Under the pieces are notes generated by a model. That model was given only the letters and a program-made list of their open reading frames with translations. It searched no databases and was not told the DNA's origin. The translations under genes were made by a program, and so were the position numbers. This document shows, piece after piece, positions 1-64,000 of a stretch of 64,000 nucleotides of DNA (position 1 is the first letter of the stretch; every line of letters starts with the position of its first letter). The stretch is from Patescibacteria group bacterium (GTDB lineage Bacteria > Patescibacteriota > Minisyncoccia > Minisyncoccales > JAHCRE01). The stretch is from positions 164,827 through 228,826 of the forward strand of contig JAHCRE010000016.1 in assembly GCA_020148145.1 (NCBI GenBank), in the 5' to 3' direction.

Positions 1-209
1 CTTCTTTTTGTAGAAAATAGAGAAATCCACCACATCCACAGCCTGCATCTAAAATCTTGGCATTTTTGTCTTTGGGTAAGTGTCTCTTAAAATAACCTTT
101 ATGAACTACAAACTTCTCTTCTAAGTCTTTATGGAAAACTCTTTTTTTCTCTTCTAAAAATTGACTTACATAAACATTATAAATCCTTTTTCTGTAATTA
201 TATTCTTGA
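1..209 (-). CDS. Class I SAM-dependent methyltransferase, N-terminal part only; the gene continues past the window edge
   Basis: Reverse-complement translation from the ATG at 207-209 gives MKDNQEYNYRKRIYNVY...ILDAGCGCGGFLYFLQKE, with the motif I glycine-rich loop of Rossmann-fold methyltransferases. Confidence 0.55.
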
Positions 210-1319
210 TTATCCTTCATATTTTTTCCTTATAATGTTTACAATTCTCTTGGCTGTTTTGCCATCCCAATATTTGGGGATTTTTCCTTTTTTGGTTTTG
301 CCGTTTAAAATCTTCAAACTTTCCTTAATAATGTTTTCTTTTTGAAGCCCGATTACTTTATTTGTCCCAATTTCGCAAGTAATAGGTCTTTCGGTTACTT
401 TTCTTATAGTTAAACAAGGAATGCTCAAGACCGTTGTTTCTTCTTGAATCCCGCCACTGTCAGTTAGAACTAATTTAGCATTTCCCATTAAATTTAGCAT
501 ATTCAAATAACCGACTGGTTTTACTAAAATTAAATTTTTCATTCTTTTAATCTTATCTTTAAAACCAAACTCTTTAATTCTTTTTTTAGTCCTAGGGTGA
601 ATTGGGTAAATTATTTTAATTCTTTTTTGAATCTCTGTTAATGCCTCTAAAATCCCTCTAAAAACTTCCTTATAATCAACATTTTTTGGTCTATGTAAGG
701 TAAGTAGGGCATATTGCCTTCTTCGAAATCCAAATTTCTGGAGAGTTTTACGTTTCAAAAAAATATTTTTATATCTCAAAAGGGTATCAATCATTATATT
801 ACCGACAAAAAAGATTTTTTTTCTTTCTAAGCCCTCTCTTAAAAGATTCTTGATTGCTGATGGTTCAGTGACAAAAAGATAATCTGAAATTTGATCAGTT
901 AAAAGTCGATTAACTTCTTCTGGCATTTTGAGATCAAAACTGCGTAACCCCGCTTCAACGTGGGCTACCGGAATATGAAGTTTTACTGCTGTTAAGGCTC
1001 CGGCTAAGGTTGAATTTACATCGCCAACCACGATTACTAAATCCGGTTTTTCCTTTAAAATAACTTTTTCAAATCTAATCATTATTTCCCCTATTTGATA
1101 AGCATGAGTGCCAGACCCTACTCCAAGATTATAATTAGGTTTGGGGATTTTTAATTCTTGAAAAAAAACTTTTGACATTTCGAAATCATAATGCTGACCA
1201 GTATGGACTAAAACTGTTTTAATATTCCGATGCTTTTTAAATTCTTCTATCAAAGGGGCGATTTTTATAAAATTTGGCCTGGCCCCGGCAACAATTAAAA
1301 TTTTGATATTTTGAGGCAT
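210..1319 (-). CDS. wecB: UDP-N-acetylglucosamine 2-epimerase (non-hydrolysing)
   Basis: 369 aa; the N-terminus KILIVAGARPNFIKIAPLIEEF...HTGQHYDFEMS is the classic WecB/MnaA signature. Confidence 0.85.
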   Translation of the reverse strand: MPQNIKILIVAGARPNFIKIAPLIEEFKKHRNIKTVLVHTGQHYDFEMSKVFFQELKIPKPNYNLGVGSGTHAYQIGEIMIRFEKVILKEKPDLVIVVGDVNSTLAGALTAVKLHIPVAHVEAGLRSFDLKMPEEVNRLLTDQISDYLFVTEPSAIKNLLREGLERKKIFFVGNIMIDTLLRYKNIFLKRKTLQKFGFRRRQYALLTLHRPKNVDYKEVFRGILEALTEIQKRIKIIYPIHPRTKKRIKEFGFKDKIKRMKNLILVKPVGYLNMLNLMGNAKLVLTDSGGIQEETTVLSIPCLTIRKVTERPITCEIGTNKVIGLQKENIIKESLKILNGKTKKGKIPKYWDGKTAKRIVNIIRKKYEG

Positions 1320-1335
1320 TTTATTATCTCTTTAA

Positions 1336-2664
1336 TCAATGGAGGTTCTTTCTCCAATATCTAATTTGTTTAATTAATTCCTTTAAACTCCTAAAATCTT
1401 CTTTTTTAGGAATTAACAAATTTTCCAAACGAAAAGGGGAAATAGAAATTTTTTTATAGAAAAAGATAAACATCAAAGCCATCACTAAATAAGAAATTAA
1501 AGCAGCTATTGCTGAACCATTAATTCCTAAACTAGGAATTAAAATTAGGCTAAATCCGAAGCTAAAAAATAAGGCGACGAAAGCGGCTATAGCATAATAT
1601 TGAGGGAAACCCTTTCCTACAATATAACTTCCCAGAACCTTAGCAATAGAAGAAACAATCATTCCGATAATTAAAATTCTTAAAGCCAATAATCCTTGCA
1701 TAAAGACTTGGCCAAAAAATATTTTTATTATCCAAGGAGCGAAAATAGCCAGAATAATTCCTATTAAAAATGTAAAAAAGAGACTAATCCGGCAACACTT
1801 TTTAGTTAATCTTTCGGCCTCGAAGGCCTTAGTCTCTGCTGAAACTTTAGGGAAGAGAACAGTCCCTAAACTGACCGGAACAAATTTTAAGGCCGTCCCT
1901 AAAAATAAAGCTATTGAATAAATACCCACCGCTGTTGGATTGAGAAAGAAGTTTATTAAAAATATCCCTAATTTTAAATCCATTGTCTGGGCAATATCCC
2001 CTAATTGCCCCTTCAAGCCAAATTTAATACTATCTTTTATAACTAAGAGATCAATTCTTGGTTTTAATAAGGGGGTATTTTTGAAAAGAAAAAAAAGAGC
2101 AACCAAAAAACCAATTACTCCAATGAAAATCAAAATAAAGACTGCGGTTTTTACTTCTGGAAAAATTAAAAGAAAGACTAAAAAAGCTCCAATAGTAATG
2201 ACGCGAGTGATTATAAAAGTTAAATTGTAGCTAAAAATCCTTTGAAGGCCTAATAGCAAACTACGAAAAAGATTACCAATTAAGTAAAAAGGAAGAGATA
2301 AACTAACAAGTAAAATAAAGGAGGGGGCTATTTCTTGAAACAGATTTGGCAAAGAAAAATTTAAAAGGACTATTCCAGCAATTAATAAAATACCCAATAT
2401 TACACCTACAAATAAAGAATTCCCGAAAAGAACAGATAAAGAATATTTTTTAGAACTAATAAAATAGATATTAGCAAAGCTGAGTCCTAAACCGCCCAGA
2501 AGAATAGAAACAGCAATAAGGCTCTGCAAAAATGCGAAAATTCCTCTTCCCTCAGCCCCTAAAATTCTAGCCGTAAGAATGGCTGTAATTAAACCGCAAA
2601 AAGCTGCAAAAACTTCGGTAATAAAAGTAAAAAAAGATTCTTTAACCATTTTTGTACCAATCAA
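1336..2664 (-). CDS. Polysaccharide biosynthesis protein / Wzx-like flippase (MOP superfamily)
   Basis: 442 aa with about 12-14 predicted TM helices; sits in the glycan operon and overlaps the adjacent epimerase by 23 nt. Confidence 0.6.
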   Translation of the reverse strand: MIGTKMVKESFFTFITEVFAAFCGLITAILTARILGAEGRGIFAFLQSLIAVSILLGGLGLSFANIYFISSKKYSLSVLFGNSLFVGVILGILLIAGIVLLNFSLPNLFQEIAPSFILLVSLSLPFYLIGNLFRSLLLGLQRIFSYNLTFIITRVITIGAFLVFLLIFPEVKTAVFILIFIGVIGFLVALFFLFKNTPLLKPRIDLLVIKDSIKFGLKGQLGDIAQTMDLKLGIFLINFFLNPTAVGIYSIALFLGTALKFVPVSLGTVLFPKVSAETKAFEAERLTKKCCRISLFFTFLIGIILAIFAPWIIKIFFGQVFMQGLLALRILIIGMIVSSIAKVLGSYIVGKGFPQYYAIAAFVALFFSFGFSLILIPSLGINGSAIAALISYLVMALMFIFFYKKISISPFRLENLLIPKKEDFRSLKELIKQIRYWRKNLH

Positions 2665-3610
2665 TCATTTTTTTAAGACCCTCCTCCAGAGATACCTTCG
2701 GATAAAAATTAAGAAGTTTAATCATTTTTCCTACCTCTGGAAAACGATGTCTTACGTCTATATCTATTTTTCTATTCTTTACCAATCTGGGTTTAATTTT
2801 TCCTTCAAGACCGACTAAATTAATTATTTCGGTCGCTAAATCAAAAATTGTTAAAGGCCTACCGCTACCAATATTTATTATCTGACCACTGGTTTTCTCT
2901 AATTTCATTGCTCGCCAAGATGCCTCTACATTATCATCAATAAAAGTAAAATCTCTTGTCTGACGCCCATCGCCAAATACTGTTGGAGACTGACCAGATA
3001 AAACCTGCCTTATAAATATCCCCACCACAAAACCATAATCACTTCCGTCCTGCCTAGGACCGTAAACATTGAAGAATCTCAAAGAACAAGTTTTTAGGTT
3101 ATGTTTATAATAATAAGCCTCTAAAAATTTTTCTCCTATTAGTTTAACGGCAGCGTAAGGTATCTGTGGATTTATTGCTCCCTCTTCTTTTTCTGGCAGC
3201 TCTCTAGACTCTCCGTAAACCTCGGAGCTGGAGGCAAAAACAACTTTGGGTCTACCATATTTTAGTGATAGTTCTAGGATATTTTTAATTCCTTCTGCAT
3301 CTTTCAATACCATCAAAGGATTCTCAAGAGTTCTTTTTACTCCAACTGTAGCTGCATAATGAAATACTCCATTAAATTTATATTTTCTAAAAATAAGGGA
3401 AATATCTTTAATTTGGTTTATATCTCCTTTAATAAAAACGAAATTCGGATTTTTTTTAATTGTTAAAATATTTTTTAAGGTCCCGGTACTTAAATTGTCA
3501 AAACAGACAACCTTGTGTCCTATTTTTATTAGCTTTTCACATAAATGAGATCCAATAAATCCTGCTCCACCGGTAACTAAAAATGTTTTTTTATTTTTGT
3601 TTTTTTGCAT
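2642..3610 (-). CDS. NAD-dependent sugar epimerase/dehydratase (UDP-glucuronate decarboxylase / UXS-like SDR)
   Basis: TGGAGFIGSHLCEKL Rossmann motif and extended SDR features; 322 aa. Confidence 0.8.
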   Translation of the reverse strand: MQKNKNKKTFLVTGGAGFIGSHLCEKLIKIGHKVVCFDNLSTGTLKNILTIKKNPNFVFIKGDINQIKDISLIFRKYKFNGVFHYAATVGVKRTLENPLMVLKDAEGIKNILELSLKYGRPKVVFASSSEVYGESRELPEKEEGAINPQIPYAAVKLIGEKFLEAYYYKHNLKTCSLRFFNVYGPRQDGSDYGFVVGIFIRQVLSGQSPTVFGDGRQTRDFTFIDDNVEASWRAMKLEKTSGQIINIGSGRPLTIFDLATEIINLVGLEGKIKPRLVKNRKIDIDVRHRFPEVGKMIKLLNFYPKVSLEEGLKKMIDWYKNG

Positions 3611-4388
3611 ATTTCAAAATTAAATTCAGGGCTTTATTCTTGCAATATTTCTTAAGTATTGTGGCGTTTTCGCAAATACAGTGTCCACCAATGCCGCCTT
3701 TTGGAGGATAAAGAACTGGCCGAACAACATTCTTCTTACCCAACTTTTTATATCCTTCATTATAGGTTCTGTTAAACTCAGTTACCGCTTTTTCAAAATC
3801 AACCCCGGCCTTATCACAAATTTTTTTCATTTCTCCGTGCCAGGCAATACAAAGACCATAATAAGAAGTACTAAAGAGTTTTCCTATTTCAACGATTACC
3901 GATGGCTGAAATATCCTTGTTTTTATTCCCAGGCTTTCTAAATGTTTTTTGGCTAATTGACCTGCTTTTTTATTCTCGGTACCAATATATTTTACGAATG
4001 TTTTAATTCCTTCGTAAAGATAAGGATGAACTCCCCTTACCGGGCTGTAAACTATCATCTTCAGTTCTTTAGGTAAGGCTGAAACCAATTTTTTTGTGGT
4101 GAAAGGGGCAATAGAAGAATGAATAATAGTCAACTTTGGCTTAACTTCTTTTATTTCTTTTTTAACTATTTTTATAAAATTAGGAATCCAAGGGATACAG
4201 ATATGTAAGACCTCTACCCCCTTTAATCCATCGTCCCTCTTCAAATCCTTTATTTTTACTTGCCCGCCGAAGCGTTTGCGAAGGTGGGGACTCTTGTAGA
4301 ATTTAGCTAAAGCTCGACCCATTTCACCATAACCCAGTATGCCAATTTTTGATTTATTTTTTTTAGTCATAGGCATAGAAATTACCAC
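3591..4388 (-). CDS. NAD(P)-binding dehydrogenase-like protein, possibly a UDP-sugar-dehydrogenase-like enzyme
   Basis: N-terminal IGILGYGEMGRA dinucleotide-binding motif; a GGIGGHCICE segment is reminiscent of the catalytic Cys region of UDP-glucose dehydrogenase; overlaps the downstream gene. Confidence 0.4.
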   Translation of the reverse strand: MVISMPMTKKNKSKIGILGYGEMGRALAKFYKSPHLRKRFGGQVKIKDLKRDDGLKGVEVLHICIPWIPNFIKIVKKEIKEVKPKLTIIHSSIAPFTTKKLVSALPKELKMIVYSPVRGVHPYLYEGIKTFVKYIGTENKKAGQLAKKHLESLGIKTRIFQPSVIVEIGKLFSTSYYGLCIAWHGEMKKICDKAGVDFEKAVTEFNRTYNEGYKKLGKKNVVRPVLYPPKGGIGGHCICENATILKKYCKNKALNLILKYAKKQK

Positions 4389-4392
4389 CCCG

Positions 4393-4713
4393 TTAGAAAC
4401 CTTTAGCGAAAAAGGATTTTAATCTATTTTTTAGATATCTTCTACCCATTCCTGATTTAAGGTATTTTTCTCTTGCTTGGGCATCCTTTCTATTTAAACC
4501 GGCCTCATAATAGATGAGTTTCCATGGGATTCCATATTTAGTAGACCTATTCTTGCCCGAATTATGTGTTAAAATTCTTTTTCGCAAATCTTTGGTTGAA
4601 CCAATATACCAATCTCCTTTATTACTTTGTAAAACATAAATATACCACACCCCGTTAGAGATTACAAAGATAAAGAGAAAACACAGAGAAAACAAGTCTC
4701 TAACGGGGCACAT
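4393..4713 (-). CDS. Small GIY-YIG nuclease-family protein (YhbQ/UPF0213-like)
   Basis: WYIYVLQSNKGDWYIGSTKDLRKRILTHNSG...KDAQAREKYLK matches the GIY-YIG motifs. The ORF lies exactly between the 13-bp inverted repeats ccccgttagaaac (4385-4397) and gtttctaacgggg (4717-4729). Confidence 0.8.
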   Translation of the reverse strand: MCPVRDLFSLCFLFIFVISNGVWYIYVLQSNKGDWYIGSTKDLRKRILTHNSGKNRSTKYGIPWKLIYYEAGLNRKDAQAREKYLKSGMGRRYLKNRLKSFFAKGF

Positions 4714-4731
4714 AAACGGTTTCTAACGGGG

Positions 4732-4977
4732 CTACCATTTCTCAATGGTTTTTTTGGTTTTTCGTTTGAGGCGCTGATAAAAATTTACCGCCTTTCTCTC
4801 GACCTTTGGAGAAACTAATCTTAAAATTTCTTTCCCCCAGATTCTATATCTTCCCCCAACTTTGTTTGCCCGGATTATTCCGTTTTTTAGGAAACGCTTA
4901 ATAGTGCTGCTACTTATTTTCAAAAAATCTCGGGCTTCTTTAGTTGTGTAAACCTCATTTGGTTTTATTTCTTCCAT
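4732..4977 (-). CDS. Excisionase/MerR-type helix-turn-helix DNA-binding protein (HTH_17-like)
   Basis: EVYTTKEARDFLKISSSTIKRFLKNGIIRANKVGGRYRIWGKEIL resembles the Xis-family HTH. The start was moved to the internal MEEIKP; the track ORF extends to 5022. Confidence 0.55.
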   Translation of the reverse strand: MEEIKPNEVYTTKEARDFLKISSSTIKRFLKNGIIRANKVGGRYRIWGKEILRLVSPKVERKAVNFYQRLKRKTKKTIEKW

Positions 4978-5079
4978 ATTTCCATAATAAGACACCCCAA
5001 AAGGGGTGTCAAGAGGTATCAATAGAGGTCAATTCATGGCCATTTTTGCAGTTGTCCCTAGCACTTGGGAATTCCCCAA

Positions 5080-5838
5080 TTACTTTTTTAATTTTCTTCC
5101 ATAGCTTTCTGTTTTGTAATGACAATTTCTGCAAAGGGTTATTCCATTCGAAATATCCAAAACTAAAGAAGGATATCTTGATACTGGTTTAATGTGATGT
5201 ACTTCCATAACTCTTTTTTCCCTAAATCTTATGCCACATTTTTGGCAGGTGTAATTATCACGTTCTAAAATTTTCTTGGCCCAATTCTTTAATTCTACTC
5301 TTAGTCTATGTGCTAATGTCTCTTCTCTTTTGGTTAAACCTCCTTTCCAATTTGGATTCTTGGAACCTAGGTGTTTTTCAATATATTCTTTATTTTGCCA
5401 AAGTTTTTTAATAATATTGCTTATTTTATTTCTTATTTCCAGATTATCTCTATATTGCTTTAGCTTTGTCTCTCTTATTTTGTTTTTTATAGCTTCTGAG
5501 AGCTGCTTTCCCCAATTAGGGTGTTTCGGTCCTCTAATTGCTTCACTTATCTTTCGTTTTGTCTCCCCTAAGAGTCTTTTTCCTTTTTGAGCTTGACTAA
5601 TTTTTTTTCTTGTTTCTTCGGAATGATGCTTGCCCAACATTAATGGTTTTCTTTTCCCTTCTCTCCATTGCCTTTTCATGGCTTCACTAATATTCCTTCT
5701 ATGTTCTTCTGAAAATTTTCTACCTTTCATTGCCAAACTTGTTTTCTCTCGTTCTTTCTCATCTTTATATCTTTCTTTCTGAGCTAAACTCATTTTTCTT
5801 TTGTATTCGTTAGTTCTTATGTATACTCCAGTTGGCAT
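5080..5838 (-). CDS. HNH homing-type endonuclease with repeated NUMOD3 DNA-binding motifs
   Basis: Repeated G(K/R)xxSEEx(R/K)xKIS motifs (NUMOD3) and a C-terminal HHIKPVSRYPSLVLDISNGITLCRNCH HNH motif. The start is placed at the internal MPTGVY so that it does not overlap the upstream gene. Confidence 0.75.
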   Translation of the reverse strand: MPTGVYIRTNEYKRKMSLAQKERYKDEKEREKTSLAMKGRKFSEEHRRNISEAMKRQWREGKRKPLMLGKHHSEETRKKISQAQKGKRLLGETKRKISEAIRGPKHPNWGKQLSEAIKNKIRETKLKQYRDNLEIRNKISNIIKKLWQNKEYIEKHLGSKNPNWKGGLTKREETLAHRLRVELKNWAKKILERDNYTCQKCGIRFREKRVMEVHHIKPVSRYPSLVLDISNGITLCRNCHYKTESYGRKLKK

Positions 5839-5845
5839 ATTATTT

Positions 5846-6595
5846 TTATTTCCATTTACGAATTGCAGTTTCATAACGCTCGAAAGTTCCTGTGTCCATC
5901 CATTTACCATTAAATTTAAAACCTGTTAATTTTTTTTCTTTGGCTAATTTTGGGAAAAGGTCTTTTTCAATCATTGAAAACTTGGGGCCAGGATGATAAT
6001 TGAAAATTTCAGGGGAAAGTAAATAAAGACCAGAAGAAATATATTGAGTCGTGGATTTCTTGCCCGCCCAAGTTTTCTTTAAAATTTGGGCGGGTGAAGG
6101 TTTTTCTAAAAACTCTTGAACTAAACCATTTTTGCAAATAACAACTCCATAATCTTGAGGATTTGGAACTTTCACTAAAGCTATGGTTGCCGGGGTTTTC
6201 TTTTTTTGATGGAAATTTTTCATTTCAAATAATTTTATCTTTTTTAACTCATCACCATTAGTAAAAAAGAATGGTTCGGCGGGCTCACCACTAGGTGACC
6301 CTTTAGAAAGCCAATCTTTTAAATAAAAAAGGCCTCCAAAAGTTCCCAGAGGCTTTTTTTCTTCAAATATCTTAATTTTTTCTTTAGGATAATATCTTTT
6401 TTTCCACCAATCAAAATCTTCCCGGAAATCTCTATTAATTAAAATAGCTATTTTTTTTATTCCGTAAGAATGAAAGAGGTCAACCAAATGATTTAAAATG
6501 GGTTTTCTTTTTATTGGCAAAAGGGGTTTTGGTAACTCTTTAGTTATTGGATAAAGTCGAGATCCCGCCCCTCCGGCCAAGATTACTGCTTTCAT
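5846..6595 (-). CDS. Sugar-phosphate nucleotidyltransferase (glucose-1-P thymidylyl/uridylyl-transferase-like)
   Basis: MKAVILAGGAGSRLYPITKELPKPLLPI is the canonical NTP-transferase N-terminus. The track ORF carries a 20-aa N-terminal extension up to 6655. Confidence 0.8.
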   Translation of the reverse strand: MKAVILAGGAGSRLYPITKELPKPLLPIKRKPILNHLVDLFHSYGIKKIAILINRDFREDFDWWKKRYYPKEKIKIFEEKKPLGTFGGLFYLKDWLSKGSPSGEPAEPFFFTNGDELKKIKLFEMKNFHQKKKTPATIALVKVPNPQDYGVVICKNGLVQEFLEKPSPAQILKKTWAGKKSTTQYISSGLYLLSPEIFNYHPGPKFSMIEKDLFPKLAKEKKLTGFKFNGKWMDTGTFERYETAIRKWK

Positions 6596-6692
6596 CGACC
6601 GGAGCTCTACTCTGGTAGAGTGTAGGTCATAATTAGATAATCTAGTTTTTTTCATTTGTCTTTTTTACTTTTTCTTTATAATATAAAATTGT

Positions 6693-9014
6693 ATGAAAAT
6701 CAAGGGCTCTAAATTAAGATGGATCTATTTGATTGGTTTTTTCTTGATTTTGATTTTACCTTTATTTAATATTCCGCCCTGGCTTTCTCCACCTGCCTTT
6801 GGGAAAACTGTTATATTTAGAATCATCCTGTCTTTAATTATTTTTCTATTTTTGTGGAATTTTTTCTTTTCAGAAGAACGAAAACTGTTCTCAAATCTTT
6901 ATTTTCTGCGGGGTAAATCAAGACTCACTTTTTATCTTTTAATTGCCCTATTTTTAATTTTTCTTCTAGCTACTATTTTTTCTTTAGACCGGCATTTTAG
7001 CTTTTGGGGATCTCCTTATAGGGCAGGTGGTTTTCTAAATTTTGCTTTTTATTTAATCTTTGGAGTCTTAGCTTTTTTAACTGTTCACAAAAAGGACTGG
7101 CAAAAAATCTGGAATTTCGCCTTAATTATTGGTGTTTTAGTTTCAATTATTGCCATTTTACAACAATTTGAACTATTTAGTAAAATTTTAATTCCTTATA
7201 CCTACCGTCCTGTTTCCACCCTCGGAAATCCAATCTTCTTAGCAATTTATCTATTGCTTCTTAGTTTCTTAGCTTTGACCTTTGGGATTCAGGAAAAAAG
7301 TTTTAAAAAACGGTTTTTTTATTTTTCTGTCCTGGCCTTAATGCTCTATGCAATTTTAATAACTGAAACTAGAGCTACCTATCTTGGCTTGGCGGTTGGG
7401 ATTCTATATTTTATTCTCTTTTATCCAAGAAGGTTATTCTGGCTAAAAATTTCTTTTTTTATTCTTTTTGTTTTAGGGATTCTTGGGTTCTATTTTTTAA
7501 AAACTAATCCCGATATTTTTGCAACTCAAAATTATGTTCTCCAAAGAATTATTGACAGAATTTCGAGTATCTCTATAAGTGCCGGCGAGGGTAGAATTTC
7601 TGGCTGGAAAGTTTCTCTTAAAGCGATAAAAGAAAGACCAATTCTTGGCTGGGGACCAGAAAATTTCTCAATAGGTTTTGATAAATACTATGACCCTTCT
7701 CTCCCCGAAATAGTTTCCTCTTTCGGGGGTGGCTGGTGGGATAGAGCCCATAGTTTCATTTTTGACATAAGTATCTCGGCCGGAATTCCAGCCTTAATAA
7801 TTTATCTTTCTATTTTTGCTGCTTTATTTTTGGGATTACAAAAGGTTAAAAAAAAGAGGCCCGACAAAGAATCCCTAATTTGTCATGGCGTCCAAGCCAC
7901 TTTTTTAGCTTATCTTACGGCTAACTTTTTTAGTTTTGACACTTTTTCAACTTATCTTATTTCATTTTTACTCATCGGCTATTCTTTACACTTAACTTCG
8001 TTAAATACAACTGAAGAAGCGTTAAAGACTACACCAAGAGATGATGCGCCTTTGTTTAAACTGCCTTATAGAATTTCTAAGTGGCGAGGAATTATAATAT
8101 TTCTTCTCTTTGTGGGCTTGGTGTGGTTTATTTATTTTTACAATATAAGGCCAGTTCAAATTAATAAAGAAATAAACTGGGCTGGTCATTATTCAGAACA
8201 TACATATAAAGGCTTTAATAAAGCTTCGGCAAAAATAGAAAAAGTCTTACCCTCTCATAGTTTCTTAGACCATTATCTAAAACTGCAATATAGTGATATA
8301 ATTGCCAAGGGCATAAAAGAAGAACCAGAAAGAAAATTAGAGCTCGCCCAAAAAATAATTCCAATTCTAAAAGAAGCTGTGAAAATAAGGCCTTATTATA
8401 CCAGAGATTGGATTTTTCTGGCAAGTTATACAAACATCTTGATTGAGAAAAGTCGAGCTCTTAATCCTGGGGCTATTGAAAGATTAAAAGATGAGGCAAA
8501 TTATTATTTAAAAAAGGCTCACCAGTTAAGTCCAAAACGACAAGAAATTTTTTCTGAATGGATAAAGACTGACCTTTTAACTGATGAATATCAAAAGGCA
8601 AAAGAAAAAGCTCAACAATGCATTGACTTAAACCCTGAAATGGCTAAGTGTTGGTGGTTAAAAGGTTTGGCTCATCGTTACGCCGGTGAAGAAAAAGAGG
8701 CCAGGGAAAATATAGAAAAAGCGGTGGAAAAAGGATACGATATCAATTCAAAATCTTCTCTTTTACAATTGGCTACAGTATATGGAAAAATGGTTGAAAG
8801 TTCTGGGGATCTTAAATATTATCAGATTTTATCTGATACTTACCAAAAATTAATAAATATTGAACCTAAAAATTTTCAATATCATGCATCTTTGGCTTAT
8901 ATTTATAAAATGTTAGGCGATTATGAAAAAGCTCGCCAGGAAGCAGAAATAGTGCTTAAACTTTCACCTGAATCAAAAGAAAATGTGGAAGAGTTCTTGA
9001 GAAGCCTGAGATAA
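6693..9014 (+). CDS. O-antigen ligase/polymerase-like (Wzy_C) membrane protein with a C-terminal TPR repeat domain
   Basis: About 10 TM helices in the first ~420 aa, then TPR-like repeats (WWLKGLAHRYAGEEKEARENIEKAVEKG, YHASLAYIYKMLGDYEKARQ). Confidence 0.65.
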   Translation: MKIKGSKLRWIYLIGFFLILILPLFNIPPWLSPPAFGKTVIFRIILSLIIFLFLWNFFFSEERKLFSNLYFLRGKSRLTFYLLIALFLIFLLATIFSLDRHFSFWGSPYRAGGFLNFAFYLIFGVLAFLTVHKKDWQKIWNFALIIGVLVSIIAILQQFELFSKILIPYTYRPVSTLGNPIFLAIYLLLLSFLALTFGIQEKSFKKRFFYFSVLALMLYAILITETRATYLGLAVGILYFILFYPRRLFWLKISFFILFVLGILGFYFLKTNPDIFATQNYVLQRIIDRISSISISAGEGRISGWKVSLKAIKERPILGWGPENFSIGFDKYYDPSLPEIVSSFGGGWWDRAHSFIFDISISAGIPALIIYLSIFAALFLGLQKVKKKRPDKESLICHGVQATFLAYLTANFFSFDTFSTYLISFLLIGYSLHLTSLNTTEEALKTTPRDDAPLFKLPYRISKWRGIIIFLLFVGLVWFIYFYNIRPVQINKEINWAGHYSEHTYKGFNKASAKIEKVLPSHSFLDHYLKLQYSDIIAKGIKEEPERKLELAQKIIPILKEAVKIRPYYTRDWIFLASYTNILIEKSRALNPGAIERLKDEANYYLKKAHQLSPKRQEIFSEWIKTDLLTDEYQKAKEKAQQCIDLNPEMAKCWWLKGLAHRYAGEEKEARENIEKAVEKGYDINSKSSLLQLATVYGKMVESSGDLKYYQILSDTYQKLINIEPKNFQYHASLAYIYKMLGDYEKARQEAEIVLKLSPESKENVEEFLRSLR

Positions 9015-9046
9015 AGTTAATTAATTAATTTTCTTCAAAACCTAAA

Positions 9047-9081
9047 CCCCCCACCAGAATCTGGTGGGGGGTGGATTTTTT
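9047..9081 (+). terminator. Intrinsic terminator hairpin (ccccccaccag-aat-ctggtgggggg) followed by a T-run
   Basis: An 11-bp GC-rich perfect stem followed by tggatttttt, 33 nt after the stop codon of the TPR/ligase gene. Confidence 0.7.
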
Positions 9082-9185
9082 ACTCAAGCCGCCCAAGGAT
9101 AGCCGGCTTGCCCGCCTAAGTTTTACCGAAGGTAAAATTTGGGCGAGTCCATTTCAAGAACAAAACTTTGGATTTCAACTAAGAT

Positions 9186-12100
9186 TTACTCAGGATTGAC
9201 GAATGAACCTGCGAAAATATCGCCACGGAAGACGATTACACCTTCAGAAAGATTTCCTTCACCATCAATACCAAACTTACAATTAGCGTTATTACCATCA
9301 TCTAACCAGAGTTGAAGAGTATCACCATTGGCTTCAAAGTCAGTGGTATCACCGTAAACTTTCAGTTGCTTGGTTAGACCAGCAGGAACAGTAAAAGCAT
9401 TAGTGGAACCAGTATTATCCTCAAAGAGGAAAGTTACACTACCACTAGTATTCAACTGGTCATCCTCTACAGTAACTGAAGAAAGCTGAGTACCATCTCC
9501 ATCCTTCAAATACCAAGTACTAGAGCTTCCATCACTATTGGATGCATAAGCATTAATCTGTACGATTAGCTGATTTGAATCAGTATCTTCAAAGGTAATA
9601 TCCTCAGTATCTTCAGCAGTTACGTCAAAGGTAGCCAATAAGGTCTGTGAGCTAGGTATCAAGTTACCGGAAGGTGAAGCAGAGTTAACAGCAAAGTATG
9701 GCCTGCTTTCGAAGGCATACATCGTATTACCAGCAACACTATCATCTGAATTGGCTTCTGCACCTGAGGCTAAACCAGTGGATTCAATGATATAAGTGCT
9801 TCCATCAAAACCTACTTGAACGTCACCGTCGTCAGTCAAGGTTAAACCATAACCAACTTGGTTCAGCAAACCTTTCACCGTAAGTTCAACATGGCCGTTA
9901 GCTGGAACAGTTACTGTACCATCACTAATAGCTACATAATTAGTTGTGCCTCCCTGAGCTGTCTGAATTGGAGTATCAGCTGAAACTCCATCAGAACGAG
10001 CACTGCTGTAGAAGTAGTAAGTATTTACATAATTACCACCTGTAACACTGATATATATACTATCCAAATCTAGGTCTTCTATCTCGGTAGCAGCTAACCT
10101 AAAGACAGCCAAAGTAGATGTCTTTTGACCAATGATTATGTCAGAAGTAGGCGAAGAAGCATCCTTAGTAACGGTTAATTCACCACTGGCTTTTACGGTC
10201 ATTCCCTGACCAGGACCAGATGGAGTAACAGTAATACTCGCTCCAGTGTCAGCACCTGTAGCTGTTACAGCAGAAATGTCAATCGTGTGAATATCATCAG
10301 TGGTTGCCCCAGTAGAAAGATCACCAACAAAGGCAATCTTTATATAGGTTCCTTTTGGAACAGTAATGGTCTGAGTTAAACTGAAAGCTTGGGAACCACT
10401 ACCAGCGGCTGTTGGGAACTCTGTGTCACTAACTTTGGTTTCATAGATGTCGCCTCTTGCACTATTCTCTGTAGTTAAATCAGCCCAGATTTCGCAGTTA
10501 TCAATATCAACAAATCCTCCTGTGCCAGTCCCTGTTCTGGTGTCAGTAACTGTTATGGAAGTAACATTGACATCTTCACCAGAGGTACCAGCACTGAGAG
10601 AACCAGTCATCCAAACAAAATCATGGATACCTTTGGCCACATTTCTAGCTTGTGGCTCGGTCAAAGTGGTAGCTAGCAAGGCTCCGGCAGCTACTGTCTG
10701 ACGATTTCCCTCAATCGCAGTAGTAGGTGATGGGGTTATTGACTCATTAGTGGTCATTCCCTTAGCCGTAATGTCAGAGTCAGGAGTGTCAATACCAGTT
10801 TCTACATAGTCATCAGTTTCGCAGGCAGAGGCAATCTTTGCCTTTACTGTATATTGGTGAGTACCAACTGGAACAATAAAGGTGTCAGTGAAGTCTACAT
10901 CATTAGTATCAGCAGCGTCTTTGGGTCCACAAACAATGCCTCCATCTTCATCATAAACTTTTATATTGGTCAACTCGTCATAAGTCATACTACCAAAATC
11001 AAAGTCAATATGAAGGGCTGAAATCTTAACTTCCTCACCCCGAGCATAAAAGTCAAAAACAGTCAATTCCTGATCACTAGATGGAGCAATATTACCTGTA
11101 GCTGGAGTGTCTGCTGATATGGAAATAGTCAAGGATCCTTCCTGGATGTTTTGGTCAGTTCCTTTACCAGTTCCTGTACCTAGCCAAGTACCGCTGGAAG
11201 GAGTGATATAAAAGCCGTAGGTGTTACCCTTCACGGTCATTAAAACATCACTGCCATCAACTAAGTCAGCATTAATAGTTAGACCAGAACCACCAACTAT
11301 ATCTAACATCACCTTGAACCTATGGGTTTCTCCTTTGTCAACCACAATGTCTAAATCGGGCCAACTGGCTTTACCTTCTGAATTCCAGCTAGCAACGGTA
11401 CCTAAGCTCTTGCTGTCGGTGACACTGTAGAGTTCAATGTCAGTGGTATCATCCAAAGCAGCAGTTCCAGCTTCCATCACGGTAATTTGCTCAATAGTGA
11501 TGGCTTCCGTTGAACCTGCACTTACTTTAAAGGCAAGTACCTTAACATCGGTATCTCCAATATCTGGTGTGGAATCAACAGTAGTCTCTTCATCTACATC
11601 GGCTGAACCAATAGTTATGCTTACAAAAGTCATTGTATTCCCAGTTACTGGGAAACTACCAGTAATCTCTGAAGCATCAGAAGTTATGTCGTCAGCTGAA
11701 CCAATACCCAAAGCTGCTGTGTTACCAGCAGGAGCAGTAGTAGTAGACTCAACGACTCCAGCTCTAATGTAAAAACTCCTACTTGTTCCGGCTGAAATTA
11801 CTAAATTCGGAACAAAAGTAATCATTGCTCGGTTATCAACATTCAAGCTGCCAAGACTACCGTGATAAACCCCGGTACTAACATCAACAATTTTAATGTT
11901 CTCTATGGCAGAATTAGATGATAAACCTGAGCGAGTTACATAGATCTTGGAGATAGAAACATCCCCTTCAGAACCAGCTGTCAGAGTAAACTTAGTGAAG
12001 TTGGCATTGGCGTTATTAGCCACACTGGCTGCAGCTGAAGTGTCAGCAGCTAAAGCAACACCCAAACCAGCAGCAACTGGAGGAACTTCCTCTTTAACAC

Positions 12101-12605
12101 ATTCTTCTGCTGTACAGACATAACCTGTTGGGCAATCAGCATCAGTGGTACATTCTACTGGAATAGCACACAAATCATCATAGGCAGCCTGAGATTTAGG
12201 ACCAAAGTAGCCCCACCAATCTCCGTATTCTACACCATTGGCATCTTGCCAGGCCTTAACGGCTGCCCGGGTAAGAGGACCAAAGTATGTGGTCTCTGAA
12301 CCAGGTGAACCAGGACCGGAGTCAGCCAAGGTGTAACCCGTGTCGTTCAAGTATTCCTGCAAACACTTTACATCATCTCCACTCATCTCAGGATAGAGAT
12401 TCCGAGTAAAGGTACAAGGACAAACACCAGGTGGAGCTTCTCCTTTAAGGTCTGCTAATTGGGACTGCAAAGATGATAATTGCGCCAACAGAGCAGCAAT
12501 TTGAGCCTCTAATTCCTCAATGGTTACAGCCATAACCGGACTTACAGCCCAAACTAAAACAGTTAAAACCGTGGCAATCGATACAATCTTTTTTAATAAA
12601 CTCAT
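9186..12605 (-). CDS. Large cell-surface protein with signal peptide, coiled coil, peptidoglycan-binding (PG_binding_1-like) domain and a long Thr/Ser/Gly/Asp-rich beta-rich region (S-layer/adhesin-like)
   Basis: N-terminal TM/signal, EELEAQIAALLAQLSSLQSQLADLKGE coiled coil, CLQEYLNDTGY...GPLTRAAVKAWQDANGVE PG-binding-like segment, then about 950 aa of low-complexity T/S/G/D-rich sequence. The coding GC is far above the genome background. Confidence 0.6.
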   Translation of the reverse strand: MSLLKKIVSIATVLTVLVWAVSPVMAVTIEELEAQIAALLAQLSSLQSQLADLKGEAPPGVCPCTFTRNLYPEMSGDDVKCLQEYLNDTGYTLADSGPGSPGSETTYFGPLTRAAVKAWQDANGVEYGDWWGYFGPKSQAAYDDLCAIPVECTTDADCPTGYVCTAEECVKEEVPPVAAGLGVALAADTSAAASVANNANANFTKFTLTAGSEGDVSISKIYVTRSGLSSNSAIENIKIVDVSTGVYHGSLGSLNVDNRAMITFVPNLVISAGTSRSFYIRAGVVESTTTAPAGNTAALGIGSADDITSDASEITGSFPVTGNTMTFVSITIGSADVDEETTVDSTPDIGDTDVKVLAFKVSAGSTEAITIEQITVMEAGTAALDDTTDIELYSVTDSKSLGTVASWNSEGKASWPDLDIVVDKGETHRFKVMLDIVGGSGLTINADLVDGSDVLMTVKGNTYGFYITPSSGTWLGTGTGKGTDQNIQEGSLTISISADTPATGNIAPSSDQELTVFDFYARGEEVKISALHIDFDFGSMTYDELTNIKVYDEDGGIVCGPKDAADTNDVDFTDTFIVPVGTHQYTVKAKIASACETDDYVETGIDTPDSDITAKGMTTNESITPSPTTAIEGNRQTVAAGALLATTLTEPQARNVAKGIHDFVWMTGSLSAGTSGEDVNVTSITVTDTRTGTGTGGFVDIDNCEIWADLTTENSARGDIYETKVSDTEFPTAAGSGSQAFSLTQTITVPKGTYIKIAFVGDLSTGATTDDIHTIDISAVTATGADTGASITVTPSGPGQGMTVKASGELTVTKDASSPTSDIIIGQKTSTLAVFRLAATEIEDLDLDSIYISVTGGNYVNTYYFYSSARSDGVSADTPIQTAQGGTTNYVAISDGTVTVPANGHVELTVKGLLNQVGYGLTLTDDGDVQVGFDGSTYIIESTGLASGAEANSDDSVAGNTMYAFESRPYFAVNSASPSGNLIPSSQTLLATFDVTAEDTEDITFEDTDSNQLIVQINAYASNSDGSSSTWYLKDGDGTQLSSVTVEDDQLNTSGSVTFLFEDNTGSTNAFTVPAGLTKQLKVYGDTTDFEANGDTLQLWLDDGNNANCKFGIDGEGNLSEGVIVFRGDIFAGSFVNPE

Positions 12606-12780
12606 TTTTCTCTTTTTTAATTTTTATTTAATTTTTGTCGCGTCGACCTTGATCTCGCGACCTTACGTATTAGTCACGAGTTTATCCCGTACCTCCTCCA
12701 CCAAATTTTGGCTGGGGGATGGTGTGGGGTCACGACTTTCTAATTTTTTAATATAAATGATAATTGATAGTTAAGCAACT

Positions 12781-13500
12781 TTATTCCTGTGGATAACTCA
12801 AGAACAGGATTTTTTCAAGGGCCTGCCCAAAATCTCCGACTTCAGAATCTTCTTTCGCTTCTTCAAAAAGTTTTAGCTGTTCATCGGTTAAAGTCTGATT
12901 TTCCAAATCCTTAATAAGAAGTTCAGCTATTGGTTCATATAGATCTTCTGGCTCTCTATCTTCACCAATTACTATTCCATGAGATTTTAAATTTTGAATA
13001 TTTCCTTCTAATTTTTTAATCTCAGGAACTATTTTCCGAGCCTCTTCGGGTTCTCTTATTTTAGCTAAATTTTTAGCCGCCTCGGAGACATTGGCCTGAT
13101 ACTCTTCAATGGCTGGAGCCAATTTTTTAATCTGGTTTGTTTCAGTAATTCTGATTAATTCCTCTAATCTTTTGTTGGCAAATTCAAGTTGAACTCTTGG
13201 TTTTTCCTCTCGGGAAACAAAAATTGCCCGGGTTTTTTCAGCAATCTTTTTTAGAGGGAAAATAAAGTCACCGGGCAAAGAATTTTTGGCAAAAACAAAA
13301 GTTCCAATTAAAACTCCCAGAACAACCAAAGTAGCCAAGGCAGGTTTGTATTGAGCCCCCCACCTTAGAAAAACAGAGAACAGTTCTCTGTAACTTGGCT
13401 GTTCGCCTAAAATTTCCTTTTTAGTCAAAACAACCCAGTCTTTTCTGGGTCGAATCTGGCGAAGTTTTCGAATTTTGCCAATGAGTTCTTTTTCAGTCAT
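12781..13500 (-). CDS. Membrane-anchored DUF5667-like protein, putative anti-sigma factor
   Basis: MTEKELIGKIRKLRQIRPRKDWVVL N-terminus, one TM, helical C-terminal domain; located immediately downstream of the ECF sigma factor gene. Confidence 0.45.
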   Translation of the reverse strand: MTEKELIGKIRKLRQIRPRKDWVVLTKKEILGEQPSYRELFSVFLRWGAQYKPALATLVVLGVLIGTFVFAKNSLPGDFIFPLKKIAEKTRAIFVSREEKPRVQLEFANKRLEELIRITETNQIKKLAPAIEEYQANVSEAAKNLAKIREPEEARKIVPEIKKLEGNIQNLKSHGIVIGEDREPEDLYEPIAELLIKDLENQTLTDEQLKLFEEAKEDSEVGDFGQALEKILFLSYPQE

Positions 13501-13537
13501 CCTAATAAGTATGACGGAAAAAATAGCCCTTTTATTA

Positions 13538-13566
13538 CACCCCGTTAGAAAATTTTTCTAACGGGG
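13538..13566. repeat. Intact perfect palindrome ccccgttagaaaatttttctaacgggg; the same 13-nt half-sites flank the GIY-YIG gene at 4385/4717
   Basis: Direct reading of the sequence; 10-bp arms plus an A/T centre. Related half-sites gtttctaacggtcg and gtttctaatggtcg also occur in repeats R1 and R2. Confidence 0.8.
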
Positions 13567-13675
13567 TTACAGTAAATTTACCCGGTAGAGCAACTTCGAC
13601 TTTCCCTTCCCAATAATTCTTGAATTCTCAGTCATACTTTGTGTTTTTCTTTTAGAAAAACACCTGTCGAAGTTG

Positions 13676-14176
13676 TCATACTGGGTTTAACTTATTTTTT
13701 AGGGCTTTTAAGGCCCGGTGGAGCATCACTCTCACCGCTCCTTCCGATTTATCTAGGATTTTAGCAATCTCTGGGATAGATAAATCATCTAAATACCGAT
13801 AAATAATCACATCTTGGTAGTCCTCTTTTAGGTTAGCAAGAACCAGCCTGATCTGTTTAAGATCCGAGTTTAAGTAAGCTTCTTCTTCCAGATTTACCCG
13901 AGGATCAATTATTCGGATATTTTCAGTCGAAACTATCCGGGCTTTGTCTCTTTCTCGATAAAAATCAACTATCAAATTCCGGGCAATTTGATATAAGAAG
14001 GCTGGTGGGTTTTCAATTTCCCTTTGATTTTTAAAGGCCCTCCAGCCCCGTAAAAAGGTCTCCGAACATAAATCTTCGGCGATTTCCTGAGAACTCACCT
14101 TCAAAAAAATAAAACGATATATTTTATTTATATACTCGTCATATATCTTACTGAAAATTTTCCGTGAATTTGCCAT
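13676..14176 (-). CDS. ECF-type RNA polymerase sigma-70 family factor
   Basis: Region 2 (FLYQIARNLIVDFYRERDK) and region 4 HTH (IPEIAKILDKSEGAVRVMLHRALKALK); 166 aa. Confidence 0.8.
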   Translation of the reverse strand: MANSRKIFSKIYDEYINKIYRFIFLKVSSQEIAEDLCSETFLRGWRAFKNQREIENPPAFLYQIARNLIVDFYRERDKARIVSTENIRIIDPRVNLEEEAYLNSDLKQIRLVLANLKEDYQDVIIYRYLDDLSIPEIAKILDKSEGAVRVMLHRALKALKNKLNPV

Positions 14177-14203
14177 AACATTAGGTTAGGACATAATGTC
14201 CTA

Positions 14204-14806
14204 TCATTGTCCGAACTCATACATATATCTATCCTCCCCTTTTAGTCGATAAAAAGTATAGTTTCTCTCCCCTATTCTTTCAATTAAGCCTTGCTCTAAA
14301 AGAGAACGGAAATCTCTTCTTAAAGTTCTCTTGCTTACATCAGGAAAAACTTGAACCAACTCCCCAACCTGCACTTTTCCCCTTTCTTTTAGAATCGCCA
14401 AGATTTTTTGATGTCTACCAGAAACCTCCGGAGGAAGGCTTATTTCTGGACTAACTTTTTCTTCTTTAAATGTTTCTTTTTTTTCTGCTTCTTTCAACTT
14501 TTCTATTTCACCCCCTATCTTACTATATTCTTCCTGAACCTCCAAGATGTCATAGGGGCTGACCCAATTTTGGGCCTTAGCTACTTCAAGAAAACTATCT
14601 AAAATTTCGAGATTTCTTCCGGTTTCAGCGATTAAATTTTTAGGACTATGAGAATCACCCCTAAGAATTGAAATTAAATTGGCTAAAATTTCATCAGCCA
14701 ATCCTCTTACTTTATACCTCAAAGCTTCTTTTTTAGGAAAGAGTAAAGTTAGCCGATAAAGATTTGATGTAAGTTGGATAAAATATTCTTTATCCATAAT
14801 CCACAA
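14204..14806 (-). CDS. Transcriptional regulator: N-terminal four-helix-bundle-like domain plus C-terminal DeoR-type winged HTH
   Basis: The C-terminus HQKILAILKERGKVQVGELVQVFPDVSKRTLRRDFRSLLEQGLIER is a DeoR-like HTH. Confidence 0.5.
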   Translation of the reverse strand: MWIMDKEYFIQLTSNLYRLTLLFPKKEALRYKVRGLADEILANLISILRGDSHSPKNLIAETGRNLEILDSFLEVAKAQNWVSPYDILEVQEEYSKIGGEIEKLKEAEKKETFKEEKVSPEISLPPEVSGRHQKILAILKERGKVQVGELVQVFPDVSKRTLRRDFRSLLEQGLIERIGERNYTFYRLKGEDRYMYEFGQ

Positions 14807-14850
14807 TTAACAGTTTAAAATACTATACCAAAAGTCGCTCCGCTTTTCCA

Positions 14851-15030
14851 GCCCAGAGGGCTGGCCCCCGCCCTTTAGAAGAAAGGGCGGGGTTCGCTCC
14901 GCTCTTTAGACACCTCTCGGTTTCTAACGGTCGCCTAGGACGACCTGTTTTCCTACACAGAGCGATACCCAATCTCCCCGACCCCCTCTGTGCTTTTTGC
15001 TAAAATAAATTTTACCAAAAATAAAAACCT
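14851..15030. repeat. R1: ~175-bp GC-rich structured repeat, 98% identical to R2
   Basis: Near-identical to 16281-16465. Contains the hairpins ccagccc/gggctgg and ccccgcccttt...aaagggcgggg, a gtttctaacgg half-site and a terminator-like cacagag...ctctgtgcttttt. Confidence 0.85.
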
Positions 15031-15257
15031 GTTGCAACAGAACTTTGCAACAGAACTTTAATTTCTCACTTCGCTCGAAATTAAAAAAAGAGGTCAAAAT
15101 ACTCTACAAGTATGGTAGTAGTCACCCTAAAATCACTACAACCACCGCGCCTCTTATGTTTCTTTGTTCCACGGCTTACTTTCTCGTCTTTGCGAATTGC
15201 ACGGTGAAGGAGGTCAAAAAATTCCTTCTTTTGTGGGTGTTCCTGTTTCATAAATAA

Positions 15258-15800
15258 TTACTCTTTTATTTCAGGATGCGTGCCTAAATAATAATCTCTT
15301 AGGGGTATAGCACCCGCTCTTAAAATTTGTCCAAAATCTATTCCTTTATTGAAGGCATAAGTTTTTATCGAGGCAAATGGTTCATAATCTACTAAACTAT
15401 CCATTAAGCTTCTCGCATTTTCTTGAATATCATATTTTGTTTTATTAGGATACACTGATAATTTTCTTGCAAGATTATCTTTTTCTCTTTCAAAAATATC
15501 ATCAAAACCACTTTCTCTTAATAAAGTTTTACCGAACTCTGTAAGGGTCAATCGGCTACCTGTTTTATAAATTTTACTATCTATAAATTTCTGAGCATTA
15601 ACCTTAAACTCTAATAATTTATCTACATCACTTCTTAATTTTTCAATTTTAGTGCAAGCTTTATCTTTTTCTTGAATCAAATTATCCACCTTTTCTTTAT
15701 ATCTTCCTATAGTAATAGAGGCGGTGATTGCTCCTATAACTGCCGCGATAATTAAATTTATTATAAAAATTATTATTATTACCAAAGTATCTGAAATCAT
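15258..15800 (-). CDS. Hypothetical membrane-anchored protein (N-terminal TM, coiled coil)
   Basis: 180-aa ORF between R1 and R2; no recognisable domain. Confidence 0.4.
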   Translation of the reverse strand: MISDTLVIIIIFIINLIIAAVIGAITASITIGRYKEKVDNLIQEKDKACTKIEKLRSDVDKLLEFKVNAQKFIDSKIYKTGSRLTLTEFGKTLLRESGFDDIFEREKDNLARKLSVYPNKTKYDIQENARSLMDSLVDYEPFASIKTYAFNKGIDFGQILRAGAIPLRDYYLGTHPEIKE

Positions 15801-15913
15801 AATGGCTTTGTTTTTATTTTAGTCTATTATACCTACATCTTAACAAATATCAAAAAAGTTGTTAAGGTGCAAATATAAAGGTCGAATTATAAATAATAAT
15901 CTTTAAAAGTAAT

Positions 15914-16195
15914 ATGAATAGAAAAATCCCCCCTATAGCTAAAAGTTTTACTCTACGTCAATTCACTATTATAAAACCCACAAATCAGAAGATGGTTGAT
16001 GTAAGATTTTTTGATGGTAAAAACCCTTTTAAATCAAAATGTATAGGCGGTATCTCGCTCTCACCTCAACTCTTTATCTCCTTTATCAGTATGTTTCTGA
16101 AGTTTTCTAAAGAAAATCGGGCATTCTTTGAAGGTGTAAAAGTTCCAAGAGATTTAGGCAAACTTTCCAGCCCTGACGAATTCCCTTCTGAATAA
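15914..16195 (+). CDS. Hypothetical protein
   Basis: 93-aa ORF on the plus strand between R1 and R2; weak support. Confidence 0.2.
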   Translation: MNRKIPPIAKSFTLRQFTIIKPTNQKMVDVRFFDGKNPFKSKCIGGISLSPQLFISFISMFLKFSKENRAFFEGVKVPRDLGKLSSPDEFPSE

Positions 16196-16280
16196 GAAGT
16201 TAGGTGCTTTTCATTGCCTAAATATATTTGATTTTTGAGTGTTTTTTTTCATAATTTTTACTTGTTGTGAAGATATACTC

Positions 16281-16465
16281 GCCAGAGGGCTGGCCCCCGC
16301 CCTTTTGAAGAAAGGGCGGGGTTCGCTCCGCTCTTTAGACACCTCTCGGTTTCTAATGGTCGCCTAGGACGACCTGTTTTCCTACACAGAGCGATACCCA
16401 ATCTCCCCGACCCCCTCTGTGCTTTTTGCTAAAATAAATTTTACCAAAAAATAAAAAAGAGGTCA
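16281..16465. repeat. R2: second copy of the ~175-bp GC-rich structured repeat
   Basis: See R1; differs from R1 at only 3-4 positions. Confidence 0.85.
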
Positions 16466-16821
16466 AAACACCTTTTTCAACAAGGTAACAGTCACCTTTC
16501 AGTTTAATAGCAAAATTGGATTTGGCACGATTTTGATCAAATTAGCTTCAAATTTTAACAGGGTGACAGTCACCTAGTCAGTGGCAACTAATCACCGAGA
16601 AATATTGTTCCTTCTTCCCCATCTTGGTGTCCTACTCCTCCCTGAGCCTGGATGATTCCTTGAAAATCGCTGGATTGGTAATAAATCGCAATCCTTCCGC
16701 CGAATCGTGGACGACATTAGAACCTATTGGATGATTGCGAAAGAGGTTGTTTCTATACCAAATTATAGTTAGTGAGGTGAGGGACGGACGATGTTAGAAC
16801 CTGTTTGGTTCGGTAAAAGTT

Positions 16822-17328
16822 TTAATCTTTCCGTCCCACAACTATATAAACCGTGTCTGCTTGTAGTGATCCTCCGATTGAACTTGGTTTAACCTCACCA
16901 GAACGCAAGTCTATACCAACTTCGTTAAAGGTTTGACTAATTAAATTTACAACTGAATCCATATTTTTTCCTGTTACAAAAATCTTAAGAAAACCTGTAT
17001 AGTCATTTAAAGAAGTTTGATTTGTTGGAAGGACATTCCATCCAGCATCTTTAAACACCGAAGCAATCTCCTCTGCAAAATCTAAACTCTCTCCGTCCAA
17101 AAGACGACTTACCAGACCTACTTTACCTTTCTTTTTTGATAAGGTAACGGTAAGCTGATTTTTTTGACTAATTGATAAATGTCTTGGTTGAACTTTTTTT
17201 AGTTCTTGTTGAAATTCTTTTTCTATCTTTTTATTAATATAAATCTGACCAATTGTTCCAATTGCTGAAAGAATTATCCCAAGAATTATTAATCCATTAA
17301 AGATTGTTTGGAGATTATTAGCAGTCAT
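16822..17328 (-). CDS. Hypothetical N-terminally TM-anchored protein
   Basis: 168 aa; one TM then a soluble domain; followed 3' by the motif gggacggacgatgttagaacctgtt, which also occurs at 16708 and 17363. Confidence 0.4.
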   Translation of the reverse strand: MTANNLQTIFNGLIILGIILSAIGTIGQIYINKKIEKEFQQELKKVQPRHLSISQKNQLTVTLSKKKGKVGLVSRLLDGESLDFAEEIASVFKDAGWNVLPTNQTSLNDYTGFLKIFVTGKNMDSVVNLISQTFNEVGIDLRSGEVKPSSIGGSLQADTVYIVVGRKD

Positions 17329-17431
17329 AAATTTCTTAGTTTCTTATAAAAATTTAGCGGTTCCGAGGGACGGACGACATTAGAACCTATTTTATGGCCA
17401 AAAAAAGGTTAATTAAGATACCGAGTCATAC

Positions 17432-18172
17432 TTAAAATAATCGGTCAACCATCTCAGCAGATTCATCTTGCCCTCCTTTAACTTTTATAATCATCCCGAA
17501 TGATTTATTTTTAGGCATTTTTATCCAGTTTTTAGCCAAAAACCAAGCCGCTCCGCTTGTTCCCCACTCTCCAAGACCAGCAACAGCAATCCATACCCTA
17601 TTTGGAAAATTCTTCGGTATAATCTTTATAATGAAAGCATAATCATAAGTGCCATCTATTGAGAATTTCTTTTCTTCATTTTTTTTAGTAATAATAGCCA
17701 TCTCGGGGCCACTTGCATCAAAATCATAAAACACATTCTCTTCGTTTTGTAAAACATCTTTTGTTTTTAAATTGTTTAAACCGCCAATTGAACAAAATGA
17801 TATATCTAACTTATCCTCTATTTCTTCGTCAGAAATCAACTTCGGCGAAATATGAACAATTTTCCCGAAGGTTTCGGAAAGATATTTCACAGACCTTGTT
17901 TCTGCAAAAGAAACAACCGAAGATACTCTAAAACCACTGCCAGATTTATGATAATAAGGCCATTTTCTAATATCGCCCTTTTCATCGTAACAAGGTAAAA
18001 GCCTCATTTGGCCGTAAGTTAGGATAAAATTATCTATTGAATCTTTCCCAAATACACCTTTAAAACTACATTTATAATATCTTTTTTTAATTTCTGAATA
18101 AATCCAACCAAAAACTAAAACCGCGGCACCGCCAATGATGTTGTATATAATTTGTTCCAAATGATCATTCAT
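17432..18172 (-). CDS. Hypothetical TM-anchored protein with a C-terminal glycine-rich (AVAGLGEWGTSGAAW) putative nucleotide-binding loop
   Basis: 246 aa; no confident family assignment; adjacent to the MTase-Mrr fusion gene. Confidence 0.4.
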   Translation of the reverse strand: MNDHLEQIIYNIIGGAAVLVFGWIYSEIKKRYYKCSFKGVFGKDSIDNFILTYGQMRLLPCYDEKGDIRKWPYYHKSGSGFRVSSVVSFAETRSVKYLSETFGKIVHISPKLISDEEIEDKLDISFCSIGGLNNLKTKDVLQNEENVFYDFDASGPEMAIITKKNEEKKFSIDGTYDYAFIIKIIPKNFPNRVWIAVAGLGEWGTSGAAWFLAKNWIKMPKNKSFGMIIKVKGGQDESAEMVDRLF

Positions 18173-18285
18173 AAATACTCTCTAACTTTTTTCAGTTTAT
18201 CATTTTTTATCCGAAAAACAAGCTGGTTTAAAATAAAAATTGCCCAGCGATGGGCTTTTCTGTTTTTGCTATATACTTATCTTTA

Positions 18286-19557
18286 CTACATTATCGGCTT
18301 TTTCTTTTCCAGTAAATCTTTAATCGTTATTAATTTTATCTCTAACCCTTCTTTATTTTTAATCCGCGCTGCTTCCTCATAAGCACCTTTAGTAAAACTA
18401 AAAGCTACAATATAACCCTTTTTATAGCCCGCTCTTTTAAGTGCGGTTTCAAAATTATCTACAACATTACGTCCCGCCTTATCAGATTGTTTTACTTGTA
18501 TCCCTGCTCCTTCGGGAATAAAAATATTTCCTTTAATATAATACCCATCTAATCCCATATCTCCAACTTTCTTTCTACTTGATTTTGCTCTCATCTTATC
18601 TATTATCACCCAGTTTTGAAATTCAAATGGCTCTAACTTCTTTACTTCCTTTACAGTAGTCGGCATACCAACAACAATATAATTAACGCCCTCCGTAGTT
18701 CCTAAAGTTCGTTTTAATCGTCTCTGCATTATTTTAATTGCAGTTGGTGAGATATCTATTCCTATCCACTTTCTTCCTAATCGTTGAGCTACCGCTACAG
18801 TTGTGCCACAGCCACAGAAAGCATCTAAAACTACATCGCCCTTACTTGAGGATATTTTTATTATTCTTTCCAAAAGAGCTTCTGGCTTTTGGGTAGGATA
18901 ACCTTCTCGTTCTTTAGAAGTTGGTTGTATATGCTGTATTTCCCATACATCATGCAAAGGAACCCCTACATTTTCTTTCCCCCTTTTTATGTAATTTCCC
19001 TTCTCATCCTTCAATCTCTGAAGTTTGCCATTAATAACAGCCCTAATAGTATCCTCAATTACTTCAGGTTTAGAGTAAGGCTGATACTGAATATTAAATG
19101 TATAATCTTTTGACTTCGAATAGAATAAAATTGTATCGTGCATTCTTTGATAACTTTTAGAAACATTGCTCCATCTTTTATACCACCAAATAATCTCATT
19201 CCTAAAATTCTTTTTATCAAATATTTCATCTAACATAATCCTTATATGAGCGTTAGCGTGCCAGTCGCAATGTAAATAAAAAGAACCTGTAGGTTTTAAG
19301 GCTTCATACATTACTTGGACCCTTGGTTTTAACCAACCAATATAGTGTTCTATTCCTCCTTCCCACCTATCTTTATAACTTCTAACTTCAGCCTCGTCGC
19401 CCCAGACAATTTCGTACTGTTTGTGAGTAAAAAATGGAGGGTCGATATAAATTAAATCCACGCTCTCTTTTGGGAATTTAGCTACCTCCTCTAAATTATC
19501 ACCACAAATAAGCTTATTAACTTGCCAGAGTTTATTTTGTTCCTTTTGTATAGCCAT
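18286..19557 (-). CDS. DNA methyltransferase (N6-adenine/N4-cytosine, DPPF motif IV) fused to a C-terminal Mrr-like PD-(D/E)xK restriction-endonuclease domain
   Basis: IYIDPPFF (motif IV) and FCGCGTT (motif I, beta-class order); C-terminal GDMGLDGYYIKG...IQVKQ resembles the Mrr_cat D...(E/Q)xK core. Confidence 0.7.
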   Translation of the reverse strand: MAIQKEQNKLWQVNKLICGDNLEEVAKFPKESVDLIYIDPPFFTHKQYEIVWGDEAEVRSYKDRWEGGIEHYIGWLKPRVQVMYEALKPTGSFYLHCDWHANAHIRIMLDEIFDKKNFRNEIIWWYKRWSNVSKSYQRMHDTILFYSKSKDYTFNIQYQPYSKPEVIEDTIRAVINGKLQRLKDEKGNYIKRGKENVGVPLHDVWEIQHIQPTSKEREGYPTQKPEALLERIIKISSSKGDVVLDAFCGCGTTVAVAQRLGRKWIGIDISPTAIKIMQRRLKRTLGTTEGVNYIVVGMPTTVKEVKKLEPFEFQNWVIIDKMRAKSSRKKVGDMGLDGYYIKGNIFIPEGAGIQVKQSDKAGRNVVDNFETALKRAGYKKGYIVAFSFTKGAYEEAARIKNKEGLEIKLITIKDLLEKKKPIM

Positions 19558-19635
19558 TTTTTATAGTCGAAATTTAGTTTTATCTACTTTCTATCTACTT
19601 TTAAGATAGCCCGATTTTTTGAAAAGTTCAAGGTA

Positions 19636-19667
19636 AAATAAAAGGGCGAAACCGATGGGATTTCGCC
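19636..19667 (-). terminator. Intrinsic terminator (ggcgaaa...tttcgcc hairpin plus T-run on the minus strand)
   Basis: Hairpin at 19645-19667 preceded by an A-run on the plus strand; downstream of a tiny 27-aa TM peptide ORF (about 19716-19799, minus strand). Confidence 0.5.
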
Positions 19668-20004
19668 TGGCAATATTTTGAATAGAACGTAAAAGATCAT
19701 AAAAGTGAATATTTCTATGAGTAGAGGCGCCACCAAAAAACTCCTCCAGCAACGAGGAGTAATAAAATAATGATTGAGATAACAATTTTTTTGTTCATAT
19801 TTTTTAATTCTACAAGTTCAAAAATAAAAAAACAACCGCCAAGTATGTGGAAAACTTAATCTATTGGTTTACGAAATCAATGGGTTAAATCGATTTGGCT
19901 CTAGCTTATTTTATGTATTTGATAAGTTTAAGCCAACTTAATACCATTTTGGGCAAATGTCCTACCTATGTCCTACCTTTTAGGAGAGGGTTCAAATAAA
20001 AAAA

Positions 20005-20026
20005 GAAGGGCATTTGAATATGCCCT
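20005..20026 (-). terminator. Intrinsic terminator hairpin aagggcatttgaatatgccctt with flanking A/T runs
   Basis: Perfect 8-bp stem lying 3' of the stop of the 20026..20367 gene. Confidence 0.55.
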
Positions 20027-20367
20027 TAATGGGTTTTTAAAAGAGTGGGGCTGGATAGTTTTATTAGAAAGGTTGCAAGCTCCTCAGTAAATTTTGCGAT
20101 TTCGTCTTCCTCAAGAGAGTCGCAAATGTAGATACCGTGTGGCCTAACCTCAAGCCTACAAGGTGGATCAAAATGGACCGCTATAATCATTTTAGATTGG
20201 TCTTTCCCTTCCCGTTTCATCTCGGCCCATTTGCCACGGATTCTTCTTGCTGTGCTCATAAGTAGCTCTAAACAGAAGATTTCTTCTCCAGGTTCCTCTC
20301 GCATCCCAAAGAACTTCTTTTTATCATCAATGCGGGTCATCCTATATATCCAAACTTCCATTCTCAT
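20026..20367 (-). CDS. Hypothetical protein
   Basis: 113-aa ORF with its own terminator/promoter modules. Confidence 0.4.
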   Translation of the reverse strand: MRMEVWIYRMTRIDDKKKFFGMREEPGEEIFCLELLMSTARRIRGKWAEMKREGKDQSKMIIAVHFDPPCRLEVRPHGIYICDSLEEDEIAKFTEELATFLIKLSSPTLLKTH

Positions 20368-20546
20368 CCCTCCTTTAATATCCTATATTATAGAAAATTA
20401 AATTGCGTTTGTCAATCAACCCCGAGAAAAACTACGAACCAGAATAAATTCGGTTCACGGCTTCGCTCTCGGGGCGGGGGCGGCGGAAATAAAAAAGACG
20501 CATTTCTGCGTCTATAAAAAATAATTAGATAAAATGTCATCGGTGA

Positions 20547-20810
20547 TTATTCTTTGTAAACTCTGTAGCCCTTTCGAGCTCTATGATTAACCTTAAGGCC
20601 AATCGAATCACCAGTCTTAGCCTCTTCTATTTTCTCATGTTCGATTTCCATCGATTCAACTGTTTGGATAAAGTCAGTATCTATCCCTCCGACGATTCGA
20701 ATACTATCTCCCAGCCTTAGAGTATCAACAAGTTCAAGCACTGCTACTCCTATCTTGGAATAATAATGACTAACTGTCCCAATCAATTTTTCTGTTTCGA
20801 TTTCTATCAC
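20547..20810 (-). CDS. Small stand-alone EF-Tu domain-2-like beta-barrel protein
   Basis: 87 aa; GDSIRIVGG...TGDSIGLKV pattern typical of translation-factor domain II barrels. Confidence 0.45.
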   Translation of the reverse strand: MIEIETEKLIGTVSHYYSKIGVAVLELVDTLRLGDSIRIVGGIDTDFIQTVESMEIEHEKIEEAKTGDSIGLKVNHRARKGYRVYKE

Positions 20811-20941
20811 CTCCTTTTAAAAGAACAATATAGAAATATTAGCAAAATTAAAAAACTTGTCAAGTCAACCAAAACCCCGAGAAAAACACTCGGGGCGGAA
20901 ATAAAAAAAAGAGGCAAAAATAAGAGAGTTGCCTCTATTGT

Positions 20942-21220
20942 CTATTTCCTAAATTTTAAAGAACTACGCAACTTTCTTATTATTGATAGAAATCTCCAGT
21001 ATCTCCAATGATAGGAATATTCCCATTTCTGGATAGCCACTATTCCAAGATAGCAACCGAGAGCCCCAATTAGAGAAATTGCTGTTATCATCGCTGCAAC
21101 ATTAGCCCATAAAGCCAACGAGAGAAGAGACAAGACAAGCCATCCTATCGCACAGCACACTGCAAAGAAAATCAGATTAAGCATATTCTTAAAAAGAGCT
21201 TCTTCCCATGTATCACTCAT
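20942..21220 (-). CDS. Small membrane protein (2-3 TM)
   Basis: Hydrophobic 92-aa ORF preceded by a TTGACA-17-TATCTT promoter-like sequence and an AGGGATGAA Shine-Dalgarno-like sequence. Confidence 0.45.
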   Translation of the reverse strand: MSDTWEEALFKNMLNLIFFAVCCAIGWLVLSLLSLALWANVAAMITAISLIGALGCYLGIVAIQKWEYSYHWRYWRFLSIIRKLRSSLKFRK

Positions 21221-21241
21221 TTCTATTCATCCCTCTTTCTT

Positions 21242-21270
21242 CAAGATAATAAAAAATTAATGCCTTGTCA
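21242..21270 (-). promoter_or_regulatory. Sigma-70-like promoter (TTGACA ... TATCTT) for the 20942..21220 gene
   Basis: Reverse complement reads gatTTGACAaggcattaattttttatTATCTTgaagaaagagggatgaatagaaATG. Confidence 0.45.
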
Positions 21271-21362
21271 AATCGGCGGCTCCCCAAGAAGGGGCGGGCG
21301 GAAATAAAAAAGAGACAAAAAATGGGGATTTGCCTCTTTAAGTCACAGGCTAGCCGTGGTTC

Positions 21363-21677
21363 TCAGTAGTATTCGCCAGTAAAGGGGTCTTTCCGTCCAA
21401 ATCTGTGGTGCCAAACACCGCGACGCCAGATCTCTTGTAACTCTTCGCAATCCTCTTTTTCCTCTAACGAGATATCATGAATAACATGGTTTCTCTCGCT
21501 TGCTACCTCTATTTTTCCATTCCTATCTATGTGTACAATGTCTCCCTTCGTGCTAATGACAACTAGTTTTATTTCACCTTTCTCTTGTAATAACTTCTTC
21601 ACGTTTTCGACTTGCCTCTGAGCCTTAGCACGGAACCCTGCATATTTATCTTCTTTTTCTTCTCTAAGTTCTTTCAC
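21363..21677 (-). CDS. Hypothetical protein
   Basis: 104-aa ORF, charged and coiled-coil-like. Confidence 0.4.
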   Translation of the reverse strand: MKELREEKEDKYAGFRAKAQRQVENVKKLLQEKGEIKLVVISTKGDIVHIDRNGKIEVASERNHVIHDISLEEKEDCEELQEIWRRGVWHHRFGRKDPFTGEYY

Positions 21678-22121
21678 CTCCTTTTATTTTTAAAGAACGG
21701 TTTGGAGGTTCAAGGAATTGCACCTTGATTAATCTCAACTTGAGACCTCCACAAAATAAAAAACTAGCTCCTCAGTCTGAGGATCTAGTTTGATTTTATT
21801 ATTGATTAAGTTAGTATTCTAATTTTTCTAAATACAAACTCCCCAGACTAAGTTCTGCTAGTAAATTAACTGACATCATTTGTAAATTGTCTGAGAAGTT
21901 TCTCATATTACTAATTTTAGATGTTATATCAGAGAAGGTACCTTGTCAAGTCAAATCCAAAGAAAAACTCTCGGGGGCTGGCGGCTCCCCAGGGTGGACG
22001 TAATCAGAACTTGGTTTTGGGAGAGGTTTCCAACTCCAGAGATAGTAAAATTACCTACTACCACCCCATTTAAATAGGCGCCCAAACTACTCCTTTAAAA
22101 CTTTGTGTTTTTTAACAATTT

Positions 22122-22886
22122 CTATTTTGCTACTTGTTTATAACAATCCTCCTTTATATATTCCCCGTATTTTTTACAACATTCCTCTCTTGCAATTTTG
22201 TGACAATTAAAAAGCGGGTAATTAGAAACAACAATGGAATACCCATGCTCGTCTTTTATACACCATTCTTCAGATGCTTCCTTAGCTTTCTCACAAATAG
22301 TTGTGTCTTTTTTTCTTTCAGCTAGATATCTATAGCACATTTCTCGGATCATTCCTCCAGGAAGGCCACCAGAACCACCAAAGTCTAGTCTTATTTTTCC
22401 ACAAATGGTCGGATCTCCCTTCTTAATAGCTAAAGTGTTATAACATGAGGCTCTTTCTTCTAAAGAAACTTTTTCGCATGAGAACTCCTGCTCCGTCTCT
22501 CTTGCGATATGTGTAATACATAAGTTTTTATTCCAATTGGCACGAATACCAATAAGTATATTACAAAAACTTATATTTTTCGTTGAATAAGCCGCCTTTA
22601 ATATAAATCCACTAAATCCACCACCGACAAAAAGCAAAACAAAAGCAATCCCGCATATTATAAAAAGTAATTGATAATTATTTATTTTTTTCGCTAAAAA
22701 TTTTTTAGTAAGAACGAAAGCAATAATTTCTATTACATAAAGAGCAACCGATAAAATAAAGGAGGAGGCAAAACAAAAAAATTCAGTTGTTGGATCCCCG
22801 TAGCATACAAGTGCAGAATAAATCCAGCCAGAAAAGAAAAAAACCAGGGGTGGAATAATAAGGATTAAAAATGATTTTTTATTCAT
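22122..22886 (-). CDS. Hypothetical membrane protein with a Cys-rich C-terminal domain
   Basis: 254 aa, 3-4 TM helices at the N-terminus and a C-terminus with more than 10 cysteines. Confidence 0.45.
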   Translation of the reverse strand: MNKKSFLILIIPPLVFFFSGWIYSALVCYGDPTTEFFCFASSFILSVALYVIEIIAFVLTKKFLAKKINNYQLLFIICGIAFVLLFVGGGFSGFILKAAYSTKNISFCNILIGIRANWNKNLCITHIARETEQEFSCEKVSLEERASCYNTLAIKKGDPTICGKIRLDFGGSGGLPGGMIREMCYRYLAERKKDTTICEKAKEASEEWCIKDEHGYSIVVSNYPLFNCHKIAREECCKKYGEYIKEDCYKQVAK

Positions 22887-23092
22887 ATTATGAAATTATA
22901 TCACAAAACAAAACCCCAAGAAAAACTCTCGGGCGGCGGGCTTGCCATCCGAAGCCTTGGCGAAGGATGGCTCCCCTAGCTGGACGCGCCCGTCCGTAGT
23001 TCTCTTGTCCATCGAAGTTTTAACGAAGGTGGAAGCGAAGGAGGGATATTAGAATCTATTTAGTAGAAATATTTACTATTTAAGAATTACAT

Positions 23093-23698
23093 TTACTGCC
23101 ACTTTACTAAAAATTCATGATATTCGTCTCCTCGAAAAGGACATTTTGTTTCTTCACAGGTTGCCTTACTTCTAACTATCATCTCAACTACACTAGAGAA
23201 ATACCCAATAAGAGCTTGACAATGAAGTGGATGAAGACGGAAATTTTTAAGCCTTAGAATTGCATATCTTTTTTCTTTATTGAGTTCTATTGTTTTAAGA
23301 TCACCAACCGTAAAATGTCTTTTCCACATTTTTGGAGTTGCTTTAGCCATTCTCTCGAGCGAAACGAAAAACTTCATAAAAACTCTGATAATTAGAGAAG
23401 AAATTTTAGCTTCAAACCTCCCCATTTCTCTAAACTTTTCTTCGTTGAAATTAAAAAGTCTCTTAATGACTAAAAGGGTAATAGCCATTAATCCTATTGG
23501 GTAAAGATCCCTTGACCTTATTTCTTGGTATTTTATTGGATAACCAAGTTTTGCCATCGTATCTTCTAATTTCTTTAATCCTTCTTTTCCTTTTTCTTTG
23601 AGAACGAATTCTAATGTAGTTTTGAGTGGCTCCTCTTTTACTTCTCCTTCAATTTTCATTAATTCGTTAAATTCTTCTTTTGAAATTATTTGCTCCAT
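23093..23698 (-). CDS. Hypothetical protein (possible V4R/ligand-binding-like fold, weak)
   Basis: 201 aa; the C-terminal HCQALIGYFSSVVEMIV...CEETKCPFRGDEYHEF pattern is loosely like V4R domains. Confidence 0.35.
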   Translation of the reverse strand: MEQIISKEEFNELMKIEGEVKEEPLKTTLEFVLKEKGKEGLKKLEDTMAKLGYPIKYQEIRSRDLYPIGLMAITLLVIKRLFNFNEEKFREMGRFEAKISSLIIRVFMKFFVSLERMAKATPKMWKRHFTVGDLKTIELNKEKRYAILRLKNFRLHPLHCQALIGYFSSVVEMIVRSKATCEETKCPFRGDEYHEFLVKWQ

Positions 23699-23913
23699 AA
23701 TTTTTCTTTATTAAAATACTATATTTTTATTTTAGCAAAGGTTTCCCCAAAAAACAAAAACCCCGAGACTACAACCCACCCAAGGACGGGGCGTTTCGCT
23801 CTGCGAAAGCGCCTCGCGTCCCGACCACATCCTCCCGCCTTCGGCGGGCCCCTAAACTCTCGGGCGGACGGCGGAAATAAAAAAGAGGGTAGATTTTTTA
23901 ATACCACCCTTTT

Positions 23914-24150
23914 TCATTTTTCAGCTGGGCTAATTGCCAAGCTTACCTCTTGTTCGACAATCTGCGTTTTGAAATTCCACATTATTCGCTTGTTGCCTTT
24001 TTTAAAGACCCAAAGGTCTTCTCCATAGACAAAGACATATTCCCAGCCTTGCTCTTCTAGCTCTTTCCTGCTGATTTTCTTGCCTTTGGTCTTATTTCCC
24101 TCCTTTTTTCTTTGTAATCTTATCTTACCATACTGTAAAAAAAAGATCAA
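23914..24150 (-). CDS. Hypothetical small protein
   Basis: 78-aa ORF, weak support. Confidence 0.25.
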   Translation of the reverse strand: MIFFLQYGKIRLQRKKEGNKTKGKKISRKELEEQGWEYVFVYGEDLWVFKKGNKRIMWNFKTQIVEQEVSLAISPAEK

Positions 24151-24279
24151 GTCTAAAAATAAACCCCGAGAAAAACTCTCGCCACGTCAGGCGTGGCGAG
24201 GGACGGGCTGCGGGGTGCTTGTTTTAAACTCTTCCGTAAGCAAACGAGTGTTCTAATTTGCTCTCATTTTTTAGTCATT

Positions 24280-26790
24280 TTAAAAAGGTGGAATCTCCCT
24301 CCACTCAGGAAGCTGCATCCCAATGCCCAGGGTCCTGGCTAGACTACAACCATAATCATCACTATCAGTAACTGTTAAGATTATATTGTAATTTCCGAGG
24401 GAAGAATAGGAATGAGTTGGGTTTTGATCGGTTGAGCTTTGACCATCTCCAAAATTCCAGAACCAACTTTTTGAAGAATCATGAAATTGACTCAGATCCG
24501 TAAATTGAATTACCTCTTTAGCGGTTGGATCTTCTGGTAACCAGTCGAAATCGGGCTCAGGAAAGGGGTGAGTCGTCTGAAAAGGGGTTCCTGGTCGAAG
24601 AGTAGTTTCACCAGGAGGATTGGGAGGATAAATCCAATCAGAAGGCTTATTGTCCCTGTCCCAGACTTTTAGGCTCCAATAATATGTTTTACCCCAGGAA
24701 AGTCTTTCCCCTGATTTCTGGAAAACATATGATGAAGCACTACTGAATATCCTTCCCGTCTCTGCTGCTAAAGATCTAAAGTCAGGATCGTCATCGACCT
24801 CAATTTTAAAGGCTGACTGACTATCTCCGGGATCATAAAATTCCCAATTAACCCTGACTGGAGGATGATCTGGATAACCTATATAGGGAGGACAGTAATC
24901 TGTAGAGTTAGGAGGAGTGACGAATAAATTGTGAGCTGTGGGCGGGCTGGGCGGGCCAGATTTTTCAATAGTGATTGTAGCTGAATCAAAGTCAGAAGAA
25001 ACAAATTCTTCAACAATTTCCATCAAAGAGCTTCCCGTCAAGTTGCCGGTGACATCGGTTGATGGTTTGCTGCCGGAATATTCAAAATCAATCTGAAAAT
25101 TTATCTTGTCGCCAGCACCTAAAGTAAACTTTATGGGCAAGGAAGTACTAATCGAAAAATTCTCCACATTCTGTAATAATTTAATTTCAATGTCAACGGG
25201 AAAAGAACCAAAGTTCCAGATAGAGTTATTAAAGGTTGAAACAGTGTTCTGACCAGCTGGTAAATAAACATCTTCTAATTCAAGGTCAAGGCCAGGAGCA
25301 AAACTTCTTTTAACCTGATCTATTGGTTCATCTAAACCTGTCCGGGGATGATTCTTCCAAATGGTGGTAATATAAAGTTTATAAAGTTGATTAGAGGGGA
25401 TTTGATCAATATCAGGTATTTTATAGAAAAAAGAATAAGCCCGACCATTGTCGTCACGAAAAATAGGATCACCGCGTCCATCACGGGGAACAGGGCGAAC
25501 TCCTGGTTCTTGGTTTAAATCTTTAACCAAGAATTTATAATGCCTAACTGCTGTTGAAGCATCTTGATACCATTTATCTCCATCTTTAATAATCTGAATA
25601 TCAATATCGTAATCATCTCCGTCAACAGTTTCATTGTATCGAGTATTAGGATTCCGTAAATTAAAATAGGCATTATAGGCTGGACTGGCGCCTAATTCTG
25701 TACTCGTGGTAGAAAAAGCACCCGGATCTTGAACCCCGAGATATTTACCAGTACCATACCCTATTGTTACTAAGACATCGCTATAAGATAAATTCTCTAG
25801 TATTTGGCTGCAACTTGAATCAAGGCAAAGACTATAACGATAACTGGCATCAAGTAGGCTTAAGTTAACATTTCTTGTATCAGGAGAATCAATCTCATTA
25901 ATAGTAGCGGTTTTGTCTTGTCTTAAAGTTTGGTAAGGATTAAGAGTAATAATTTCTGAATCGAAATCATGACGAAAGACAGCTTCGCGGTAACGGGCAT
26001 GCCAAGTTCCAGCCAGATGAGAGTAAAAATCGGCGTCTTCTAATTTTAAATAAACAGTATTTGAAGAAAAATTCCGATAGGTACAAGTATTGCTGTAAGT
26101 GCCGTTGTATACTATTTTCTGGCTAGTATATTCACAACTAATTCCCGGAGGGGAAAAATCCGGACCATCGGCATAAATAATCGCTTTATAGTAATAATCT
26201 TCATTAGGCATCATATTACTATCAGACCAACCTAATCTGATCGGTTTCCAGAGATAACCTTCTGGTAAGTCTTGAATTATGCCTTTGGAGATTTCATATT
26301 TTGTCTCGTTTGGAAATAAATAACCAAGGCGTTGGATGGACCTGCCACGAATAACCCAATTAGTAAAAGAAGCTGCTCTTCCCCATCGCCCCTCGTAACC
26401 AAGAGTGGCTCTAAGTGCTTCGATTGGGTCATCTCCAGTATTTTTGACAGTATAACGAGCATAAAGTTCAGAGTGAGCAGTGGTATCAACCTTGGCAATC
26501 TTATCCCCTTCATAGTTGAATCTACTGGGTAGACTGCCACCATACCATTTGGTTGGAGCACCAGGAGCAACTTTATAAACCTTTCCGCCATAGGTTGGAC
26601 CGTTGGTATCTTCAATCCAAGCGATTACTCCCTTGCCAGTTGCTGGGTCATAATTACCGAACTCAGGATCATCAATTGAATATTCAATAAGTGTCATATA
26701 AGCCTCCTGCTTAGCTGAAACTCCACGAGCAACTAAAAGAAAAAAGAATATCAAAAGAAATAAAATTAAAAGATTAAACTTTTTCATCAT
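24280..26790 (-). CDS. Large secreted protein with signal peptide, FN3-like regions and a C-terminal PKD domain
   Basis: N-terminal MMKKFNLLILFLLIFFFLLVARGVSA signal; WFWNFGDGQSSTDQNPTHSYSSLGNYNIILTVTDSDDYG is a PKD-domain signature. Confidence 0.6.
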   Translation of the reverse strand: MMKKFNLLILFLLIFFFLLVARGVSAKQEAYMTLIEYSIDDPEFGNYDPATGKGVIAWIEDTNGPTYGGKVYKVAPGAPTKWYGGSLPSRFNYEGDKIAKVDTTAHSELYARYTVKNTGDDPIEALRATLGYEGRWGRAASFTNWVIRGRSIQRLGYLFPNETKYEISKGIIQDLPEGYLWKPIRLGWSDSNMMPNEDYYYKAIIYADGPDFSPPGISCEYTSQKIVYNGTYSNTCTYRNFSSNTVYLKLEDADFYSHLAGTWHARYREAVFRHDFDSEIITLNPYQTLRQDKTATINEIDSPDTRNVNLSLLDASYRYSLCLDSSCSQILENLSYSDVLVTIGYGTGKYLGVQDPGAFSTTSTELGASPAYNAYFNLRNPNTRYNETVDGDDYDIDIQIIKDGDKWYQDASTAVRHYKFLVKDLNQEPGVRPVPRDGRGDPIFRDDNGRAYSFFYKIPDIDQIPSNQLYKLYITTIWKNHPRTGLDEPIDQVKRSFAPGLDLELEDVYLPAGQNTVSTFNNSIWNFGSFPVDIEIKLLQNVENFSISTSLPIKFTLGAGDKINFQIDFEYSGSKPSTDVTGNLTGSSLMEIVEEFVSSDFDSATITIEKSGPPSPPTAHNLFVTPPNSTDYCPPYIGYPDHPPVRVNWEFYDPGDSQSAFKIEVDDDPDFRSLAAETGRIFSSASSYVFQKSGERLSWGKTYYWSLKVWDRDNKPSDWIYPPNPPGETTLRPGTPFQTTHPFPEPDFDWLPEDPTAKEVIQFTDLSQFHDSSKSWFWNFGDGQSSTDQNPTHSYSSLGNYNIILTVTDSDDYGCSLARTLGIGMQLPEWREIPPF

Positions 26791-27243
26791 TTATTTTAAA
26801 ATAGTGATTTCTTCTGCCTTAAATTCTTGCTTTCCCTTAATATTTTCTGAAGAAAGAACATAAAGTAAGTCCCCTACCTTAATGTCTTCAAATTTAGCTT
26901 CCAAAATGTCTTCAAATTCACCTTCCAAAGGATAACCCCATTGGGGCTCTTCAGGAAGATTAATTTTTGTATTTTCATCAACAGTAATCTTTAAAATCTC
27001 AGTCTCGGTTTCTCCAGTTTTCGGATCGATTTTCCCTTCTAAAACATTTGCTTTGAGGTGAATTATATTGCCCTCTATTTCCACTACCTCGCCAGCTCTC
27101 ATAAAAATTTCTTCTGGAATTTTAACTAGTCTCTCGATTTGGCTCTTTTCTTTTTCAACGCCTAAAAAATATCCAATTCCTCCACTAATTGCTAACCCAA
27201 AACAGAAGAAAATAATTATTAGAAAGATTTTTTTTGTTTCCAT
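26791..27243 (-). CDS. Hypothetical membrane-anchored protein
   Basis: Start trimmed to METKKIFLIIIFFCFGLAISGG. The longer track ORF runs into a GC-rich intergenic repeat. Confidence 0.4.
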   Translation of the reverse strand: METKKIFLIIIFFCFGLAISGGIGYFLGVEKEKSQIERLVKIPEEIFMRAGEVVEIEGNIIHLKANVLEGKIDPKTGETETEILKITVDENTKINLPEEPQWGYPLEGEFEDILEAKFEDIKVGDLLYVLSSENIKGKQEFKAEEITILK

Positions 27244-27516
27244 AAATTTTAGAGTTAAAAATCGAGGTCTTCGACCTTTTATTCTATTATACCTTAATTG
27301 CCCGCAAAACGAAAACCCCAAGACTACAACCCACCCACCACATCCTCCCGCCTTCGGCGGGCCCCTAAACTCTCGGGGGGTCCCGCAAGATGACTGCGTC
27401 ATCGCGGGACTCACTCAAAACGGCTTGCCACGAGATGGCGAAGCCATTTTTCGTGGCTCCCCCCCAACTGCACGTCATTCAAACCTGTTTAACAAAATAA
27501 AAGCTATTTCAATTAT

Positions 27517-28518
27517 TTATTTTGAAGAAGCATCAATACACTGTTCTCCATCAAAGCATTTGCCCTCGCCACAGTCACAAACTTTAACTTGATGACTATT
27601 ATCTGGTGAACAACCACAAGGACCAACAAGACAGAGGTTTGGATAATCACTAGTTGCTTTACAGCATAGAGAAGTTGTTATCTCACCTCCAGAATTAACA
27701 CATGCCTCTCCTGCTCTATCTTTTACTTTTCCAGCCTCTTCATCAAAACATTCAATAACCATATCTACTGGGAAATTATAAGGTTCAATAGCTGAACAAA
27801 GAATCGCCCCTTGACCATCATGTACTAACTCCCAATCACCATCTACTTTTGCTGCTAAAAACATGCCTGAATTTTCAGGGCCACCTGGTTGAAATACAAC
27901 TCCACCCCTGAGATGACCTTCTGTCTCTTGATTAATATTTATGGTTATTTCTGCCATTTTCTTATTGTACTTTTCAGCAAAAAGTTTTTGTATTAATTCC
28001 TCTTTAGAAACTAAAGGGTCAATTGAACTATCTCCCTTTCCACATTTTACTTCTACATCTTTCTTATCAGTTTCTAGTGGAATCCACTGGCCGGTTGCTT
28101 CTTTGTATCCACTAACGCCCCCTGCAACAGTACAGACAATATGATCTTTTTTATATCCTGTTAATCCTGAAATAGTGCCTGAAGCTATATTGTAAAGGTC
28201 TACACTAAAACCTCTATCTATGAAAAAAGGTCCAACACTATCATACTGCTCACTTGATATGCTCTCAGCCTCAAATCCTTTTCCCTCTACAGTCACTTCT
28301 TCTATCTCTTCATATTTTTTAACATTCCATTTAATTTCAATTGCTTGTATCTCTGAAAAAATTATCCCAGTCTCTTGCTTGAGGTCCTCCAGAAGATTTA
28401 AAATCTCATCTTCGGGTGGTAAGGGTGCTGGCGGGAGACCTAAATTCTGATAAAGCCAATAGCCTGTTCCCACAACAATTATTATTGCAATAACGATTGT
28501 AATTATTGTCTTGGGCAT
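27517..28518 (-). CDS. Hypothetical TM-anchored extracytoplasmic protein with a Cys-rich C-terminus
   Basis: N-terminal TM; C-terminal CCKATSDYPNLCLVGPCGCSPDNSHQVKVCDCGEGKCFDGEQC. Confidence 0.45.
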   Translation of the reverse strand: MPKTIITIVIAIIIVVGTGYWLYQNLGLPPAPLPPEDEILNLLEDLKQETGIIFSEIQAIEIKWNVKKYEEIEEVTVEGKGFEAESISSEQYDSVGPFFIDRGFSVDLYNIASGTISGLTGYKKDHIVCTVAGGVSGYKEATGQWIPLETDKKDVEVKCGKGDSSIDPLVSKEELIQKLFAEKYNKKMAEITININQETEGHLRGGVVFQPGGPENSGMFLAAKVDGDWELVHDGQGAILCSAIEPYNFPVDMVIECFDEEAGKVKDRAGEACVNSGGEITTSLCCKATSDYPNLCLVGPCGCSPDNSHQVKVCDCGEGKCFDGEQCIDASSK

Positions 28519-28561
28519 ATAATTTTATTATTAAACTTACATTCCGACCTTTCGTTTCTAT

Positions 28562-28760
28562 TCTACCAAAAAACCGCCTTCTTGGCAATTAGAGACGGTG
28601 GGTCTACCCGAGAAAAACTCTTGGGCAGCGGCTCCGGCGGTAGGACTCGAACCCCTCTCGGTCGCCCTAGCGCTATAGGCGTCTCGGTCTCCAGAACGAG
28701 CTCACTGGCTCCGAGGGTGGGACGTAATCAGAACTTGGTTTTGGGAGAGATTTCCTTGTT
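28562..28760. repeat. GC-rich mosaic intergenic element containing a tRNA-3'-end-like ggctccggcggtaggactcgaaccc module and a gacgtaatcagaacttggttttgggagag module
   Basis: The 35-nt gacgtaatcagaacttggttttgggagag is shared exactly with 22001-22040; the tRNA-like module is shared with 35060 and 41680. Confidence 0.6.
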
Positions 28761-28860
28761 TAGAATCGATAAAATTGCCAATTTTAAGTTCTGTAAAATA
28801 AAAACAGCCTCAATATTAAATCAGGGCTGTTTTTAATTATTTTTCTAGGATACTACTCTC

Positions 28861-30210
28861 CTACTCTCCCGGTACGGTTTTATCGAAAAATAGTACGCCG
28901 CCACCACCTGTCCCACCGGCCACCATATAGTTTCCATCTGAAGAAATACAAGCGTGTCCCATACTCATAGGGGTAGGAATGGGAAAATCCTCGTGGGACA
29001 TTAGCAAAGTTGAATATTCCCACAAAGGAACACTGCTGTCTCTCTGAAAAAAATAACAACCAAACTCACCTACTGCCGCTATATGCTTACCATCAGCAGA
29101 AATAGCAACGGAACTAACGGTAGCTCCAGTGTTAGAATCAGAGGCATAACTCCAGAGAGGAACACTACTGTCTTTCTTGAACAAATAAACGGTGCTGCTG
29201 TTAGCCTCATCTCCGTATCTGAAAGCAGATACTGCTAAATATTTGCCATCTGAAGATAGGGATACAGAACAGTAATCACATTCTAATGGATAAGTCCAAA
29301 GCGGCGTGCCAGAATCTTTGCTAAAAAAGTACAACTTATTTGAGCTTCCTGCTGCTACATAATTACCGTCTGAAGATATGGAAATGGAATAGAGGTCAAA
29401 ATTTTTCGCTCCACCCGTTTTATAGCTCCATAAAGGCGCAGCAATTAGACCAACGGGTCTCTGACCTATGATTTCGGCATCTCTTTCGAACAAATATATC
29501 CTTTGCTGATCCGCCAAACTCGGACAAACTGCTGCCACATAATTGCCATCTGAGGATATTGATGTCTCGACTCGAGACAGGTTAAAATCAGCAAGTTCAC
29601 GGCTCCATAATATCTGGCCATCTTTTGAAACCAAAAAAAGCTCACCATAATTCTCCATACCTACTGCTATGTAATCTCCATCAGCCGAAATGGAAACAGA
29701 ACGAAGGGGAACCCACTCATCTTCCTCGAGGTCAAAAGGACGAAGGCCCTTAATCCATAAAGGAGTAGGATTATCTTTCTGAAAGAAGTAAAGCTTGCCA
29801 TCGGTAACAGCAAAAGTGCCCACTGCGATATAATTGCCATCCGGAGAAATGGAGACTGATTGGACTTCAAGGTCATCAACTTGATAATTCCACAGAGGGA
29901 TAGAACTGTCTTTTTCGAAGAAAAGAACATTGTCTGGCCCATAGGCGTCGGAAGCTCCAGCTACTATATAATTTCCATCTAAAGACATTGAGATACCACC
30001 CTCATTCAGGCCCCCATAGGCAATCCAATCCTCTGTAAAATACCACCACAACGGCTCTTTTTCAGTCTTTTTCTCAGCCTCTTCTTCAACTTTTCCGTTC
30101 GATGGAACCGCGCCTTCTTCTTCTACTTTTTTCTCCCCACATCCAGCACCTACCAAAACTAAGACAACTAAAAGTAAAAACAGAACAAAAAATTTTAACT
30201 TGTTTTTCAT
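28861..30210 (-). CDS. Lipoprotein with beta-propeller repeats (WD40-like/PD40-like blades)
   Basis: Lipobox LVGAGC, then at least 8 repeats of about 45 aa containing S(I/V)SIS(A/S)DGNY(I/V)A(A/V)G and LW(N/S)Y. Confidence 0.6.
   Translation of the reverse strand: MKNKLKFFVLFLLLVVLVLVGAGCGEKKVEEEGAVPSNGKVEEEAEKKTEKEPLWWYFTEDWIAYGGLNEGGISMSLDGNYIVAGASDAYGPDNVLFFEKDSSIPLWNYQVDDLEVQSVSISPDGNYIAVGTFAVTDGKLYFFQKDNPTPLWIKGLRPFDLEEDEWVPLRSVSISADGDYIAVGMENYGELFLVSKDGQILWSRELADFNLSRVETSISSDGNYVAAVCPSLADQQRIYLFERDAEIIGQRPVGLIAAPLWSYKTGGAKNFDLYSISISSDGNYVAAGSSNKLYFFSKDSGTPLWTYPLECDYCSVSLSSDGKYLAVSAFRYGDEANSSTVYLFKKDSSVPLWSYASDSNTGATVSSVAISADGKHIAAVGEFGCYFFQRDSSVPLWEYSTLLMSHEDFPIPTPMSMGHACISSDGNYMVAGGTGGGGVLFFDKTVPGE
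30074..30196. repeat. About 123-bp exact direct repeat, copy 1, encoding the shared lipoprotein signal peptide and linker
   Basis: Identical to 30791-30913; encodes FFVLFLLLVVLVLVGAGCGEKKVEEEGAVPSNGKVEEEAE in both genes. Confidence 0.85.
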
Positions 30211-30250
30211 ATTAATTAAATCTAATTAATAAAATTCGACCTTGTTGCTT

Positions 30251-30925
30251 TTAAAAAAATGGTATTTCCATTATCTGGACACCGGCTGGTAATTCAAATA
30301 TGCTATTAGAGATATCACCAAAATCTATATTCTTTATCTCTACCACAGTTGTGCCTTTAGCTGTAGTCCCTTCTGTCCTAATAGGAATTCCGTACCTTGT
30401 CCATATCCACATTTTTACCTCTTCTGTCTCAGTACTGTATTCAACAACCAGACAGGTTTTCCCATCCAGGACTTCAGTGCCAACAGTCACCGGATTATAA
30501 TCCATCACCGACTCAGATTGTTCGGTCGGAGATTCTCCAGCCGTTCCCCTGGCTTTACTCCAATCCATTTTCATAGCTATATTCTGAGCTGGAACATAGA
30601 GATACGCCAACTGCTCTCCCGCATCTAGTAGGTAGACTCCAGTATATCCTTCAAAAGTTCCCTCTACTCTCATATTTGTTCCTTTATACCATACCTTTGT
30701 TGTTATTGCTGCTTGGTCAGGAGCAGTTACTACCACATCATACTTAAGGGAGACAACATCTTTCGCCTTGTCCAAAATATCAGTTAATGATTCAGCCTCT
30801 TCTTCAACTTTTCCGTTCGATGGAACCGCGCCTTCTTCTTCTACTTTTTTCTCCCCACATCCAGCACCTACCAAAACTAAGACAACTAAAAGTAAAAACA
30901 GAACAAAAAATGCTATTTTGCGCAT
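30251..30925 (-). CDS. Lipoprotein, LolA-like/DUF4367-like fold
   Basis: Same lipoprotein leader as the upstream gene, then a beta-rich domain of about 180 aa. Confidence 0.5.
   Translation of the reverse strand: MRKIAFFVLFLLLVVLVLVGAGCGEKKVEEEGAVPSNGKVEEEAESLTDILDKAKDVVSLKYDVVVTAPDQAAITTKVWYKGTNMRVEGTFEGYTGVYLLDAGEQLAYLYVPAQNIAMKMDWSKARGTAGESPTEQSESVMDYNPVTVGTEVLDGKTCLVVEYSTETEEVKMWIWTRYGIPIRTEGTTAKGTTVVEIKNIDFGDISNSIFELPAGVQIMEIPFF
30791..30913. repeat. About 123-bp exact direct repeat, copy 2 (lipoprotein leader cassette)
   Basis: See copy 1. Confidence 0.85.
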
Positions 30926-30944
30926 AATGTTTTTATTAGATTAA

Positions 30945-31655
30945 TTAACAGATTCGACCTTTTTTGTAAAATCGACCTTCTATTACTATTATAACAAAAA
31001 GTATAATCAAAGATAACCATTGGGTTGTGAATAAACCAAAATAGCGAGGATCAGATAAAGAAGTGCCTGCGGAGCGGGTAAAATCTAAGAAAAATCGGGA
31101 AAGAGAATATAAAAACAAAAAAGCGAAAAATAATTGACCAGGCTTTTGCAGACGGGGCTTCAAATATTTAAGAATAAAGAACAAAATTAGAGCGCTGATT
31201 ATCAAGTATTCAGCTACCGGATGCCGAATTGCGCCATCCGGCCAAATGATCCCCCAGGGCAAAGAAGTTTCAGCTCCCTGATGGTCATTAATTAAAGCAC
31301 AACCTATTCTGCCTATGGCAATAGAAATAGGAGCAACCAAAACTGCCATATCTGCGATCGGAAAAAACAAATGAAGATTTTTGCTTAATTTCAAATACAA
31401 AAATCCAGCAATTAAAACTCCGAATACTCCTCCAAGCAAACTCAACCCCCCTTGACCCAACAACATACTTCCTGCGGCTCCACCCAGAAACACCCAAATA
31501 AATAAATTGTGAATGATCTTAGTATCAATTCCTTTTTTGGGGGCCTGTCTCAACACAAAAAGATAAGCCATTAAAGTCCCAATAGCCACAAAAATTCCCC
31601 AAACCTGAAGCGTTATCGGCCCTATCGCGATTTCGCTAAACGAAAAATAAGGCAT
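30945..31655 (-). CDS. lgt: Prolipoprotein diacylglyceryl transferase
   Basis: Polytopic membrane protein; the IGRIGCALINDHQGAETSLPWGI and HPVAEY segments match Lgt signature regions. Confidence 0.7.
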   Translation of the reverse strand: MPYFSFSEIAIGPITLQVWGIFVAIGTLMAYLFVLRQAPKKGIDTKIIHNLFIWVFLGGAAGSMLLGQGGLSLLGGVFGVLIAGFLYLKLSKNLHLFFPIADMAVLVAPISIAIGRIGCALINDHQGAETSLPWGIIWPDGAIRHPVAEYLIISALILFFILKYLKPRLQKPGQLFFAFLFLYSLSRFFLDFTRSAGTSLSDPRYFGLFTTQWLSLIILFVIIVIEGRFYKKGRIC

Positions 31656-32032
31656 ATGATTCCCCCAATAATCATTAAATCAGCGATATTAAAAATAGAA
31701 ATAGGCAGAAAGAAAACTTTAATCCAGTCAATCACATAGCCAAAATAAATTCTGTCAAAAAGATTGCTCAAGCCACCCAAAATAATCAAAGAAAACCCGG
31801 TTATTAAAAGAAAATCCTTTTTCTGCCAACTCCTGAAAAACAAAAAAAGAAGCAGTAATGTTACTGCTCCGATTAAAAAATAAAGTAAACTCGAATTTAG
31901 AGGAATAAAATACAATTTTGGATTTTTAAACAATAGCTCTGAATCCAAAGCTAACCATTTGGTCAATCTATCCAGAATTATTAAACCCAAAGCAAGAAAT
32001 ACTAAAAATCTTGCTCTATTTAGGTATTTCAT
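31622..32032 (-). CDS. lspA: Lipoprotein signal peptidase (signal peptidase II)
   Basis: LDRLTKWLAL...NLFDRIYFGYVIDWIKV...FNIADLMI matches the LspA conserved D/N/FNxAD boxes; overlaps lgt by 34 nt. Confidence 0.75.
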   Translation of the reverse strand: MKYLNRARFLVFLALGLIILDRLTKWLALDSELLFKNPKLYFIPLNSSLLYFLIGAVTLLLLFLFFRSWQKKDFLLITGFSLIILGGLSNLFDRIYFGYVIDWIKVFFLPISIFNIADLMIIGGIICLIFRLAKSR

Positions 32033-32042
32033 CTTCAGGCAT

Positions 32043-33407
32043 TTACTCGCCTTCAGGCGGTTTCTCTTCTAGTAATTGTTTACAAGCTGGTTCCTGAGGA
32101 TTTTGAGTGCAATATTGTTTGCATTCCTCAGGACTAGTGCATTTCCCTTCTAATTCTGGAGGTATTACCATTTCTGGAGGCTTTCCTTCTGGAGGTTTAT
32201 ATTCGCCTTCAGGCGGTTTCTCTTCTAGTAATTGTTTACAAGCTGGTTCCTGAGGATTTTGAGTGCAATATTGTTTGCATTCCTCAGGGCTAGTGCATTT
32301 CCCTTCTAATTCTGGAGGTATTACCATTTCTGGAGGCTTTCCTTCTGGAGGCATGCCCTCTGGAGGTAGTCCCATCTCACCTTCTGAAGGCTTTGGCATA
32401 TATTTTTCAAAACAATTCTTTATTTTCTCACCAACCTCAGGACTAGGCATAAAGGTACCAGTTTGAATTTTCTCCAAAACTTCTTCTCCTACGGTTGACT
32501 TTATACATTCTAAAACTTCTGGTGGCGCTTGCTTTAATCCCTCCTGTAATTGCTGTATGCCTTCTTTCGTTTTCTGAATTTCTTCCTCAGGAATTAAATC
32601 GTGCTCCTTGGCAAAATTAAAACAAACTTCTTGATTAGCCGGGTTGTTGCAAAAAGCCTCACATTCTTCTTTACTCTGACAACCACCTGGTCCTTGGCCA
32701 CCGGTTTTTAAAAACATTTCTTTCTCCTCTGGCGTCATTAATCCAGCTTTAGAGGCAAAATCAGCACATTCTTGAAAATGAATCTTTTGAGCACAGTAAG
32801 CCTCGCATTCCTCTTTAGTCTGACAGCCGCCGGGACTTTCTCCTTTTGCCATTAAAGACACTGTTTTCTTTCCCCGGCTGCACTCTGCTGAAGATAGTAT
32901 TCCTATCTTACAAGCATAGGAGAAGCATTCTCCCATATGATCCGGCTGTGAGCAGTAGGCATCACACTTTTTTTTGGTTCTACAGTCTCCCGGAAAAGGA
33001 ATTCCAGCCAGCATAGCCTTTCTTACCAGCCTCGCTTCTGCTGCTTCGAATGGAGGTATAAGTCCGGCTTTCTCAGCAAAATCTATACATTCTTCTATTT
33101 TGGTCGGCTCTTCGCAATAAGCCTCACATTGAGTCGGGTTTGAGCATCCGCCGGGCGGCACTGCCCCCTCAGCCAAGGCTTTCATCATTTTTTTAGCTTC
33201 TGCTAATTCTTCCGGCGACAATAAGTTGTGGGCTTCAGCAAAAGATACGCACTCTTCAATGTTTTCCCAATTATCACAATAAGCCTTACATTCTTCTTCA
33301 TTCTGACAATTTCCCAATTCTTTGACCGGAAAACTAATTTGAGCAAAAACAAAAACTCCTGCTAATAGTCCGAGAATAAAAATAACTAATAAAAATGTTT
33401 TTTGCAT
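32043..33407 (-). CDS. Secreted Cys-rich repeat protein (CxxxEECxAYC modules) with a C-terminal 52-aa tandem duplication
   Basis: Signal peptide; about 8 modules of roughly 45 aa with 4 conserved Cys; the last 52 aa are duplicated exactly. Confidence 0.5.
   Translation of the reverse strand: MQKTFLLVIFILGLLAGVFVFAQISFPVKELGNCQNEEECKAYCDNWENIEECVSFAEAHNLLSPEELAEAKKMMKALAEGAVPPGGCSNPTQCEAYCEEPTKIEECIDFAEKAGLIPPFEAAEARLVRKAMLAGIPFPGDCRTKKKCDAYCSQPDHMGECFSYACKIGILSSAECSRGKKTVSLMAKGESPGGCQTKEECEAYCAQKIHFQECADFASKAGLMTPEEKEMFLKTGGQGPGGCQSKEECEAFCNNPANQEVCFNFAKEHDLIPEEEIQKTKEGIQQLQEGLKQAPPEVLECIKSTVGEEVLEKIQTGTFMPSPEVGEKIKNCFEKYMPKPSEGEMGLPPEGMPPEGKPPEMVIPPELEGKCTSPEECKQYCTQNPQEPACKQLLEEKPPEGEYKPPEGKPPEMVIPPELEGKCTSPEECKQYCTQNPQEPACKQLLEEKPPEGE
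32048..32350. repeat. Tandem direct repeat (2 x about 156 bp) within a CDS
   Basis: cgccttcaggcggtttctcttctagtaattgtttacaagctgg... is repeated with 1-2 mismatches. Confidence 0.85.
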
Positions 33408-33410
33408 AAA

Positions 33411-33671
33411 TTACTCAAAGGGATTGATTCTCAATCCTTCAAAAGGATTAATTTTCTTAAAAGGATTGGTCTGGGGAATTTTTTCTGCCGGGTTCTGAAC
33501 CATTTCATAAATTTTTTCACCAAAAGTTTTTGCCTCTTCTTTTTCTGGGGGGCCCTTTTTTAAAAAATAAAAAGCGCCTCCAACCACCAAGGCCAAAATC
33601 ACAACAATCAATAATATTTTTTTATTAACCGTCATCATATTTATTATATCGAATATTTCCCGGAAGTCCAA
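33411..33671 (-). CDS. Small membrane-anchored protein
   Basis: 86 aa, one TM. Confidence 0.35.
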   Translation of the reverse strand: MDFREIFDIINMMTVNKKILLIVVILALVVGGAFYFLKKGPPEKEEAKTFGEKIYEMVQNPAEKIPQTNPFKKINPFEGLRINPFE

Positions 33672-33728
33672 GCTTAGTTATTCACACCCCTTCGGCAATT
33701 TTAAAATAATTAAAATTTTAGTTTTCAT

Positions 33729-34919
33729 TTAAGGTAGTAAGTCAGCAATTATTGCGCTAGAAATCCCAGTGCTAAAGGGCCCACAATCAGAAGCAAAATA
33801 CACTCTCCACCCTTCTTCTATTTCGACCACACAAGGATCGGCGGTACCTACCTCCCTTCCTTCTTCATCAATGTATTTTCCAAAAAGAAAAGTTATGTTT
33901 GAAAAACTTAGGCCATCGGCTGAATCGGCGCTGTAAATCCCCTCCATCCCCTCTTCATCCATTTCTTGGCTTCCTGCCAAAAAATAAAGCCGGAAACTAC
34001 CATCAGAAAGTTTTACTATATCTGAAGTACCAATCATATTAGCAAACATGCCATAAAATAATGGTTTTGTACCATCTATTCTGATTCCTGGTTCTATTCC
34101 CCAGCTCAATCCGTCAGATGATATTGCGCTTTTTATTCGACACACGGGCGGAGTAGGAGGAGCAGGTTCATCACAATCCTGCAAATACATTCTATATCTC
34201 CCATCATCTAGCCTAATTACAGTAGGACCCACAAGATCAGTTACTAGCCGAAGACCCTCGACTTGAAAATTGAGTCCATCATTAGAAATAGCGGACTGTA
34301 TGCCACCTGAATTATAATACATTCGAAAGCGACCATCCGGCAACTCAATTACTGAAGGCATAGCATAGTTGAATCCTTCAGGTAGGCGAGTTCCTGGCTC
34401 AGAAGTCCAATTTAGTCCATCCGAGGAAATAGCACTAACGATATTTATGTTTTCAGGATAGGTTCGTGGGTCTAAACCGTAATACATCCTATATCTACCA
34501 TCAGGTAATTTTACAACTTCCGCATCGCAGTAACCACCAGGGATCACCACTCCCTCTATTGTCCAGACAGAAGGGAGTTTTTCTTTTTCTACTTCTACAA
34601 CTTCAACGCATTTATTTTCTTTACACTCGTAACCTGAAGGACAACTCTTACTCTTATATTGCTCATCAAAACAACACCCAAAAGGACACTCTAATTTTTC
34701 TTTAGACACTTCTTCTTCAAAAGCTACCTCTTCTTCCTCCTCTTCTTCAGGTAAAACCGCCTGCTCTTCCACTTGCTCTTCCGGAGCTTCTTTTTCCTCC
34801 TCGATTTTTTCTTTTTCAGCTTCGGGGAGGGAAATATTTTTCCAAACAAAAAACCCTCCTATACCGAAACCAATTAAAATTATTAAAGCAATTAAGATTT
34901 TAGTTTTCATCACTTCCAT
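33729..34919 (-). CDS. TM-anchored BNR/Asp-box repeat protein (sialidase-like beta-propeller fold)
   Basis: Repeats SAISSDGLNWTSEPG, SAISNDGLNFQVEG, SAISSDGLSWGIEPG and SADSADGLSF; acidic linker after the TM. The likely true start is the second Met (MKTK), which has a GGAAG Shine-Dalgarno-like sequence. Confidence 0.55.
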   Translation of the reverse strand: MEVMKTKILIALIILIGFGIGGFFVWKNISLPEAEKEKIEEEKEAPEEQVEEQAVLPEEEEEEEVAFEEEVSKEKLECPFGCCFDEQYKSKSCPSGYECKENKCVEVVEVEKEKLPSVWTIEGVVIPGGYCDAEVVKLPDGRYRMYYGLDPRTYPENINIVSAISSDGLNWTSEPGTRLPEGFNYAMPSVIELPDGRFRMYYNSGGIQSAISNDGLNFQVEGLRLVTDLVGPTVIRLDDGRYRMYLQDCDEPAPPTPPVCRIKSAISSDGLSWGIEPGIRIDGTKPLFYGMFANMIGTSDIVKLSDGSFRLYFLAGSQEMDEEGMEGIYSADSADGLSFSNITFLFGKYIDEEGREVGTADPCVVEIEEGWRVYFASDCGPFSTGISSAIIADLLP

Positions 34920-34924
34920 TCTAC

Positions 34925-35130
34925 TAAAAAACCGCCGAAATGGCGATTAATTATGGTAACTCAGCCCCGAACATGGTTCGATATCCTAGCGGGGTATGGG
35001 GATATTTTTTCTCGAACCTTTCAAAAATATGAGGCCTTTCGGTCTCCCGAAAGGTCTCACTAGCCTGCTCCGGGGGCAGGACTCGAACCCCTCTCGGTCG
35101 CCCTGTCAGGATAGGCGTCTCGATCTCTTA
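34925..35130. other. Conserved GC-rich structured leader-like element, copy A (about 130-nt core plus tRNA-3'-end-like module plus ctcggtcgccct module), ending in a terminator hairpin abutting the BNR gene start
   Basis: Alignable with 36783-36945 and 41545-41710. Contains ggttcgat...tctcgaac long-range stems and gcaggactcgaacccc. Confidence 0.7.
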
Positions 35131-35176
35131 AATTTATTTTTATGTAGTGATAACGAAACAGAAATAATTCGTCATT

Positions 35177-35908
35177 TTATAAATATATAGGATTGCCTTT
35201 TTCATCTATTAGATCGTAAAAGGCCCTGCAATGGTCGAAATTATCCTTTATCCACCTTTTTAAGTCATCGGAAACTGGCTCACTATTCCAAATAGTAAGT
35301 GTGTGATTTAGTTTTTGAAGAAGCATTTGTAATTCCGAATAAGAAGATCTGGTGTAGCATGCTCTGATTGGAAAGGTAATTAGATAATCAAAATCTTTAA
35401 CAATTTCAAACATTTCATGAATCATATGTTTTGTATATTTTGCGTTTGGCAAATATCCGGTTGTCCAACCAATAGAAAGGATTCCTTTCGGATAATATTT
35501 TTTGCAAAGCTCAATAAATTCAATTGGTTCAAATTTAGGAATTCGCCCACCAGGACCTTGCAAAATATCTGCATTGAGAAAAATGGGATTTTCTAAACCT
35601 AGTTTCTGTAATTTTTTAAGGCAATATGAAATAGCTAATGGGTCTTTAAAATCTAGTTTTGCTCCTTTCTTTGAAGTGGCTATTTTTTCGATCCAAATAT
35701 CGAAAGTTATATCAGCTTTCTGATTCGGATCATGCGCCATTACAATATTTTCTCCTCTTGAAGAAATATCTCCTTCGATCATCATGGTCTTTGGAGATTT
35801 ACAATATTGTTCTAATCTTTCGAGATTATTTACCGCATGCGCCCACCTTATATCCCAAGGACTCTTAACTCCAAAAAAAGAAATTGGGAGAGAAACTTTC
35901 TTTTTCAT
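35177..35908 (-). CDS. Menorin/FAM151 (DUF2181)-like GDPD/PLC-like phosphodiesterase
   Basis: The N-terminal W(A)HAVN motif (IRWAHAVNNLERL) is typical of the menorin family. Confidence 0.45.
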   Translation of the reverse strand: MKKKVSLPISFFGVKSPWDIRWAHAVNNLERLEQYCKSPKTMMIEGDISSRGENIVMAHDPNQKADITFDIWIEKIATSKKGAKLDFKDPLAISYCLKKLQKLGLENPIFLNADILQGPGGRIPKFEPIEFIELCKKYYPKGILSIGWTTGYLPNAKYTKHMIHEMFEIVKDFDYLITFPIRACYTRSSYSELQMLLQKLNHTLTIWNSEPVSDDLKRWIKDNFDHCRAFYDLIDEKGNPIYL

Positions 35909-35925
35909 ATTTTTATAGTTCTCAA

Positions 35926-36765
35926 TTATATTATTGATAATTCTCTTGCTTCTCGCTGATTAAATAAGGTAATCTTGTCATATCCAGCACTTTTTAGTTT
36001 TTTAATCCCTTTCTCTAACTCTAAGCCTAGGTTAGAAGGAGAATGGGCATCCGAGCCAATAGTTACCATTTTTACTCCAAAATCTTTACAAATCTTAAGG
36101 AATTCTATACTTGGGTAGGAATCGTGAACAGGATGAATATAACCATATGTATTTAGCTCTATCCCGACTTTGTTTTTTACTAACGCCTTAACCACCTCTT
36201 CCACTTGGTCCCTATATCTCTTGAAAGGAATATCGGCATACTGAACCGCATATTTTCTAATAATATCAGGATGAGCCATTACATCAAACAAACGACTTTC
36301 TATGGCTCTTTTTAATTTTAAAAAGTATTGTCTATATGTCTGGAAAATATCTCTTCCTTTAAAAAATTCATGGGCGCCATTTGGGTCTCCTATAACATAT
36401 CCTTCTATGAAATGAGCTGAGCCCAGAATAAAATCAAAAGGATAACTATTTATTATCTTCTCAATTTCTTTTTCGTAATCCTCAAAATAATCAATCTCCA
36501 TTCCAAACTTTATTTGAATATCAAATTGTTTTCTGGCTTTTCCTATCTTTTGGTAATATTCTGATATTTCATCTAACTTAATAGATATGTTGGGTATTTC
36601 TGATTTTTCAAATCCAGGTATGCTTTCAAATTTTGGAAGAATTAAATGGTTGGTGAAAGCAATCTCTTTCAATCCCAATTCTTGGGCTCTTTTACAATAA
36701 TCATCTACGGTGCCAGTAGCATCTCGAGTGCAATTTGTATGAACGTGATAATCTACTAAATACAT
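35926..36765 (-). CDS. PHP-domain phosphoesterase (histidinol-phosphatase HisJ family)
   Basis: MYLVDYHVHTNCTRDATG...EIAFTNH; PHP metal-binding histidines are conserved. Confidence 0.75.
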   Translation of the reverse strand: MYLVDYHVHTNCTRDATGTVDDYCKRAQELGLKEIAFTNHLILPKFESIPGFEKSEIPNISIKLDEISEYYQKIGKARKQFDIQIKFGMEIDYFEDYEKEIEKIINSYPFDFILGSAHFIEGYVIGDPNGAHEFFKGRDIFQTYRQYFLKLKRAIESRLFDVMAHPDIIRKYAVQYADIPFKRYRDQVEEVVKALVKNKVGIELNTYGYIHPVHDSYPSIEFLKICKDFGVKMVTIGSDAHSPSNLGLELEKGIKKLKSAGYDKITLFNQREARELSII

Positions 36766-36782
36766 TTTTCTCTATTTTATCA

Positions 36783-36945
36783 AAAAATCGTCGCGATGAC
36801 GATTTTTTCTTTGTTCGGAAAAGTTCGATTTCCTAGCGGGGTAGGACGATATTGTCTCGAACTTTTTCTGAAAATAAGATGGGGCTCGGTCACTCGAACC
36901 GAGCACTAGCCTGCTCCCCCTATTGGACGCGTTCAGAACTATTGA
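36783..36945. other. Conserved GC-rich structured leader-like element, copy B, immediately upstream of the PHP phosphatase gene
   Basis: See copy A; the terminator-like hairpin cgtcgcgatgacg plus T-run lies 15 nt from the start codon. Confidence 0.7.
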
Positions 36946-37034
36946 TTGGAGAGAAATTAAAAAGAATCTTAGAAAATTAGAGCCTATTTTGGTAGGAATT
37001 TAAATAAAAAAGAGACGCATTTGAACACGCCTCT

Positions 37035-37820
37035 TTATAGTGCCCTGAAGGTTTCTTTCAATTGTCTGAGCTTAATCTCACAATCTTTGACAGAGTATCC
37101 TGGAGGATTCATCCCGCACGGTGGAGTTAACAAATCTCCTTCTTGAAAATCTATCACATCACTCCTTTCATCTATGCCCCACGCAATTCTTTTGTCACTA
37201 CGATATCCGCTAGATTGAATGAAACGACGACCATATTTAGAGGCATCAAAACTTATAATCTTAATGATATCCAAGGCGAACAATTGATTCCAGTCCATAT
37301 TCCCGCAAGTATGAATGCCGAGTGTGACATTATGTAGGCCTGGTTTTGCCTCAAGAGCTGTGAACAATCTCTTCCATAATTTTCTGTAATCCACGCTCAA
37401 TAGCCCCCGTTTTCTCAAAGCAGATTCACTTAGCCTGAATCTACTCTTGTCAAAGCTGACCATCTCTAACACTGGCTCATCTAAGAAAAGTATAATTTCT
37501 TCTGCGTGCAGACCCTTTGTAATGCCAAGAAGATGGGTATGGGCTCTTTGGATAGCTTCTTTCTCATCGTATCCATTGTAAACTAATGTTGCGGGACCAA
37601 CGCACTGGATTTTTACTATCGTAAAGTCGTGTTTCGTAAATTCCTTCAAACAACTTAATTTGCCTGGTTTTTTGATGTAATCTAACATAGCATCTCCTAA
37701 TGCTGGAAGCTCTGGCAAAAATGGAATAATATCGCTTTCTACGCTGTATTTAACAGCTTCTTTTATATCCTTGTGGGGCAAGGAACCAATTAGGGTAATA
37801 GGAAACATTCTATTCGTCAC
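37035..37820 (-). CDS. Cobalamin-independent methionine synthase (MetE C-terminal domain)-like protein
   Basis: ITLIGSLPH (cf. MetE TTIGSFPQT) and a HTCGN putative Zn-binding His/Cys; 261 aa. Confidence 0.45.
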   Translation of the reverse strand: MTNRMFPITLIGSLPHKDIKEAVKYSVESDIIPFLPELPALGDAMLDYIKKPGKLSCLKEFTKHDFTIVKIQCVGPATLVYNGYDEKEAIQRAHTHLLGITKGLHAEEIILFLDEPVLEMVSFDKSRFRLSESALRKRGLLSVDYRKLWKRLFTALEAKPGLHNVTLGIHTCGNMDWNQLFALDIIKIISFDASKYGRRFIQSSGYRSDKRIAWGIDERSDVIDFQEGDLLTPPCGMNPPGYSVKDCEIKLRQLKETFRAL

Positions 37821-37869
37821 CTTTCTACAAGTTGTTAATGCGCTACTTCTAAAATTATATCATTTCATT

Positions 37870-38010
37870 CAAAAAGTCAAGCCCCGAGAAAAACTCTCGG
37901 GGCGGGCGGCTCCCCAGGTCGGTCTGGAACCCAGATTTAAAGGGGAAATTAGGCGATTTTGAGAGTTCCAAATAACGCCCCTCGGTCGGGGCGTTTTTTC
38001 GAAAAATGAG
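37870..38010. repeat. GC-rich mosaic intergenic element (ccccgagaaaaactctcgggg terminator module plus ggtctggaaccc...aggggaaattagg module plus gcccctcggtcggggcgtttttt terminator)
   Basis: Homologous to 38535-38625 and shares modules with the 20.4-24.3 kb and 28.6 kb islands. Confidence 0.6.
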
Positions 38011-38037
38011 ACGAAGGAAAGAGTATAAAGAAATAAA

Positions 38038-38451
38038 TTACAAATCTTCTTCAGTAATTACTTTTATTCCATTTTTTTTCAATAAAGCAACTGTCACTCC
38101 ATCCCCCTCAATCAATCTATCGGAAAAAGTCCCGTCATAAATTTTCCCGCATCCGCAAGATGGACTTTTTTGTTTAAGGATTGCTTCTTTTATATTAAGT
38201 AGTCTCGCCAAGTGTAAAACTTGTTCTGCTCCTCTTGTAAAATTCTCGGTGACATCCTTTCCGGATTTCGTTACAACCTTATCTCCTTTCTGTTCTGAGG
38301 GCTCTCTTGGAGTTGGTAAACCACCCAATTGCTCTGGACAAATAGGAATTAAGGTTTCTTTCTTTGATAATTCAATAACTTTATCGTTTGGCTTACTCTT
38401 GCTATCATATCGACACTCTATCCCTAATAAACAAGCACTACATAGTTTCAT
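38038..38451 (-). CDS. DUF523 family protein (TudS-like putative thiouracil desulfurase / Fe-S protein)
   Basis: MKLCSACLLGIECRYDS...SPSCGCGKIYDG are the conserved Cys motifs of DUF523. The start was trimmed; the upstream terminator-like module overlaps the longer track ORF. Confidence 0.6.
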   Translation of the reverse strand: MKLCSACLLGIECRYDSKSKPNDKVIELSKKETLIPICPEQLGGLPTPREPSEQKGDKVVTKSGKDVTENFTRGAEQVLHLARLLNIKEAILKQKSPSCGCGKIYDGTFSDRLIEGDGVTVALLKKNGIKVITEEDL

Positions 38452-38459
38452 ATCTTTTA

Positions 38460-38700
38460 TTCTACCAAAAAACCGCCTCTGAGGCGATTTTTGCATGTGG
38501 CCACTCGGTCGCCCTGACGCCTAGGGCCCCTCGGTCTCATGCTCCCCTAGTTGGTCTCGAACCTACGGTTTAAGGGGAAAATTAGGGCTTTTTGAGGGTG
38601 TCCCACAATGCGTCTCGGTCGGGGTGTTTTAAAGCTAAAATGAGACAAATGAGACACTACTTTAGGGTATTTTTAGTGTCTCGTTTTGAATGATTTTCTC
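38460..38700. repeat. GC-rich mosaic intergenic element (tctaccaaaaaaccgcc module plus ctcggtcgccct-N-ctcggtctc module plus ggtctcgaacc...aaggggaaaattagg module)
   Basis: Its modules recur at 28562, 28650, 35090 and 37920. Confidence 0.6.
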
Positions 38701-38768
38701 ACTATACTTTGCTTGGGACCAACCAATTTTTAGTGGGGCTAAATGCTAGACGATAGGTGGGTTAAGAA

Positions 38769-41033
38769 TCAAAATATGCGCTTGGTCTCGTATTTAATAT
38801 TTTTGCAATGTTTTATTTTCTTTAAAAAACTACTCCATTCATCTTTTGTTATTTCTTTTTTCAAAATATGTTTTATATCCATTAAAGGACTATTATTATA
38901 TGAAAATAAATCATTTTCTAAATCATGAATTTCTTTGCATAATTGAAATTTATCGGGCCCCATTAAATTTTTTACTTTTCGCTTTAATTTAAAATATTCT
39001 TTGTTAAGTTCCAGATATTTTTTATTTAGTTTATCTATTTTAGCAACAATACCTTTTTCCTGGTCGGTTCTTTTGTATTTGTGTAAAAATAACCCTAAAT
39101 AAACTAACTTCTCTATTACCCTGGGATGATTATATCCATATCCAAGGTCCACCTTCTCAAAATGTTGTTCTATTAACCTAATATATAAATCTATCAAATG
39201 CTCTACGTCAAAAATCTTATTCTTAAAATTATAACTAATCTCTCTTAATAAAATTTCTAAAACTTGCTCAAGATTAAATAAGAAACTACTTTTTATTTTA
39301 TCTGTTTTTTGAAAATACCAACTCAGCGTATGAAACTGGGTTTTGTATATTTTTTCCAAATCTGTATCGCTAAATTTACTTCTAATTCCATAAATAATCC
39401 TTAAATTATTATCTACCGATTGAATAATTGATAACCCAATTTGTTTATTTTCCAACCCTATATCCCTTGCAAAATCAAGAAGGAAATCACTCCATCTTTT
39501 TAATAATTGTATAAATTTATCTAAATTTTCTTTCTTTTCTTTTTTCTCCTTTATTTTAATGAGCCAATTTATAATATTTACTTGCCACGTATGAAAATTA
39601 ATGAATAAATCACTAATTGACAAACTAAGTCTGCTTGTCATAGATAATAATAAAATTTTTTTCTTTAATTCTTTAAACAAATTTTCCCAAAAAATATCAT
39701 TGTGTTCATACCTATTCCAAGCAATCCGGATCTGATTGAGGTAAATATTTATGAGTTCTTTTAAAAATGTTTCTTTATTGTCTGCAAGACAAAATATAGA
39801 AATTTTATTTATCACTTGATTTATTTGACTATATATAAAATAATTGTCGGTTTTCTGTAATATAAAATTTGATACATTAGATACAGATTTGATAGATTCC
39901 CAAACCCAGTCGTTCTCTTTTGACTCCAATAACTTTTCAATAAATCCTATATAATATGCTGATATTAAATTTAATAATGGATTTTCTTTATAAGCGCCTA
40001 AATTTTTATCGGCATATTTTATATTTAATGAATAACTTAAAATGCTTTCGTAAGCTTCTAGTAAAAAATAAATGTTTTCTTTTCTTTTTTCCTGAATAAT
40101 CCTATTGCCCATTGATTGCAAGTATTCAAGTATTTTGGCTGTAAATCCCTCGTCATCAAAAGAATAAGTTCCCCAAAAAGATGCGGGCATTCTAATAAAA
40201 TATCCGTTTCTCAAGTTTAAATGCTTTAAATATATGTCGTGAATGTATTTTACAGTTAAATTAAAAGAATTTATCTCATTTTTTGCTAATAATCTTAGGC
40301 CTATCTCAAATAGATATTTGACGTTTTCTAATGTAATTAAATGCCAATTACGATTTATTTTATATTGCACATCTAAAGAAAAATCTTTATTTTCTTTTTT
40401 GTATTCAAAAATTTTATTTTGAATATACGCATGTTTTTTTAATTCTTTATTTATTCTTTCTAATTGCTTTATGGCGTCTGTTTTAATTTTTGTTAAAGTT
40501 GTTTCTGGATTTATTCTTTTTCTTAATTCTTTATAGAGACTATAAATAAAGTAAAACGCGACAAATAAAGTAATGACCAATATTTCTAATACATATTTTT
40601 TAAGCAAAATAGGTGTAAAAAAAGACACTATCGTCAAAAACACCAACGACCAAAAGAATATTTTTTCCTTAGGGTCCTTAATGAATTTATTTAAATACTG
40701 AGTAGAAAATAAATCAGCCGTGCTCTGTAAAATAAAGGTTGAAAAAGAAAATATAATAGCAATTGACGCTCCAATAATTCCGGCAGTAGCAAATGCAAAA
40801 CTATATAAATTACCCTCTGAGATAGTTAAATTTAAGTAAATTAAAATCTTGTGTAAAAAAAATACGAAAACACCAAAAAATATAAAATAAAAAAAGATAG
40901 AGTCAATAAATTTTTTTATTTTCTCTCCCAAAAAATGCCATTTATTATTAAGATATTGTTTAGATTTGTAGAAATATAAAAATCCTCTCTGTTTTAAATT
41001 AAATTCTTCTTTCTTTGATTGTTTTTTCGCCAT
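38769..41033 (-). CDS. Large hypothetical membrane protein: about 4 N-terminal TM helices plus a ~550-aa helical cytoplasmic domain, extremely AT-rich
   Basis: 754 aa; strong K/N/I/F/Y bias; GC is markedly lower than the surrounding genes; no recognisable catalytic motif. Confidence 0.5.
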   Translation of the reverse strand: MAKKQSKKEEFNLKQRGFLYFYKSKQYLNNKWHFLGEKIKKFIDSIFFYFIFFGVFVFFLHKILIYLNLTISEGNLYSFAFATAGIIGASIAIIFSFSTFILQSTADLFSTQYLNKFIKDPKEKIFFWSLVFLTIVSFFTPILLKKYVLEILVITLFVAFYFIYSLYKELRKRINPETTLTKIKTDAIKQLERINKELKKHAYIQNKIFEYKKENKDFSLDVQYKINRNWHLITLENVKYLFEIGLRLLAKNEINSFNLTVKYIHDIYLKHLNLRNGYFIRMPASFWGTYSFDDEGFTAKILEYLQSMGNRIIQEKRKENIYFLLEAYESILSYSLNIKYADKNLGAYKENPLLNLISAYYIGFIEKLLESKENDWVWESIKSVSNVSNFILQKTDNYFIYSQINQVINKISIFCLADNKETFLKELINIYLNQIRIAWNRYEHNDIFWENLFKELKKKILLLSMTSRLSLSISDLFINFHTWQVNIINWLIKIKEKKEKKENLDKFIQLLKRWSDFLLDFARDIGLENKQIGLSIIQSVDNNLRIIYGIRSKFSDTDLEKIYKTQFHTLSWYFQKTDKIKSSFLFNLEQVLEILLREISYNFKNKIFDVEHLIDLYIRLIEQHFEKVDLGYGYNHPRVIEKLVYLGLFLHKYKRTDQEKGIVAKIDKLNKKYLELNKEYFKLKRKVKNLMGPDKFQLCKEIHDLENDLFSYNNSPLMDIKHILKKEITKDEWSSFLKKIKHCKNIKYETKRIF

Positions 41034-41057
41034 GTTAATTTCAATTTATTAATTTAA

Positions 41058-41240
41058 CTAAATCTTTTTCTTCTTTGATTTATATCTTTGAGGGCTTATT
41101 CTCCTATCGACTTTGAGGAGTAAATCAAAAAATCCAAAAATAACTGTTAAGCCTCCAATTATGGCTAAAATATCTTTTATTGAAAATTTTTCTATTAATG
41201 GAAAGCTCATATTCCCGTGATACAGTTCGGATTCGAACAA
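41058..41240 (-). CDS. Small single-TM protein
   Basis: 60 aa; overlaps the upstream Zn-ribbon gene by 34 nt, suggesting translational coupling within the operon. Confidence 0.3.
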   Translation of the reverse strand: MFESELYHGNMSFPLIEKFSIKDILAIIGGLTVIFGFFDLLLKVDRRISPQRYKSKKKKI

Positions 41241-41464
41241 ATTATTTTAATTTTTCCATCCTTAACTAAAATTGCTCCGAGATTATCAAGATCAATAACC
41301 GTACTACAATTTAAACACCGGTAGTCGCCATCTTTAAGTTGTTCTAAAACTCCCAGAGAACTTAATAGTTTTAATAAGTCACTCTCATGAACTGCCTTTA
41401 CCTTCGTTTTCTTAAATTTATAGGGAAATGCCCTTATATAAGCTGTAAGTTTATGCCAAAACAT
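41207..41464 (-). CDS. Small zinc-ribbon protein (CxxC...CxxxxC)
   Basis: 85 aa with CLNCSTVIDLD...IICSNPNC. Confidence 0.35.
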   Translation of the reverse strand: MFWHKLTAYIRAFPYKFKKTKVKAVHESDLLKLLSSLGVLEQLKDGDYRCLNCSTVIDLDNLGAILVKDGKIKIICSNPNCITGI

Positions 41465-41544
41465 TTAATTAGTCTTTTTATGGATAAGATTTATCTACTT
41501 TCAAAATAACCTCTTTTTTGAGAAAGTTCAAGATAAAAAACAAA

Positions 41545-41710
41545 AAACGCTTTTCCCTTAGTGGACGAAAGCGATTTTTTTGTTCGTGAAAGTTCGATGT
41601 CCAGTCAGGGTACGGCGATTGTTTCTCGAATTTTTTCCAAAATTAAGTGGGAATCGGTCTCTCGAACCGAGCTCAAGCTGGCTCCGGCGGCAGGACTCGA
41701 ACCCAAACAA
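41545..41710. other. Conserved GC-rich structured leader-like element, copy C, upstream of the AT-rich three-gene operon
   Basis: See copies A and B; ends in gctccggcggcaggactcgaaccc. Confidence 0.7.
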
Positions 41711-41718
41711 CAAAAATC

Positions 41719-42441
41719 TTAGAAGCCGAGGAATTCCCTGATTTTTTTGATGGAAATGGCTGAAACTTTTCCCTCTCTGTCAATTTGATTTAATCCAACT
41801 ACCTGACCTTCAATATTGAATAATGGACTTCCTTCAAGAATCTTTTTTTCAGAAATATTAGTTCGAACGGAATTTTCATCAAAGGTTTTAATAATACCCT
41901 CGTTTACTATTTTTTTTGGGATTCCTTGTTCAAAGATTACACCTAACAAAAAAATTCTCTCTCCTAACTTTATTTTTTCTAAATCGGCAAAGCCCACAGT
42001 GGGTAAATTAGTTTTCTCAATTTTTACTAAAGCTAAATTCTCCTTTAAGTCTCTTTTTAAAACTTGAAAATGGACTATTTCTCCATCAACAAAAAAACTA
42101 AAAGTAGAACTACTGGGAACTAAATTAGCTAAAGTAACCAAGAGACCATCAGAAGTAACAATTAGGCCAGAGCCTTCTAAAATTTCTCCTGCCTTTGTCT
42201 TTGTTTTTACTCCGGCCACCACCTTTTCTACTTTTTCAATAGCATTAATTAAGGCAACATTTTCCTGAATTATGATTTCTTTTCTTTCGGTGACATAAAC
42301 TGGTGATTGCTCAAGTCGATATTGATAAAAAAGTGGCCTTTCGATAAAATAAGGCCATAAAATTTGATCAGCAAAGATTCCTCCGACTGTTCCAATTATA
42401 AAAATGGCTAATATTTTAAGAATATTTTTGACCATTATCAC
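41719..42441 (-). CDS. TM-anchored trypsin-like (S1/HtrA-like, possibly degenerate) peptidase domain protein
   Basis: GSGLIVTSDGLLVT and EGSPLFNIEGQVVGLN resemble the HtrA His-region and GNSGGPL Ser-region, but the match is imperfect. Confidence 0.4.
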   Translation of the reverse strand: MIMVKNILKILAIFIIGTVGGIFADQILWPYFIERPLFYQYRLEQSPVYVTERKEIIIQENVALINAIEKVEKVVAGVKTKTKAGEILEGSGLIVTSDGLLVTLANLVPSSSTFSFFVDGEIVHFQVLKRDLKENLALVKIEKTNLPTVGFADLEKIKLGERIFLLGVIFEQGIPKKIVNEGIIKTFDENSVRTNISEKKILEGSPLFNIEGQVVGLNQIDREGKVSAISIKKIREFLGF

Positions 42442-45197
42442 ACCTGAGCTTTTTCTAATTTTCTTTGTTTTGAGATTTTAACTAAGTCACTAGGTGTTCT
42501 AAAAACAATCTTTTCCTCCTCTACGTCAACAATAACTTTCTCTCCTTTTTTAACTAAACCTGAGACAATTTTTAAAGAAAGGGGATCTAAAATTAATCTC
42601 TGAATGACTCTTTTTAAAGGTCTGGCTCCCAAATTTGGGTCAAAACCTTTTTTGGCTAAAAATTCTTTAGCTGAATTTTCAAATTTAATTTTGATTTTTT
42701 TATTTTCTAATCTTTTTCTAACTTTTTCTAACTCTAACTCAACAATTTTTTTAATTTCCGATTTACCAAGATAATTAAAGATAATAATTTCATCAACCCT
42801 ATTTAAAAATTCTGGCCTAAAATTATCCTTTAGGGCTTCCATTACTTTTTCCTTTAAAGAAAGTTTTGCCTCTTCCTCTTTTTCTCCCAAAAATCCAAGA
42901 GATCCCATCTTAGCAATGTGTTCAGATCCAATATTTGAAGTCATAATCAAAATTGCATTTTTAAAAGAGGCTATCCTACCCTTGGCATCAGTTAACCTAC
43001 CATCCTCGAAAATCTGAAGTAAAATATTAAAAACTTCGGGATGGGCTTTTTCAATCTCATCGAGTAAGATTACGCTATAAGGTCTTCTTCGAATTTTTTC
43101 AGTTAGTTGCCCTCCCTCTTCATAACCAATATAGCCGGGAGGCGATCCAATCATTTTAGAAACTGTATGCTTTTCCATATATTCTGACATATCTAATCTA
43201 ACCAAGGCATTTTCATCATTGAATAAAAATTCAGCTAAAGCCCTAGCTGTCTCAGTTTTTCCTACTCCGGTTGGCCCCAAAAACATGAATGAACCCAGAG
43301 GCCTTTTTTCTTCAGAGATACCAACTCTTGATCTTCGAATAGCATTGGAAATTGCTGAAATTGCTTCTCTCTGGCCTATAACTCTTTTTGAAAGAATCTC
43401 TTCCATTTTTTTCAATTTTTTAACTTCCTCTTCTAAAAGCCGGGTTATTGGAATTCCTGTCCAACGGGAGACAACCTGAGCAACATCTTCTTCTAATACT
43501 TCTTCTTTTAGAATTGGCCGAGTTTTTTGGAATCTGGCTAATTTTTTCTCGGTTGTTTTAAGTTCTTTTAAAAGACGGGGTATTTCTCCATATTTTATCT
43601 CGGCCACTTTTTGTAAATTAGCTTCCTGACCAGCCTTTTCTGCCTGGTATTTCAACTCCTCAATCTTTTTTTTGAGATTTTTAATTTTGGTAATAATTTC
43701 CTTTTCTGACTTCCATCTGGCTTCGAGGGCCTGGGCTTTTTCTTTTAAATCAGCCAGTTGACGAGAAATTACTCTTAACCTCTTTTGAGAACCCTTTACT
43801 CCTTCTTTTTTAAGGGCCTCTCTTTCAATCTCTAATTTTTGAATTTCCCTTTTTAAATCATCGAGTTGGCTAGGCTCTGACTCAATTTCTAATCTCAAAG
43901 CCGACATAGCTTCATCCATTAAATCAACTGCCTTATCAGGTAAAAATCTATCGGTAATATAACGAGCAGCCAACTCAGCTGCTGCCACCAAGGCTGAATC
44001 TCTAATTTTTACCCCGTGATGAAGTTCGTATTTTTCTTTAATTCCGCGCAAAATAGCAATTGTATCCTCGATTGTCGGTTCTTGAACATAAATTGGCTGA
44101 AATCTTCTCTCTAGAGCGGGATCTCTTTCAATATATTTTTGATATTCTTTCAAAGTTGTTGCTCCAATTGCCTTTAATTCTCCTCTAGCTAAAGCTGGTT
44201 TCAATAAATTTGAGGCATCAATTGCTCCTTCAGCTGCTCCTGCCCCTACTAAAGTATGGAGTTCATCGATAAATACAATATATTTACCAGCTGCCCGATT
44301 GATTTCTTTAAGCAGGGCTTTAACTCTGTTTTCAAATTCTCCTCGATATTTTGTCCCCGCTACTAGGGCTCCCAAATCTAAACCAATAATTTCTTTTTCT
44401 TTTATGCTTTCGGGAACATCTCCTCTGACGATTCTCTGGGCCAGACCTTCAACAATAGCTGTTTTACCAACCCCAGCCTCACCAATCAAAACAGGATTAT
44501 TTTTTGTCCTGCGAGATAAGACCTGCATCAATCTTCTAATTTCATTTTCCCGACCAATAACCGGATCTAATTTCCCCTGCCTGGCTAGAGAAGTCAAATT
44601 GCGGGCATATTTTTCAATTACCTGATATTTTGATTCAGGATGAGGGTCAGTAATCCTCTGGCCTCCCCGGATTTTAGCCAAAGTTTTTAAGACAGTCTCG
44701 TAATTTAATTTACCAAATTCCAAAGTGGACGGGCCTCCACTAGGTCGTAAAAAGGTGGCTTTATCTAAAATCTCTTTTGCCTTAGTTTCAATATTAAGAA
44801 GAGCTAAAAATAAATGCTCAACTGAAATAAACTCATCACCCATTTTCATTGATTCTTTTCTTGCTCTTTCCAAGACTCTGGCCATATCCTGGGTTAAATA
44901 AAACTGACCAAGAACCTGAGGAGAGATTATTGCCGGAATTTTATCTAAAGCTAACTTTGTTTTCCGCTTCAGACTTTCAATATCTGCCCCCAATTTCTCC
45001 AACATAGTTAAAACCACGCTTCCTTCCTGAGAAAGTAAGGCGTAAAGAAGATGCAAGGCATCAATTTGTTGCTGTCCTTTTTCCTGAGCAATCCTTTGGG
45101 CCTGAAGTATTGCTCCTTGAGCTTTGTGAGTAAAATTACCGCCTGTAATCATATTATTTGTCAATTTCTTTTTACTATAAGATTTTAAAAAAAACAA
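42438..45197 (-). CDS. clpB: ATP-dependent chaperone ClpB (two AAA+ modules plus middle coiled-coil)
   Basis: Walker A GEAGVGKT and GPTGVGKT, the long coiled-coil M-domain, and the C-terminal D2 small domain. The true start is probably the internal MITGG. Confidence 0.9.
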   Translation of the reverse strand: MFFLKSYSKKKLTNNMITGGNFTHKAQGAILQAQRIAQEKGQQQIDALHLLYALLSQEGSVVLTMLEKLGADIESLKRKTKLALDKIPAIISPQVLGQFYLTQDMARVLERARKESMKMGDEFISVEHLFLALLNIETKAKEILDKATFLRPSGGPSTLEFGKLNYETVLKTLAKIRGGQRITDPHPESKYQVIEKYARNLTSLARQGKLDPVIGRENEIRRLMQVLSRRTKNNPVLIGEAGVGKTAIVEGLAQRIVRGDVPESIKEKEIIGLDLGALVAGTKYRGEFENRVKALLKEINRAAGKYIVFIDELHTLVGAGAAEGAIDASNLLKPALARGELKAIGATTLKEYQKYIERDPALERRFQPIYVQEPTIEDTIAILRGIKEKYELHHGVKIRDSALVAAAELAARYITDRFLPDKAVDLMDEAMSALRLEIESEPSQLDDLKREIQKLEIEREALKKEGVKGSQKRLRVISRQLADLKEKAQALEARWKSEKEIITKIKNLKKKIEELKYQAEKAGQEANLQKVAEIKYGEIPRLLKELKTTEKKLARFQKTRPILKEEVLEEDVAQVVSRWTGIPITRLLEEEVKKLKKMEEILSKRVIGQREAISAISNAIRRSRVGISEEKRPLGSFMFLGPTGVGKTETARALAEFLFNDENALVRLDMSEYMEKHTVSKMIGSPPGYIGYEEGGQLTEKIRRRPYSVILLDEIEKAHPEVFNILLQIFEDGRLTDAKGRIASFKNAILIMTSNIGSEHIAKMGSLGFLGEKEEEAKLSLKEKVMEALKDNFRPEFLNRVDEIIIFNYLGKSEIKKIVELELEKVRKRLENKKIKIKFENSAKEFLAKKGFDPNLGARPLKRVIQRLILDPLSLKIVSGLVKKGEKVIVDVEEEKIVFRTPSDLVKISKQRKLEKAQV

Positions 45198-45466
45198 GTG
45201 TCAAGCTAAATAAAAAAGGAGAGGAAGGAAGAAATCTTTCAATAGATTTTTCCTCACTCTCCATGAAGGATCGAGCTACTTCGGGCTTTTGCTCGAAGTT
45301 AAGCCACGATTTAACTTAAGATCAGAAAAAAGGGGAGATGGAGGGAAAAGGGAGGTAAGAGTTCTTGTTCTGCCCTTACTTTCCTTATCTTTAATTTTTG
45401 TAAAGGAGGTACAATTACCTCTTTAGGAGACTCAGTCTCGACCTTGCCTTTTTCCCTGTTTTCCTC

Positions 45467-45664
45467 TTACTTGCCGAAGGTTTCGTCAAGAAGCTCTTCA
45501 ATGATGATTCTTCCGAATTCCTTCAACTCATCAAGAGAAATTCCGGTAGCTTTGGCTACATTACCCAGTTCTCTCTTAAAGTCCGGGCCCAGTCGGAGAT
45601 TTGAGCGAGCCATCCGGTACTTCAGGAGAATTAAGGCAATCTCGCCTTTTCTTTTCTCATCCAA
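45467..45664 (-). CDS. Small hypothetical protein with a strong promoter and Shine-Dalgarno-like sequence (possible TTG start)
   Basis: The reverse complement shows TTGACA-17-TATACT, then GGAGG 8 nt before TTG. The encoded sequence is ...RSNLRLGPDFKRELGNVAKATGISLDELKEFGRIIIEELLDETFGK. Confidence 0.35.
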   Translation of the reverse strand: MDEKRKGEIALILLKYRMARSNLRLGPDFKRELGNVAKATGISLDELKEFGRIIIEELLDETFGK

Positions 45665-45689
45665 GAAATTCACCTCCTTTTTTCTTTCT

Positions 45690-45722
45690 ATCTTAAGTAT
45701 AGCAAACAAATTTATCTTTGTC
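45690..45722 (-). promoter_or_regulatory. Sigma-70 consensus-like promoter TTGACA-17-TATACT
   Basis: Reverse complement reads cgtacTTGACAaagataaatttgtttgcTATACTtaag. Confidence 0.55.
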
Positions 45723-45779
45723 AAGTACGACAAAAAAAACCGAGGCTTCACCTCGGAAAAATCCTTAAGCGAGAAAAGT

Positions 45780-45960
45780 AATTTTTAGGATAAAATTAAG
45801 TGAGGTAGCTGCTGACAAGGACGCCTCGGAGGCCAAGCGGCCATGGTTCTGCCGAAGGCAGAGAGCGAGGCCAAGAGACGAGCAGCAGTCGTCTCGGTGG
45901 GACGACTGACTGCGTGCCTTGGAAGCAGTCTACCGAACGATGTTCTATTCGCTTCTCTCA
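45780..45960. ncRNA. GC-rich (about 60%) structured island, candidate small ncRNA of unknown identity
   Basis: Multiple hairpins (agacgagcagcagtcgtct; ctgccgaaggcag), no ORF support, and weak partial resemblance to SRP RNA domain IV (ggaagcagtc). Confidence 0.25.
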
Positions 45961-47243
45961 CCCAAAGTTGCCTCAATGGTTTTTTCTTCACCATTCCTTA
46001 AAATCTTCAAAATCACTTTATCTCCAGGATTATATTTCATAATGATTTTGGCTAGAGAATTTTCAGGAGTAATTTTTTCATTGTTGAATTCTAAAAGAAT
46101 ATCATTTTCTTTTAAGCCAACTTCTTCAGCTGCTGAACCAGGGAAAATAGCTGGCTCTCCCCTTTCCCCTTTTTTAATCCAAACTCCATAATTTACTGGT
46201 AAATCATTTTCTCTCTGGATTCCATCGGTAATTAAAATGTATCTTATTCCCAAAAATGGATAGACAATTTTTCCCAAAGTTTTTACCTGTTCAATTGCCC
46301 TTTTTGCCTTATTTATTGGAACGGCAAAGCCAATATTTTCTGCTCCTAAGGCCATAGCCGTATTTATTCCAATTACCTCTCCTTTTAAATTCAAGAGTGG
46401 TCCCCCTGAATTTCCTTTATTAATAGCGGCATCAGTCTGAATTACATCTTCTAAAATCTCAACCAATCCCCCACCCGAAGCCGTAACTGTTCTTCCTAAT
46501 CCAGAGATTACTCCTACTGAAACAGTATTTTTAAATTCTCCTAAGGCATTACCAATAGCAATGACCGTTTGGCCAATTTGTAAATTTGAAGAATCATCAA
46601 GGCCAACCGTCGAGAAATCTCCTCCCTCAATTTTAATTATAGCCAAATCCTGTCCAGGATCTCTGGCTAAAACCTTAGCTTCAAAAGACCTTCCATCATT
46701 AGTCAAAACAGTATATTCTGCTTCTTTATCTTCAACCACATGTCGGTTTGTCAAAATCATTCCCTCTTCAGAAACAATAAAACCGCTCCCTCCGCCGATT
46801 TCTTTTTTCTCAATTCTTTGACGATACTGAGGAATCTGAAAGGGTTCTTCTTCAAAAGGTTTAATATAATATTTTTCAATTACGGGAAGATTCTTAGTAA
46901 TAACTATACTGACTACTGCCGAGGAAACCTCTTTTACCACCCCGATAATAGCCTGTTCTTGGTTTGTCTGAGGAAGATATTCCTTTTCTTTAACAATTTC
47001 CCTTTCGATTATTTTTGGTTCAGGTAATTCAACGTTTAATTTTTGGAAAAAATTCTTTATCTCAAGGTAAAAATGGCCAAGAGAGAAGATACCGGCCAAA
47101 AAACCAAAAAGGGAGGAGATAAAAATAATCAAAATCAAGAGCCAGAAAATTCGCTTCGCTCCCAAGGCCTTTGGCTGAGGTTCACTCAGGGTTTTTTTCT
47201 CCTCCTTAGGGCCTAAAAATTTTGAAGATTCAGAATTTAACAT
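45945..47243 (-). CDS. htrA: HtrA/DegP family serine protease with PDZ domain, N-terminal TM anchor
   Basis: TNRHVV (His), catalytic Asp region, GNSGGPLLN (Ser), and a C-terminal PDZ. Confidence 0.85.
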   Translation of the reverse strand: MLNSESSKFLGPKEEKKTLSEPQPKALGAKRIFWLLILIIFISSLFGFLAGIFSLGHFYLEIKNFFQKLNVELPEPKIIEREIVKEKEYLPQTNQEQAIIGVVKEVSSAVVSIVITKNLPVIEKYYIKPFEEEPFQIPQYRQRIEKKEIGGGSGFIVSEEGMILTNRHVVEDKEAEYTVLTNDGRSFEAKVLARDPGQDLAIIKIEGGDFSTVGLDDSSNLQIGQTVIAIGNALGEFKNTVSVGVISGLGRTVTASGGGLVEILEDVIQTDAAINKGNSGGPLLNLKGEVIGINTAMALGAENIGFAVPINKAKRAIEQVKTLGKIVYPFLGIRYILITDGIQRENDLPVNYGVWIKKGERGEPAIFPGSAAEEVGLKENDILLEFNNEKITPENSLAKIIMKYNPGDKVILKILRNGEEKTIEATLGERSE

Positions 47244-47304
47244 TTAATGTGAATTGTTTCTCTCGCTTTTTTAATATAATTTATTTAAAAAAAGGTAAAG
47301 AATC

Positions 47305-47676
47305 TCAAAAATATGGTAAAAAAATTAAAATCCCAATTATTAAAGCTCCTAGACAAGCCAATAAAACGGCGCCAGCTGAAATATCTTTAATTTCTTTTAT
47401 TTTTGGATTGTAATGAGGCATTAAAATATTTAAAACTTTTTCTATCTGAGTATTAATAAGTTCTAAGGCTAAAACTAAAGCAATCAGAGAAATTAAAATT
47501 TCTTTTTCAATCAAAGTGACTTTAAAATAAAACATTAAGAATATGATAAAAGAAGCAATAAAAACCATCATTTTAAAGGTTTGTTCCTTGAGAGCTAATT
47601 TCAATCCCAAAAAAGCTGTTTCTAGGCTATTTAATAATTTTTTGAAATCTAAAATTTTCATAATGCCCGAACTCAT
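47305..47676 (-). CDS. dgkA: Diacylglycerol/undecaprenol kinase (DgkA family)
   Basis: 123 aa, 3 TM, ELINTQIE (cf. ELLNTAIE). Confidence 0.65.
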   Translation of the reverse strand: MSSGIMKILDFKKLLNSLETAFLGLKLALKEQTFKMMVFIASFIIFLMFYFKVTLIEKEILISLIALVLALELINTQIEKVLNILMPHYNPKIKEIKDISAGAVLLACLGALIIGILIFLPYF

Positions 47677-48352
47677 ATTTAAAAATATCTTTTTTTATAT
47701 CACCAAAAATTATCATATAGAGCTCGGCTAAAACATATTTTAAATAAGTTTTTACCCAGCCATCTTCTTCAAATCTCCGCAAAGAACTAAAAATTTTTGT
47801 CGATCTTAAAATTCCAAATTTTCCAATTTTTTTTGCCCTTCTGACGAAATTGTGGTCTTCAGCAAACTTTATTTTTTCATCAAATCCTCCTAATTTCTGG
47901 TAAACATCTTTTTTGACTAAGATTGCTTGACTGGCGTGAGCTAGATTCTTTTCAAAAATTAAGATTGGCCAGTTATAAAAAATATTAAATAAAAATTTCT
48001 GAGTCTTTCTTTTAGATTGAGAGTCTAAACAGAGGGAGGCTATGTCTAAATTTCTTTCTCTGAATTCTTTTAATACCCTTTCAATAAACTTTTTCGGTAA
48101 AACAACATCGGCATCTAAAAATAAAAGTAAATCTCCCCGGGCAATTTTTGCTCCTTTATTTCTTCCAATAGCGGACAGTCCACCTTTAATAATTTTACAA
48201 CCATAAGCTTTAGCAATCTCTACTGTTTTATCTTTAGATTGAGCATCGGCAATGATTATCTCTAGGTTTTTAAAATTTTGGTCTTTAATAGACTCAAGCA
48301 ACAAGGGAAGAAATTTTTCTTCATTTAAAGTTGGAATGATAATTGAAAGCAT
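47627..48352 (-). CDS. Family 2 glycosyltransferase
   Basis: MLSIIIPTLNEEKFLPLLLESI...DADVV (DxD). Confidence 0.8.
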   Translation of the reverse strand: MLSIIIPTLNEEKFLPLLLESIKDQNFKNLEIIIADAQSKDKTVEIAKAYGCKIIKGGLSAIGRNKGAKIARGDLLLFLDADVVLPKKFIERVLKEFRERNLDIASLCLDSQSKRKTQKFLFNIFYNWPILIFEKNLAHASQAILVKKDVYQKLGGFDEKIKFAEDHNFVRRAKKIGKFGILRSTKIFSSLRRFEEDGWVKTYLKYVLAELYMIIFGDIKKDIFKYEFGHYENFRFQKIIK

Positions 48353-48355
48353 ATT

Positions 48356-49366
48356 TTATTGAATAAATAATTTTTTGGCTTCGTTCCAAATCTCTGGTCG
48401 GCTTTGTTTTACTTTCATCCAGTGCCACCATTCTCCTCCCCATAAATAAAACTTTTTTAAACCGGTTTTTTTAGCAAATTCAATATTCTTTTTAAATTGT
48501 TCTAAATTCATTGTCTTTTCTTGCTCTGAAATTGGTGAGTCATAAAGTAAAGCTGGCCCCCAGGGTTCAGCCTGAAGTTCAATACAAATTACATCTTTTT
48601 TGAATAATTTTTTAATAATCTGAGCCTTTCTCCAATAAAAAACTGGTGGGAAGGGATAGCGAATATAGATACCAACTTGGCGAAACCAGACTTTTTCATA
48701 CATGGTTGTACCAACAATATCGCCAAATATGGCTGCCTGAATCCAAAAAGAGCCTTCACCACTATCTGTAATAACAATTGGTCGATTTTTTGAATCAATT
48801 GATTTTACCAGATTTATTTCTTTTTTCAAAAATTTTTTATCAACCCAGGGGCAGTTTCCAAAGGGAAAAAAAGGTTCATTTTCTATCTGCCAAGCCCAAA
48901 TTGCCTCTGAATCTTTGTATCTCAAAACAGCTTTTTTAAGCATTCTCAAAATCTTCTCTTGTTGCTTTTCTTTACCTAAATTTACTGCCCATTCAGGGAT
49001 ATGACATTCTGGCCAGCGAGGGGTTTTCATACCAATTACTAAAAGAATTCTAACTTCTCTTTTTTCTGCCTCTTTAATTTGCCAATCTAAATCTTCGAAA
49101 TAAAATTTCCCATCTTCTGGTTCAATTAAATCCCAGTGAGCAGCCACTTTCAAGTCTTTAGTGCCCAAATCATCAATTAGGGCTGAATAAGTTTCTTTCC
49201 AATCTAAACCTAAATTTTTAGCGTGCTTTTGGGAAAAATTAACTCCCCAGGTTATTTCTTCTGCCACCGGGGCTGTACCAATAAAAAAATAGCCAAAAAA
49301 AATCAAAAGTAAAAATAGTAAAATTAATAAAATTCTTTTTAAAACTTTTTTAAAATCTAGCCCCAT
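48356..49366 (-). CDS. TM-anchored TIM-barrel glycoside hydrolase (GH5/GH113-like)
   Basis: WQIENEPF (catalytic NEP motif) and the conserved GWGEWWHW-type C-terminal region. Confidence 0.5.
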   Translation of the reverse strand: MGLDFKKVLKRILLILLFLLLIFFGYFFIGTAPVAEEITWGVNFSQKHAKNLGLDWKETYSALIDDLGTKDLKVAAHWDLIEPEDGKFYFEDLDWQIKEAEKREVRILLVIGMKTPRWPECHIPEWAVNLGKEKQQEKILRMLKKAVLRYKDSEAIWAWQIENEPFFPFGNCPWVDKKFLKKEINLVKSIDSKNRPIVITDSGEGSFWIQAAIFGDIVGTTMYEKVWFRQVGIYIRYPFPPVFYWRKAQIIKKLFKKDVICIELQAEPWGPALLYDSPISEQEKTMNLEQFKKNIEFAKKTGLKKFYLWGGEWWHWMKVKQSRPEIWNEAKKLFIQ

Positions 49367-49413
49367 ATTACCTATGGACCGCGATTTCTACGATCGTAGA
49401 AATCGCGGTCCCT

Positions 49414-50316
49414 TCAGAATTTAGCTAAAATTGCCAGACCAATTCCAATAAATAAAATTGCTAGGATTTTTTGGAAAAGAATTTTTCTTGAGACCTCTTC
49501 TTTCAAGATCTGAGGGAATTTTAAGGAGATTAAAATAGTAAATATTAACAAAAATATATATTTTGTTCCTTCTAAGGCATTAATAAAAGCAAGGAGCCCT
49601 ACGGGAACTAAAGCAATCGCCCAATTTTGTAAAGCAAAAGCTAAAGCTCCAGCGCCCTGGCTAGTAAGAAAAATCTCAGCAGTCTTTAGTTTAAAACTAG
49701 TTTGCTTCTGAAACAGTTCCTCCCTTACGTCCTTTGAGAAAAGAAAAACTAAGGCCGCCAAAAACCCTCCAATCCTCATCCAGATAAATCCTGACCAAAA
49801 TGGTTGTTGTAGATAAACGCGTTTAGTTAGAACAAAGGCTAAAGAAAATAAAAAGGCAGACACAGCAGAAATTTTAAAACTTTCCAAAGAAGCAGTTTTT
49901 CTCTTTTCCCGAGTGATAATTACGCTTCCTAAAATGAGCAGGATAAAAGACAGAAGTTCCCAAAAACCTGGAAATCCTTTTCCAGAAAAAAGATAGTTTA
50001 AAACAAAAACAAACAAGGGGCTCAACCCACCAATTGCTGGTACTACCCGGGATGCCTCAAAAAGAGTCAGGGCTTTACAAAACCAAAGAAGAGCCCAAAT
50101 AAAAATTGCCCCCGCTAAAAGGCTTACTAGGATTTGCGAGAAATTAGGAACTAAGAAACCCAAAGGAAAAAACAATAAGGCCAGAATTCCTAAAACTCCT
50201 GTATAAAATGAATAAACTTTGGGATTTGGAATAGGCCCTGCTAAAAGATACTTATCCATTACAGTAGCGATGGCCGAAAAAAGATAACCTAAAATAGCAA
50301 TAAAAATCCACAACAT
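49414..50316 (-). CDS. DMT-superfamily (EamA-like) permease
   Basis: 300 aa, about 10 TM helices in two repeated halves. Confidence 0.5.
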   Translation of the reverse strand: MLWIFIAILGYLFSAIATVMDKYLLAGPIPNPKVYSFYTGVLGILALLFFPLGFLVPNFSQILVSLLAGAIFIWALLWFCKALTLFEASRVVPAIGGLSPLFVFVLNYLFSGKGFPGFWELLSFILLILGSVIITREKRKTASLESFKISAVSAFLFSLAFVLTKRVYLQQPFWSGFIWMRIGGFLAALVFLFSKDVREELFQKQTSFKLKTAEIFLTSQGAGALAFALQNWAIALVPVGLLAFINALEGTKYIFLLIFTILISLKFPQILKEEVSRKILFQKILAILFIGIGLAILAKF

Positions 50317-50320
50317 AAAA

Positions 50321-51538
50321 TTAATTATTAAGGATTAAGGTGTTTTGTTTACAGATTTGGGCGTAATAGAAAGCTGAGGGACGAGGCTTACGTTCCAGGG
50401 TCCTGTAATCGATTTCAATTAAGCCAAATTTTGGTTCAAAACCTTTTTCCCACTCAAAATTATCCATTAAAGACCAGTGAAAATAGCCCCGAACATCAAT
50501 CCCTTCAGAAATCGCTCTATGAATCCAATATAAATGATCCCTAATAAAATCTTTCCTTAATCTATCTTCAGCATCGGCTAAGCCATTTTCAGTAATATAA
50601 ATCGGGAGATTGTATTTTTTCAATTCTTTTAGAACATGATAAATTCCTTGAGGATAAATCTGCCAACCAATGTCACTCAGTTTTATTTCACCTCTAGACT
50701 TGTTTGGAAATGAAATTCCGACTCTTTCCCGAGAATAATAATTTAAACCAATAAAATCTAAATGGTTTTTGATTCTATTCAAGAAAAAATAACTCCAAAA
50801 ATAACGATAAATTATAGCGTTGAATATGTCTAAAGGAGATTTAGGATTAAATGGTTGGAAATAATTATTATTTTTAGCTATCCCCATCCGAATATTCCTT
50901 TTTGATTTATGAAAAACTTCATAAACTTTCTTATGGCAGGCAATTTGATTCCTCACTACTTTTAAAAACAATATTGGATTTTTTTTCTTCGGGGGCCCGC
51001 CCTTAGGGCGAGGCTCGCCTTTTGGCAGTAAGCCAAAAGGTGGCCACCTTCCCTCCCAATAAGAAAGAGAAGTATAAACTAAGGGTTCATTAATTGTTAT
51101 CCAAAAATCAACTAAATCACGGTACTCATCAAAGACTCTTTTGGCAAATCTTGAGAAATGAAAAATGATTTTTGAGTTAGTCCAGCCTCCAATCCTTGCA
51201 AGCCACAGGGGATTGGTAAAATGATGTAAAGTTACCATTGTCTTGATATTCCTTTCTCTCAAGGCGAACAAAACTTTTTTGTAATGTTCAATTTCTTTTT
51301 TATTAAATTTCCCTTCTCTCGGTTCAACTCTTGACCACTCAATTGAAAAACGATAGGCATTCTGATTTAATTTTTTTATCAAATCAAAATCTTTTTCGTA
51401 AAGATTATAATGATCGCAGGCTCGGCCTGCCGGAAAATCTTTTGACCAATCACTATTTTCAATTCCACCTTCAACTTGATAGGCAGAAGTGGCTGTTGCC
51501 CAGAGAAAATTTTGGGGGAATTTTAGAATCTCTGTCAT
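50321..51538 (-). CDS. GH1 beta-glucosidase/beta-galactosidase
   Basis: FLWATATSAYQVEGG N-terminal signature and YITENG nucleophile motif; TLHHF...NEP acid/base region. Confidence 0.85.
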   Translation of the reverse strand: MTEILKFPQNFLWATATSAYQVEGGIENSDWSKDFPAGRACDHYNLYEKDFDLIKKLNQNAYRFSIEWSRVEPREGKFNKKEIEHYKKVLFALRERNIKTMVTLHHFTNPLWLARIGGWTNSKIIFHFSRFAKRVFDEYRDLVDFWITINEPLVYTSLSYWEGRWPPFGLLPKGEPRPKGGPPKKKNPILFLKVVRNQIACHKKVYEVFHKSKRNIRMGIAKNNNYFQPFNPKSPLDIFNAIIYRYFWSYFFLNRIKNHLDFIGLNYYSRERVGISFPNKSRGEIKLSDIGWQIYPQGIYHVLKELKKYNLPIYITENGLADAEDRLRKDFIRDHLYWIHRAISEGIDVRGYFHWSLMDNFEWEKGFEPKFGLIEIDYRTLERKPRPSAFYYAQICKQNTLILNN

Positions 51539-51557
51539 TGTATCTATAATACCACAT

Positions 51558-53045
51558 TCAATAATTTAAAAACTTTAGTTTTTGTTTCTGATTCAATCTG
51601 AAGGCAAAATAGCCTAAAATCAAATAAGAAATAAGAACAAAAATCCAGTGGACATTTTCTAAAGTCAAAGAGGTCCAAGGAATTTTGGAAAACCAATCTA
51701 TTATTTTTAAAATGTAAGTTACCAGAAGCCAGGCTGGCCAGGAAAGAACTTGAGCAAATTTCTGCCAGAAGATCCCAAAAAAAGAAAAAATAAATCCCAA
51801 AACAGTAATTTGAGGTATTAAAGGTAAAATTAAAATATTTGATAAGGGGGAAGTTATTGGAATTTTACCAAAACTGTAAATCAAAATTGGTAAGGTAAAA
51901 AGTTGGGCGGATAGGGTTGCAGCTAAATTATTTCTTAATTGGAGGAAATTCGGAATTTTTTTAAAAAAATCTAAGAAAATTGGTTGAAGATAAATTAAGC
52001 CCATTATTGCCAAAAAAGATAACTGAAATCCAACGTCTAACCTTAAAAGCAGGGGGTTTTGAACTAACATAATTGTTGCTGCTATCACTATTGCCCGAGA
52101 AGCTGAAGATAATCTTCCAAAATGTTGGGCTATTAATAAAAGACCGGCCATAATTCCTGCCCTAACTACTGAAGAAGGAGCACCAATCATTAAAATATAA
52201 AGAATTATTAAAATTATTGAAAAATAAAAAGCCTGCGATCTCCAAAGGCCGATTACTAAAAGAAAATTTAATAAAATAGCTGAAATTATCGTAATGTTCA
52301 TTCCTGAAACTGCTGTAATGTGGCGAGTACCAGTTGAATTTAATTTTTCTTTCCAATCTTCAGAAATGTTTCCTTCGTCGCCAAAAAATAAGGCCTCAAA
52401 AATTGCAGATTGAGGCTCCGGCATTACTTTATTTAAACTCTCTTTCAATTTATTTTTGAAAGAAATTAAAGACTTTTGTAAAAAATTTCCCTGATTTTTG
52501 GCAATTAATTCAATTTCTGGGAAATAAATTACTGCCAAAATACCATCTTTGGCTAAATAGTCTCTGTAGTTAAAACTTTCAAATACTGCCGGGGCTTTTA
52601 ATAAACCTCTAATTTTAATTTTGTCTCCGTATTGATATTCTGGATATTTTCCAGCAGTTACTAAGACCTTACCTATATCTGGCGGAGAACTGTTCTCCGC
52701 TATTGTTTTTTCTATTTTGATTGTTAATTTTGTGCTTTTTTCTCTTGTATCAGGTTCTTTTTCAATTAAACCAATTAAGGTAACTTCTTTCCCAATAAAA
52801 TTTTTAATTGGTGAATTCTCAATTTTTGATAAAACTCCTTGGTGTCGCCAAATTCCAAAAACAAAGAATAAAATACAAAAGCCTAAAACTACCAGTCTTT
52901 TATATTTCCAAAAGACTGAAATTAATAAAATTCCCAAAATTAAAAGGCTCAGCAAAATTAGCTGAGGTATAAATAAGATTGAATTAAGAAAAATCCCCCC
53001 AATAGAAGATAAACAAAAATAAAGAAGTATCTTAGATTTTGTCAT
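51558..53045 (-). CDS. comEC: DNA internalisation competence protein ComEC/Rec2 (membrane channel domain)
   Basis: DUF4131-like N-terminus plus competence domain GTRHITAVSGMNITII. Confidence 0.8.
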   Translation of the reverse strand: MTKSKILLYFCLSSIGGIFLNSILFIPQLILLSLLILGILLISVFWKYKRLVVLGFCILFFVFGIWRHQGVLSKIENSPIKNFIGKEVTLIGLIEKEPDTREKSTKLTIKIEKTIAENSSPPDIGKVLVTAGKYPEYQYGDKIKIRGLLKAPAVFESFNYRDYLAKDGILAVIYFPEIELIAKNQGNFLQKSLISFKNKLKESLNKVMPEPQSAIFEALFFGDEGNISEDWKEKLNSTGTRHITAVSGMNITIISAILLNFLLVIGLWRSQAFYFSIILIILYILMIGAPSSVVRAGIMAGLLLIAQHFGRLSSASRAIVIAATIMLVQNPLLLRLDVGFQLSFLAIMGLIYLQPIFLDFFKKIPNFLQLRNNLAATLSAQLFTLPILIYSFGKIPITSPLSNILILPLIPQITVLGFIFSFFGIFWQKFAQVLSWPAWLLVTYILKIIDWFSKIPWTSLTLENVHWIFVLISYLILGYFAFRLNQKQKLKFLNY

Positions 53046-53054
53046 AACAAAATC

Positions 53055-53750
53055 TTACCTTACTTGGCAAACTTCAAAAAAGGGGGCTATGGTATTGCAA
53101 ATCTTAATTATTTTTTCTTGAGAGTAGGGCTTTATTTTCTCGAATTTCGGGTCGATGGTCTTTTCTGGTCTAAAATTTTGCAAAAAATATTTTCTGGCTG
53201 GTTTAATCCATTTAAAAATTTTTAAGATATCTTCTTTTTTATGGAGAGCAGGAACTACTGTTGTTCTAAATTCATAATCTACTTTTCCTTCTTTTAAAAT
53301 CTCAATGCTTTTTTCAATATTTTTAATATTCACTTTCCCTCCAGCAACTTTATTGTACTTTTCTTTTGGGGCCTTAACATCCATAGCCACATAATCAATC
53401 AACCCTTTATTTATTAGGTTTTTCAATATTCTGGGATTTGAACCATTAGTATCAAGTTTAACAAGATAACCTAACTTTTTTATTTTTTTTATAAAGTTTG
53501 GTAATTCTTTATTAATGGTCGGCTCACCACCACAAATAACAACCCCTTCAAGTAAGCTTTTTCTCTCTTTCAAAAATTTAAAAAATTCTTTTTGAGAAAT
53601 TCCCGGTTGTTTTTTAATTTTCTCTGGCAAAACCAATTCCGAGGAATAGCACCAGGGACATTTAAAATCACATCCGGTTAAAAAAACGGTGCAAGAAATT
53701 TTGCCCGGATAGTCTATCAAAGTTAGCTTTTGAAGACCACCTATTTCCAT
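53055..53750 (-). CDS. nrdG: Anaerobic ribonucleoside-triphosphate reductase activating protein (radical SAM)
   Basis: CDFKCPWCYS (CxxxCxxC) radical-SAM cluster motif; adjacent to nrdD. Confidence 0.85.
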   Translation of the reverse strand: MEIGGLQKLTLIDYPGKISCTVFLTGCDFKCPWCYSSELVLPEKIKKQPGISQKEFFKFLKERKSLLEGVVICGGEPTINKELPNFIKKIKKLGYLVKLDTNGSNPRILKNLINKGLIDYVAMDVKAPKEKYNKVAGGKVNIKNIEKSIEILKEGKVDYEFRTTVVPALHKKEDILKIFKWIKPARKYFLQNFRPEKTIDPKFEKIKPYSQEKIIKICNTIAPFFEVCQVR

Positions 53751-53754
53751 AAAA

Positions 53755-55878
53755 TTATTTTACTACTACTGCTTTTGATAATTTAAATTTCTTTCTTTGT
53801 TTAAATTCTTGTTTTTTGCCAAGGTTCCATTGCTGGACTGGCCTTAAATAACCAACGACTCTTGAATAAACCTCACAGGGTTGCTTAATTGTACACCTTG
53901 GACAGAAAAATTTCTCTCCTTCTAAATAGCCATGGACAGGACAAATGGAAAAAGTAGGAGTTAAAGTAATATAGGGTAATTGAAATTTTTCAAATATTTT
54001 TTTAATCAAGTTTTTAACCGTTTGAATGTCAGAGACCCTTTCACCCAAAAAGAGGTGTAAAACCGTGCCCCCACTGTACTTACATTGTAATTCATTTTGA
54101 AGTTTCAAAGCCTCGAAAATGTCATTGGTGTAGTTAACTGGTAACTGGGAACTATTAGTATAATATGGAGTTTTTTTTACTCCAGCAGTAATTATATCTG
54201 GATATTTTTCTTTATCTTTTAAGGCTAAACGATAGGCAGTTGATTCTGCCGGAGTAGCCTCTAAGTTATATAAATTTTCAGTTTCTTTTTGATATTTAAC
54301 CAGTCTTTTTCTCATAAAATCTAAAACTTCAATTGCAAATCTTCTTCCTCGGCGAGAACCAGTATTTTCCCCAATAAAATTCAAAAGAGCCTCATTCATT
54401 CCAACTAAGCCGATAGTTGAAAAGTGGTTTCCATAATATTGATTCCTCATTTTTTTAGTAGATTGCAGGTAATAACGGGAGTAAGGATAAAGACCTTTTT
54501 CCATAAAGTTTTCCAAGGTCTTTCTTTTGATTTCCAAACTTTCTTTGGCTAAATCCATAATTTTTGTTAATCTCTCAAAAAATTCCTTTTTGGTCTTGGA
54601 TAAATAACCTATTCTAGAAAGATTAATAGTCACTACCCCAATACTGCCGGTTAAAGCCCCACTTCCAAATAGTCCTCCTCCGCCCCGGTTATAAAGTTCA
54701 CGTTTGTCGAGACGAAGTCGGCAACACATTGAGCGAGTGTCCTCTGGTTTCATTTCAGAATTAATATAATTTGCGAAATAATTTATTCCATATTTCGCCG
54801 AGGCTTCAAAAAGAGAATCCAAGGCCGGATTATCCCAATCGAAATCTCTGGTGATATTGACAGTTGGAATTGGGAAATGGAAGGGTCTTCCCTTAGCATC
54901 ACCCTCCATCATACATTCGTAAAGGGCCTGATTTAGCATATCTATTTCTTCTTGAAATTCACCGTAAGTTTCTTCCTGAGGTTTTCCACCAATAATGACC
55001 GGCTGTTTAGCAAAATTTGCTGAAGGCTTAACGTCAACAGTTATATTAGTAAAAGGACATTGAAAACCCACCCGGGTGGGAATGGCACAGTTATATAAAA
55101 ACTCCTGAAGCTTTTGCTTCACCTGACGGTAGTTTAATCTATCATATCGGATAAAAGGAGCAAGCAATGTAGAGAATTCACTTACAGCTTGGGCACCTGC
55201 TGATTCGCCTTGTAAAGTATAAAAGAAATTTACCAGCTGCCCTAAGGCTGTTCCAAAATGTTTGGGAGGCCTTGCTTCTACTTTAGTTGGTACTCCACTA
55301 AAACCTTTTAATAATAAATCATAAAGATCCCAACCGTTGCAGTAGGTTGCCAAAGTATCTAAGTTATGAATATGAAAATCGCCCGACTCTAATGCCTTCC
55401 TGATTTCTTCTGGATAAATTTTGTTTAGCCAATATTTTTTAATAATCATCGAAACCCCATAATGATTCAGGCCTTGCAAAGAATAGGCCATATTAGCGTT
55501 TTCATGAACCTGCCAATCTATTTCCCCAATATATTGATCGAGTCTTTCTACTGTCTCCTCAGTTATCGTCACTGCCTCTCTTATCCTTCTTCTTTGCTCT
55601 CGATATAAAATAAAGGCCTTGGCAGTTTCTACCAGGCCTTCTAAAATTAAAACCTCTTCAACAATATCCTGGATTTGCTCAACATGAGGAATTTCCTCTT
55701 TTTTAAATCTCCGATTTAAAATTTTAACTACTTTATTGGAAAGTTTTTTTGCTCTTTTTCCATCGCCTTTACCGGTAGCCGTTAAAGCCTTGAAAAGGAC
55801 ATCAATAATCCGTGTCTCATTAAAATCAACAGTTGTCCCATCCCTCCTTTGAACTTTTGTAATCTTATTTCCGAACAT
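53755..55878 (-). CDS. nrdD: Anaerobic (class III) ribonucleoside-triphosphate reductase
   Basis: N-terminal ATP-cone, C-terminal Zn-ribbon CPVHGYLEGEKFFCPRC and glycyl-radical motif RVVGYL. Confidence 0.9.
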   Translation of the reverse strand: MFGNKITKVQRRDGTTVDFNETRIIDVLFKALTATGKGDGKRAKKLSNKVVKILNRRFKKEEIPHVEQIQDIVEEVLILEGLVETAKAFILYREQRRRIREAVTITEETVERLDQYIGEIDWQVHENANMAYSLQGLNHYGVSMIIKKYWLNKIYPEEIRKALESGDFHIHNLDTLATYCNGWDLYDLLLKGFSGVPTKVEARPPKHFGTALGQLVNFFYTLQGESAGAQAVSEFSTLLAPFIRYDRLNYRQVKQKLQEFLYNCAIPTRVGFQCPFTNITVDVKPSANFAKQPVIIGGKPQEETYGEFQEEIDMLNQALYECMMEGDAKGRPFHFPIPTVNITRDFDWDNPALDSLFEASAKYGINYFANYINSEMKPEDTRSMCCRLRLDKRELYNRGGGGLFGSGALTGSIGVVTINLSRIGYLSKTKKEFFERLTKIMDLAKESLEIKRKTLENFMEKGLYPYSRYYLQSTKKMRNQYYGNHFSTIGLVGMNEALLNFIGENTGSRRGRRFAIEVLDFMRKRLVKYQKETENLYNLEATPAESTAYRLALKDKEKYPDIITAGVKKTPYYTNSSQLPVNYTNDIFEALKLQNELQCKYSGGTVLHLFLGERVSDIQTVKNLIKKIFEKFQLPYITLTPTFSICPVHGYLEGEKFFCPRCTIKQPCEVYSRVVGYLRPVQQWNLGKKQEFKQRKKFKLSKAVVVK

Positions 55879-56075
55879 GGTGAGAAATCAAGGTTCTTGC
55901 TAGAGGCAAGGTTCTTATTTTTCAGTACATTTATATGATAAAAAATCTTTGTTTTAAAAGATTATTTCATTTTATGCTAATAAAAAAAGCTCGTCAATCA
56001 AAAGCTAAGGCTAAAATCTGTGGAAAACTCATCGGGTCGAATGACCCGATGCCCAGTCGGATAACTGGGTATTTT

Positions 56076-57008
56076 TTAGAACCCAGTAGCAATAACTGTT
56101 ACTTTTACTTCTCCTTTTCTTAGTTTTTCATTCTGAACTGCTCCAAAAATTACTTTAGCCCCAGGGGAAATTTCCTGGGTAATGATCTTGGCCACTTCGT
56201 CTATCTCAGAAAGGCTAATATCTCGACCCCCTGAGACATTAAATAAAATTCCCTTTGCTCCTTTACAAGATTTATCAAGTAAAGGAGAATTAATGGCTCT
56301 CAAAACTGCCTCTTGAGCCCGTTTTTTCCCCCGAGCCCTTCCTATTCCGAAGAGGGCGGAGCCAGAATTTTCCATGATTTCTTTAACATCGGCGAAATCA
56401 ACATTAATAATTCCGGGAAGTAAAATTAAATCAGAAATTGCCTGAACAGCTTGTCTTAAAATCTCATCGCAAGTCCAAAAAGCTGAGACTAGAGGTATTT
56501 CGGGGTCTAAAATTGAAAGTAGTTTATCATTAGAAATGGAAATTAAGCTATCGACTTTTTCTTTTAGTATCAGAACTCCTTGCTCGGCAATCTTCTGTCT
56601 CACTTTCCCTTCAAAAGAAAATGGTTTGGTCACTATGGCCACTGTCAAGGCTCCAAGATCCTTTGCTATTTTGGCAACAATCGGGGAAGCGCCTGTACAA
56701 GTTCCACCGCCCAGACCCCCGGTAACAAAAACCATGTCTGAATCTTTTAAAATTTTAGAAATCTCCTCTTTTTGTTCCTCAGCCGCCGCTCTACCAATCT
56801 CTGGATTCATCCCTGCACCTAGCCCTCTGGTCAAATCTTTACCAATTCGAAGTTTAAAGTGGGCTCGAGTTTTTCTAAGATCCTGGGCATCAGTATTTAT
56901 AGCAATTAAATCTACTCCCCGAATTTTACACTTCATCATTCGGGATATGGCATTTGAGCCTGAGCCACCTACCCCTATAACTTTTATTTTTGTAAGACTT
57001 TTTTTCAT
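56076..57008 (-). CDS. ftsZ: Cell-division GTPase FtsZ (short, no extended C-terminal tail)
   Basis: GVGGSGSNAI (tubulin signature variant) and GGGTCTGASPIVA; 310 aa. Confidence 0.85.
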   Translation of the reverse strand: MKKSLTKIKVIGVGGSGSNAISRMMKCKIRGVDLIAINTDAQDLRKTRAHFKLRIGKDLTRGLGAGMNPEIGRAAAEEQKEEISKILKDSDMVFVTGGLGGGTCTGASPIVAKIAKDLGALTVAIVTKPFSFEGKVRQKIAEQGVLILKEKVDSLISISNDKLLSILDPEIPLVSAFWTCDEILRQAVQAISDLILLPGIINVDFADVKEIMENSGSALFGIGRARGKKRAQEAVLRAINSPLLDKSCKGAKGILFNVSGGRDISLSEIDEVAKIITQEISPGAKVIFGAVQNEKLRKGEVKVTVIATGF

Positions 57009-58234
57009 GGTATAAAAATTTTAAATATTTTCTTTAATTTAGAAATGATACCTTTTCCGAAACTAAAAGAAGGCCCTTCGCTTTCCAGATCAGCTCCCAG
57101 AAGAACTAAACCACAGACAACAGATAATGCGGGGTCCTCTTGGGAAGGAAAAAATCCCTGGGGTGTCCCAATCCGAGCAGGTAATTTTAATTCTTTTTTG
57201 GCCAAATCAACAATTTTTGGCAATTTCGCCCCTCCACCGGTTAAAACCACCCCTCCGGGAAGAAGTTCTTTACGAGCAATTTTCTTTAATTCTTTGTTAA
57301 TTTCTCCAAAAATTTCAGAAACTCTAGCTTCAATAATTCCTACAAGCATTTTTTTGGAAAAGATTAACGGCTCCTTTTCTGATATTACTTCAATCTTTTC
57401 TTTTCTCCGAGGAAAGGTTTTTTTAGTAGTTTTTTTTAAAAGACAGGAGCCAAATTCTAACTTTATTCCTTCGGCTGTATCGATATCGGTTTTTAAACCA
57501 ATAGCAATATCATTGGTAATATGAGCAGATCCAATTGGAAGAATGGTGGTATGAATTAAATCTCCTTCTTCAAATACAGCCAGCCCAGTTGTTCCCGCTC
57601 CAATATCCAAAAGAGCCACCCCTAATTCTTTTTCTCGAGAAGTCAGGACTGCTCTGGCGCTAGCTAAGGGAGACAAAACTAAATCATCGATTTGAAAACC
57701 AGAATTTAAAACTGCCTTGGTTAAATTTTTTAGATAAGGAGAGAAGCCACAAAGAACTAAAACCTCGGTCTCCAGTCTTACCCCTTCCATTCCCAAAGGT
57801 TCTTTTATTCCTTTTTCTCCATTAATAATAAATCCTTTAGGAAAAACGTCTAAAATTTCTCGATTCGAAGGCAAGGAAAGGGTCTGGGCAGCTTGAATTA
57901 CTCTTTCAATGTCCTCTTGGGAAATTTTTTGATCAGCCCGAGAGACAGAAACAAGACCATGGGAAGAAGTAAGAGAAATATGGCTTCCCCCAATATTGGC
58001 ATAGACTGAATTTATTTTTTTATTAGAAATCTCCTCAACTTTTTTAAAAACCAAAGGGATAATTCTCGCCACCTTTTCAATACCAATCACCACTCCTTTT
58101 CTAACTCCAGCCGAAATTTCCTCGGCCTTTCCTAAAACCTCAAGATTTTCTTCTCCAGATTTCTTTTGGGCAACTAAGGTTTTTATTTTTCCTGTCCCAA
58201 TATCTAAGCCAGTTAGAAGATATGTCTTTGGCAT
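57005..58234 (-). CDS. ftsA: Cell-division protein FtsA (actin-like ATPase)
   Basis: LTGLDIGTGKIKTLVA N-terminal phosphate-1 motif; located directly upstream of ftsZ. Confidence 0.85.
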   Translation of the reverse strand: MPKTYLLTGLDIGTGKIKTLVAQKKSGEENLEVLGKAEEISAGVRKGVVIGIEKVARIIPLVFKKVEEISNKKINSVYANIGGSHISLTSSHGLVSVSRADQKISQEDIERVIQAAQTLSLPSNREILDVFPKGFIINGEKGIKEPLGMEGVRLETEVLVLCGFSPYLKNLTKAVLNSGFQIDDLVLSPLASARAVLTSREKELGVALLDIGAGTTGLAVFEEGDLIHTTILPIGSAHITNDIAIGLKTDIDTAEGIKLEFGSCLLKKTTKKTFPRRKEKIEVISEKEPLIFSKKMLVGIIEARVSEIFGEINKELKKIARKELLPGGVVLTGGGAKLPKIVDLAKKELKLPARIGTPQGFFPSQEDPALSVVCGLVLLGADLESEGPSFSFGKGIISKLKKIFKIFIP

Positions 58235-58275
58235 ATTCCTTCGCCGCGTCAGGCGTGGCTCAATTAAATTAAAAT

Positions 58276-58716
58276 TTAATAAATTTTCAAAAGTTTAAGA
58301 TAGTACTTTTGCTTCTTTTCCGTTTTCTCAGCTTCTTTTTTACTCTTTTCATGATTATACCCTAAAAGATGTAAAATTCCATGGATTAAACAGGTAGATA
58401 ATTCCTTTTTAAAATTTGAGCCAAATCTTTTAGCATTTTTTTTAACTTCTTTAAGACAAATAATTATCTCTCCTAACGGATTTGCAATTGGTTGAATGAA
58501 TTTCTTTTTTAATTTTTTCTCAGGAAAAGATAGGACATCTGTTGTTCGATTTTCCCCTCGATATTCCTGATTTATTTTTTTTATTCTTCCCTGACCAACT
58601 AAGGCAATCGATAAATAATAATTTTTCTGACCTTCAGTTTCTAAAACTTTTTTGGTGACTTTCTTTAAAAAATTTTTGTTAATCGGAGTTAAAGTTAAAT
58701 TATTAATCTCAATCAT
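58276..58716 (-). CDS. ybeY: rRNA maturation endoribonuclease YbeY
   Basis: HGILHLLGYNHE zinc-binding motif. Confidence 0.85.
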   Translation of the reverse strand: MIEINNLTLTPINKNFLKKVTKKVLETEGQKNYYLSIALVGQGRIKKINQEYRGENRTTDVLSFPEKKLKKKFIQPIANPLGEIIICLKEVKKNAKRFGSNFKKELSTCLIHGILHLLGYNHEKSKKEAEKTEKKQKYYLKLLKIY

Positions 58717-58877
58717 GTCTCAATTTATTTAATTTAGCACATTTTTCAGGATTGGTAAATTCTTTTCTGCTTTTTGGGCTTATTTTGAAATGATTTAATA
58801 TTAAACCGACAAAAAACTAAAAACCAGGCTAAAGCCTGGTTTTTAGTAACGAAATCTTTAAAAAACTTCAATTCGTT

Positions 58878-59348
58878 TTAAGAAAGGTATGTTATTTTTT
58901 TAATTTTATAAACTATCTTTATTGGTGAAGAAACAATAACCTCCTCCCCCACTCTATGACCCAAAAGTGTCCTACCAACTGGAGACTCATTGCTAATTTT
59001 TCCAAGAGAAGGATTGGCTTCTAGGGGGCCAACAATTTTGAATTTATCGGTCCGGCCATCTACTTCAACTAAAACCGTTGCCCCTAAATTAACAACGCCT
59101 TGCTTTCCTTTTGGAGGAGTTTTAATTAACTTAAAATTTTTGAAAATGTTTTCTAATTCAACTATTCTGGACTCTAAAAAACTTAAATTTTCCCAAAAAG
59201 AAAAATATTCAGGGTTAAAATCCTCAGATTTTAAAAATTTCGGAGATTCCCCTTTAATTTTTAAAAGTCTAAGTTTTTTCAAGTCTCGATATTCTTTTTC
59301 TAATTTTTTCAATCCCTCTTTAGTTAGATAGAAATTTTTTTCTTCCAT
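58878..59348 (-). CDS. greA: Transcription elongation factor GreA
   Basis: N-terminal coiled coil plus C-terminal SPVGRTLLGHRVGEEV. Confidence 0.85.
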   Translation of the reverse strand: MEEKNFYLTKEGLKKLEKEYRDLKKLRLLKIKGESPKFLKSEDFNPEYFSFWENLSFLESRIVELENIFKNFKLIKTPPKGKQGVVNLGATVLVEVDGRTDKFKIVGPLEANPSLGKISNESPVGRTLLGHRVGEEVIVSSPIKIVYKIKKITYLS

Positions 59349-59610
59349 ATTCTATTTAAGGCAAGAACCTCCCGGGTCGGGAGGTTCAGTGGTTTGCTAA
59401 TATTTTTTTAATCTTTAATCTCTTCTTTTTTTACTACTAAACCTCCCAGCCAATTCTTTTTTTGTAGTGGTAATGGAAAAAATCCTCCCACCTGAGATCC
59501 AGCTGGTTAAATAGTTTAGAAGATCGATTTTCTTTATTTTCTTTATCATTTTCCAAAATTCTTTATTCAATTCTTCCTCTAAGTTAATAATAACTTACCA
59601 AAAACTCTTG

Positions 59611-60180
59611 TCAAGTCTCTTTCCATTTTTCTAACAATTCTTTAACAATTTTAGAAACTTTGCTTCCCTCTGCTCTTCCTTTAATCTTTGGCATTAAAAC
59701 TCCCATCACTTTTCCCATATCTCTAATGCCAACTTTTTCCCGCTCCGAAGGAGCGCCCGCTTCGCCTTGCGTTGAGCGAGGCGAGAGGCTCGCCTGTAGG
59801 GCGGCAATAATCTTCCCTGCCATATTTTTAATCTCTTTCTCTGATAGTTGTTCTGGTAAATATTTTTGCAAAACCCCAATCTCTTTTTTTTCTTTCTCTA
59901 CCAAATCTGACCTTTTTCCTTTTTCAAATTCAAAAATCGCTTCTTTTCTTTTTTTGATTTCAGAAGAAATCACCTCAATTATCTCCTCATTGGTTAATTT
60001 GCTTTCTTCAATCAATTCTTCTTCAGTTAATTCTTTTTCTTCTTTTGTCAGCTTATATCTCTTTTCTTTTTCTCTATTAATTATCGCCGCATTTAACATT
60101 CTCAATGTCCCAACCGTTATATTTCTTTTCTCTTTTAGAGTCTTTTTTAAATCAATTTGAATTTTTTCTCTCAAATTCAT
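59611..60180 (-). CDS. GatB/YqeY domain protein
   Basis: The C-terminus REKVGIRDMGKVMGVLMPKIKGRAEGSKVSKIVKELL matches the YqeY family. Confidence 0.8.
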   Translation of the reverse strand: MNLREKIQIDLKKTLKEKRNITVGTLRMLNAAIINREKEKRYKLTKEEKELTEEELIEESKLTNEEIIEVISSEIKKRKEAIFEFEKGKRSDLVEKEKKEIGVLQKYLPEQLSEKEIKNMAGKIIAALQASLSPRSTQGEAGAPSEREKVGIRDMGKVMGVLMPKIKGRAEGSKVSKIVKELLEKWKET

Positions 60181-60185
60181 ACAGT

Positions 60186-60407
60186 TTACTTTTTTAATTT
60201 ACCCAGCTTTTTTAATCTTTTATATTCTTTTTTTAATTCCTCTTTTCTTAAGGCTGCTCTTTTTTTAGCCTGCTCAGATTTTTCCCTTTTCTTAAATCTT
60301 ACTTTTCTTGCCTGACGCAAAATCCCGCTTTTTTTCACTCTTCTCGAAAAGCGGCGAATTAAACTGATAGAAGTTTCTCTCTTTTTTTTTCTTGCTTCTA
60401 AAGGCAT
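60186..60407 (-). CDS. rpsU: Ribosomal protein bS21
   Basis: MPLEA...SLIRRFSRRVKKSGILRQARKVRFKKREKSEQAKKRAAL follows the S21 pattern (MP...ALRRFKR..EK.G.L.E.R.R.Y.KP...RK). Confidence 0.65.
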   Translation of the reverse strand: MPLEARKKKRETSISLIRRFSRRVKKSGILRQARKVRFKKREKSEQAKKRAALRKEELKKEYKRLKKLGKLKK

Positions 60408-60408
60408 A

Positions 60409-60660
60409 GTGGTGATGCAAAGCGAAGTCGTTCCGCTTTTTAAAAACCCTGGGACGGGAGTTTCCGCAGAGCTAAGAACTCTCGCGTCCCTTCGGTTTTT
60501 AATATTTTCCTACACGGGGAAACCGGAAGGTTCTCCAGACGGGGCTTTCCGACTCAACCCGCTTCGCAGGTTTCGCGGAGAAGCCTCGCGTCTTGACCGA
60601 CCCCTCTCCGATTTGGGTTGTTATATTATTTTATGGCATTCCTGGGATATCCCTCTCTTT
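60409..60660. ncRNA. About 250-nt GC-rich structured island between rpsU and the HIT gene; candidate ncRNA or rpsU leader
   Basis: About 58% GC against a 30% background; no ORF support (the track ORF 60409..60681 is a low-complexity read-through); several hairpins (gaaaccggaaggttctc; cgcttcgcaggtttcgcggag). Confidence 0.3.
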
Positions 60661-60981
60661 AGCAGTTTTCCATCCAGCTAGTAAGTGTAAATGAAGATGA
60701 TCTATTAATTGTCCCCCTTTTTTGCCAACATTAATTATTAATTTATATCCATCTAAATTTTTCTCCTTGGCTATTTTTCGAGCAACTAAAAAAATTTCTC
60801 CAATTAATTCTTTATCTCCAAATTTCAAGTGATCTACTGAAGGAATATGTTTTTTTGGCAAAATCAAAAGATGAAAAGGAGCCTTTGGATGAATGTCTTT
60901 AAGGGCTATAACTTTCTCATTTTCATAGAGAATCTCAGACGGTACTTTTTTATTAATAATTTTACAAAAAAGACACTCCAT
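60631..60981 (-). CDS. HIT-family (histidine triad) nucleotide hydrolase
   Basis: DHLHLHLL histidine-triad motif; 116 aa. Confidence 0.85.
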   Translation of the reverse strand: MECLFCKIINKKVPSEILYENEKVIALKDIHPKAPFHLLILPKKHIPSVDHLKFGDKELIGEIFLVARKIAKEKNLDGYKLIINVGKKGGQLIDHLHLHLLAGWKTAKERDIPGMP

Positions 60982-60982
60982 A

Positions 60983-62284
60983 CTACTTTTTGAGTTTCTT
61001 TTTCATTTTTTCCACCACTTTTTCTAATTTTACTAATTCTTGCCTACCTGTTTCCATTGTTCTTATAATAATTGTTCCTTCCAGAGCCTCTTTTTGGCCA
61101 AGAATCAAAGTGTATTTTACTCCCATTTTATCAGCCCTGGATAGTTGGGCTTTTAAAGAATCTCTACCAAAAGATTCAGTAACTTCAACTTTAGCCTTTC
61201 TAAAATCTTCAAAAATCTTTAAACTCTTTCTTTTGGCTAAAAGGCCTAATTGGGCCAAAAAGATTTTAGGTTTAGAAGATAAAGGAAGTTTCGTCTTTTT
61301 TATCTTCATTAAATTTATAATTCTTTCAACTCCAGCCGCTCCCCCACAGGCAGGAGCCTCCTTTCCGCCCAAAATCTTAACTAAAGCATCATATCTCCCA
61401 CCCCCAATTAATGCTCCTTGGATTCTGCCTTCTTCACTATTTTCAGAAATTTCAAAAACAGTTTTAGTATAATAATCAAGGCCTCGAACTAAATAAGGGT
61501 TTAATTGATAAGGTAATCCCAACTCATCTAAAAACTCCAAAACTTCTCTAAAATGGGAATGGCATTCATTACAGAGATGATCGATTATTTGAGGGGCTTG
61601 AGATTTAATTGGCTGACACTTTTCTTCCTTACAATCTAAAATTCTCAGAGGACTCTCCCTGAGACGGCGTCGGCAGTTAGAACATAAACTGACTTCTCTT
61701 GATCTCAGATAGCTTACCAAAAGTTTTTTATAATAAGGTCGACATTGAGAATCTCCAATACTATTTACTTCAACTATTAAATTTTTGAATTTAAGATTTT
61801 TTAAAATATTATAGAAAATTTGAATAATCTGGGCATCAATTACTGGATTTTCTTCACCCAAAACCTCAAAGCCAAATGAATGAAACTGCCGAAGCCTCCC
61901 AGCTTGTGGTTTTTCATAGCGAAAAAAGGGACCAAAATACCAGAGCTTCACTGGTTGGGGAAGATTTTGCATTCCCTGTTCAATATAGGCTCGGACTACC
62001 GGGGCTGTTCCTTCTGGTCTCAAAGCCAAATAGTCTCCCCCTCTAGTTCTCAAAGTATACATTTGCTTCTGGACAATATCAGTGGAGATGCCTACTCCTT
62101 TTGAAAAAAGTTCTCTCTCTTCAAGAATTGGAGTATCTATTTTTTCAAATCTATAGAAATTAGCAATATTTTCAACTACACTATAAATCTTTCGAAAATA
62201 TCTCTGCTCAGTTAATAAAATGTCATGCATTCCGGTTGGAGCCTTAAATTTTGGTTTTCTAGGTTTTTTTGGATTTTTTTCCAT
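60983..62284 (-). CDS. hisS: Histidyl-tRNA synthetase
   Basis: Class II motifs, GGGRYDALV His-binding motif and the anticodon-binding C-terminal domain. Confidence 0.9.
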   Translation of the reverse strand: MEKNPKKPRKPKFKAPTGMHDILLTEQRYFRKIYSVVENIANFYRFEKIDTPILEERELFSKGVGISTDIVQKQMYTLRTRGGDYLALRPEGTAPVVRAYIEQGMQNLPQPVKLWYFGPFFRYEKPQAGRLRQFHSFGFEVLGEENPVIDAQIIQIFYNILKNLKFKNLIVEVNSIGDSQCRPYYKKLLVSYLRSREVSLCSNCRRRLRESPLRILDCKEEKCQPIKSQAPQIIDHLCNECHSHFREVLEFLDELGLPYQLNPYLVRGLDYYTKTVFEISENSEEGRIQGALIGGGRYDALVKILGGKEAPACGGAAGVERIINLMKIKKTKLPLSSKPKIFLAQLGLLAKRKSLKIFEDFRKAKVEVTESFGRDSLKAQLSRADKMGVKYTLILGQKEALEGTIIIRTMETGRQELVKLEKVVEKMKKKLKK

Positions 62285-62292
62285 AATTAAAT

Positions 62293-62856
62293 TTAGGGGG
62301 TTTCATAGACTGGCGTTTCAATCTTAGCCAAGGCAGTAAATGGCCAGGCCCGAAAGAATACTAGACCAACAATATTTTTCTTTGGTAAGGCCCCCCAACT
62401 CCTTGAATCAGAAGAAACATCTCGATTATCCCCTAAAACAAAGAATTCTCCTTTGGCTAAAGAAATTTGAGCATTTCCTTTAGTTTTTAAAAATTTGGGA
62501 AGATAACTCGATTCATCTAATATCTCGGTTATACCATTTTTCGATATTTTAACCTTTCCCTCTTTTATCTCTACCGTCTCTCCGGGAAGCCCAATGACTC
62601 TTTTGATAAAGCGCTGGGAGGGACTATTAGGAGATTTAAAAACTATCACCTCTCCTCTTTCAGGTGTTCTAAATCGATAAGAAATTTCATCAATAATTAA
62701 GTAATCGCCATTTTCAAAATTTGGTTCCATTGATTGTCCTTTAACTAAAAAGGGTTGAAATAAAAAATAACGAATAGGAACAACGATTAACAAGGCGATA
62801 ATAACAATTTTGACAATTTCCCAAAGAAAAATAAGAAAATTTTTCAACTTTTTCAT
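62293..62856 (-). CDS. lepB: Signal peptidase I
   Basis: GQSMEPNFENGDYL (Ser box), KRVIGLPGE (Lys box) and GDNRDVSSDSRSWG. Confidence 0.85.
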   Translation of the reverse strand: MKKLKNFLIFLWEIVKIVIIALLIVVPIRYFLFQPFLVKGQSMEPNFENGDYLIIDEISYRFRTPERGEVIVFKSPNSPSQRFIKRVIGLPGETVEIKEGKVKISKNGITEILDESSYLPKFLKTKGNAQISLAKGEFFVLGDNRDVSSDSRSWGALPKKNIVGLVFFRAWPFTALAKIETPVYETP

Positions 62857-62924
62857 ATTTTTTAATTATAGCATTAATTATAGCAAAATTTTTTATTTTG
62901 GCAATCTTTTTATATAATTAAGGA

Positions 62925-63515
62925 ATGACTTTAATTATCGGCCTCGGTAACCCCGGGGAGAAATACGCTAAGACTCGACATAGTCTTGGTTTTCGAATTG
63001 TTGATAAATTTAGAATGAGAAAAAAATTTTCCAGTTTTAAATTTTCAAAAAAAATTAATTCTCTAATTTCAAGGGGTAAATTTAATAAGAAAAAAATTAT
63101 TTTGGTTAAACCCCAGACTTTCATGAATAAATCAGGAAAAGCAGTAAAATTTTTAATTAAAAATTTAAAATTGAAAACTAGAAATCTTTTTGTAGTGCAC
63201 GATGACATCGATTTGCCCTTAGGAGAAACTAAAATTTCAATTGGCCGAGGCTCAGCCGGCCATAAAGGAGTTCAGTCGATAATTGACGAATTAGGTAGTA
63301 AAAATTTTGTTCGTTTCCGAATCGGAATAAAACCTAAACCCTATACCCTAACCCCTAAAACCCTAGAGAGTTTTGTTCTTAAAAAATTTAATAAAAAAGA
63401 GGAAAGAATTTTAAGAAAAGTTATTAAAAAAACAGTTGAAGCAATTGAAGTAGCCTTGAAAGAAGGAGTAGGAAAAGCAATGAATGAATTTAATAAACCC
63501 CGTCTGACGGGGTAA
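62925..63515 (+). CDS. pth: Peptidyl-tRNA hydrolase
   Basis: MTLIIGLGNPGEKYAKTRHSLGF and HDDIDLPLG; contains a Lys-rich insertion. Confidence 0.85.
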   Translation: MTLIIGLGNPGEKYAKTRHSLGFRIVDKFRMRKKFSSFKFSKKINSLISRGKFNKKKIILVKPQTFMNKSGKAVKFLIKNLKLKTRNLFVVHDDIDLPLGETKISIGRGSAGHKGVQSIIDELGSKNFVRFRIGIKPKPYTLTPKTLESFVLKKFNKKEERILRKVIKKTVEAIEVALKEGVGKAMNEFNKPRLTG

Positions 63516-63591
63516 ATAAAAAAGTCGAGTAAGATTTTTCTCACTCGACAAAAAAATGGGAGAAATGGAGGTTTTATCGCATTTTGATCCC

Positions 63592-63816
63592 CTATGCATT
63601 TCGTTTAAGATTATTTATAACCTCTTGGCTTTTTTTCTTCGCTTCTTCAGTCACTACTATTCCTGCTTCATAAAATGCTTGTCTTAATCTTAAATTCCAT
63701 TCTCTCGGAACATCCGCTCTACTGCATAATTCTGCCAAAGTCTCTAAATGACGTTTAGGGTCCTCTTTTAATAATTCAATTGCAACTCTATGTATTGATC
63801 TTTTTTCCTCAGGCAT
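63592..63816 (-). CDS. Hypothetical small helical protein
   Basis: 74-aa ORF, no recognised domain. Confidence 0.3.
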   Translation of the reverse strand: MPEEKRSIHRVAIELLKEDPKRHLETLAELCSRADVPREWNLRLRQAFYEAGIVVTEEAKKKSQEVINNLKRNA

Positions 63817-63952
63817 TTTCCATCACTCCTTTTTCGATTTTAAGAGAGCGTTTTGCCCTCCAGTCTATCTGCGAGCACTATGATTAATAAAGATTACTTC
63901 ACAACCATAGAACTTTTGGCTCATTAGGTTTAAGGAGGGATTACCTAGTTTT

Positions 63953-63987
63953 CACCTATTAAAATTTTAAGAAAATTTTAATAGGTG
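63953..63987. repeat. Perfect 16-bp-arm palindrome cacctattaaaatttt-aag-aaaattttaataggtg
   Basis: Direct reading of the sequence near the window end; an operator- or terminator-like hairpin. Confidence 0.7.
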
Positions 63988-64000
63988 GAGCCACTCGCAG

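Follow-up and report, generated by a model that had tools for sequence, protein, structure and literature searches.

Enzymes of the MmeI, BpuSI, and TstI type (Type IIC/IIG/IIL) are the described systems in which methylation, cleavage, and recognition reside in one chain; according to PMC2582602 and PMC3185434, their PD-ExK nuclease is N-terminal, their methylase is of the gamma class, and recognition resides in a C-terminal domain. The subject of this study is a 423-aa fusion of a beta-class DNA methyltransferase and a C-terminal Mrr_cat domain, encoded in a 64,000-nucleotide stretch of Patescibacteria DNA (the window). Like MmeI, BpuSI, and TstI, the fusion is predicted to combine the three activities in a single chain, is encoded by a solitary gene, and has a recognition region that is variable within an otherwise constant scaffold. 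Unlike the MmeI-like IIG/IIL enzymes, the fusion has a beta-class methylase, a presumed recognition region that is internal, and a C-terminal nuclease domain of the Mrr_cat family.

Two further groups of enzymes share one half of the fusion each. Its methylase core aligns with M.RsrI, M.MboIIA, CcrM, and EcoP15I Mod (PDB matches at E 1e-24 to 1e-11), which have no Mrr_cat domain; Type III Mod pairs with a separate Res helicase-nuclease, whereas no Res adjoins the fusion gene in the window, in the related loci L001, L003, L006, and L007, or in the three phages described below. With E. coli Mrr and the Type IV Mrr_cat enzymes, the fusion shares the Pfam catalytic family and the D...QxK arrangement, a variant active site of Mrr-type enzymes reportedly described by Bujnicki and Rychlewski in 2001 (reference 105 of PMC3424549). 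Unlike Type IV Mrr, the fusion lacks an N-terminal reader of modified DNA (no match to an Mrr_N-type, modified-DNA-binding winged-helix domain; the N-terminal 290 residues are methyltransferase). As the nuclease is instead attached to a methylase, dependence on modification is not to be assumed.

The same combination of N6_N4_Mtase and C-terminal Mrr_cat / NA-iREase1 occurs in three phage proteins, annotated simply as DNA methyltransferases and sited in the lysogeny regions of temperate phages: Streptomyces phage Ejemplo gp47 adjoins a serine integrase, Mycobacterium phage Dori gp42 has an integrase close by, and Marinitoga phage MPV1_55 adjoins a CI repressor. They align over 96-97% of the query with D333, G335, D337, G338, V355, and K356 conserved, are 30-35% identical to it, and have a recognition region 100-130 residues longer. 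HVO_A0006, a fragment of a gamma-type IIG enzyme, and Panchino gp28, a known phage single-subunit system that is type I-like (PMC12487901), were rejected as precedents.

Architecture and distribution of the fusion

The fusion gene and its parts, with the basis for each assignment, are:

18286..19557, minus strand: 423-aa fusion of a beta-class N6/N4 DNA methyltransferase and a C-terminal Mrr_cat PD-(D/E)xK domain (ORF)
19432..19443, minus strand: methyltransferase motif IV, DPPF, residues 39-42 (translation, homolog alignment)
18952..19185, minus strand: hypervariable central region, residues 125-202, presumed target-recognition domain (TRD) (alignment identity)
18799..18819, minus strand: motif I, FCGCGTT, residues 247-253, SAM-binding loop (translation, homolog alignment)
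18307..18636, minus strand: Mrr_cat-type nuclease domain, residues 308-417, containing E312 (Pfam, invariant residues)
18544-18564, minus strand: GDMGLDG in the Mrr_cat domain (translation)
18487-18501, minus strand: IQVKQ in the Mrr_cat domain (translation)

An earlier note on this DNA had described a beta-class methyltransferase core followed by an Mrr_cat-like domain, and both assignments hold. Residues 33-278 match Pfam N6_N4_Mtase (PF01555; E 4.3e-57, 194 bits against a curated cut-off of 26.7 bits), and residues 308-417 match Mrr_cat (PF04471; E 2.3e-8, 34.6 bits against a curated cut-off of 21 bits) over profile positions 4-113 of 115, with GDMGLDG and IQVKQ both found. The PADLOC model MTase_II is matched at E 1.9e-88, and MTase_III is matched as well. 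The order of motif IV, variable region (125-202), and motif I, with DPPF N-terminal to FCGCGTT, is the circular permutation of the beta class. By Pfam and alignment, both catalytic domains are intact in one chain, which makes the fusion a candidate type IIC enzyme, broadly defined.

The family is very large. At least 8000 candidate homologs were found at E ≤ 1e-3, and the best 120, from several phyla, are all full length with both domains. Across 34 homologs of 61-93% identity, DPPF, FCGCGT, E312, D333, G335, D337, G338, Q354, and K356 are invariant. DPPF is also kept in 83/83 phage and viral homologs; the nuclease residues are mostly retained among 66 viral homologs (D337 in 63/66, K356 in 56/64), nine of which have S in place of Q354. 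The catalytic-type D/E/K residues of the C-terminal domain are therefore kept on alignment. Mean identity to the fusion falls to 0.34 in the TRD, against 0.81 in the N core, 0.76 in the C core, and 0.74 in the Mrr domain.

Mobile elements carry the architecture widely: it is present in 62 of the best 80 IMG/VR loci with methylase relatives and occurs on plasmids. Across 69 full-length loci, no neighboring gene is conserved as a partner (the largest cluster comprises 4 loci). The fusion is one more member of a widespread, mobile, and abundant architecture that is already annotated in databases; an NCBI entry identical to it bears the name 'restriction endonuclease [Patescibacteria group bacterium]', and as a headline finding the methylase-Mrr_cat combination is ordinary. 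The family is of interest on other grounds, being strongly conserved and present in cultured actinophages, while our literature search for N6_N4_Mtase + Mrr_cat fusions or their biochemistry found none, and a 2026 survey of methyltransferases in CPR bacteria is silent on fusions. Such a protein, with an Mrr-type nuclease C-terminal to a beta-class methylase, would represent a one-chain restriction layout absent among characterized enzymes.

Probable modification and cleavage by the fusion

We assign a probability of roughly 0.6 to the reading that the fusion is a solitary, mobile, one-chain restriction-modification enzyme, that the slot of small genes beside it is separate cargo, and that the block is not one system. 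Judged from its sequence, the fusion is probably a one-protein restriction-modification enzyme. From the observed domains, conserved catalytic residues, variable recognition region, and lack of a conserved partner, we infer that the fusion cleaves DNA, that cleavage depends on the state of methylation, and which base is modified. A short DNA site would be recognized by the central variable region and, in host DNA, marked by the methylase core; DNA in which the site is unmarked would be cut by the tethered nuclease. The mark is probably m6A, as the D-P-P-F motif suggests adenine-N6 methylation. Of the single-polypeptide modification-plus-cleavage arrangement proposed earlier, the two domains and their catalytic-type residues are borne out; cleavage itself is plausible given that those residues are kept in the C-terminal domain.

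It is possible, if somewhat unlikely, that the fusion is instead a solitary methyltransferase, either an orphan or a phage anti-restriction enzyme, whose Mrr-fold part is a non-cutting module for DNA binding or oligomerization. CcrM offers an analogy: it is among the closest solved methylases to the core, and its extra C-terminal DNA-binding segment may be comparable to the Mrr-fold domain, for which neither the single sequence nor a profile gave a meaningful PDB sequence match. The commonness of the architecture in phages, whose methylases are usually solitary, is in keeping with such a role, as are the missing partner gene and the serine at position 354 in nine viral homologs. In addition, PF22722, a family whose name denotes an inactive restriction-endonuclease domain, is matched by the phage homologs and outscores Mrr_cat in two of three. 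The fusion itself, however, matches Mrr_cat and has no PF22722 match at E ≤ 0.1. Moreover, D333, D337, K356, and an acidic residue at 312 persist from 93% down to ∼30% identity, a pattern that a domain with only a structural role would not be expected to show, and a hypervariable TRD on a highly conserved scaffold fits arms-race switching of specificity better than it fits a regulatory methylase. Phage-borne copies could nevertheless be anti-restriction methylases rather than restriction enzymes. If the fusion is a restriction enzyme, it belongs to a type of defense on which Patescibacteria depend heavily, and its swappable recognition region could yield new specificities.

Small membrane-anchored proteins downstream

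Two genes follow the fusion; all three ORFs (423, 246, and 168 aa) lie on the minus strand at the positions first reported. The features of the two smaller products are:

17432..18172, minus strand: 246-aa protein, N-terminal TM helix and conserved cytoplasmic alpha/beta domain (ORF, homologs, AlphaFold2)
18095-18151, minus strand: TM helix of the 246-aa protein, residues 8-26 (hydrophobicity, one N-terminal helix)
17543-17587, minus strand: glycine-rich loop AVAGLGEWGTSGAAW, where conservation in the 246-aa family is highest
16822..17328, minus strand: 168-aa protein, N-terminal TM helix and conserved C-terminal domain (ORF, phmmer, AlphaFold2)
17260-17316, minus strand: TM helix of the 168-aa protein, residues 5-23 (hydrophobicity, one N-terminal helix)
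16828-17187, minus strand: conserved C-terminal domain of the 168-aa protein (family conservation)

Each protein has a single N-terminal hydrophobic helix and no Pfam, NCBIfam, or PADLOC family above threshold, and the glycine-rich loop of the 246-aa protein is present; on these points the initial description was accurate. It went astray in treating the 168-aa gene as an orphan: a word-indexed search returned only the protein itself, and a full phmmer search gave 270 relatives. Homologs of the 246-aa protein number 174, and in none of them does its C-terminal domain fall into a Pfam family; D115, G130, N134, G199, E202, G204, G207, W216, and D236 are invariant in its family. The two proteins represent different families, each widely and patchily distributed; profile-profile comparison found no relationship between them.

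AlphaFold2 models of both proteins are confident (pLDDT 94 for the 246-aa and 97 for the 168-aa protein). The SLOG, TIR, or nuclease folds suggested for them were not found by Foldseek on the predicted structures: the best PDB hit of the 246-aa model, to BcsB and glycosidase accessory domains, reached only E 5.7e-3 and TM 0.33, and the 168-aa model had no fold match. The 246-aa family profile found nothing meaningful among PDB sequences, and no PADLOC model matched the 246-aa protein. A PADLOC '2TM effector' match of the 168-aa protein is treated as noise because it has an E of only 2e-4 and occurs in 1/70 family members.

A few relatives have another domain in place of the TM helix: TIR in 2/65 members of the 246-aa family (TIR match E 1e-31, CAP12/Pycsar-type), Trypsin_2+TPR at one locus of that family, and an HNH-like nuclease in the 168-aa relative P0297 (such fusions, 2/70). 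These replacements suggest putative stand-alone proteins of the conflict or abortive-infection type, in which a cytoplasmic C-terminal domain would control an N-terminal effector. The 246-aa family resembles CBASS, Pycsar, and Thoeris effectors in that a TM helix is interchangeable with TIR ahead of a conserved C-terminal domain. It differs from them in having no nearby cyclase or other signal-producing gene (no CD-NTase, pyrimidine cyclase, or ThsB in a Pfam census of 150 flanking proteins) and no SAVED, STING, cNMP-binding, or SLOG model or structure match in the C-terminal domain (no Pfam/PADLOC match to these or to a Macro sensor in 65 members).

The surroundings of the 246-aa family bear on a more mundane interpretation, that neither protein takes part in genetic conflict, both being unremarkable membrane-anchored proteins with accessory or envelope functions, and that the TIR, protease, and HNH fusions are incidental; we consider this possible but doubtful. 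In the same census, the neighbors are mostly metabolic or housekeeping proteins rather than defense proteins, and IMG/VR yielded no member of the family; a conflict role for the 246-aa protein is thereby left weakly grounded. The want of a PADLOC model and the small number of fusions also accord with ordinary proteins. Against this, homologs are spread patchily over at least 10 phyla and remain 40-60% identical from one phylum to another, which indicates horizontal transfer; a tyrosine integrase is the only recurrent neighbor, every domain found in place of the TM helix is an effector module typical of immune systems, and the genes at this position differ between near-identical backbones. Both proteins are independent cargo with a possible role in genetic conflict. 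Their confident predicted structures without assignable folds, together with the interchangeable N-terminal effectors, make them cheap candidates for a defense screen.

A proposed cargo slot and its repeated elements

The region from the end of the fusion gene to a conserved set of regulatory genes contains the following features:

18192..18262, minus strand: junction between the methylase and 246-aa genes, a terminator-like hairpin and T-run followed by a promoter-like stretch (hairpin prediction, sequence)
18242-18255, minus strand: the terminator-like hairpin in this junction (hairpin prediction)
17365..17392, minus strand: 28-nt motif, copy 1, in the gap that separates the 246-aa gene from the 168-aa gene (gene-strand core AGGTTCTAATGTCGTCC)
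16779..16806, minus strand: 28-nt motif, copy 2, just past the 168-aa gene
16702..16729, minus strand: 28-nt motif, copy 3, 3' part diverged, resembling the L001 copy
16282..16456, minus strand: 175-nt repeat, copy 2, promoter and structured RNA-like element (98% identical to 14853-15027)
15258..15800, minus strand: 180-aa TM-anchored protein (ORF, TM prediction)
14853..15027, minus strand: 175-nt repeat, copy 1, immediately upstream of HTH_DeoR (repeat comparison)
12781..14806, minus strand: conserved syntenic anchor, HTH_DeoR / ECF-type sigma-70 / DUF5667 (Pfam)
14204-14806, minus strand: HTH_DeoR (Pfam)
13676-14176, minus strand: ECF-type sigma-70 (Pfam)
12781-13500, minus strand: DUF5667 (Pfam)

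In the closest relative, L001, the methylase is 93% identical and the flanks are syntenic, and the downstream genes are entirely different; L006, with a 70% identical ortholog, likewise keeps the flanking synteny with unrelated genes in between. The order HTH_DeoR / ECF-type sigma-70 / DUF5667 follows the methylase slot in both. The interval between the fusion gene and this anchor thus behaves as a putative cargo slot, whose contents differ completely even between close relatives and which here holds three TM-anchored genes (246, 168, and 180 aa), each presumably transcribed on its own. A fixed chromosomal position with fast-changing cargo offers a handle on how the tiny genomes of Patescibacteria take up accessory genes.

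Repeated elements lie between the genes. L001 has four copies of the junction element, three after the methylase gene and between unrelated downstream genes, and a fourth, partial copy of 28 nt upstream of the methylase. The recurring 3' motif pointed out in the earlier note was recovered in all three copies, against 0 matches expected from 100 shuffles. Its copies are direct repeats, with no palindromic arms evident. An integron cassette array was rejected, there being no attC-type arms in the motif and no integrase among the window genes scanned; nor does the motif fit a tRNA-end or att site (no tRNA or Rfam match near any copy) or, in geometry and structure, a promoter or stable hairpin. 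Most of its exact matches in IMG/VR are one unrelated coding sequence.

We raise only as a tentative idea, and a rather improbable one, that the slot is a cassette-exchange hot spot peculiar to Patescibacteria downstream of the methylase, with the 246-aa protein, and perhaps the 168-aa protein, as undescribed single-gene immune proteins. Single genes unrelated to one another would be exchanged, between backbones that are nearly identical, at intergenic elements that recur: the junction of terminator and promoter, the 28-nt AGGTTCTAAYRTCGTCC motif, and the 175-nt RNA-like element, which is duplicated. In the encoded proteins, a cytoplasmic domain of unassigned fold with nucleotide-loop-like glycine motifs might trigger a TM, TIR, protease, or HNH effector.

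The defense module of three genes proposed in the earlier note is not supported by the comparisons of loci, in which the small genes appear as independent cargo, unlinked to the methylase elsewhere: the fusion lies within 6 kb of the 246-aa family at 0/47 genome loci and occurs at 0/13 loci of the 168-aa family (the search patterns for which came from the closer alignment set, more divergent alignments giving none), and neither small gene is present at any of the best 80 viral methylase loci in IMG/VR. That the methylase-nuclease and the two TM-anchored genes form one operon, as their adjacency on one strand here and the single exception among about 50 other contexts of the 246-aa family, L007 (where a 246-aa homolog, 54% identical, and a fusion gene, 67% identical, stand 24 bp apart), might suggest, is very improbable and largely refuted by these comparative data, since the L007 pair is convergent (tail-to-tail) rather than co-oriented, L001 joins the same methylase to entirely different genes, gaps of 113 nt (methylase/246-aa) and 103 nt (246-aa/168-aa) separate the genes, with the terminator-like hairpin in the first, and each small family stands alone in many phyla.

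Rfam at the gathering threshold and ARAGORN found no RNA genes in the whole window, and at permissive settings Rfam matches in 14700-17500 did not rise above chance level. The two 175-nt repeats bracket a 1.25-kb segment that contains the 180-aa gene and is absent from L001; the repeat at 16282-16456 has an RNA fold z-score of -3.47 and is itself conserved in L001.

A widespread methylase-nuclease fusion

The fusion gene and the two small genes directly downstream of it share one strand:

18286-19557, minus strand: 423-aa fusion ORF, co-oriented with the two small ORFs
17432-18172, minus strand: 246-aa ORF with one N-terminal hydrophobic helix
16822-17328, minus strand: 168-aa ORF with one N-terminal hydrophobic helix

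Pfam places N6_N4_Mtase at residues 33-278 of the 423-aa protein (E = 4.3e-57) and Mrr_cat at residues 308-417 (E = 2.3e-8, exceeding the curated cut-off); PADLOC gives a Type II methyltransferase as its top model. A DPPF motif IV (residues 39-42) precedes an FCGCGTT motif I (residues 247-253), which is the beta-class order, and the C-terminal domain contains GDMGLDG and IQVKQ. NCBI holds an identical protein on a 281-kb contig, named "restriction endonuclease [Patescibacteria group bacterium]". At least 8,000 candidate homologs were found at E ≤ 1e-3, and the best 120 of these carry both Pfam domains over their full length at 61-93% identity; named organisms among the 120 are Patescibacteria (Parcubacteria, Pacebacteria), Omnitrophica, Stahlbacteria, and Proteobacteria. 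The family is common and already annotated, with the window copy as one further member.

An alignment of 34 of the best 120 homologs shows E312, D333, G335, D337, G338, Q354, and K356 to be invariant, together with the methylase motifs. In the N-terminal core, the homologs share an identity of 0.81 with the window protein; the figures for the C-terminal methylase core and the Mrr-like domain are 0.76 and 0.74, and that for residues 125-202 is only 0.34. Beta-class methylases carry their recognition region at the matching place. A scaffold that stays constant around an exchangeable recognition region has the look of enzymes pressed to change specificity.

The same two-domain architecture is found in gp47 of Streptomyces phage Ejemplo (two genes away from a serine integrase), gp42 of Mycobacterium phage Dori (three genes away from an integrase), and a Marinitoga phage (MPV1_55, adjoining a CI-like repressor). 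Plasmids of Rhizobium, Microbacterium, Megaera, and others carry it as well, as do 62 or more of the 80 best IMG/VR loci. D333, G335, D337, G338, V355, and K356 are kept even at ∼30% identity. Among 66 viral homologs, D337 is retained in 63 and K356 in 56 of 64; at position 354, 48 carry Q, 9 carry S, and 3 carry E. No conserved gene adjoins the fusion among 69 full-length loci, where the largest neighbor clusters span four loci and consist of phage repressor/capsid genes or unannotated ORFs; the fusion gene thus works alone.

We favor a one-chain restriction-modification enzyme as a reasonable reading of these data: the variable region would read the DNA site, the methylase would mark host DNA at that site, and the tethered Mrr-type nuclease would cut DNA left unmarked. 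The main rival sees a solitary or anti-restriction methylase whose C-terminal domain binds DNA without cutting it; this is favored by the phage setting of homologs, by the S354 variants, and by the match of the phage homologs to PF22722, which is named as an inactive restriction-endonuclease domain; against it, the acidic and lysine residues are conserved to great depth. The earlier note had proposed modification and cleavage in a single polypeptide. The data show the domain content, the conserved catalytic-type residues, and the solitary context of the gene; cleavage is inferred. A literature search found no paper on the methylase-Mrr_cat fusion architecture; the window protein belongs to a very large uncharacterized class of beta-methylase/C-terminal nuclease fusions, common to bacteria and phages.

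Genomic linkage of the three genes

The features from which a three-gene restriction/defense module had been proposed are real: all three ORFs, both domains of the fusion, the transmembrane helices, and the motif are present. The linkage, which the earlier note had itself named as a test, is not, as the small genes are not tied to the fusion in other genomes. In the closest relative found (L001, GCA_974434335.1), the methylase is 91% identical in nucleotide and 93% in protein sequence, and the downstream cluster of HTH_DeoR, ECF-type sigma-70, DUF5667, and a large PG_binding protein is shared; the slot between methylase and cluster holds genes of 169, 183, 243, and 387 aa with no similarity to the 246-, 168-, and 180-aa genes of the window. 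Synteny is also kept in a locus with a 70%-identical methylase (L006), whose slot holds a different set (114, 78, and 195 aa), and a third locus (L003) has yet another gene set after the methylase and a serine recombinase upstream. Two L003 genes directly after the methylase-Mrr gene (6416-7105; 120 and 105 aa) resemble, by eye, a HicB/HicA-type antitoxin-toxin pair, consistent with an accessory-gene slot.

The fusion was found within 6 kb of a 246-aa relative in 0 of 47 species-representative genome loci, the fusion or a 246-aa gene near a 168-aa relative in 0 of 13 metagenome loci, and either small gene in 0 of 80 viral methylase loci. Just one locus departs from this pattern, L007 (GCA_004196315.1), in which 24 bp separate a 246-aa homolog (54% identical) from a fusion gene (67% identical); these genes run convergently, and the fusion belongs to an element that also includes a serine recombinase and a ParB-methylase. 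Within the window, intergenic gaps of 113 nt (methylase/246-aa) and 103 nt (246-aa/168-aa) separate the genes, with a T-run hairpin 3' of the methylase stop and a promoter-like stretch upstream of the 246-aa start. The methylase, 246-aa, and 168-aa genes are not one module.

Two small protein families

Neither small protein has a curated family, and the two families are not related to each other. The 246-aa protein has 174 homologs, in all of which the conserved part is without a Pfam domain; species representatives are found in Patescibacteria, Bacteroidota, Desulfobacterota, Acidobacteriota, Chloroflexota, Nitrospirota, Planctomycetota, Verrucomicrobiota, and others, often with 40-60% identity between phyla. 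D115, G130, N134, G199, E202, G204, G207, W216, and D236 are invariant. The AlphaFold2 model (pLDDT 94, pTM 0.88) is confident, and the GGxxNxKT and AGLGEWGTSGA motifs of the family each follow a β-strand and open a helix, which is where phosphate-binding loops are placed. By the positive-inside rule, the globular domain is probably cytoplasmic. Two members carry a CAP12/Pycsar-type TIR domain (E = 1e-31) in place of the transmembrane helix, and a 690-aa ORF on a Desulfobulbia contig (L027, 436-2508) has Trypsin_2 and TPR repeats ahead of the family domain. The family has no conserved neighbor; in a Pfam census of 150 flanking proteins, a tyrosine integrase occurs in 4 of ∼40 loci, and the census otherwise gives housekeeping genes. 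These observations fit a protein that stands alone, moves horizontally, and uses its C-terminal domain to control an N-terminal effector. We hold a role in defense with low confidence because there is no defense-island context.

The 168-aa gene had been taken for an orphan, and a word-indexed search indeed returned only the protein itself; exhaustive phmmer yields 270 relatives (92 at E ≤ 1e-10), so that label no longer applies. The conserved unit is the C-terminal ∼120 residues (R49, D78, E80, G165, and others), and the predicted structure, of very high confidence (pLDDT 97), has no significant structural neighbor in the PDB. Most members have one or two N-terminal transmembrane helices. One relative (P0297) instead has an HNH-like nuclease segment, which matches the N termini of PADLOC PDC-M68A, CBASS endonuclease effectors, and SduA (E = 1e-30 to 4e-17). 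Both families combine a confident predicted fold lacking a match with interchangeable effector heads.

Repeated intergenic elements and the wider window

Three kinds of repeated sequence lie in and around the slot:

∼18192-18262, minus strand: terminator-hairpin and promoter junction (AGCCCATCGCTGGGCAATTTTTATTTT...TTGTTTTT...TGATAA), after the methylase
5905-5932, 7300-7343, 7939-8002, 8579-8623 of L001: junction copies
14853-15027 and 16282-16456, minus strand: two copies of a 175-nt repeat, 98% identical
16702-16729, 16779-16806, 17365-17392, gene strand: 28-nt motif (core AGGTTCTAAYRTCGTCC)
L001 2705 and 3514; L003 7144 and 9486; L015 4759; L075 14724: 28-nt motif outside the window

Of the four L001 junctions, one follows the methylase, one separates the 169- and 183-aa genes, one separates the 183- and 243-aa genes, and one, a partial copy, is upstream of the methylase; the junction looks like a shared inter-cassette sequence. 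The 175-nt repeats stand on both sides of a 1.25-kb segment that holds the 180-aa gene. The element comprises a TTGACC-17-TAAAAT promoter followed by a ∼130-nt RNA-like fold with a GC-rich terminator hairpin at its end (z-score -3.47). In L001 it is single-copy (10715-10945), directly upstream of HTH_DeoR, and other hairpin sequences take the place of two of its hairpins there, in matching positions. The element has no match in Rfam and is possibly a leader or small RNA, so far undescribed, that belongs to the HTH_DeoR/ECF-sigma operon.

The 28-nt motif occurs three times in the window versus zero expected. It is present in L001 once exactly and once in degenerate form, twice in L003 among the genes downstream of the methylase, and also in a Portnoybacteria contig (L015) and an IMG/VR contig (L075), ∼100 nt from the contig end; all four contigs are Patescibacteria-type. 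It is always intergenic, in the direction of the genes and immediately after a T-run. A tRNA end was ruled out, no Rfam family matches, and the motif has neither a stable hairpin nor promoter geometry. Together, the junction, 175-nt, and 28-nt repeats suggest that repeated intergenic sequences may be the sites at which unrelated genes replace one another; such elements bound this Patescibacteria gene slot, which has a fast turnover.

In L006 (1-5000), the methylase has HtrA, ClpB, and Trypsin_2 genes as its immediate upstream neighbors; their window orthologs are at 41.7-46.6 kb, ∼22 kb from the methylase. The intervening stretch (19600-41700), which could be a window insertion or an L006 deletion, holds small orphan genes along with PKD, beta-propeller, and other large unannotated proteins. 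Intergenic direct repeats (28631-28691/35067-35127, 23821-23867/27334-27380, and 21983-22055/28707-28779), one pair of which has a tRNA T-arm-like GGACTCGAACCC string, could be att-site remnants or an intergenic element family; the 64-kb window contains no Rfam RNA and, by ARAGORN, no tRNA. The minus strand encodes 51 of the 55 ORFs of at least 120 aa, and only two of the plus-strand ORFs are free of overlap with a longer one on the minus strand; GC skew is negative in nearly all 1-kb bins, and cumulative skew falls without lasting reversal. A tandem 156-nt repeat in a 454-aa gene (32022-32333, 93% identity) and a 129-nt repeat common to adjacent 449- and 224-aa genes (30074-30202/30792-30920, 97% identity) suggest repeat-containing surface proteins.

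What the first reader, a model, noticed from the sequence alone, without database searches (positions are those of the whole stretch)
20400..24260. Run of single-gene units separated by stereotyped GC-rich terminator/promoter modules
Seven short minus-strand genes (78-254 aa, mostly orphans, one EF-Tu-domain-2-like, several membrane or Cys-rich) are each separated by a similar modular repeat. The modules are aaaaccccgagaaaaactctcgggg (a bidirectional terminator hairpin), ggcggaaataaaaaagag-gcctct (a second hairpin), and a cttgtcaag element that reads TTGACA on the minus strand with a suitably spaced -10 hexamer. Copies occur at about 20420, 20875, 21290, 21950, 22905, 23760 and 24165, and the same modules recur at 27308, 28610 and 37875. 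The array-like arrangement of insulated mini-genes recalls cassette arrays, although no integrase or attC core is present. It may mark a hypervariable island in which genes are exchanged together with their own promoter/terminator brackets.
Basis: seen in the sequence. Interest (0 to 1): 0.55.

Follow-up and report, generated by a model that had tools for sequence, protein, structure and literature searches.

The report
Reused terminator–promoter spacer modules between genes
The short genes are separated by copies of a few conserved GC-rich DNA modules (a terminator hairpin fused to a promoter, plus a motif resembling the end of a tRNA) that a group of ultra-small Patescibacteria reuses between many of their genes and that may help single genes move around.

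Summary
Six to seven small minus-strand genes (20026-24150) are separated by spacers built from the same parts. Read in the direction of transcription, these are a gene-specific terminator ending in TTTTTTATTTCCGCC, the hairpin CCCGAGAG-TTTTT-CTCTCGGGG followed by a T-run (here "M4"), and then a sigma-70-type promoter.

The parts are not special to this island. Near-identical M4, a tRNA-3'-end-like motif (M1: AAACAGGTTCTAACATCGTCC-N7-GGAGC) and a hairpin fused to an extended -10 (M5) recur in at least seven related genomes, including complete Nealsonbacteria genomes. They follow real tRNA genes and precede housekeeping genes. They occupy about half of all spacers of at least 45-50 nt: 17 of 33 in the window and 30 of 52 co-directional spacers in other loci.

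The genes are a mixture: one belongs to a large conserved family, one has a conserved neighbour, one is a near-orphan and one is a true orphan. There is no integrase and no attC.

In two genomes whose flanks are 96-97% identical, a 497-bp promoter-plus-gene unit is present or absent, bounded by direct M1 copies.

Best reading: lineage-wide composite terminator/promoter "punctuation", analogous to the PeSLs of phage T4, which probably also serves as joints for single-gene shuffling. The role of M1 is unresolved.

The parts
20026..24150 (-). Run of seven small monocistronic genes (113, 87, 92, 104, 254, 201 and 78 aa)
   Evidence: homology status
20875..20895 (-). M4 hairpin CCCCGAGTGTTTTTCTCGGGG followed by TTTT, then TTGACA (20863) and a -10
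   Evidence: -15.2 kcal/mol, z -4.1
21956..21976 (-). M4 copy (degenerate 3' arm), followed by TTGACTTGACA and a -10 ending at 21921
22914..22934 (-). M4 copy followed by a T-run and the extended -10 TGATATAAT (22895-22903); the ATG is 8 nt after the -10, so the mRNA is probably leaderless
24164..24184 (-). M4 copy whose 5' arm is replaced or extended by the hairpin CTCGCCACGCCTGACGTGGCGAG (24178-24200)
20420..20473 (-). M4 with loop insert type a (CGAAGCCGTGAACCGAATTTATTCTGGTTCGTAG); the closing stem and T-run are kept; followed by TTGACA-17-TATAAT (20415-20387)
   Evidence: -27.9 kcal/mol, z -4.6
23761..23864 (-). M4 with loop insert type b, which itself carries a further 42-nt hairpin (nested hairpins)
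   Evidence: (family D19)
27316..27377 (-). M4 with loop insert type b, without the inner hairpin
28606..28626 (-). M4 copy outside the run
37882..37902 (-). Perfect M4 copy outside the run, followed by CTTGAC and TGATATAAT (37854-37862)
20482..20513 (-). Gene-specific intrinsic terminator plus conserved tail TTTTTTATTTCCGCC (T1+M3)
20894..20936 (-). T1+M3
21297..21339 (-). T1+M3
23870..23910 (-). T1+M3
21980..22013 (-). M1-family element (CAAGTTCTGATTACGTCC-ACCCTGG-GGAGCCGCC), which resembles a tRNA 3' end
   Evidence: (family D13)
22969..22995 (-). Degenerate M1-family element ending in GGGGAGCC, followed by the hairpin at 22944-22971
21275..21295 (-). GCCCCTTCTTGGGGAGCCGCC: the GGAGCC end of M1 without M4
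16709..16801 (-). Two canonical M1 copies (16709-16724 and 16786-16801), located after the gene 16822-17328
17372..17387 (-). Canonical M1 copy after the gene 17432-18172
28560..28737 (-). Composite spacer: M1-like element (28707-28737), a piece like the tRNA-Asn 3' end (28630-28655), M4 (28606-28626), and M5, a terminator fused to an extended -10 (28560-28590)
34920..35091 (-). Piece like the tRNA-Asn 3' end plus AGGCTAGTG trailer hairpins (35056-35091), then M5 (34920-34948)
36774..36942 (-). M1-like element plus M2 (36904-36942), then M5 (36774-36804)
38459..38566 (-). tRNA-end-like piece (38541-38566), then M5 (38459-38489) directly upstream of the 2-thiouracil desulfurase gene
41541..41704 (-). 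Piece like a tRNA 3' end ending in GCCA (41677-41704), then M2 and an M5-like terminator (41541-41577)

Best explanation
The window is chromosomal DNA of a Nealsonbacteria-related Patescibacteria (CPR) bacterium. Region 20.0-24.3 kb is a string of independently transcribed small genes.

Each spacer is assembled, in a fixed order, from a small repertoire of short conserved modules shared by the whole lineage:
1. A gene-specific intrinsic terminator with the conserved tail TTTTTTATTT(CCGCC) (T1/M3).
2. Optionally M1, a primary-sequence motif that resembles a tRNA 3' end (from the T-loop to the acceptor end).
3. M4, an 8-9-bp GC hairpin CCCGAGAG-TTTTT-CTCTCGGGG followed by a T-run. In other spacers its place is taken by M5, AATCGCC-loop-GGCGATTTTTT.
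4. A sigma-70-type promoter, either TTGACA-17-TAnnnT or a TGnTAnAAT extended -10 fused directly to the T-run. A start codon often follows 6-8 nt later, which implies leaderless mRNA.

Inferred function: M4/M5 stops read-through from the upstream unit, and the attached promoter restarts transcription. The modules therefore act as compact terminator/insulator-promoter punctuation.

Because the same 20-70-nt sequences lie between many genes, they also offer patches of homology, or a recombination site at M1, at which single promoter-gene-terminator units can be inserted, deleted or exchanged. This is the way PeSL elements work in T4-type phages.

Shown: the repeats, their order and orientation, the hairpin energetics, conservation across genomes, and one M1-bounded single-gene indel.

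Inferred: actual termination and initiation, and the recombination mechanism.
For: Repeats are far above chance.

M4 folds at -10 to -19 kcal/mol with z about -4. The expanded versions keep the closing stem and the T-run.

Orientation is polar. In 39 of 50 spacers the upstream gene is co-directional with the terminator sense.

M4 lies 8-14 nt after real tRNA-Gln and tRNA-His genes.

Of 67 M4 copies, 49 are followed within 60 nt by a promoter-like site. Of these, 29 have a TGn extended -10, 30 have a -35 matching at least 4 of 6 positions, and 11 have the start codon 6-8 nt after the -10.

Near-identical M4, M1 and M5 occur in several genomes. These are CR_Bin_053, CR_Bin_039, Modern_marine.mb.304, CSMAG_1234, JAUXFW01 and three complete Nealsonbacteria genomes. 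Proteins compared with the first four were only 28-78% identical.

The same kind of gene run occurs at L007 4219-7800, L028 and L093 1100-6200.

Modules occupy 17 of 33 spacers in the window and 30 of 52 in loci that were not selected by module.

A 497-bp unit (M5 promoter plus the 2-thiouracil desulfurase gene) is present in CP179890 and absent in CP179889. It is bounded by direct M1 copies, in flanks that are 96-97% identical.

Orthologous units keep their own promoter and terminator but have different neighbours, and the homology ends inside the module zone.
Against: There are no transcript data, so termination and initiation are inferred from consensus only.

The loop and stem sequence of M4, and the 16-nt core of M1, are conserved far more strictly than a terminator needs. 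This points to sequence-specific recognition or active spread.

M1 has no covarying partner. Its antisense strand reads as a conserved start-less peptide, which the terminator/promoter model does not explain.

Within this window the modules are confined to 16-42 kb. Other spacers use ordinary unique terminators.

Only one clean module-bounded indel was found, and five or six other breakpoints in the same 20 kb are not at modules.

Breakpoints between intact genes must fall in spacers anyway, so the synteny evidence is weak.

The three M1 copies at the indel differ at 8-9 of 28 positions, so simple homologous recombination between identical repeats is not what the sequences show.
Confidence: 0.6

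Rival explanations
1. The modules are selfish, non-autonomous mobile repeats of the REP/BIME or MITE type. They spread by a trans-acting enzyme such as a RAYT-like Y1 transposase and are merely tolerated where a hairpin does no harm, namely behind genes. Terminator and promoter activity would be incidental.
For: The spacers are mosaics that combine several short motifs in a fixed order, as BIMEs do.

Sequence identity among copies and across species exceeds functional need.

M4 loops and one M1 carry extra GC-rich hairpin inserts. Two paralogous V4R promoter regions differ precisely by which insert sits in the M4 loop. GC-rich inserts also lie in frame inside two genes.
Against: No transposase, RAYT or integrase was found in the window.

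There are no terminal inverted repeats or target-site duplications around M1 or M4.

Most nested inserts are single-copy in about 300 kb of sampled DNA.

Orientation is strictly polar with transcription, and a promoter follows in 73% of copies. M4 also sits behind tRNA genes. This is what a functional terminator would show.
Confidence: 0.15
2. M1 is the attachment or recombination site of a site-specific cassette system that works like an integron. Each promoter-gene-M1 unit would be a cassette, moved by a tyrosine recombinase (for example a Xer-type enzyme) that recognises the tRNA-T-loop-like core GGTTCTAAC.
For: M1 is a primary-sequence motif without RNA pairing. It resembles tRNA 3' ends, the classic targets of integrases. 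Subfamilies carry the acceptor end and trailer of real tRNA-Gln or tRNA-Asn genes of the same genome.

The single-gene indel is bounded by two M1 copies that differ from each other and from the single copy at the empty site, as hybrid att sites would.

In L076, tRNA-Gln plus M4 is followed by one gene and then a Gln-like M1 plus M4.

Arrays are regular (gene, M1, Mx, M4) with co-oriented small genes.
Against: No recombinase lies next to any array examined. There are no inverted binding arms in M1 and no attC-type R''/R' pairs (0 in 20368-24280).

M1 also follows housekeeping genes at a density of about 1 per 2 kb in CP179887.

Only one indel supports mobility.
Confidence: 0.12
3. M1 through M4 is transcribed as a roughly 70-nt small RNA or 3'-UTR element. 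It would be a tRNA-like tail that acts in RNA processing or stability or as a multicopy regulator, with M4 as its own terminator.
For: M1-(linker)-M4-T-run forms a compact unit of 60-75 nt, repeated many times.

It has T-loop-like and acceptor-like sequence.

It often starts within 0-40 nt of the upstream stop codon.
Against: No Rfam family matches, not even a partial tRNA hit, and ARAGORN finds nothing.

There is no covariation or conserved pairing for M1.

M1 is often preceded by a complete intrinsic terminator, so it would frequently not be transcribed. No consistent promoter lies upstream of M1.
Confidence: 0.08
4. The modules are DNA uptake sequences for the competence machinery (ComEC is encoded at 51558-53045), placed as inverted pairs in terminators as in Neisseria.
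For: ComEC is present. M4 is a palindrome of a conserved 8-mer that is shared across related species.
Against: Density is far below known uptake sequences: 9 M4 copies in 64 kb, all within 18 kb of sequence (20.4-37.9 kb). Placement is strictly intergenic and polar. The loop is as conserved as the arms.
Confidence: 0.03

Closest known systems
PeSLs (promoter-early stem-loops) of T4-type phages (Arbiol et al. 2010, PMC2839356; Comeau et al. 2014, PMC4122927)
   Same: Both are composite, conserved elements of about 100 bp or less that combine a GC-rich stem-loop terminator with a strong sigma-70-type promoter. Both sit between small, often orphan, co-oriented genes. In both, single-gene indels between close relatives are bounded by two copies of the element, and the cassettes bring their own promoter and terminator (one search compared).
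   Different: These are in a cellular (CPR) chromosome, not a phage. The hairpin lies upstream of the promoter, or is fused to an extended -10, rather than between the -35 and -10. There are extra modules with no PeSL counterpart: tRNA-end-like M1, M2, M3 and nested loop inserts. The modules also flank tRNA and housekeeping genes. No mini-circles or promoter/terminator activities have been shown.
BIMEs/REP elements of enterobacteria and Pseudomonas
   Same: Both are extragenic GC-rich palindromes placed after gene 3' ends. Both are built as mosaics of a few motifs in set orders, are present in many copies, and can act as terminators, RNA stabilisers or recombination points.
   Different: No GTAG-type REP head, no REP doublets and no RAYT gene were seen. 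Here a promoter is an integral part of the unit. One module is non-palindromic and tRNA-like.
Integron cassette arrays (attC sites, IntI)
   Same: Both are arrays of small, co-oriented, often unknown genes, each followed by a conserved repeat. Single genes are gained or lost between two repeats.
   Different: There is no intI. There are no R''/L''-L'/R' inverted structure or GTTRRRY cores. Every unit has its own promoter and terminator. The repeats are dispersed genome-wide rather than confined to one array.
Displaced tRNA 3'-end direct repeats at integrated genomic islands
   Same: M1 and M1t copies reproduce the part of a tRNA from the T-loop to the acceptor end. In some cases they match the trailer of a real tRNA-Gln or tRNA-Asn gene of the same genome.
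   Different: There are dozens of copies per genome, each next to a single gene, with no integrase. The most common form has a 5-nt insertion in the T-loop (GGTTCTAACATCGTCC) that is conserved across species.

Membership tests
Intrinsic (Rho-independent) terminator | Stable GC-rich hairpin immediately followed by a U-tract on the transcribed strand, located downstream of a gene | tested here: met
   M4 folds at -10 to -19 kcal/mol. In the regex survey, 49 of about 59 forward-oriented M4-type hairpins are followed by a T-run. The upstream gene is co-directional in 39 of 50 cases. M4 also lies directly after tRNA-Gln and tRNA-His.
Intrinsic (Rho-independent) terminator | RNA 3' ends are generated at the U-tract | not testable with these tools
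   No transcriptome data are available.
PeSL-type composite terminator/promoter cassette | Conserved intergenic element that combines a stem-loop with a sigma-70-like promoter | tested here: met
   49 of 67 M4 copies have a promoter-like site within 60 nt.
PeSL-type composite terminator/promoter cassette | Indels or replacements of single genes between close relatives are bounded by the elements | tested here: inconclusive
   One clean case was found (L091 9423-9919 against L092). Five or six other breakpoints in the same 20 kb are not at modules.
PeSL-type composite terminator/promoter cassette | Preferential association with orphan or accessory genes in hyperplastic regions of T4-type phages | tested here: not met
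   The genome is cellular (FtsA, FtsZ, HisRS, ClpB). The modules also flank tRNA and housekeeping genes. There are no PHROG hits.
Integron | IntI tyrosine recombinase next to the array | tested here: not met
   No Phage_integrase domain was found in any window ORF of at least 90 aa that was scanned.
Integron | attC sites with RYYYAAC ... GTTRRRY inverted cores that fold as a hairpin | tested here: not met
   There are 0 such pairs in 20368-24280 on either strand. M1 has no pairing partner.
REP/BIME | Imperfect palindrome with a conserved GT(A/G)G head, often in inverted doublets, with a RAYT gene in the genome | tested here: inconclusive
   The palindrome and mosaic structure are present. There is no GTAG head on M4 (two loop inserts end in GTAG). 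No RAYT gene is in the window, but the whole genome was not available.
MITE | Terminal inverted repeats and target-site duplication | tested here: not met
   Aligned copies show conserved cores but no TIRs or TSDs at their borders.
tRNA gene or pseudogene | Cloverleaf detectable by ARAGORN or by the Rfam tRNA model | tested here: not met
   There are 0 tRNAs in the window and no Rfam hit even at E up to 5. Only the part from the T-loop to the 3' end is mimicked.

The most novel reading that the evidence does not exclude
M1 is the recombination site of a previously unknown gene-cassette system that works like an integron, in Patescibacteria. Single promoter-gene units would be captured and exchanged at motifs that mimic the T-loop-to-acceptor end of a tRNA. 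Under this reading, the start-less, amino-acid-conserved reading frame on the antisense strand of M1 (L-P-x-x-D-D-F-R-T-L-x-W-E-E-V...) is a relic of the element or gene from which the site derives.
Probability: 0.13. Interest if true: 0.8.

Novelty: new variant of a known kind. Interest (0 to 1): 0.55.

Why it matters
CPR/Patescibacteria make up a large share of bacterial diversity, are mostly uncultured, and have almost no mapped promoters, terminators or mobile-element biology.

A compact regulatory grammar of sequence-conserved parts (hairpin plus T-run fused to an extended -10, often leaderless) would improve gene and operon calling in these genomes. It would also supply parts for genetic tools.

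If the modules are joints for single-gene exchange, they would explain how tiny genomes without obvious transposons or integrons turn over accessory genes. That would extend the PeSL idea from phages to cells.

The tRNA-end-like M1 motif, with its antisense coding-like conservation, is unexplained and may point to a new kind of recombination site.

Tried and rejected
- **Known RNA families:** Rfam found nothing, either at gathering thresholds or in a permissive scan of 14-42 kb. ARAGORN found no tRNA.
- **M1 as a structured RNA:** a mutual-information scan of 116 anchored copies gave no Watson-Crick covariation.
- **attC sites:** there are no R''/R' pairs.
- **Phage or prophage origin:** none of the seven proteins has a PHROG hit. 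M4 and M1 are essentially absent from IMG/VR. There were 2 and 3 hits: M4 as a plain terminator in two AT-rich jumbo contigs; M1 inside a Dcm-type methylase gene, probably by chance; and one AT/GC junction at a contig end.
- **Parent protein for the antisense peptide:** Pfam found nothing. A search of 5.8 billion proteins returned only ORFs of 33-80 aa with unrelated N-termini. The PDB gave a marginal match to the colicin E9/E7 DNase helix DDFRKAVWEEVSKDPEL (E 0.19). I keep this as a lead, not a result. The window's own HNH endonuclease shows no similarity.
- **Nested loop inserts as a high-copy mobile family:** most are single-copy in the sampled DNA.
- **dif/Xer-type site:** I considered and rejected this by inspection. 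M1 has one arm-like half and no inverted second arm.
- **Strain-level polymorphism of the window region:** the only other contigs carrying these genes come from the same sample and are identical.
- **Literature:** no paper in the library contains these sequences. Nothing relevant turned up on CPR repeats or integrons.

Full report
**1. What the window is**

The window is about 35% GC, and nearly all genes lie on the minus strand. It encodes FtsA, FtsZ, HisRS, ClpB, HtrA, ComEC, NrdD, LspA/Lgt, GreA, YbeY and signal peptidase. It is therefore a bacterial chromosome, not a phage.

The 201-aa protein of the finding is identical to KJA15_02990 of an NCBI MAG named "Patescibacteria group bacterium". 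Its relatives include complete Candidatus Nealsonbacteria genomes. The window holds no tRNA and no Rfam family.

**2. The observation**

Seven minus-strand ORFs of 78-254 aa lie between 20026 and 24150. I read the spacers in the direction of transcription, which is the minus strand. They contain the following parts in order.

- **T1/M3.** A gene-specific hairpin plus T-run, continuing as the conserved tail TTTTTTATTTCCGCC. There are four copies, against 0.12 expected.
- **M4.** The hairpin CCCGAGAG-TTTTT-CTCTCGGGG followed by TTTT.
  - Six copies have at most 3 mismatches, against 0 expected.
  - Three more copies have loops that carry 34-83 extra GC-rich bases, while the closing stem and T-run are intact.
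- **Promoter.** Four spacers have TTGACA-17-TAnnnT. Another has TGATATAAT, with the ATG 8 nt later.

Hairpin energies are -10 to -19 kcal/mol, with z about -4 for the best copies.

Four details need correction:
- The hairpin has a T-run on the minus strand only, so it is not bidirectional.
- The 9-mer CTTGTCAAG is not above chance by itself.
- One spacer (21221-21362) lacks M4.
- The EF-Tu-D2 match of the 87-aa protein is sub-threshold.

**3. The modules are a lineage-wide repertoire**

I scanned one genome per GTDB species with CCCRAGWGTTTTTCTYGGG. Most hits were singletons in unrelated taxa. Four Patescibacteria MAGs gave multiple hits, including at least 17 in CR_Bin_053 spread over eight contigs.

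In those loci M4 is almost invariant: 33 of about 59 copies are exactly CCCGAGAGTTTTTCTCGGG. The proteins compared were only 28-78% identical to the window's.

Further shared modules emerged:
- **M1:** AAACAGGTTCTAACATCGTCC-N7-GGAGC. There are 46 copies with at most 3 mismatches. Three canonical copies lie in the window at 16709, 16786 and 17372, and degenerate copies lie at 21980, 22969, 28707, 36904 and 37905.
- **M2:** AGGCTAGTG plus a T-arm-like hairpin.
- **M5:** AATCGCC-loop-GGCGATTTTTTGGTAGAAT, a terminator whose T-run runs straight into a TGn extended -10. Window copies are at 28560, 34920, 36774 and 38459.

The order is always T1/M3, then M1, then M2, then M4 or M5, then the promoter.

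Three complete Nealsonbacteria genomes and another MAG were reached through homologues of the 201-aa protein, not through the modules. They carry the same system with a slightly different M4 loop, CCCGAGATTGTTTCTCGGG.

**4. Evidence for a terminator-plus-promoter role**

- M4 is polar. The upstream gene is co-directional in 39 of 50 spacers.
- M4 lies 8-14 nt after real tRNA-Gln and tRNA-His genes.
- Of 67 copies, 49 are followed within 60 nt by a good promoter-like site.
  - The distance from the hairpin to the -10 is either 7 nt (fused extended -10) or roughly 23-45 nt (with a -35).
  - In 11 cases the start codon is 6-8 nt after the -10, which implies leaderless mRNAs.
- Between the window's genome and CR_Bin_053, an orthologous gene is 81% identical in DNA, while the 60 nt from the M4 T-run to the ATG are 100% identical.

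None of this has been shown at the RNA level.

**5. Is this a special island?**

No. In the window, 17 of 33 spacers longer than 45 nt carry a module. All 17 lie between 16.2 and 41.7 kb, and the other spacers have ordinary unique terminators. In loci not chosen by module, 30 of 52 co-directional spacers carry at least one. In CP179887, M1 occurs about once per 2 kb, including after AIR-synthase-like, methyltransferase, YceG and sigma-factor genes.

Similar runs of small single-gene units occur at L007 4219-7800, in L028, and on another scaffold of the same genome at L093 1100-6200.

The genes are mixed:
- The 201-aa V4R-like protein has more than 500 homologues at 54-70% identity, with several paralogues per genome.
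- The 78-aa gene sits next to a V4R gene again in L105, there between clpB and mraZ.
- The 254-aa protein has a single relative.
- The 104-aa protein has none among 1.84 billion representatives.

No integrase or transposase is encoded in the window, and no attC-like cores are present.

**6. Evidence for shuffling**

CP179890 and CP179889 are 96-97% identical around the V4R gene. In CP179890, a 497-bp unit made of an M5 promoter and a 142-aa 2-thiouracil desulfurase gene lies between two direct M1 copies. CP179889 has a single M1 at that place. This inserted copy is 79% identical in protein to the window's gene at 38038-38496, but the CP179889 paralogue elsewhere is only 62% identical.

The three M1 copies differ from one another at 8-9 of 28 positions although the flanks are nearly identical. 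This does not look like a simple deletion between identical repeats.

Two other gene units are orthologous between the window's genome and CR_Bin_053: a 390-aa gene (78% protein identity) and a 70-aa gene (89%). Each keeps its own promoter and terminator but has different neighbours, and the homology ends inside the module zone.

This last point is weak, because breakpoints between intact genes must fall in spacers in any case. In addition, five or six other breakpoints between the two close genomes are not at modules.

**7. What M1 is**

M1 resembles a tRNA from the T-loop to the acceptor end. Window copies such as GGGTTCGAGTCCTGCCGCCGGAGCCA (41677-41704) are almost perfect tRNA 3' ends.

- In Modern_marine.mb.304, the real tRNA-Asn ends in GGTTCGAGTCCTACCCGCGGAGC. 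It is followed by the same AGGCTAGTG-hairpin-TCATATTTTGAAAG series seen at window 35176-34920, 37034-36766 and 41718-41520.
- In CR_Bin_053, an M1 subfamily carries the acceptor end and trailer of the neighbouring tRNA-Gln.

M1 shows no covariation.

Unexpectedly, its reverse complement reads as a start-less frame that is conserved at the amino-acid level: L-[PGR]-x-x-D-[DA]-[FVI]-R-T-x-x-W-x-[EK]-[VI]..., ending in a stop after 5-30 codons. Several subfamilies have different nucleotides but the same residues. Two of these copies are in the window, on the plus strand at 21997 and 28721.

- Codon-position differences are 300, 202 and 344.
- No parent protein exists in 5.8 billion sequences.
- The only outside resemblance is a marginal match to a helix of colicin E9/E7 DNases (E 0.19).

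I cannot explain this. It is the main reason to keep a more novel reading open.

**8. Nested hairpins**

Loop inserts in M4 recur in two types:
- Type a: window 20420, and L093 4270 and 5056.
- Type b: window 23761 and 27316.

One copy of each type carries a further hairpin inside its own loop. The promoter regions of two V4R paralogues (window 23699-23913 and L093 4968-5203) are homologous but differ in which insert the M4 loop holds. In CP179887, a 48-nt GC-rich insert splits an M1. Small GC-rich insertions therefore occur, and they survive where they do not break the closing stem.

**9. Comparison and verdict**

The closest known system is the PeSL of T4-type phages. PeSLs are conserved stem-loop-plus-promoter cassettes between small genes, shown experimentally to terminate, to promote, and to mediate single-gene indels and mini-circles.

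The present elements work like PeSLs on the sequence evidence, but they are not members of that family:
- They are in a cellular CPR chromosome.
- The hairpin is placed differently relative to the promoter.
- They include tRNA-end-like and other modules.
- They are used genome-wide.

BIME/REP elements share the mosaic, post-gene palindromic character but lack the promoter. Integrons share the array look but fail both defining tests.

I rate this a new variant of a known kind, of moderate interest, with an unexplained component (M1) that could raise it.

Noticed in passing
window 21997-22055 and 28721-28779 (+ strand); L004, L016, L019, L023, L034, L082, L093 and others: The reverse complement of the M1 family reads as a conserved peptide with no start codon. 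The forms are DDFRTLRWEEVFKYPEVALKQMKELL*, DAFRTIDWREIKK... and DVIRTWFWERFP.... Substitutions look codon-like. No parent protein exists in 5.8 billion sequences. There is a marginal match to the colicin E9/E7 DNase helix.
   Followed up: partly
window 59736-59813 and 50984-51031: GC-rich segments lie in frame inside a YqeY-like gene and a glycoside hydrolase family 1 gene. They encode Ala/Pro/Ser/Gly-rich stretches (AALQASLSPRSTQGEAGAPSERE and LLPKGEPRPKGGPPKK) in otherwise Lys/Glu-rich proteins. This is reminiscent of the in-frame Rickettsia palindromic elements.
   Followed up: partly
window 14853-15027 and 16282-16456: Two copies, 98% identical, of a 175-nt GC-rich, strongly folding segment preceded by TTTTTGGTAAAAT. 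It may be a duplicated small RNA gene. The ENA scaffold of this genome ends inside the first copy.
   Followed up: no
window 5080-5910: A free-standing NUMOD3 plus HNH homing-endonuclease gene sits inside a sugar-nucleotide/polysaccharide gene cluster. It lies next to short ORFs (3591-5022) that look like pieces of a UDP-glucose dehydrogenase.
   Followed up: no
window about 28530 and 30240; L093 about 3020, 5900, 8040, 9080, 10390 and 15170: The conserved motif AAGGTCGRA lies about 35-40 nt upstream of the start codon of many genes, several of which encode secreted or membrane proteins. It is too far upstream to be a Shine-Dalgarno site.
   Followed up: no
window 45198-45944: A 747-nt spacer between htrA and clpB has a 121-nt, very GC-rich, strongly paired segment (45811-45931) and no Rfam match.
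   Followed up: no
window 60181-60630: A 450-nt spacer with a GC-rich structured 5' part (60430-60630) has no Rfam match.
   Followed up: no
window 32022-32333; 30074-30202 and 30792-30920: A tandem 156-nt repeat (93% identical) lies inside the 454-aa Cys-rich gene. A 129-nt repeat (97% identical) is shared by the 5' ends of two neighbouring genes.
   Followed up: no
window 18286-19557: A fusion of an N6/N4 DNA methylase with an Mrr-type restriction endonuclease domain lies just upstream of the run.
   Followed up: no
L098 14700-14819 (IMG/VR UViG 3300009529_003397): A canonical terminator plus M1 sits at the very end of a 52%-GC viral contig. Base composition switches from AT-rich to GC-rich exactly after GGAGC. 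This is either an assembly chimera or a real junction.
   Followed up: partly
L095 (JAUXFW010000008.1) 2985-13584: Six paralogues of the V4R-like 200-aa protein lie within 11 kb. In several genomes two copies are adjacent. This is a strongly expanded family of unknown role in these bacteria.
   Followed up: no

Follow-up and report, generated by a model that had tools for sequence, protein, structure and literature searches.

The GC-rich intergenic islands of a Nealsonbacteria-like Patescibacteria genome are composite gene-boundary modules, not one mobile element. The explanation that we favour, with middling confidence, is that they are transcription-unit boundary modules descended from units that comprised a tRNA-Asn or tRNA-Gln gene, its 3′ trailer, a terminator and the promoter of the next gene; these ancestral units would have lost the tRNA body. 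On the coding strand the modules comprise a tRNA-3′-end-like element, then optional hairpins A, B and C and a Gln-type trailer, and then a GC-rich hairpin and T-run fused to the next promoter. Our best guess is that the conserved tRNA-like core is a signal at transcription-unit boundaries, either for the definition or processing of RNA 3′ ends or for protein binding. The tRNA-like piece matches no described RNA family and is a clade-wide, previously undescribed sequence; nothing on these elements was found in the literature.

The window and its host

The window, which is the whole 64,000-nt stretch of DNA analysed here, belongs to a MAG of an uncultured, Nealsonbacteria-like member of the Patescibacteria. 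Its ClpB was 100% identical to an NCBI protein of "Patescibacteria group bacterium" and ~80–84% identical to those of Nealsonbacteria-like relatives. The genes of the window were on the minus strand almost throughout, and the islands were read on this (coding) strand. The GC content of the islands varied from 51 to 62%, and that of the window was 35.7%, which replaces the 30% background given in a first-pass annotation of the same DNA.

The modules sat within an island of variable content, made up of small accessory genes and bordered by conserved flanks. The distance between these flanks, ClpB-Trypsin_2 and HTH-sigma, was 7 kb in the related locus L003 and 27.5 kb in the window, where the island started with a tRNA-Asn fragment directly after the Trypsin_2 gene. 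Locus L004 carried a 7.7-kb island with elements at a site where L093 had none. Gain and loss were seen at the level of islands, and no target-site duplications were noticed, the relatives compared being too distant for site-by-site alignment. The same genome outside the window was represented by a 2.7-kb contig and by a polysaccharide operon whose genes were tightly packed and which carried no elements.

Composition of the islands

All six modules distinguished in the first-pass annotation were present at or near the places given for them, and the family lay well above chance, with four matches to the degenerate core pattern against 0.00 expected (100 shuffles). Hairpins A, B and C and the type I and type II stems were found in differing combinations in at least 12 intergenic regions; they form a mosaic of imperfect intergenic palindromes, as REP/BIME sequences do. 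The diagnostic motifs, wherever they occurred between genes, were on the minus strand and outside the ORFs (Table 1). The spurious ORFs predicted across the repeats were also found, at 23690–24028 (+), at 27068–27592 (+) and as the 5′ extension of 26791–27414.

Several details had to be revised. The family was not confined to 20400–45960, since it reached 16708–17395. An exact 35-mer had been described as common to 22.0 and 28.7 kb, and the longest exact match proved to be 30 nt. Module 5 had been placed immediately upstream of two start codons; of these, the ATG at 38451 lay 6 nt away and that at 28518 lay 40 nt away.

Table 1. Modules and elements of the islands, in window coordinates
Feature	Position	Strand	Remarks
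24-nt tRNA-Asn 3′ fragment GGGTTCGAGTCCTGCCGCCGGAGC	41681..41704	-	T-loop, T-stem 3′ strand, acceptor 3′ strand, G73, C74; begins ~15 nt past the Trypsin_2 stop codon; no tRNA called there
Hairpin A, tRNA-Asn/Gln trailer hairpin	41647..41677	-	3′ strand GACCGA(G)
Hairpin B, TTCGAG...GTACCCTGACTGG...ATCGAAC	41592..41630	-	
Terminator-like hairpin + T-run	41535..41580	-	Then third promoter-like block, 41490-41530
CCCCGACCGAG hairpin block	38596..38632	-	5′ part of module 6 composite; homologues in L019, L036
T-loop-type tRNA-end-like element CCCCTTAAACCGTAGGTTCGAGACCAACTAGGGGAGC	38541..38585	-	
Hairpin C (module 1), flanks GAGACCGAG / GGGCGACCGAG	38504..38538	-	
Putative type I terminator-promoter cassette ATCGCC-loop-GGCGG T6 GG TAGAAT	38459..38488	-	ATG 6 nt downstream
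T-loop-type tRNA-end-like element ...GGGTTCCAGACCGACCTGGGGAGC	37909..37955	-	Preceded by CCCCGACCGAG hairpin 37970-37996
Putative type II cassette: terminator CCCCGAGAG-TTTTT-CTCGGGG, then TTGACT-N-TATAAT	37850..37903	-	
tRNA-end-like element with closing stem CTCTCC-AATCAATAGTTCTGAACGCGTCCAATAG-GGGGAGC	36913..36950	-	
Block of hairpin A, hairpin B and type I-like cassette	36774..36909	-	Hairpin A 36879-36909, hairpin B 36823-36862, cassette 36774-36803; 131 bits
Hairpin C, flanks GAGATCGAG / GGGCGACCGAG	35093..35127	-	
24-nt tRNA-Asn 3′ fragment GGGTTCGAGTCCTGCCCCCGGAGC	35067..35090	-	
Hairpin A + hairpin B + type I cassette	34918..35066	-	173 bits; colinear with downstream of real L044 tRNA-Asn
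Core tRNA-end-like element AACCAAGTTCTGATTACGTCCCACCCTCGGAGC	28708..28740	-	
Hairpin A-like segment + hairpin C + 24-nt tRNA-Asn fragment	28631..28705	-	Hairpin C 28657-28691, fragment 28631-28654
Type II-like hairpin CCCAAGAGTTTTTCTCGGG, then type I cassette	28560..28625	-	Cassette 28560-28589 (TTGCCA-17-TAGAAT with TG)
GGGGAGCC + trailer-type hairpins, then type II stem, then TATAAT	27298..27470	-	Stem 27312-27377, its loop replaced by a GC-rich insert
TTTTTTATTTCCGCC + type II stem around longer GC-rich insert	23743..23884	-	Paralogue of 27298-27380, with additional GGACGCGAG hairpin
Element variant AAATAGATTCTAATATCCCTCC + GGGGAGCC + tRNA-Gln-type trailer hairpin ATCCTTCGCCAAGGCTTCGGAT-GGCAAGCC + type II terminator	22910..23065	-	Terminator 22910-22933
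Core element + type II terminator + promoter TTGACA-17-TAACAT	21921..22055	-	Core 21984-22016, terminator 21957-21975
Three intergenic regions 20387-20496, 20836-20910, 21243-21311	20387..21311	-	Each with gene terminator, TTTTTTATTTCCGCC, type II hairpin or GGGGAGCC, and TTGACA/-10 promoter
Three core elements outside 20400-45960	16708-16731, 16780-16808, 17362-17395	-	
Element sequence stretch AAACAGGUUCUAACAUCGUCC			Candidate recognition sequence
Module 1 copies	28657-28691, 35093-35127, 38504-38538		
Module 2 copies	28636-28654, 35072-35090, 41686-41704		
Module 3 copies	21997-22025, 28721-28749		
Module 4 copies	23743-23867 vs 27298-27380		41-nt exact core + indel
Module 5 copies	28559-28578, 38458-38477		
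Module 6 copies	37921-37953, 38553-38586		

Origin of the tRNA-end-like element

The element had two forms: a literal 24-nt fragment of the T-loop and acceptor of tRNA-Asn, present in three copies, and a diverged form, AAACAGGTTCTAACATCGTCC-N7-GGAGC, which kept the GGTTC start of the T-loop and an end like A72-G73-C74. Derivation from a tRNA, as proposed in the first-pass annotation, is well supported by these likenesses: the 23-nt GGTTCGAGTCCTRCCSCCGGAGC was the 3′ end of a real tRNA-Asn(GTT) in 101 of 120 exact metagenome hits, and the blocks downstream of the window's pseudo-elements matched those of real tRNA-Asn and tRNA-Gln loci. Hairpins A and B and the Gln-type hairpin were the 3′ trailers of genuine tRNA-Asn/Gln genes in related genomes. 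The real tRNA-Asn of L044 and tRNA-Gln of L114 were followed by hairpin A, hairpin B and a cassette, as at window 35176–34920; in a second copy in L114 the tRNA was replaced by GGTTCTAACATCGTCC...CCCGCAGC. Another type of trailer occurred both after the real tRNA-Gln of L022 and after the pseudo GGGGAGCC at window 22940–22975, and the trailer hairpin in 22910..23065 shared 94% identity with that of L022. The versions with real tRNAs had their own promoter-like sequence just upstream. Among the real tRNAs, 18 of 31 were Asn or Gln, an enrichment biased upwards by the choice of loci according to the cassette pattern.

No tRNA body remained in the islands. ARAGORN called no tRNA in the 64 kb, and Rfam gave no tRNA in 20000–46500 even at E ≤ 10, in agreement with the earlier remark that the module does not fold as a real tRNA. 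The D-arm pattern of tRNA-Asn had no match with up to three mismatches allowed, so that neither a body nor a 5′ half was found; upstream of the 24-nt fragments there was hairpin C or unrelated sequence. Real, unusual or split tRNAs were rejected on these grounds. In the whole 64 kb there was no Rfam match at the gathering score, and at E ≤ 10 only chance-level snoRNA and sRNA hits were returned; guanidine-III, preQ1, T-box and ribozyme resemblances received no support from Rfam.

Terminators and promoters

Terminator-like sites exceeded expectation (31 against 11.7 ± 3.2, and 39 against 14.1 ± 3.5), with promoter-like sites directly downstream. Among them were the module hairpins and the sites at 20896, 22933, 24181, 28590, 34948 and 37903, with the pattern of a GC-rich stem-loop and a T-run on the coding strand, and promoter consensus matches were located at 20415 (12/12), 20863, 21271, 21949, 28588 and 34946. 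Both consensus patterns, that of the terminator (stem plus T-run) and that of the promoter (-35/-10 or extended -10), were matched by modules 5 and 6 and by the CCCGAGAG hairpins. The putative terminator and promoter roles of the modules are well supported, the calls of promoters, terminators and leaderless starts being consensus matches alone.

Two types of cassette were distinguished. In type I, the T-run ran into an extended -10 box (TGgTAGAAT), and an ATG followed 6–8 nt later. Among 148 type I cassettes, 47% had the first ATG 4–10 nt past the -10 box, compared with 8% at random positions, and the distance peaked at 6–8 nt. This spacing implied leaderless mRNAs. In type II, the T-run led into TTGACA-17-TATAAT and then a Shine-Dalgarno sequence; only 7 of the 123 related loci had the type II hairpin sequence. 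The genes downstream of the modules were not homologous to one another. Upstream of the core element, information content was ~0 up to position -10 and no -35/-10 boxes were conserved; an ECF, sigma-54 or ordinary promoter within the core was rejected on this basis.

Structure of the element and the hairpins

The first-pass annotation had offered a family of regulatory or structured RNAs as one of its readings. For part of the modules this was borne out: several corresponded to terminator hairpins and promoter boxes, and of the 29 pairs in hairpins A and B and the terminator, 9 showed compensatory changes, while the observed covariation score was reached by none of 500 shuffles. It did not extend to the core, which had no convincing structure of its own (5′-partner search, 3.84 against 3.39 in controls; folding z-scores ~0). 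The two ends of the element, AAACAGG... and ...GGAGC, were not complementary, and a 5′ partner strand was present in some subtypes only. A minihelix-type acceptor stem was rejected for the main element, as the 5′-partner search was not above shuffled controls; the CTCTCC...GGGGAG subtypes alone folded in this way, with z ~0. A cloverleaf-like fold of hairpin A, hairpin C and the T-arm fragment was also rejected, RNAalifold giving another hairpin without covariation for six sequences. The GACCGAG strand of hairpin A was constant even where its partner strand changed, which pointed to recognition of sequence rather than to pairing.

Distribution and orientation

The same grammar of modules recurred in a survey of more than 100 related MAG contigs (about 0.9 Mb), and a profile of the element gave 126 hits at E<0.01 in 0.96 Mb, spread over 57 loci. 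The modules were thus widespread in related genomes, contrary to local duplication only. The core was 0.83 identical between loci and 0.87 within them; the 3′ variable part was 0.62 identical between and 0.80 within. Elements occupied 71 of 239 co-oriented tandem intergenic regions (about 30%) in the loci with hits, a density again raised by the way the loci were picked. Eight copies lay within 8 kb in L065, spaced ~700–850 bp.

All elements had the same orientation, their order with respect to the terminator and promoter did not vary, and no locus had hits on both strands. With only seven tandem intergenic regions on the opposite strand, co-orientation of the element with genes and with replication were not separable. 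About 42% of the copies had a T-run within 50 nt upstream, and the distance from the upstream T-run/ATTTCC was fixed. Should this T-run terminate efficiently, transcription from the upstream gene would rarely reach the element, and a role at the DNA level would fit better.

Function and evolution of the modules

If the modules are transcription-unit boundaries, the hairpin and T-run would end the upstream transcript and insulate the next promoter. The tRNA-like core, lying shortly before the terminator, may act at the transcript level as a signal for 3′-end definition, processing or stability. Its reader might be an enzyme that recognises tRNA ends (RNase Z, for example) or a different protein that binds specific sequences, and copies within a genome may have been homogenised by recombination or gene conversion. 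We also considered a bacterial "tRNA punctuation", in which a mimic of the tRNA-Asn/Gln acceptor end (GGTTC...GGAGC) before the terminator, co-opted from trailers, would be read by a tRNA-end enzyme or a dedicated binder and would set or process the 3′ ends of monocistronic transcripts; this is speculative and quite unlikely.

Selfish repeats were weighed against this explanation. REP/BIME- or MITE-like non-autonomous repeats, mobilised in trans, nesting in one another and preferring sites after terminator T-runs, might have terminator and promoter effects that are secondary. The GC-rich inserts nested inside the CCCGAGAG...CTCGGGG stem at 20418–20473, 23778–23864 and 27312–27377 spoke for them, as did the different genome-specific inserts at the same stem position in L002, the variable spacer that was more alike within loci than between, the dense copies of L065, the fixed distance from the upstream T-run and the concentration of elements in variable islands. 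However, there were no terminal inverted repeats, and the repeat search gave direct families only. A Y1/RAYT-like gene occurred in 2 of ~240 loci (tblastn with the Y1_Tnp of L003 hit L003 and L108 only) and was absent from the window, and no tyrosine-recombinase motif was found in 0.96 Mb. The core was conserved between genera about as well as within a genome, which is unexpected for decaying selfish copies, and a single orientation and fixed order are also difficult to reconcile with them. We therefore regard such repeats as unlikely. The same observations, together with the lack of a linked transposase or integrase, argue against the MITE/SINE-like mobile family suggested earlier.

The core could instead be the target of a site-specific recombinase, with tRNA-Asn/Gln-end-like attachment sites bounding an array of single-gene cassettes. 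A span from the T-loop to the tRNA 3′ end is typical of the att sites used by tRNA-targeting integrases, and the fragments start at the T-loop and run to the 3′ end. Small co-oriented genes each followed by one element (as in L065), arrays that form variable islands between conserved flanks, the tRNA-Asn fragment that opens the window island, and orthologous genes of L004 and L086 that share a promoter but differ in their upstream elements would all suit such a site. Against this, a motif scan of 0.96 Mb of element-rich loci detected no integrase (HxLRH-type) motif in any frame; no intact tRNA stood at either end of the window island, and relatives had no tRNA at the locus. No second inverted core was seen, the -10 box stayed TAGAAT in sequence contexts with whatever core variant, and every "cassette" had its own putative promoter, which integron cassettes do not. 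Integron-like R''/R' pairing of GGTTCTAAC with the GTTAGAAT/GGTAGAAT box was rejected, as no compensatory variation was found. We consider attachment sites very unlikely. The slimmest chance was given to independent small-RNA genes or riboswitch-like cis-regulatory leaders with a regulated terminator. The compensatory changes in the conserved stretch from hairpin A through hairpin B to the terminator, the many elements bracketed by terminators before and after like a separate short unit, and the promoter of the real tRNA versions agree with it, but the element had no conserved -35/-10 upstream. The putative promoter of the downstream gene lay past the terminator at leaderless spacing, which places the structured part outside the downstream mRNA. 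Downstream genes that are not homologous and the lack of an Rfam match also oppose this reading, and about one element per 3–4 intergenic regions is implausible for dedicated sRNAs.

The modules bear on a group, the Patescibacteria (CPR), that makes up a large share of bacterial diversity and has almost no experimentally characterised gene-expression signals. They offer a readable intergenic "grammar" with two types of putative terminator-promoter cassette, starts that are probably leaderless, and the clade-wide tRNA-end-like element. A core that serves processing or binding would represent a new bacterial way to mark transcript ends; one that serves recombination or mobility would account for the turnover of small accessory-gene islands in reduced genomes. 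In annotation, the modules yield spurious ORFs and may mislead the calling of tRNA fragments, islands and repeats in CPR MAGs.

Comparison with known systems

Like intrinsic terminators and sigma-70 promoters, and like the "putative mobile promoters" known as almost identical sequences upstream of genes that are unrelated, the terminator and promoter signals of the modules precede unrelated genes, but they cover only part of each island and leave the conserved tRNA-like core and hairpins A–C unexplained. MITEs and tRNA-derived SINEs are also short, repeated, non-coding and, in part, tRNA-related. In contrast to MITEs, the modules have no terminal inverted repeats and are fixed in orientation and context. 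Unlike SINEs, they show no poly(A) or A-rich tail or marks of retroposition, and what they keep of the tRNA is its last third (~24 nt), so the internal-promoter region is absent; Pol III promoters (A/B boxes) do not apply to bacteria.

The att sites in tRNAs and the attC sites of integrons share with the islands partial tRNA 3′ ends from the T-loop on, arrays of small genes bounded by repeats and a variable island. The modules differ from them in having no integrase motif, no intact tRNA at the island ends and no paired inverted cores, and from integrons in that each cassette has its own putative promoter and terminator. REP/BIME, BOX and ERIC sequences are similar as short GC-rich hairpin mosaics that are intergenic and often at gene 3′ ends. 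They are co-transcribed with their neighbours, homogenised within a genome and may terminate or stabilise transcripts, and the same may hold for the modules. Unlike a REP/BIME unit, the core stems from a tRNA 3′ end and is non-palindromic; the copies share a single orientation, and the modules are fused to promoters. No RAYT was found in the window, and conservation of the core reaches across many genera instead of being confined to one species.

Plant mitochondrial t-elements, the mitochondrial tRNA punctuation model and the mascRNA of MALAT1 all place a tRNA-like piece at the end of a non-tRNA transcript, as the modules do. Those pieces fold as cloverleaves or minihelices for RNase P and RNase Z, whereas only the start of the T-loop and the 3′ strand of the acceptor are present here, and we know of no bacterial precedent for tRNA-like transcript-end signals. 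In the modules, the tRNA-like piece holds the position that a real tRNA has in homologous units, which suggests that it may be recognised by tRNA-end enzymes.

Genomic Context of the Modules

The window is bacterial, with a GC content of 35.7%. The first-pass annotation had described GC-rich modules in a 30% GC genome, which is in fact ~36% GC. The window ClpB was 100% identical to an NCBI protein of "Patescibacteria group bacterium" and 80–84% identical to those of many relatives, including Candidatus Nealsonbacteria, and a 203-kb metagenome scaffold carried the same sequence as the window. Nearly all genes lie on the minus strand, and the repeats are therefore to be read as the reverse complement. 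Every intergenic copy of GGGGAGC, GACCGAG, GTTCGAG, GAGAGTTTTTCT, and ATTTCCGCC in the window was on the minus strand, outside ORFs.

The modules listed in the first-pass annotation were all recovered at or beside the places it gave, and the repeats are real: a degenerate core-element pattern had 4 copies vs. 0.00 expected. The family extends beyond the interval proposed for it (20400–45960), to 16.7–17.4 kb. The exact 35-mer said to link 22.0 and 28.7 kb shrank to a longest exact match of 30 nt. No tRNA was predicted over the whole window, and an Rfam scan of it returned zero families at the gathering score; at E ≤ 10, nothing relevant appeared in 20000–46500. tRNA identity was ruled out for the tRNA-like modules, in which the D-arm is absent; the tRNA-like piece has the defining features of none of tRNA, MITE, SINE, integron attC, or Rfam family.

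The modules sit in a variable part of the window, an island bounded by conserved flanks (ClpB-Trypsin_2 and HTH-sigma). The distance between these flanks is 27.5 kb in the window and 7 kb in L003, a complete Nealsonbacteria genome. No island gene had a homolog in the syntenic loci. At the corresponding junction, one relative carried an independent island made up of small genes and bearing these elements, and another a type I cassette alone. The genes following cassettes were mutually unrelated; small secreted or membrane proteins are frequent among their products. Further repeats and GC-rich blocks are listed in the table. Among them, the 175-nt repeat gave no Rfam match and appears to be a further conserved RNA-like element without annotation. 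The NrdD homolog of the Nealsonbacteria genome bears an intein.

Coordinates of cassettes, modules, and neighboring features in the window and in loci from related MAG contigs (L numbers)
Feature	Window	Related loci	Description
Type I cassette			Minus (coding) strand reading of tattctaccaaaaaaccgcc: ATCGCC-loop-GGCGG TTTTTT GG TAGAAT
Type II cassette			Coding-strand recurrent hairpin CCCGAGAG-GTTTT-TCTCGGGG, then T's, then TTGACA-17-TATAAT
Promoter-like site	20415–20387		Consensus match at 12/12 positions
AAAGGTC(G)	28541–28549, 27266–27277	e.g., L025, L038, L057, L071, L118, L121	Downstream of cassette
CTTGAACTTTCTCAAAAAAGAGGTTATTTTGAAAGTAGATA	41490–41530, 19570–19620	L004 13530–13567	Third stereotyped promoter block
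MKTKILIILIILIGLGIGGFFVWKNIS gene	33729–34919	L033, L047, L098, L111	Signal-anchor N-terminus
Variable island	14800–41720 (about 14.8–41.7 kb)	L003 13430–20470	Between conserved flanks
Second island		L004 13449–21197	7.7 kb
Type I cassette alone		L093 6878–6915	
175-nt repeat	14853–15027, 16282–16456	L002 2627–2725, 12806–12834 (parts)	98% identical, 55–57% GC, contains GUGUAGGAAAA...GUUAGAAACCGAGAGGUGUCUAAAGAGCGGAGCGA
Related GC-rich block	60400–60630		Upstream of S21-like ORF 60181–60400
129-nt repeat	30074–30202, 30792–30920		97% identical; lipoprotein signal common to two adjacent genes
156-nt tandem duplication	32022–32333		93% identical; in ORF 32043–33407, Cys-rich repeat protein
GC-rich intergenic block	45752–45944		53% GC (peak 61%), directly after HtrA-like gene, inside the first-pass interval; no module of the family and no match among related loci compared
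Endonuclease-like genes	4393–5910	L125 5482–6927	Free-standing HNH/NUMOD3 and GIY-YIG, within polysaccharide-synthesis cluster
TTGAACTGGGGAGC type		L004 18560–18650, L007, L019, L086, L101 ~1900, L119	...GGGGAGC-end subtype

Terminator-Promoter Cassettes

Two of the modules and the commonest GC-rich hairpin appear to be transcription signals of two types. The type I cassette consists of a small hairpin with a T-run and, directly after it, an extended -10 box. The two long GC-rich blocks, at 23.8 and 27.3 kb, each consist of a type II stem with nested GC-rich hairpins in place of its loop. In a consensus scan, terminator-like sites numbered 31 vs. 11.7 ± 3.2 expected and 39 vs. 14.1 ± 3.5 expected; they included the type I and II hairpins, and promoter-like sites lay immediately downstream of those hairpins. 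When species-representative genomes were scanned for the type I cassette, at least 120 stretches were obtained; nearly all of those listed came from Patescibacteria, Parcubacteria, or Nealsonbacteria MAGs.

In 47% of 148 type I cassettes (window plus related loci), the first ATG lay 4–10 nt past the -10 box, with a peak at 6–8 nt; the figure at random positions was 8%. This spacing would be that expected of leaderless mRNAs. tattctaccaaaaaaccgcc had been placed immediately before two start codons, which holds at 38451 (6 nt away) and not at 28518 (40 nt away). The terminator and promoter functions are predicted from consensus and spacing.

A conserved AAAGGTC(G) motif, 5–15 nt past the -10 box and ~30–40 nt before the ATG, occurred in a non-leaderless subset (~15 of the 148) of type I cassette genes and may be a 5′-UTR element. 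The CTTGAACTTTCTCAAAAAAGAGGTTATTTTGAAAGTAGATA promoter block sits before unrelated genes in the window, and likewise in a relative. The MKTKILIILIILIGLGIGGFFVWKNIS N-terminus was near-identical in unrelated proteins, and in the four related loci its genes come after type I cassettes. Conservation therefore spans the cassette and extends ~80 nt into the coding sequence, and this block could be a recombination substrate between genes.

Probable Descent from tRNA-Asn and tRNA-Gln Genes

Upstream of the type I cassette, the loci listed very often had either a real tRNA 3′ end or a conserved element, AAACAGGTTCTAACATCGTCC-N7-GGAGC. ARAGORN found 31 tRNAs in the cassette loci listed, 18 of them tRNA-Asn or tRNA-Gln, an enrichment inflated by the choice of loci by type I cassette pattern. 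Both tRNAs terminate in ...A-G-C. In locus L044, hairpin A, hairpin B, and the cassette come after the tRNA-Asn 3′ end (GGGTTCGAATCCTACCGCCGGAGC). Window positions 35176–34920 have the identical order and nearly the same sequence, with another hairpin in place of the first two-thirds of the tRNA. In locus L114, this trailer occurs twice in nearly identical form, once after a real tRNA-Gln and once after GGTTCTAACATCGTCC...CCCGCAGC. A second type of trailer hairpin, ATCCTTCGCCAAGGCTWCGGAT-GGCAAGCC, was found after a real tRNA-Gln in L022 and after the pseudo-end GGGGAGCC in the window (22940–22975). The 23-mer of three window copies was a genuine tRNA-Asn(GTT) end in 101 of 120 metagenome matches, and the CPR-like exceptions had the same prefix as the window, hairpin C plus GGGCGACCGAGAGG. 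Because they share trailers and 3′ ends with real tRNA-Asn/Gln loci, the tRNA-like modules most probably derive from these genes plus their trailers.

Compensatory changes were observed in 9 of 29 pairs of hairpin A, hairpin B, and the terminator, and 0 of 500 shuffles reached their covariation score. The GACCGAG strand of hairpin A was constant even where its partner strand varied. The complete A+B composite was present in few genomes only.

Core Element

A profile of the core element, the diverged tRNA-3′-end-like piece, detected 126 copies at E < 0.01 in 0.96 Mb (57 loci), all on a single strand within each locus, with a maximum of 8 copies in 8 kb. It occupied 71 of 239 co-oriented tandem intergenic regions, a density inflated by cassette selection and counted in loci with matches only. 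By our own crude ORF calls, it lay at a median of ~50 nt past the upstream stop codon and ~100 nt ahead of the next start. A T-run stood upstream of ~42% of copies at a fairly fixed distance; downstream came an A-rich spacer, then a hairpin/T-run. Identity of the 21-nt core was 83% between loci and 87% within loci, and that of the 3′ spacer 62 and 80%, respectively. Such figures point to a constrained core and to homogenization within genomes. From the genome of the window itself, 64 kb (plus 10 kb) was covered.

For the main type, the search for a 5′ partner of the GGGGAG strand did no better than shuffled controls, and single-sequence folds gave z about 0. The window subtypes at 36.9, 22.0, 37.9, and 38.5 kb close a CUCYCC:GGGGAG stem around a conserved loop on folding. 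The TTGAACTGGGGAGC type adjoins a conserved ~120-nt block whose opposite strand begins a small ORF (MLKEKLVEI...), which may be a divergent small gene in a common intergenic region.

Function and Relationship to Known Systems

The best-supported reading is that the modules are transcription-unit boundary modules that descend from units of tRNA-Asn/Gln gene, trailer, terminator, and promoter. For the tRNA-like core we infer, and favor, a role as an RNA-level recognition signal beside the terminator, which would serve 3′-end definition, processing, or protein binding. It is favored because the element takes the place of the tRNA end in otherwise identical units, retains an A72-G73-C74-like end, and is constrained across genera. 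Against it, many copies lie behind an upstream T-run, and orientation relative to transcription is inseparable from that relative to replication in the loci sampled.

Selfish, REP/MITE-like spread would account for the nesting of modules and the homogenization within genomes; however, neither inverted ends nor, in the loci covered, a linked transposase or RAYT was found. An att/attC-like recombination site at the core would suit the setting in an island and the cassette-like arrays of L065, but a motif scan of 0.96 Mb showed no integrase, no paired core sites were found, the window has no intact tRNA, and each gene comes with a promoter of its own. If the modules were separate small RNAs or leaders, a promoter signal would be expected upstream, whereas none is present there and the promoters come after the structured part.

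No description of these elements was found in searches of the literature. We file the modules as an intergenic repeat or punctuation family with a probably tRNA-end-derived, clade-wide core. In how they work, they come closest to intergenic mosaics of the REP/BIME type joined to ordinary terminators and promoters. Their tRNA-like piece shares only the loose features of REP/BIME; it recalls tRNA att sites and the tRNA-like processing signals of organelles and eukaryotes.
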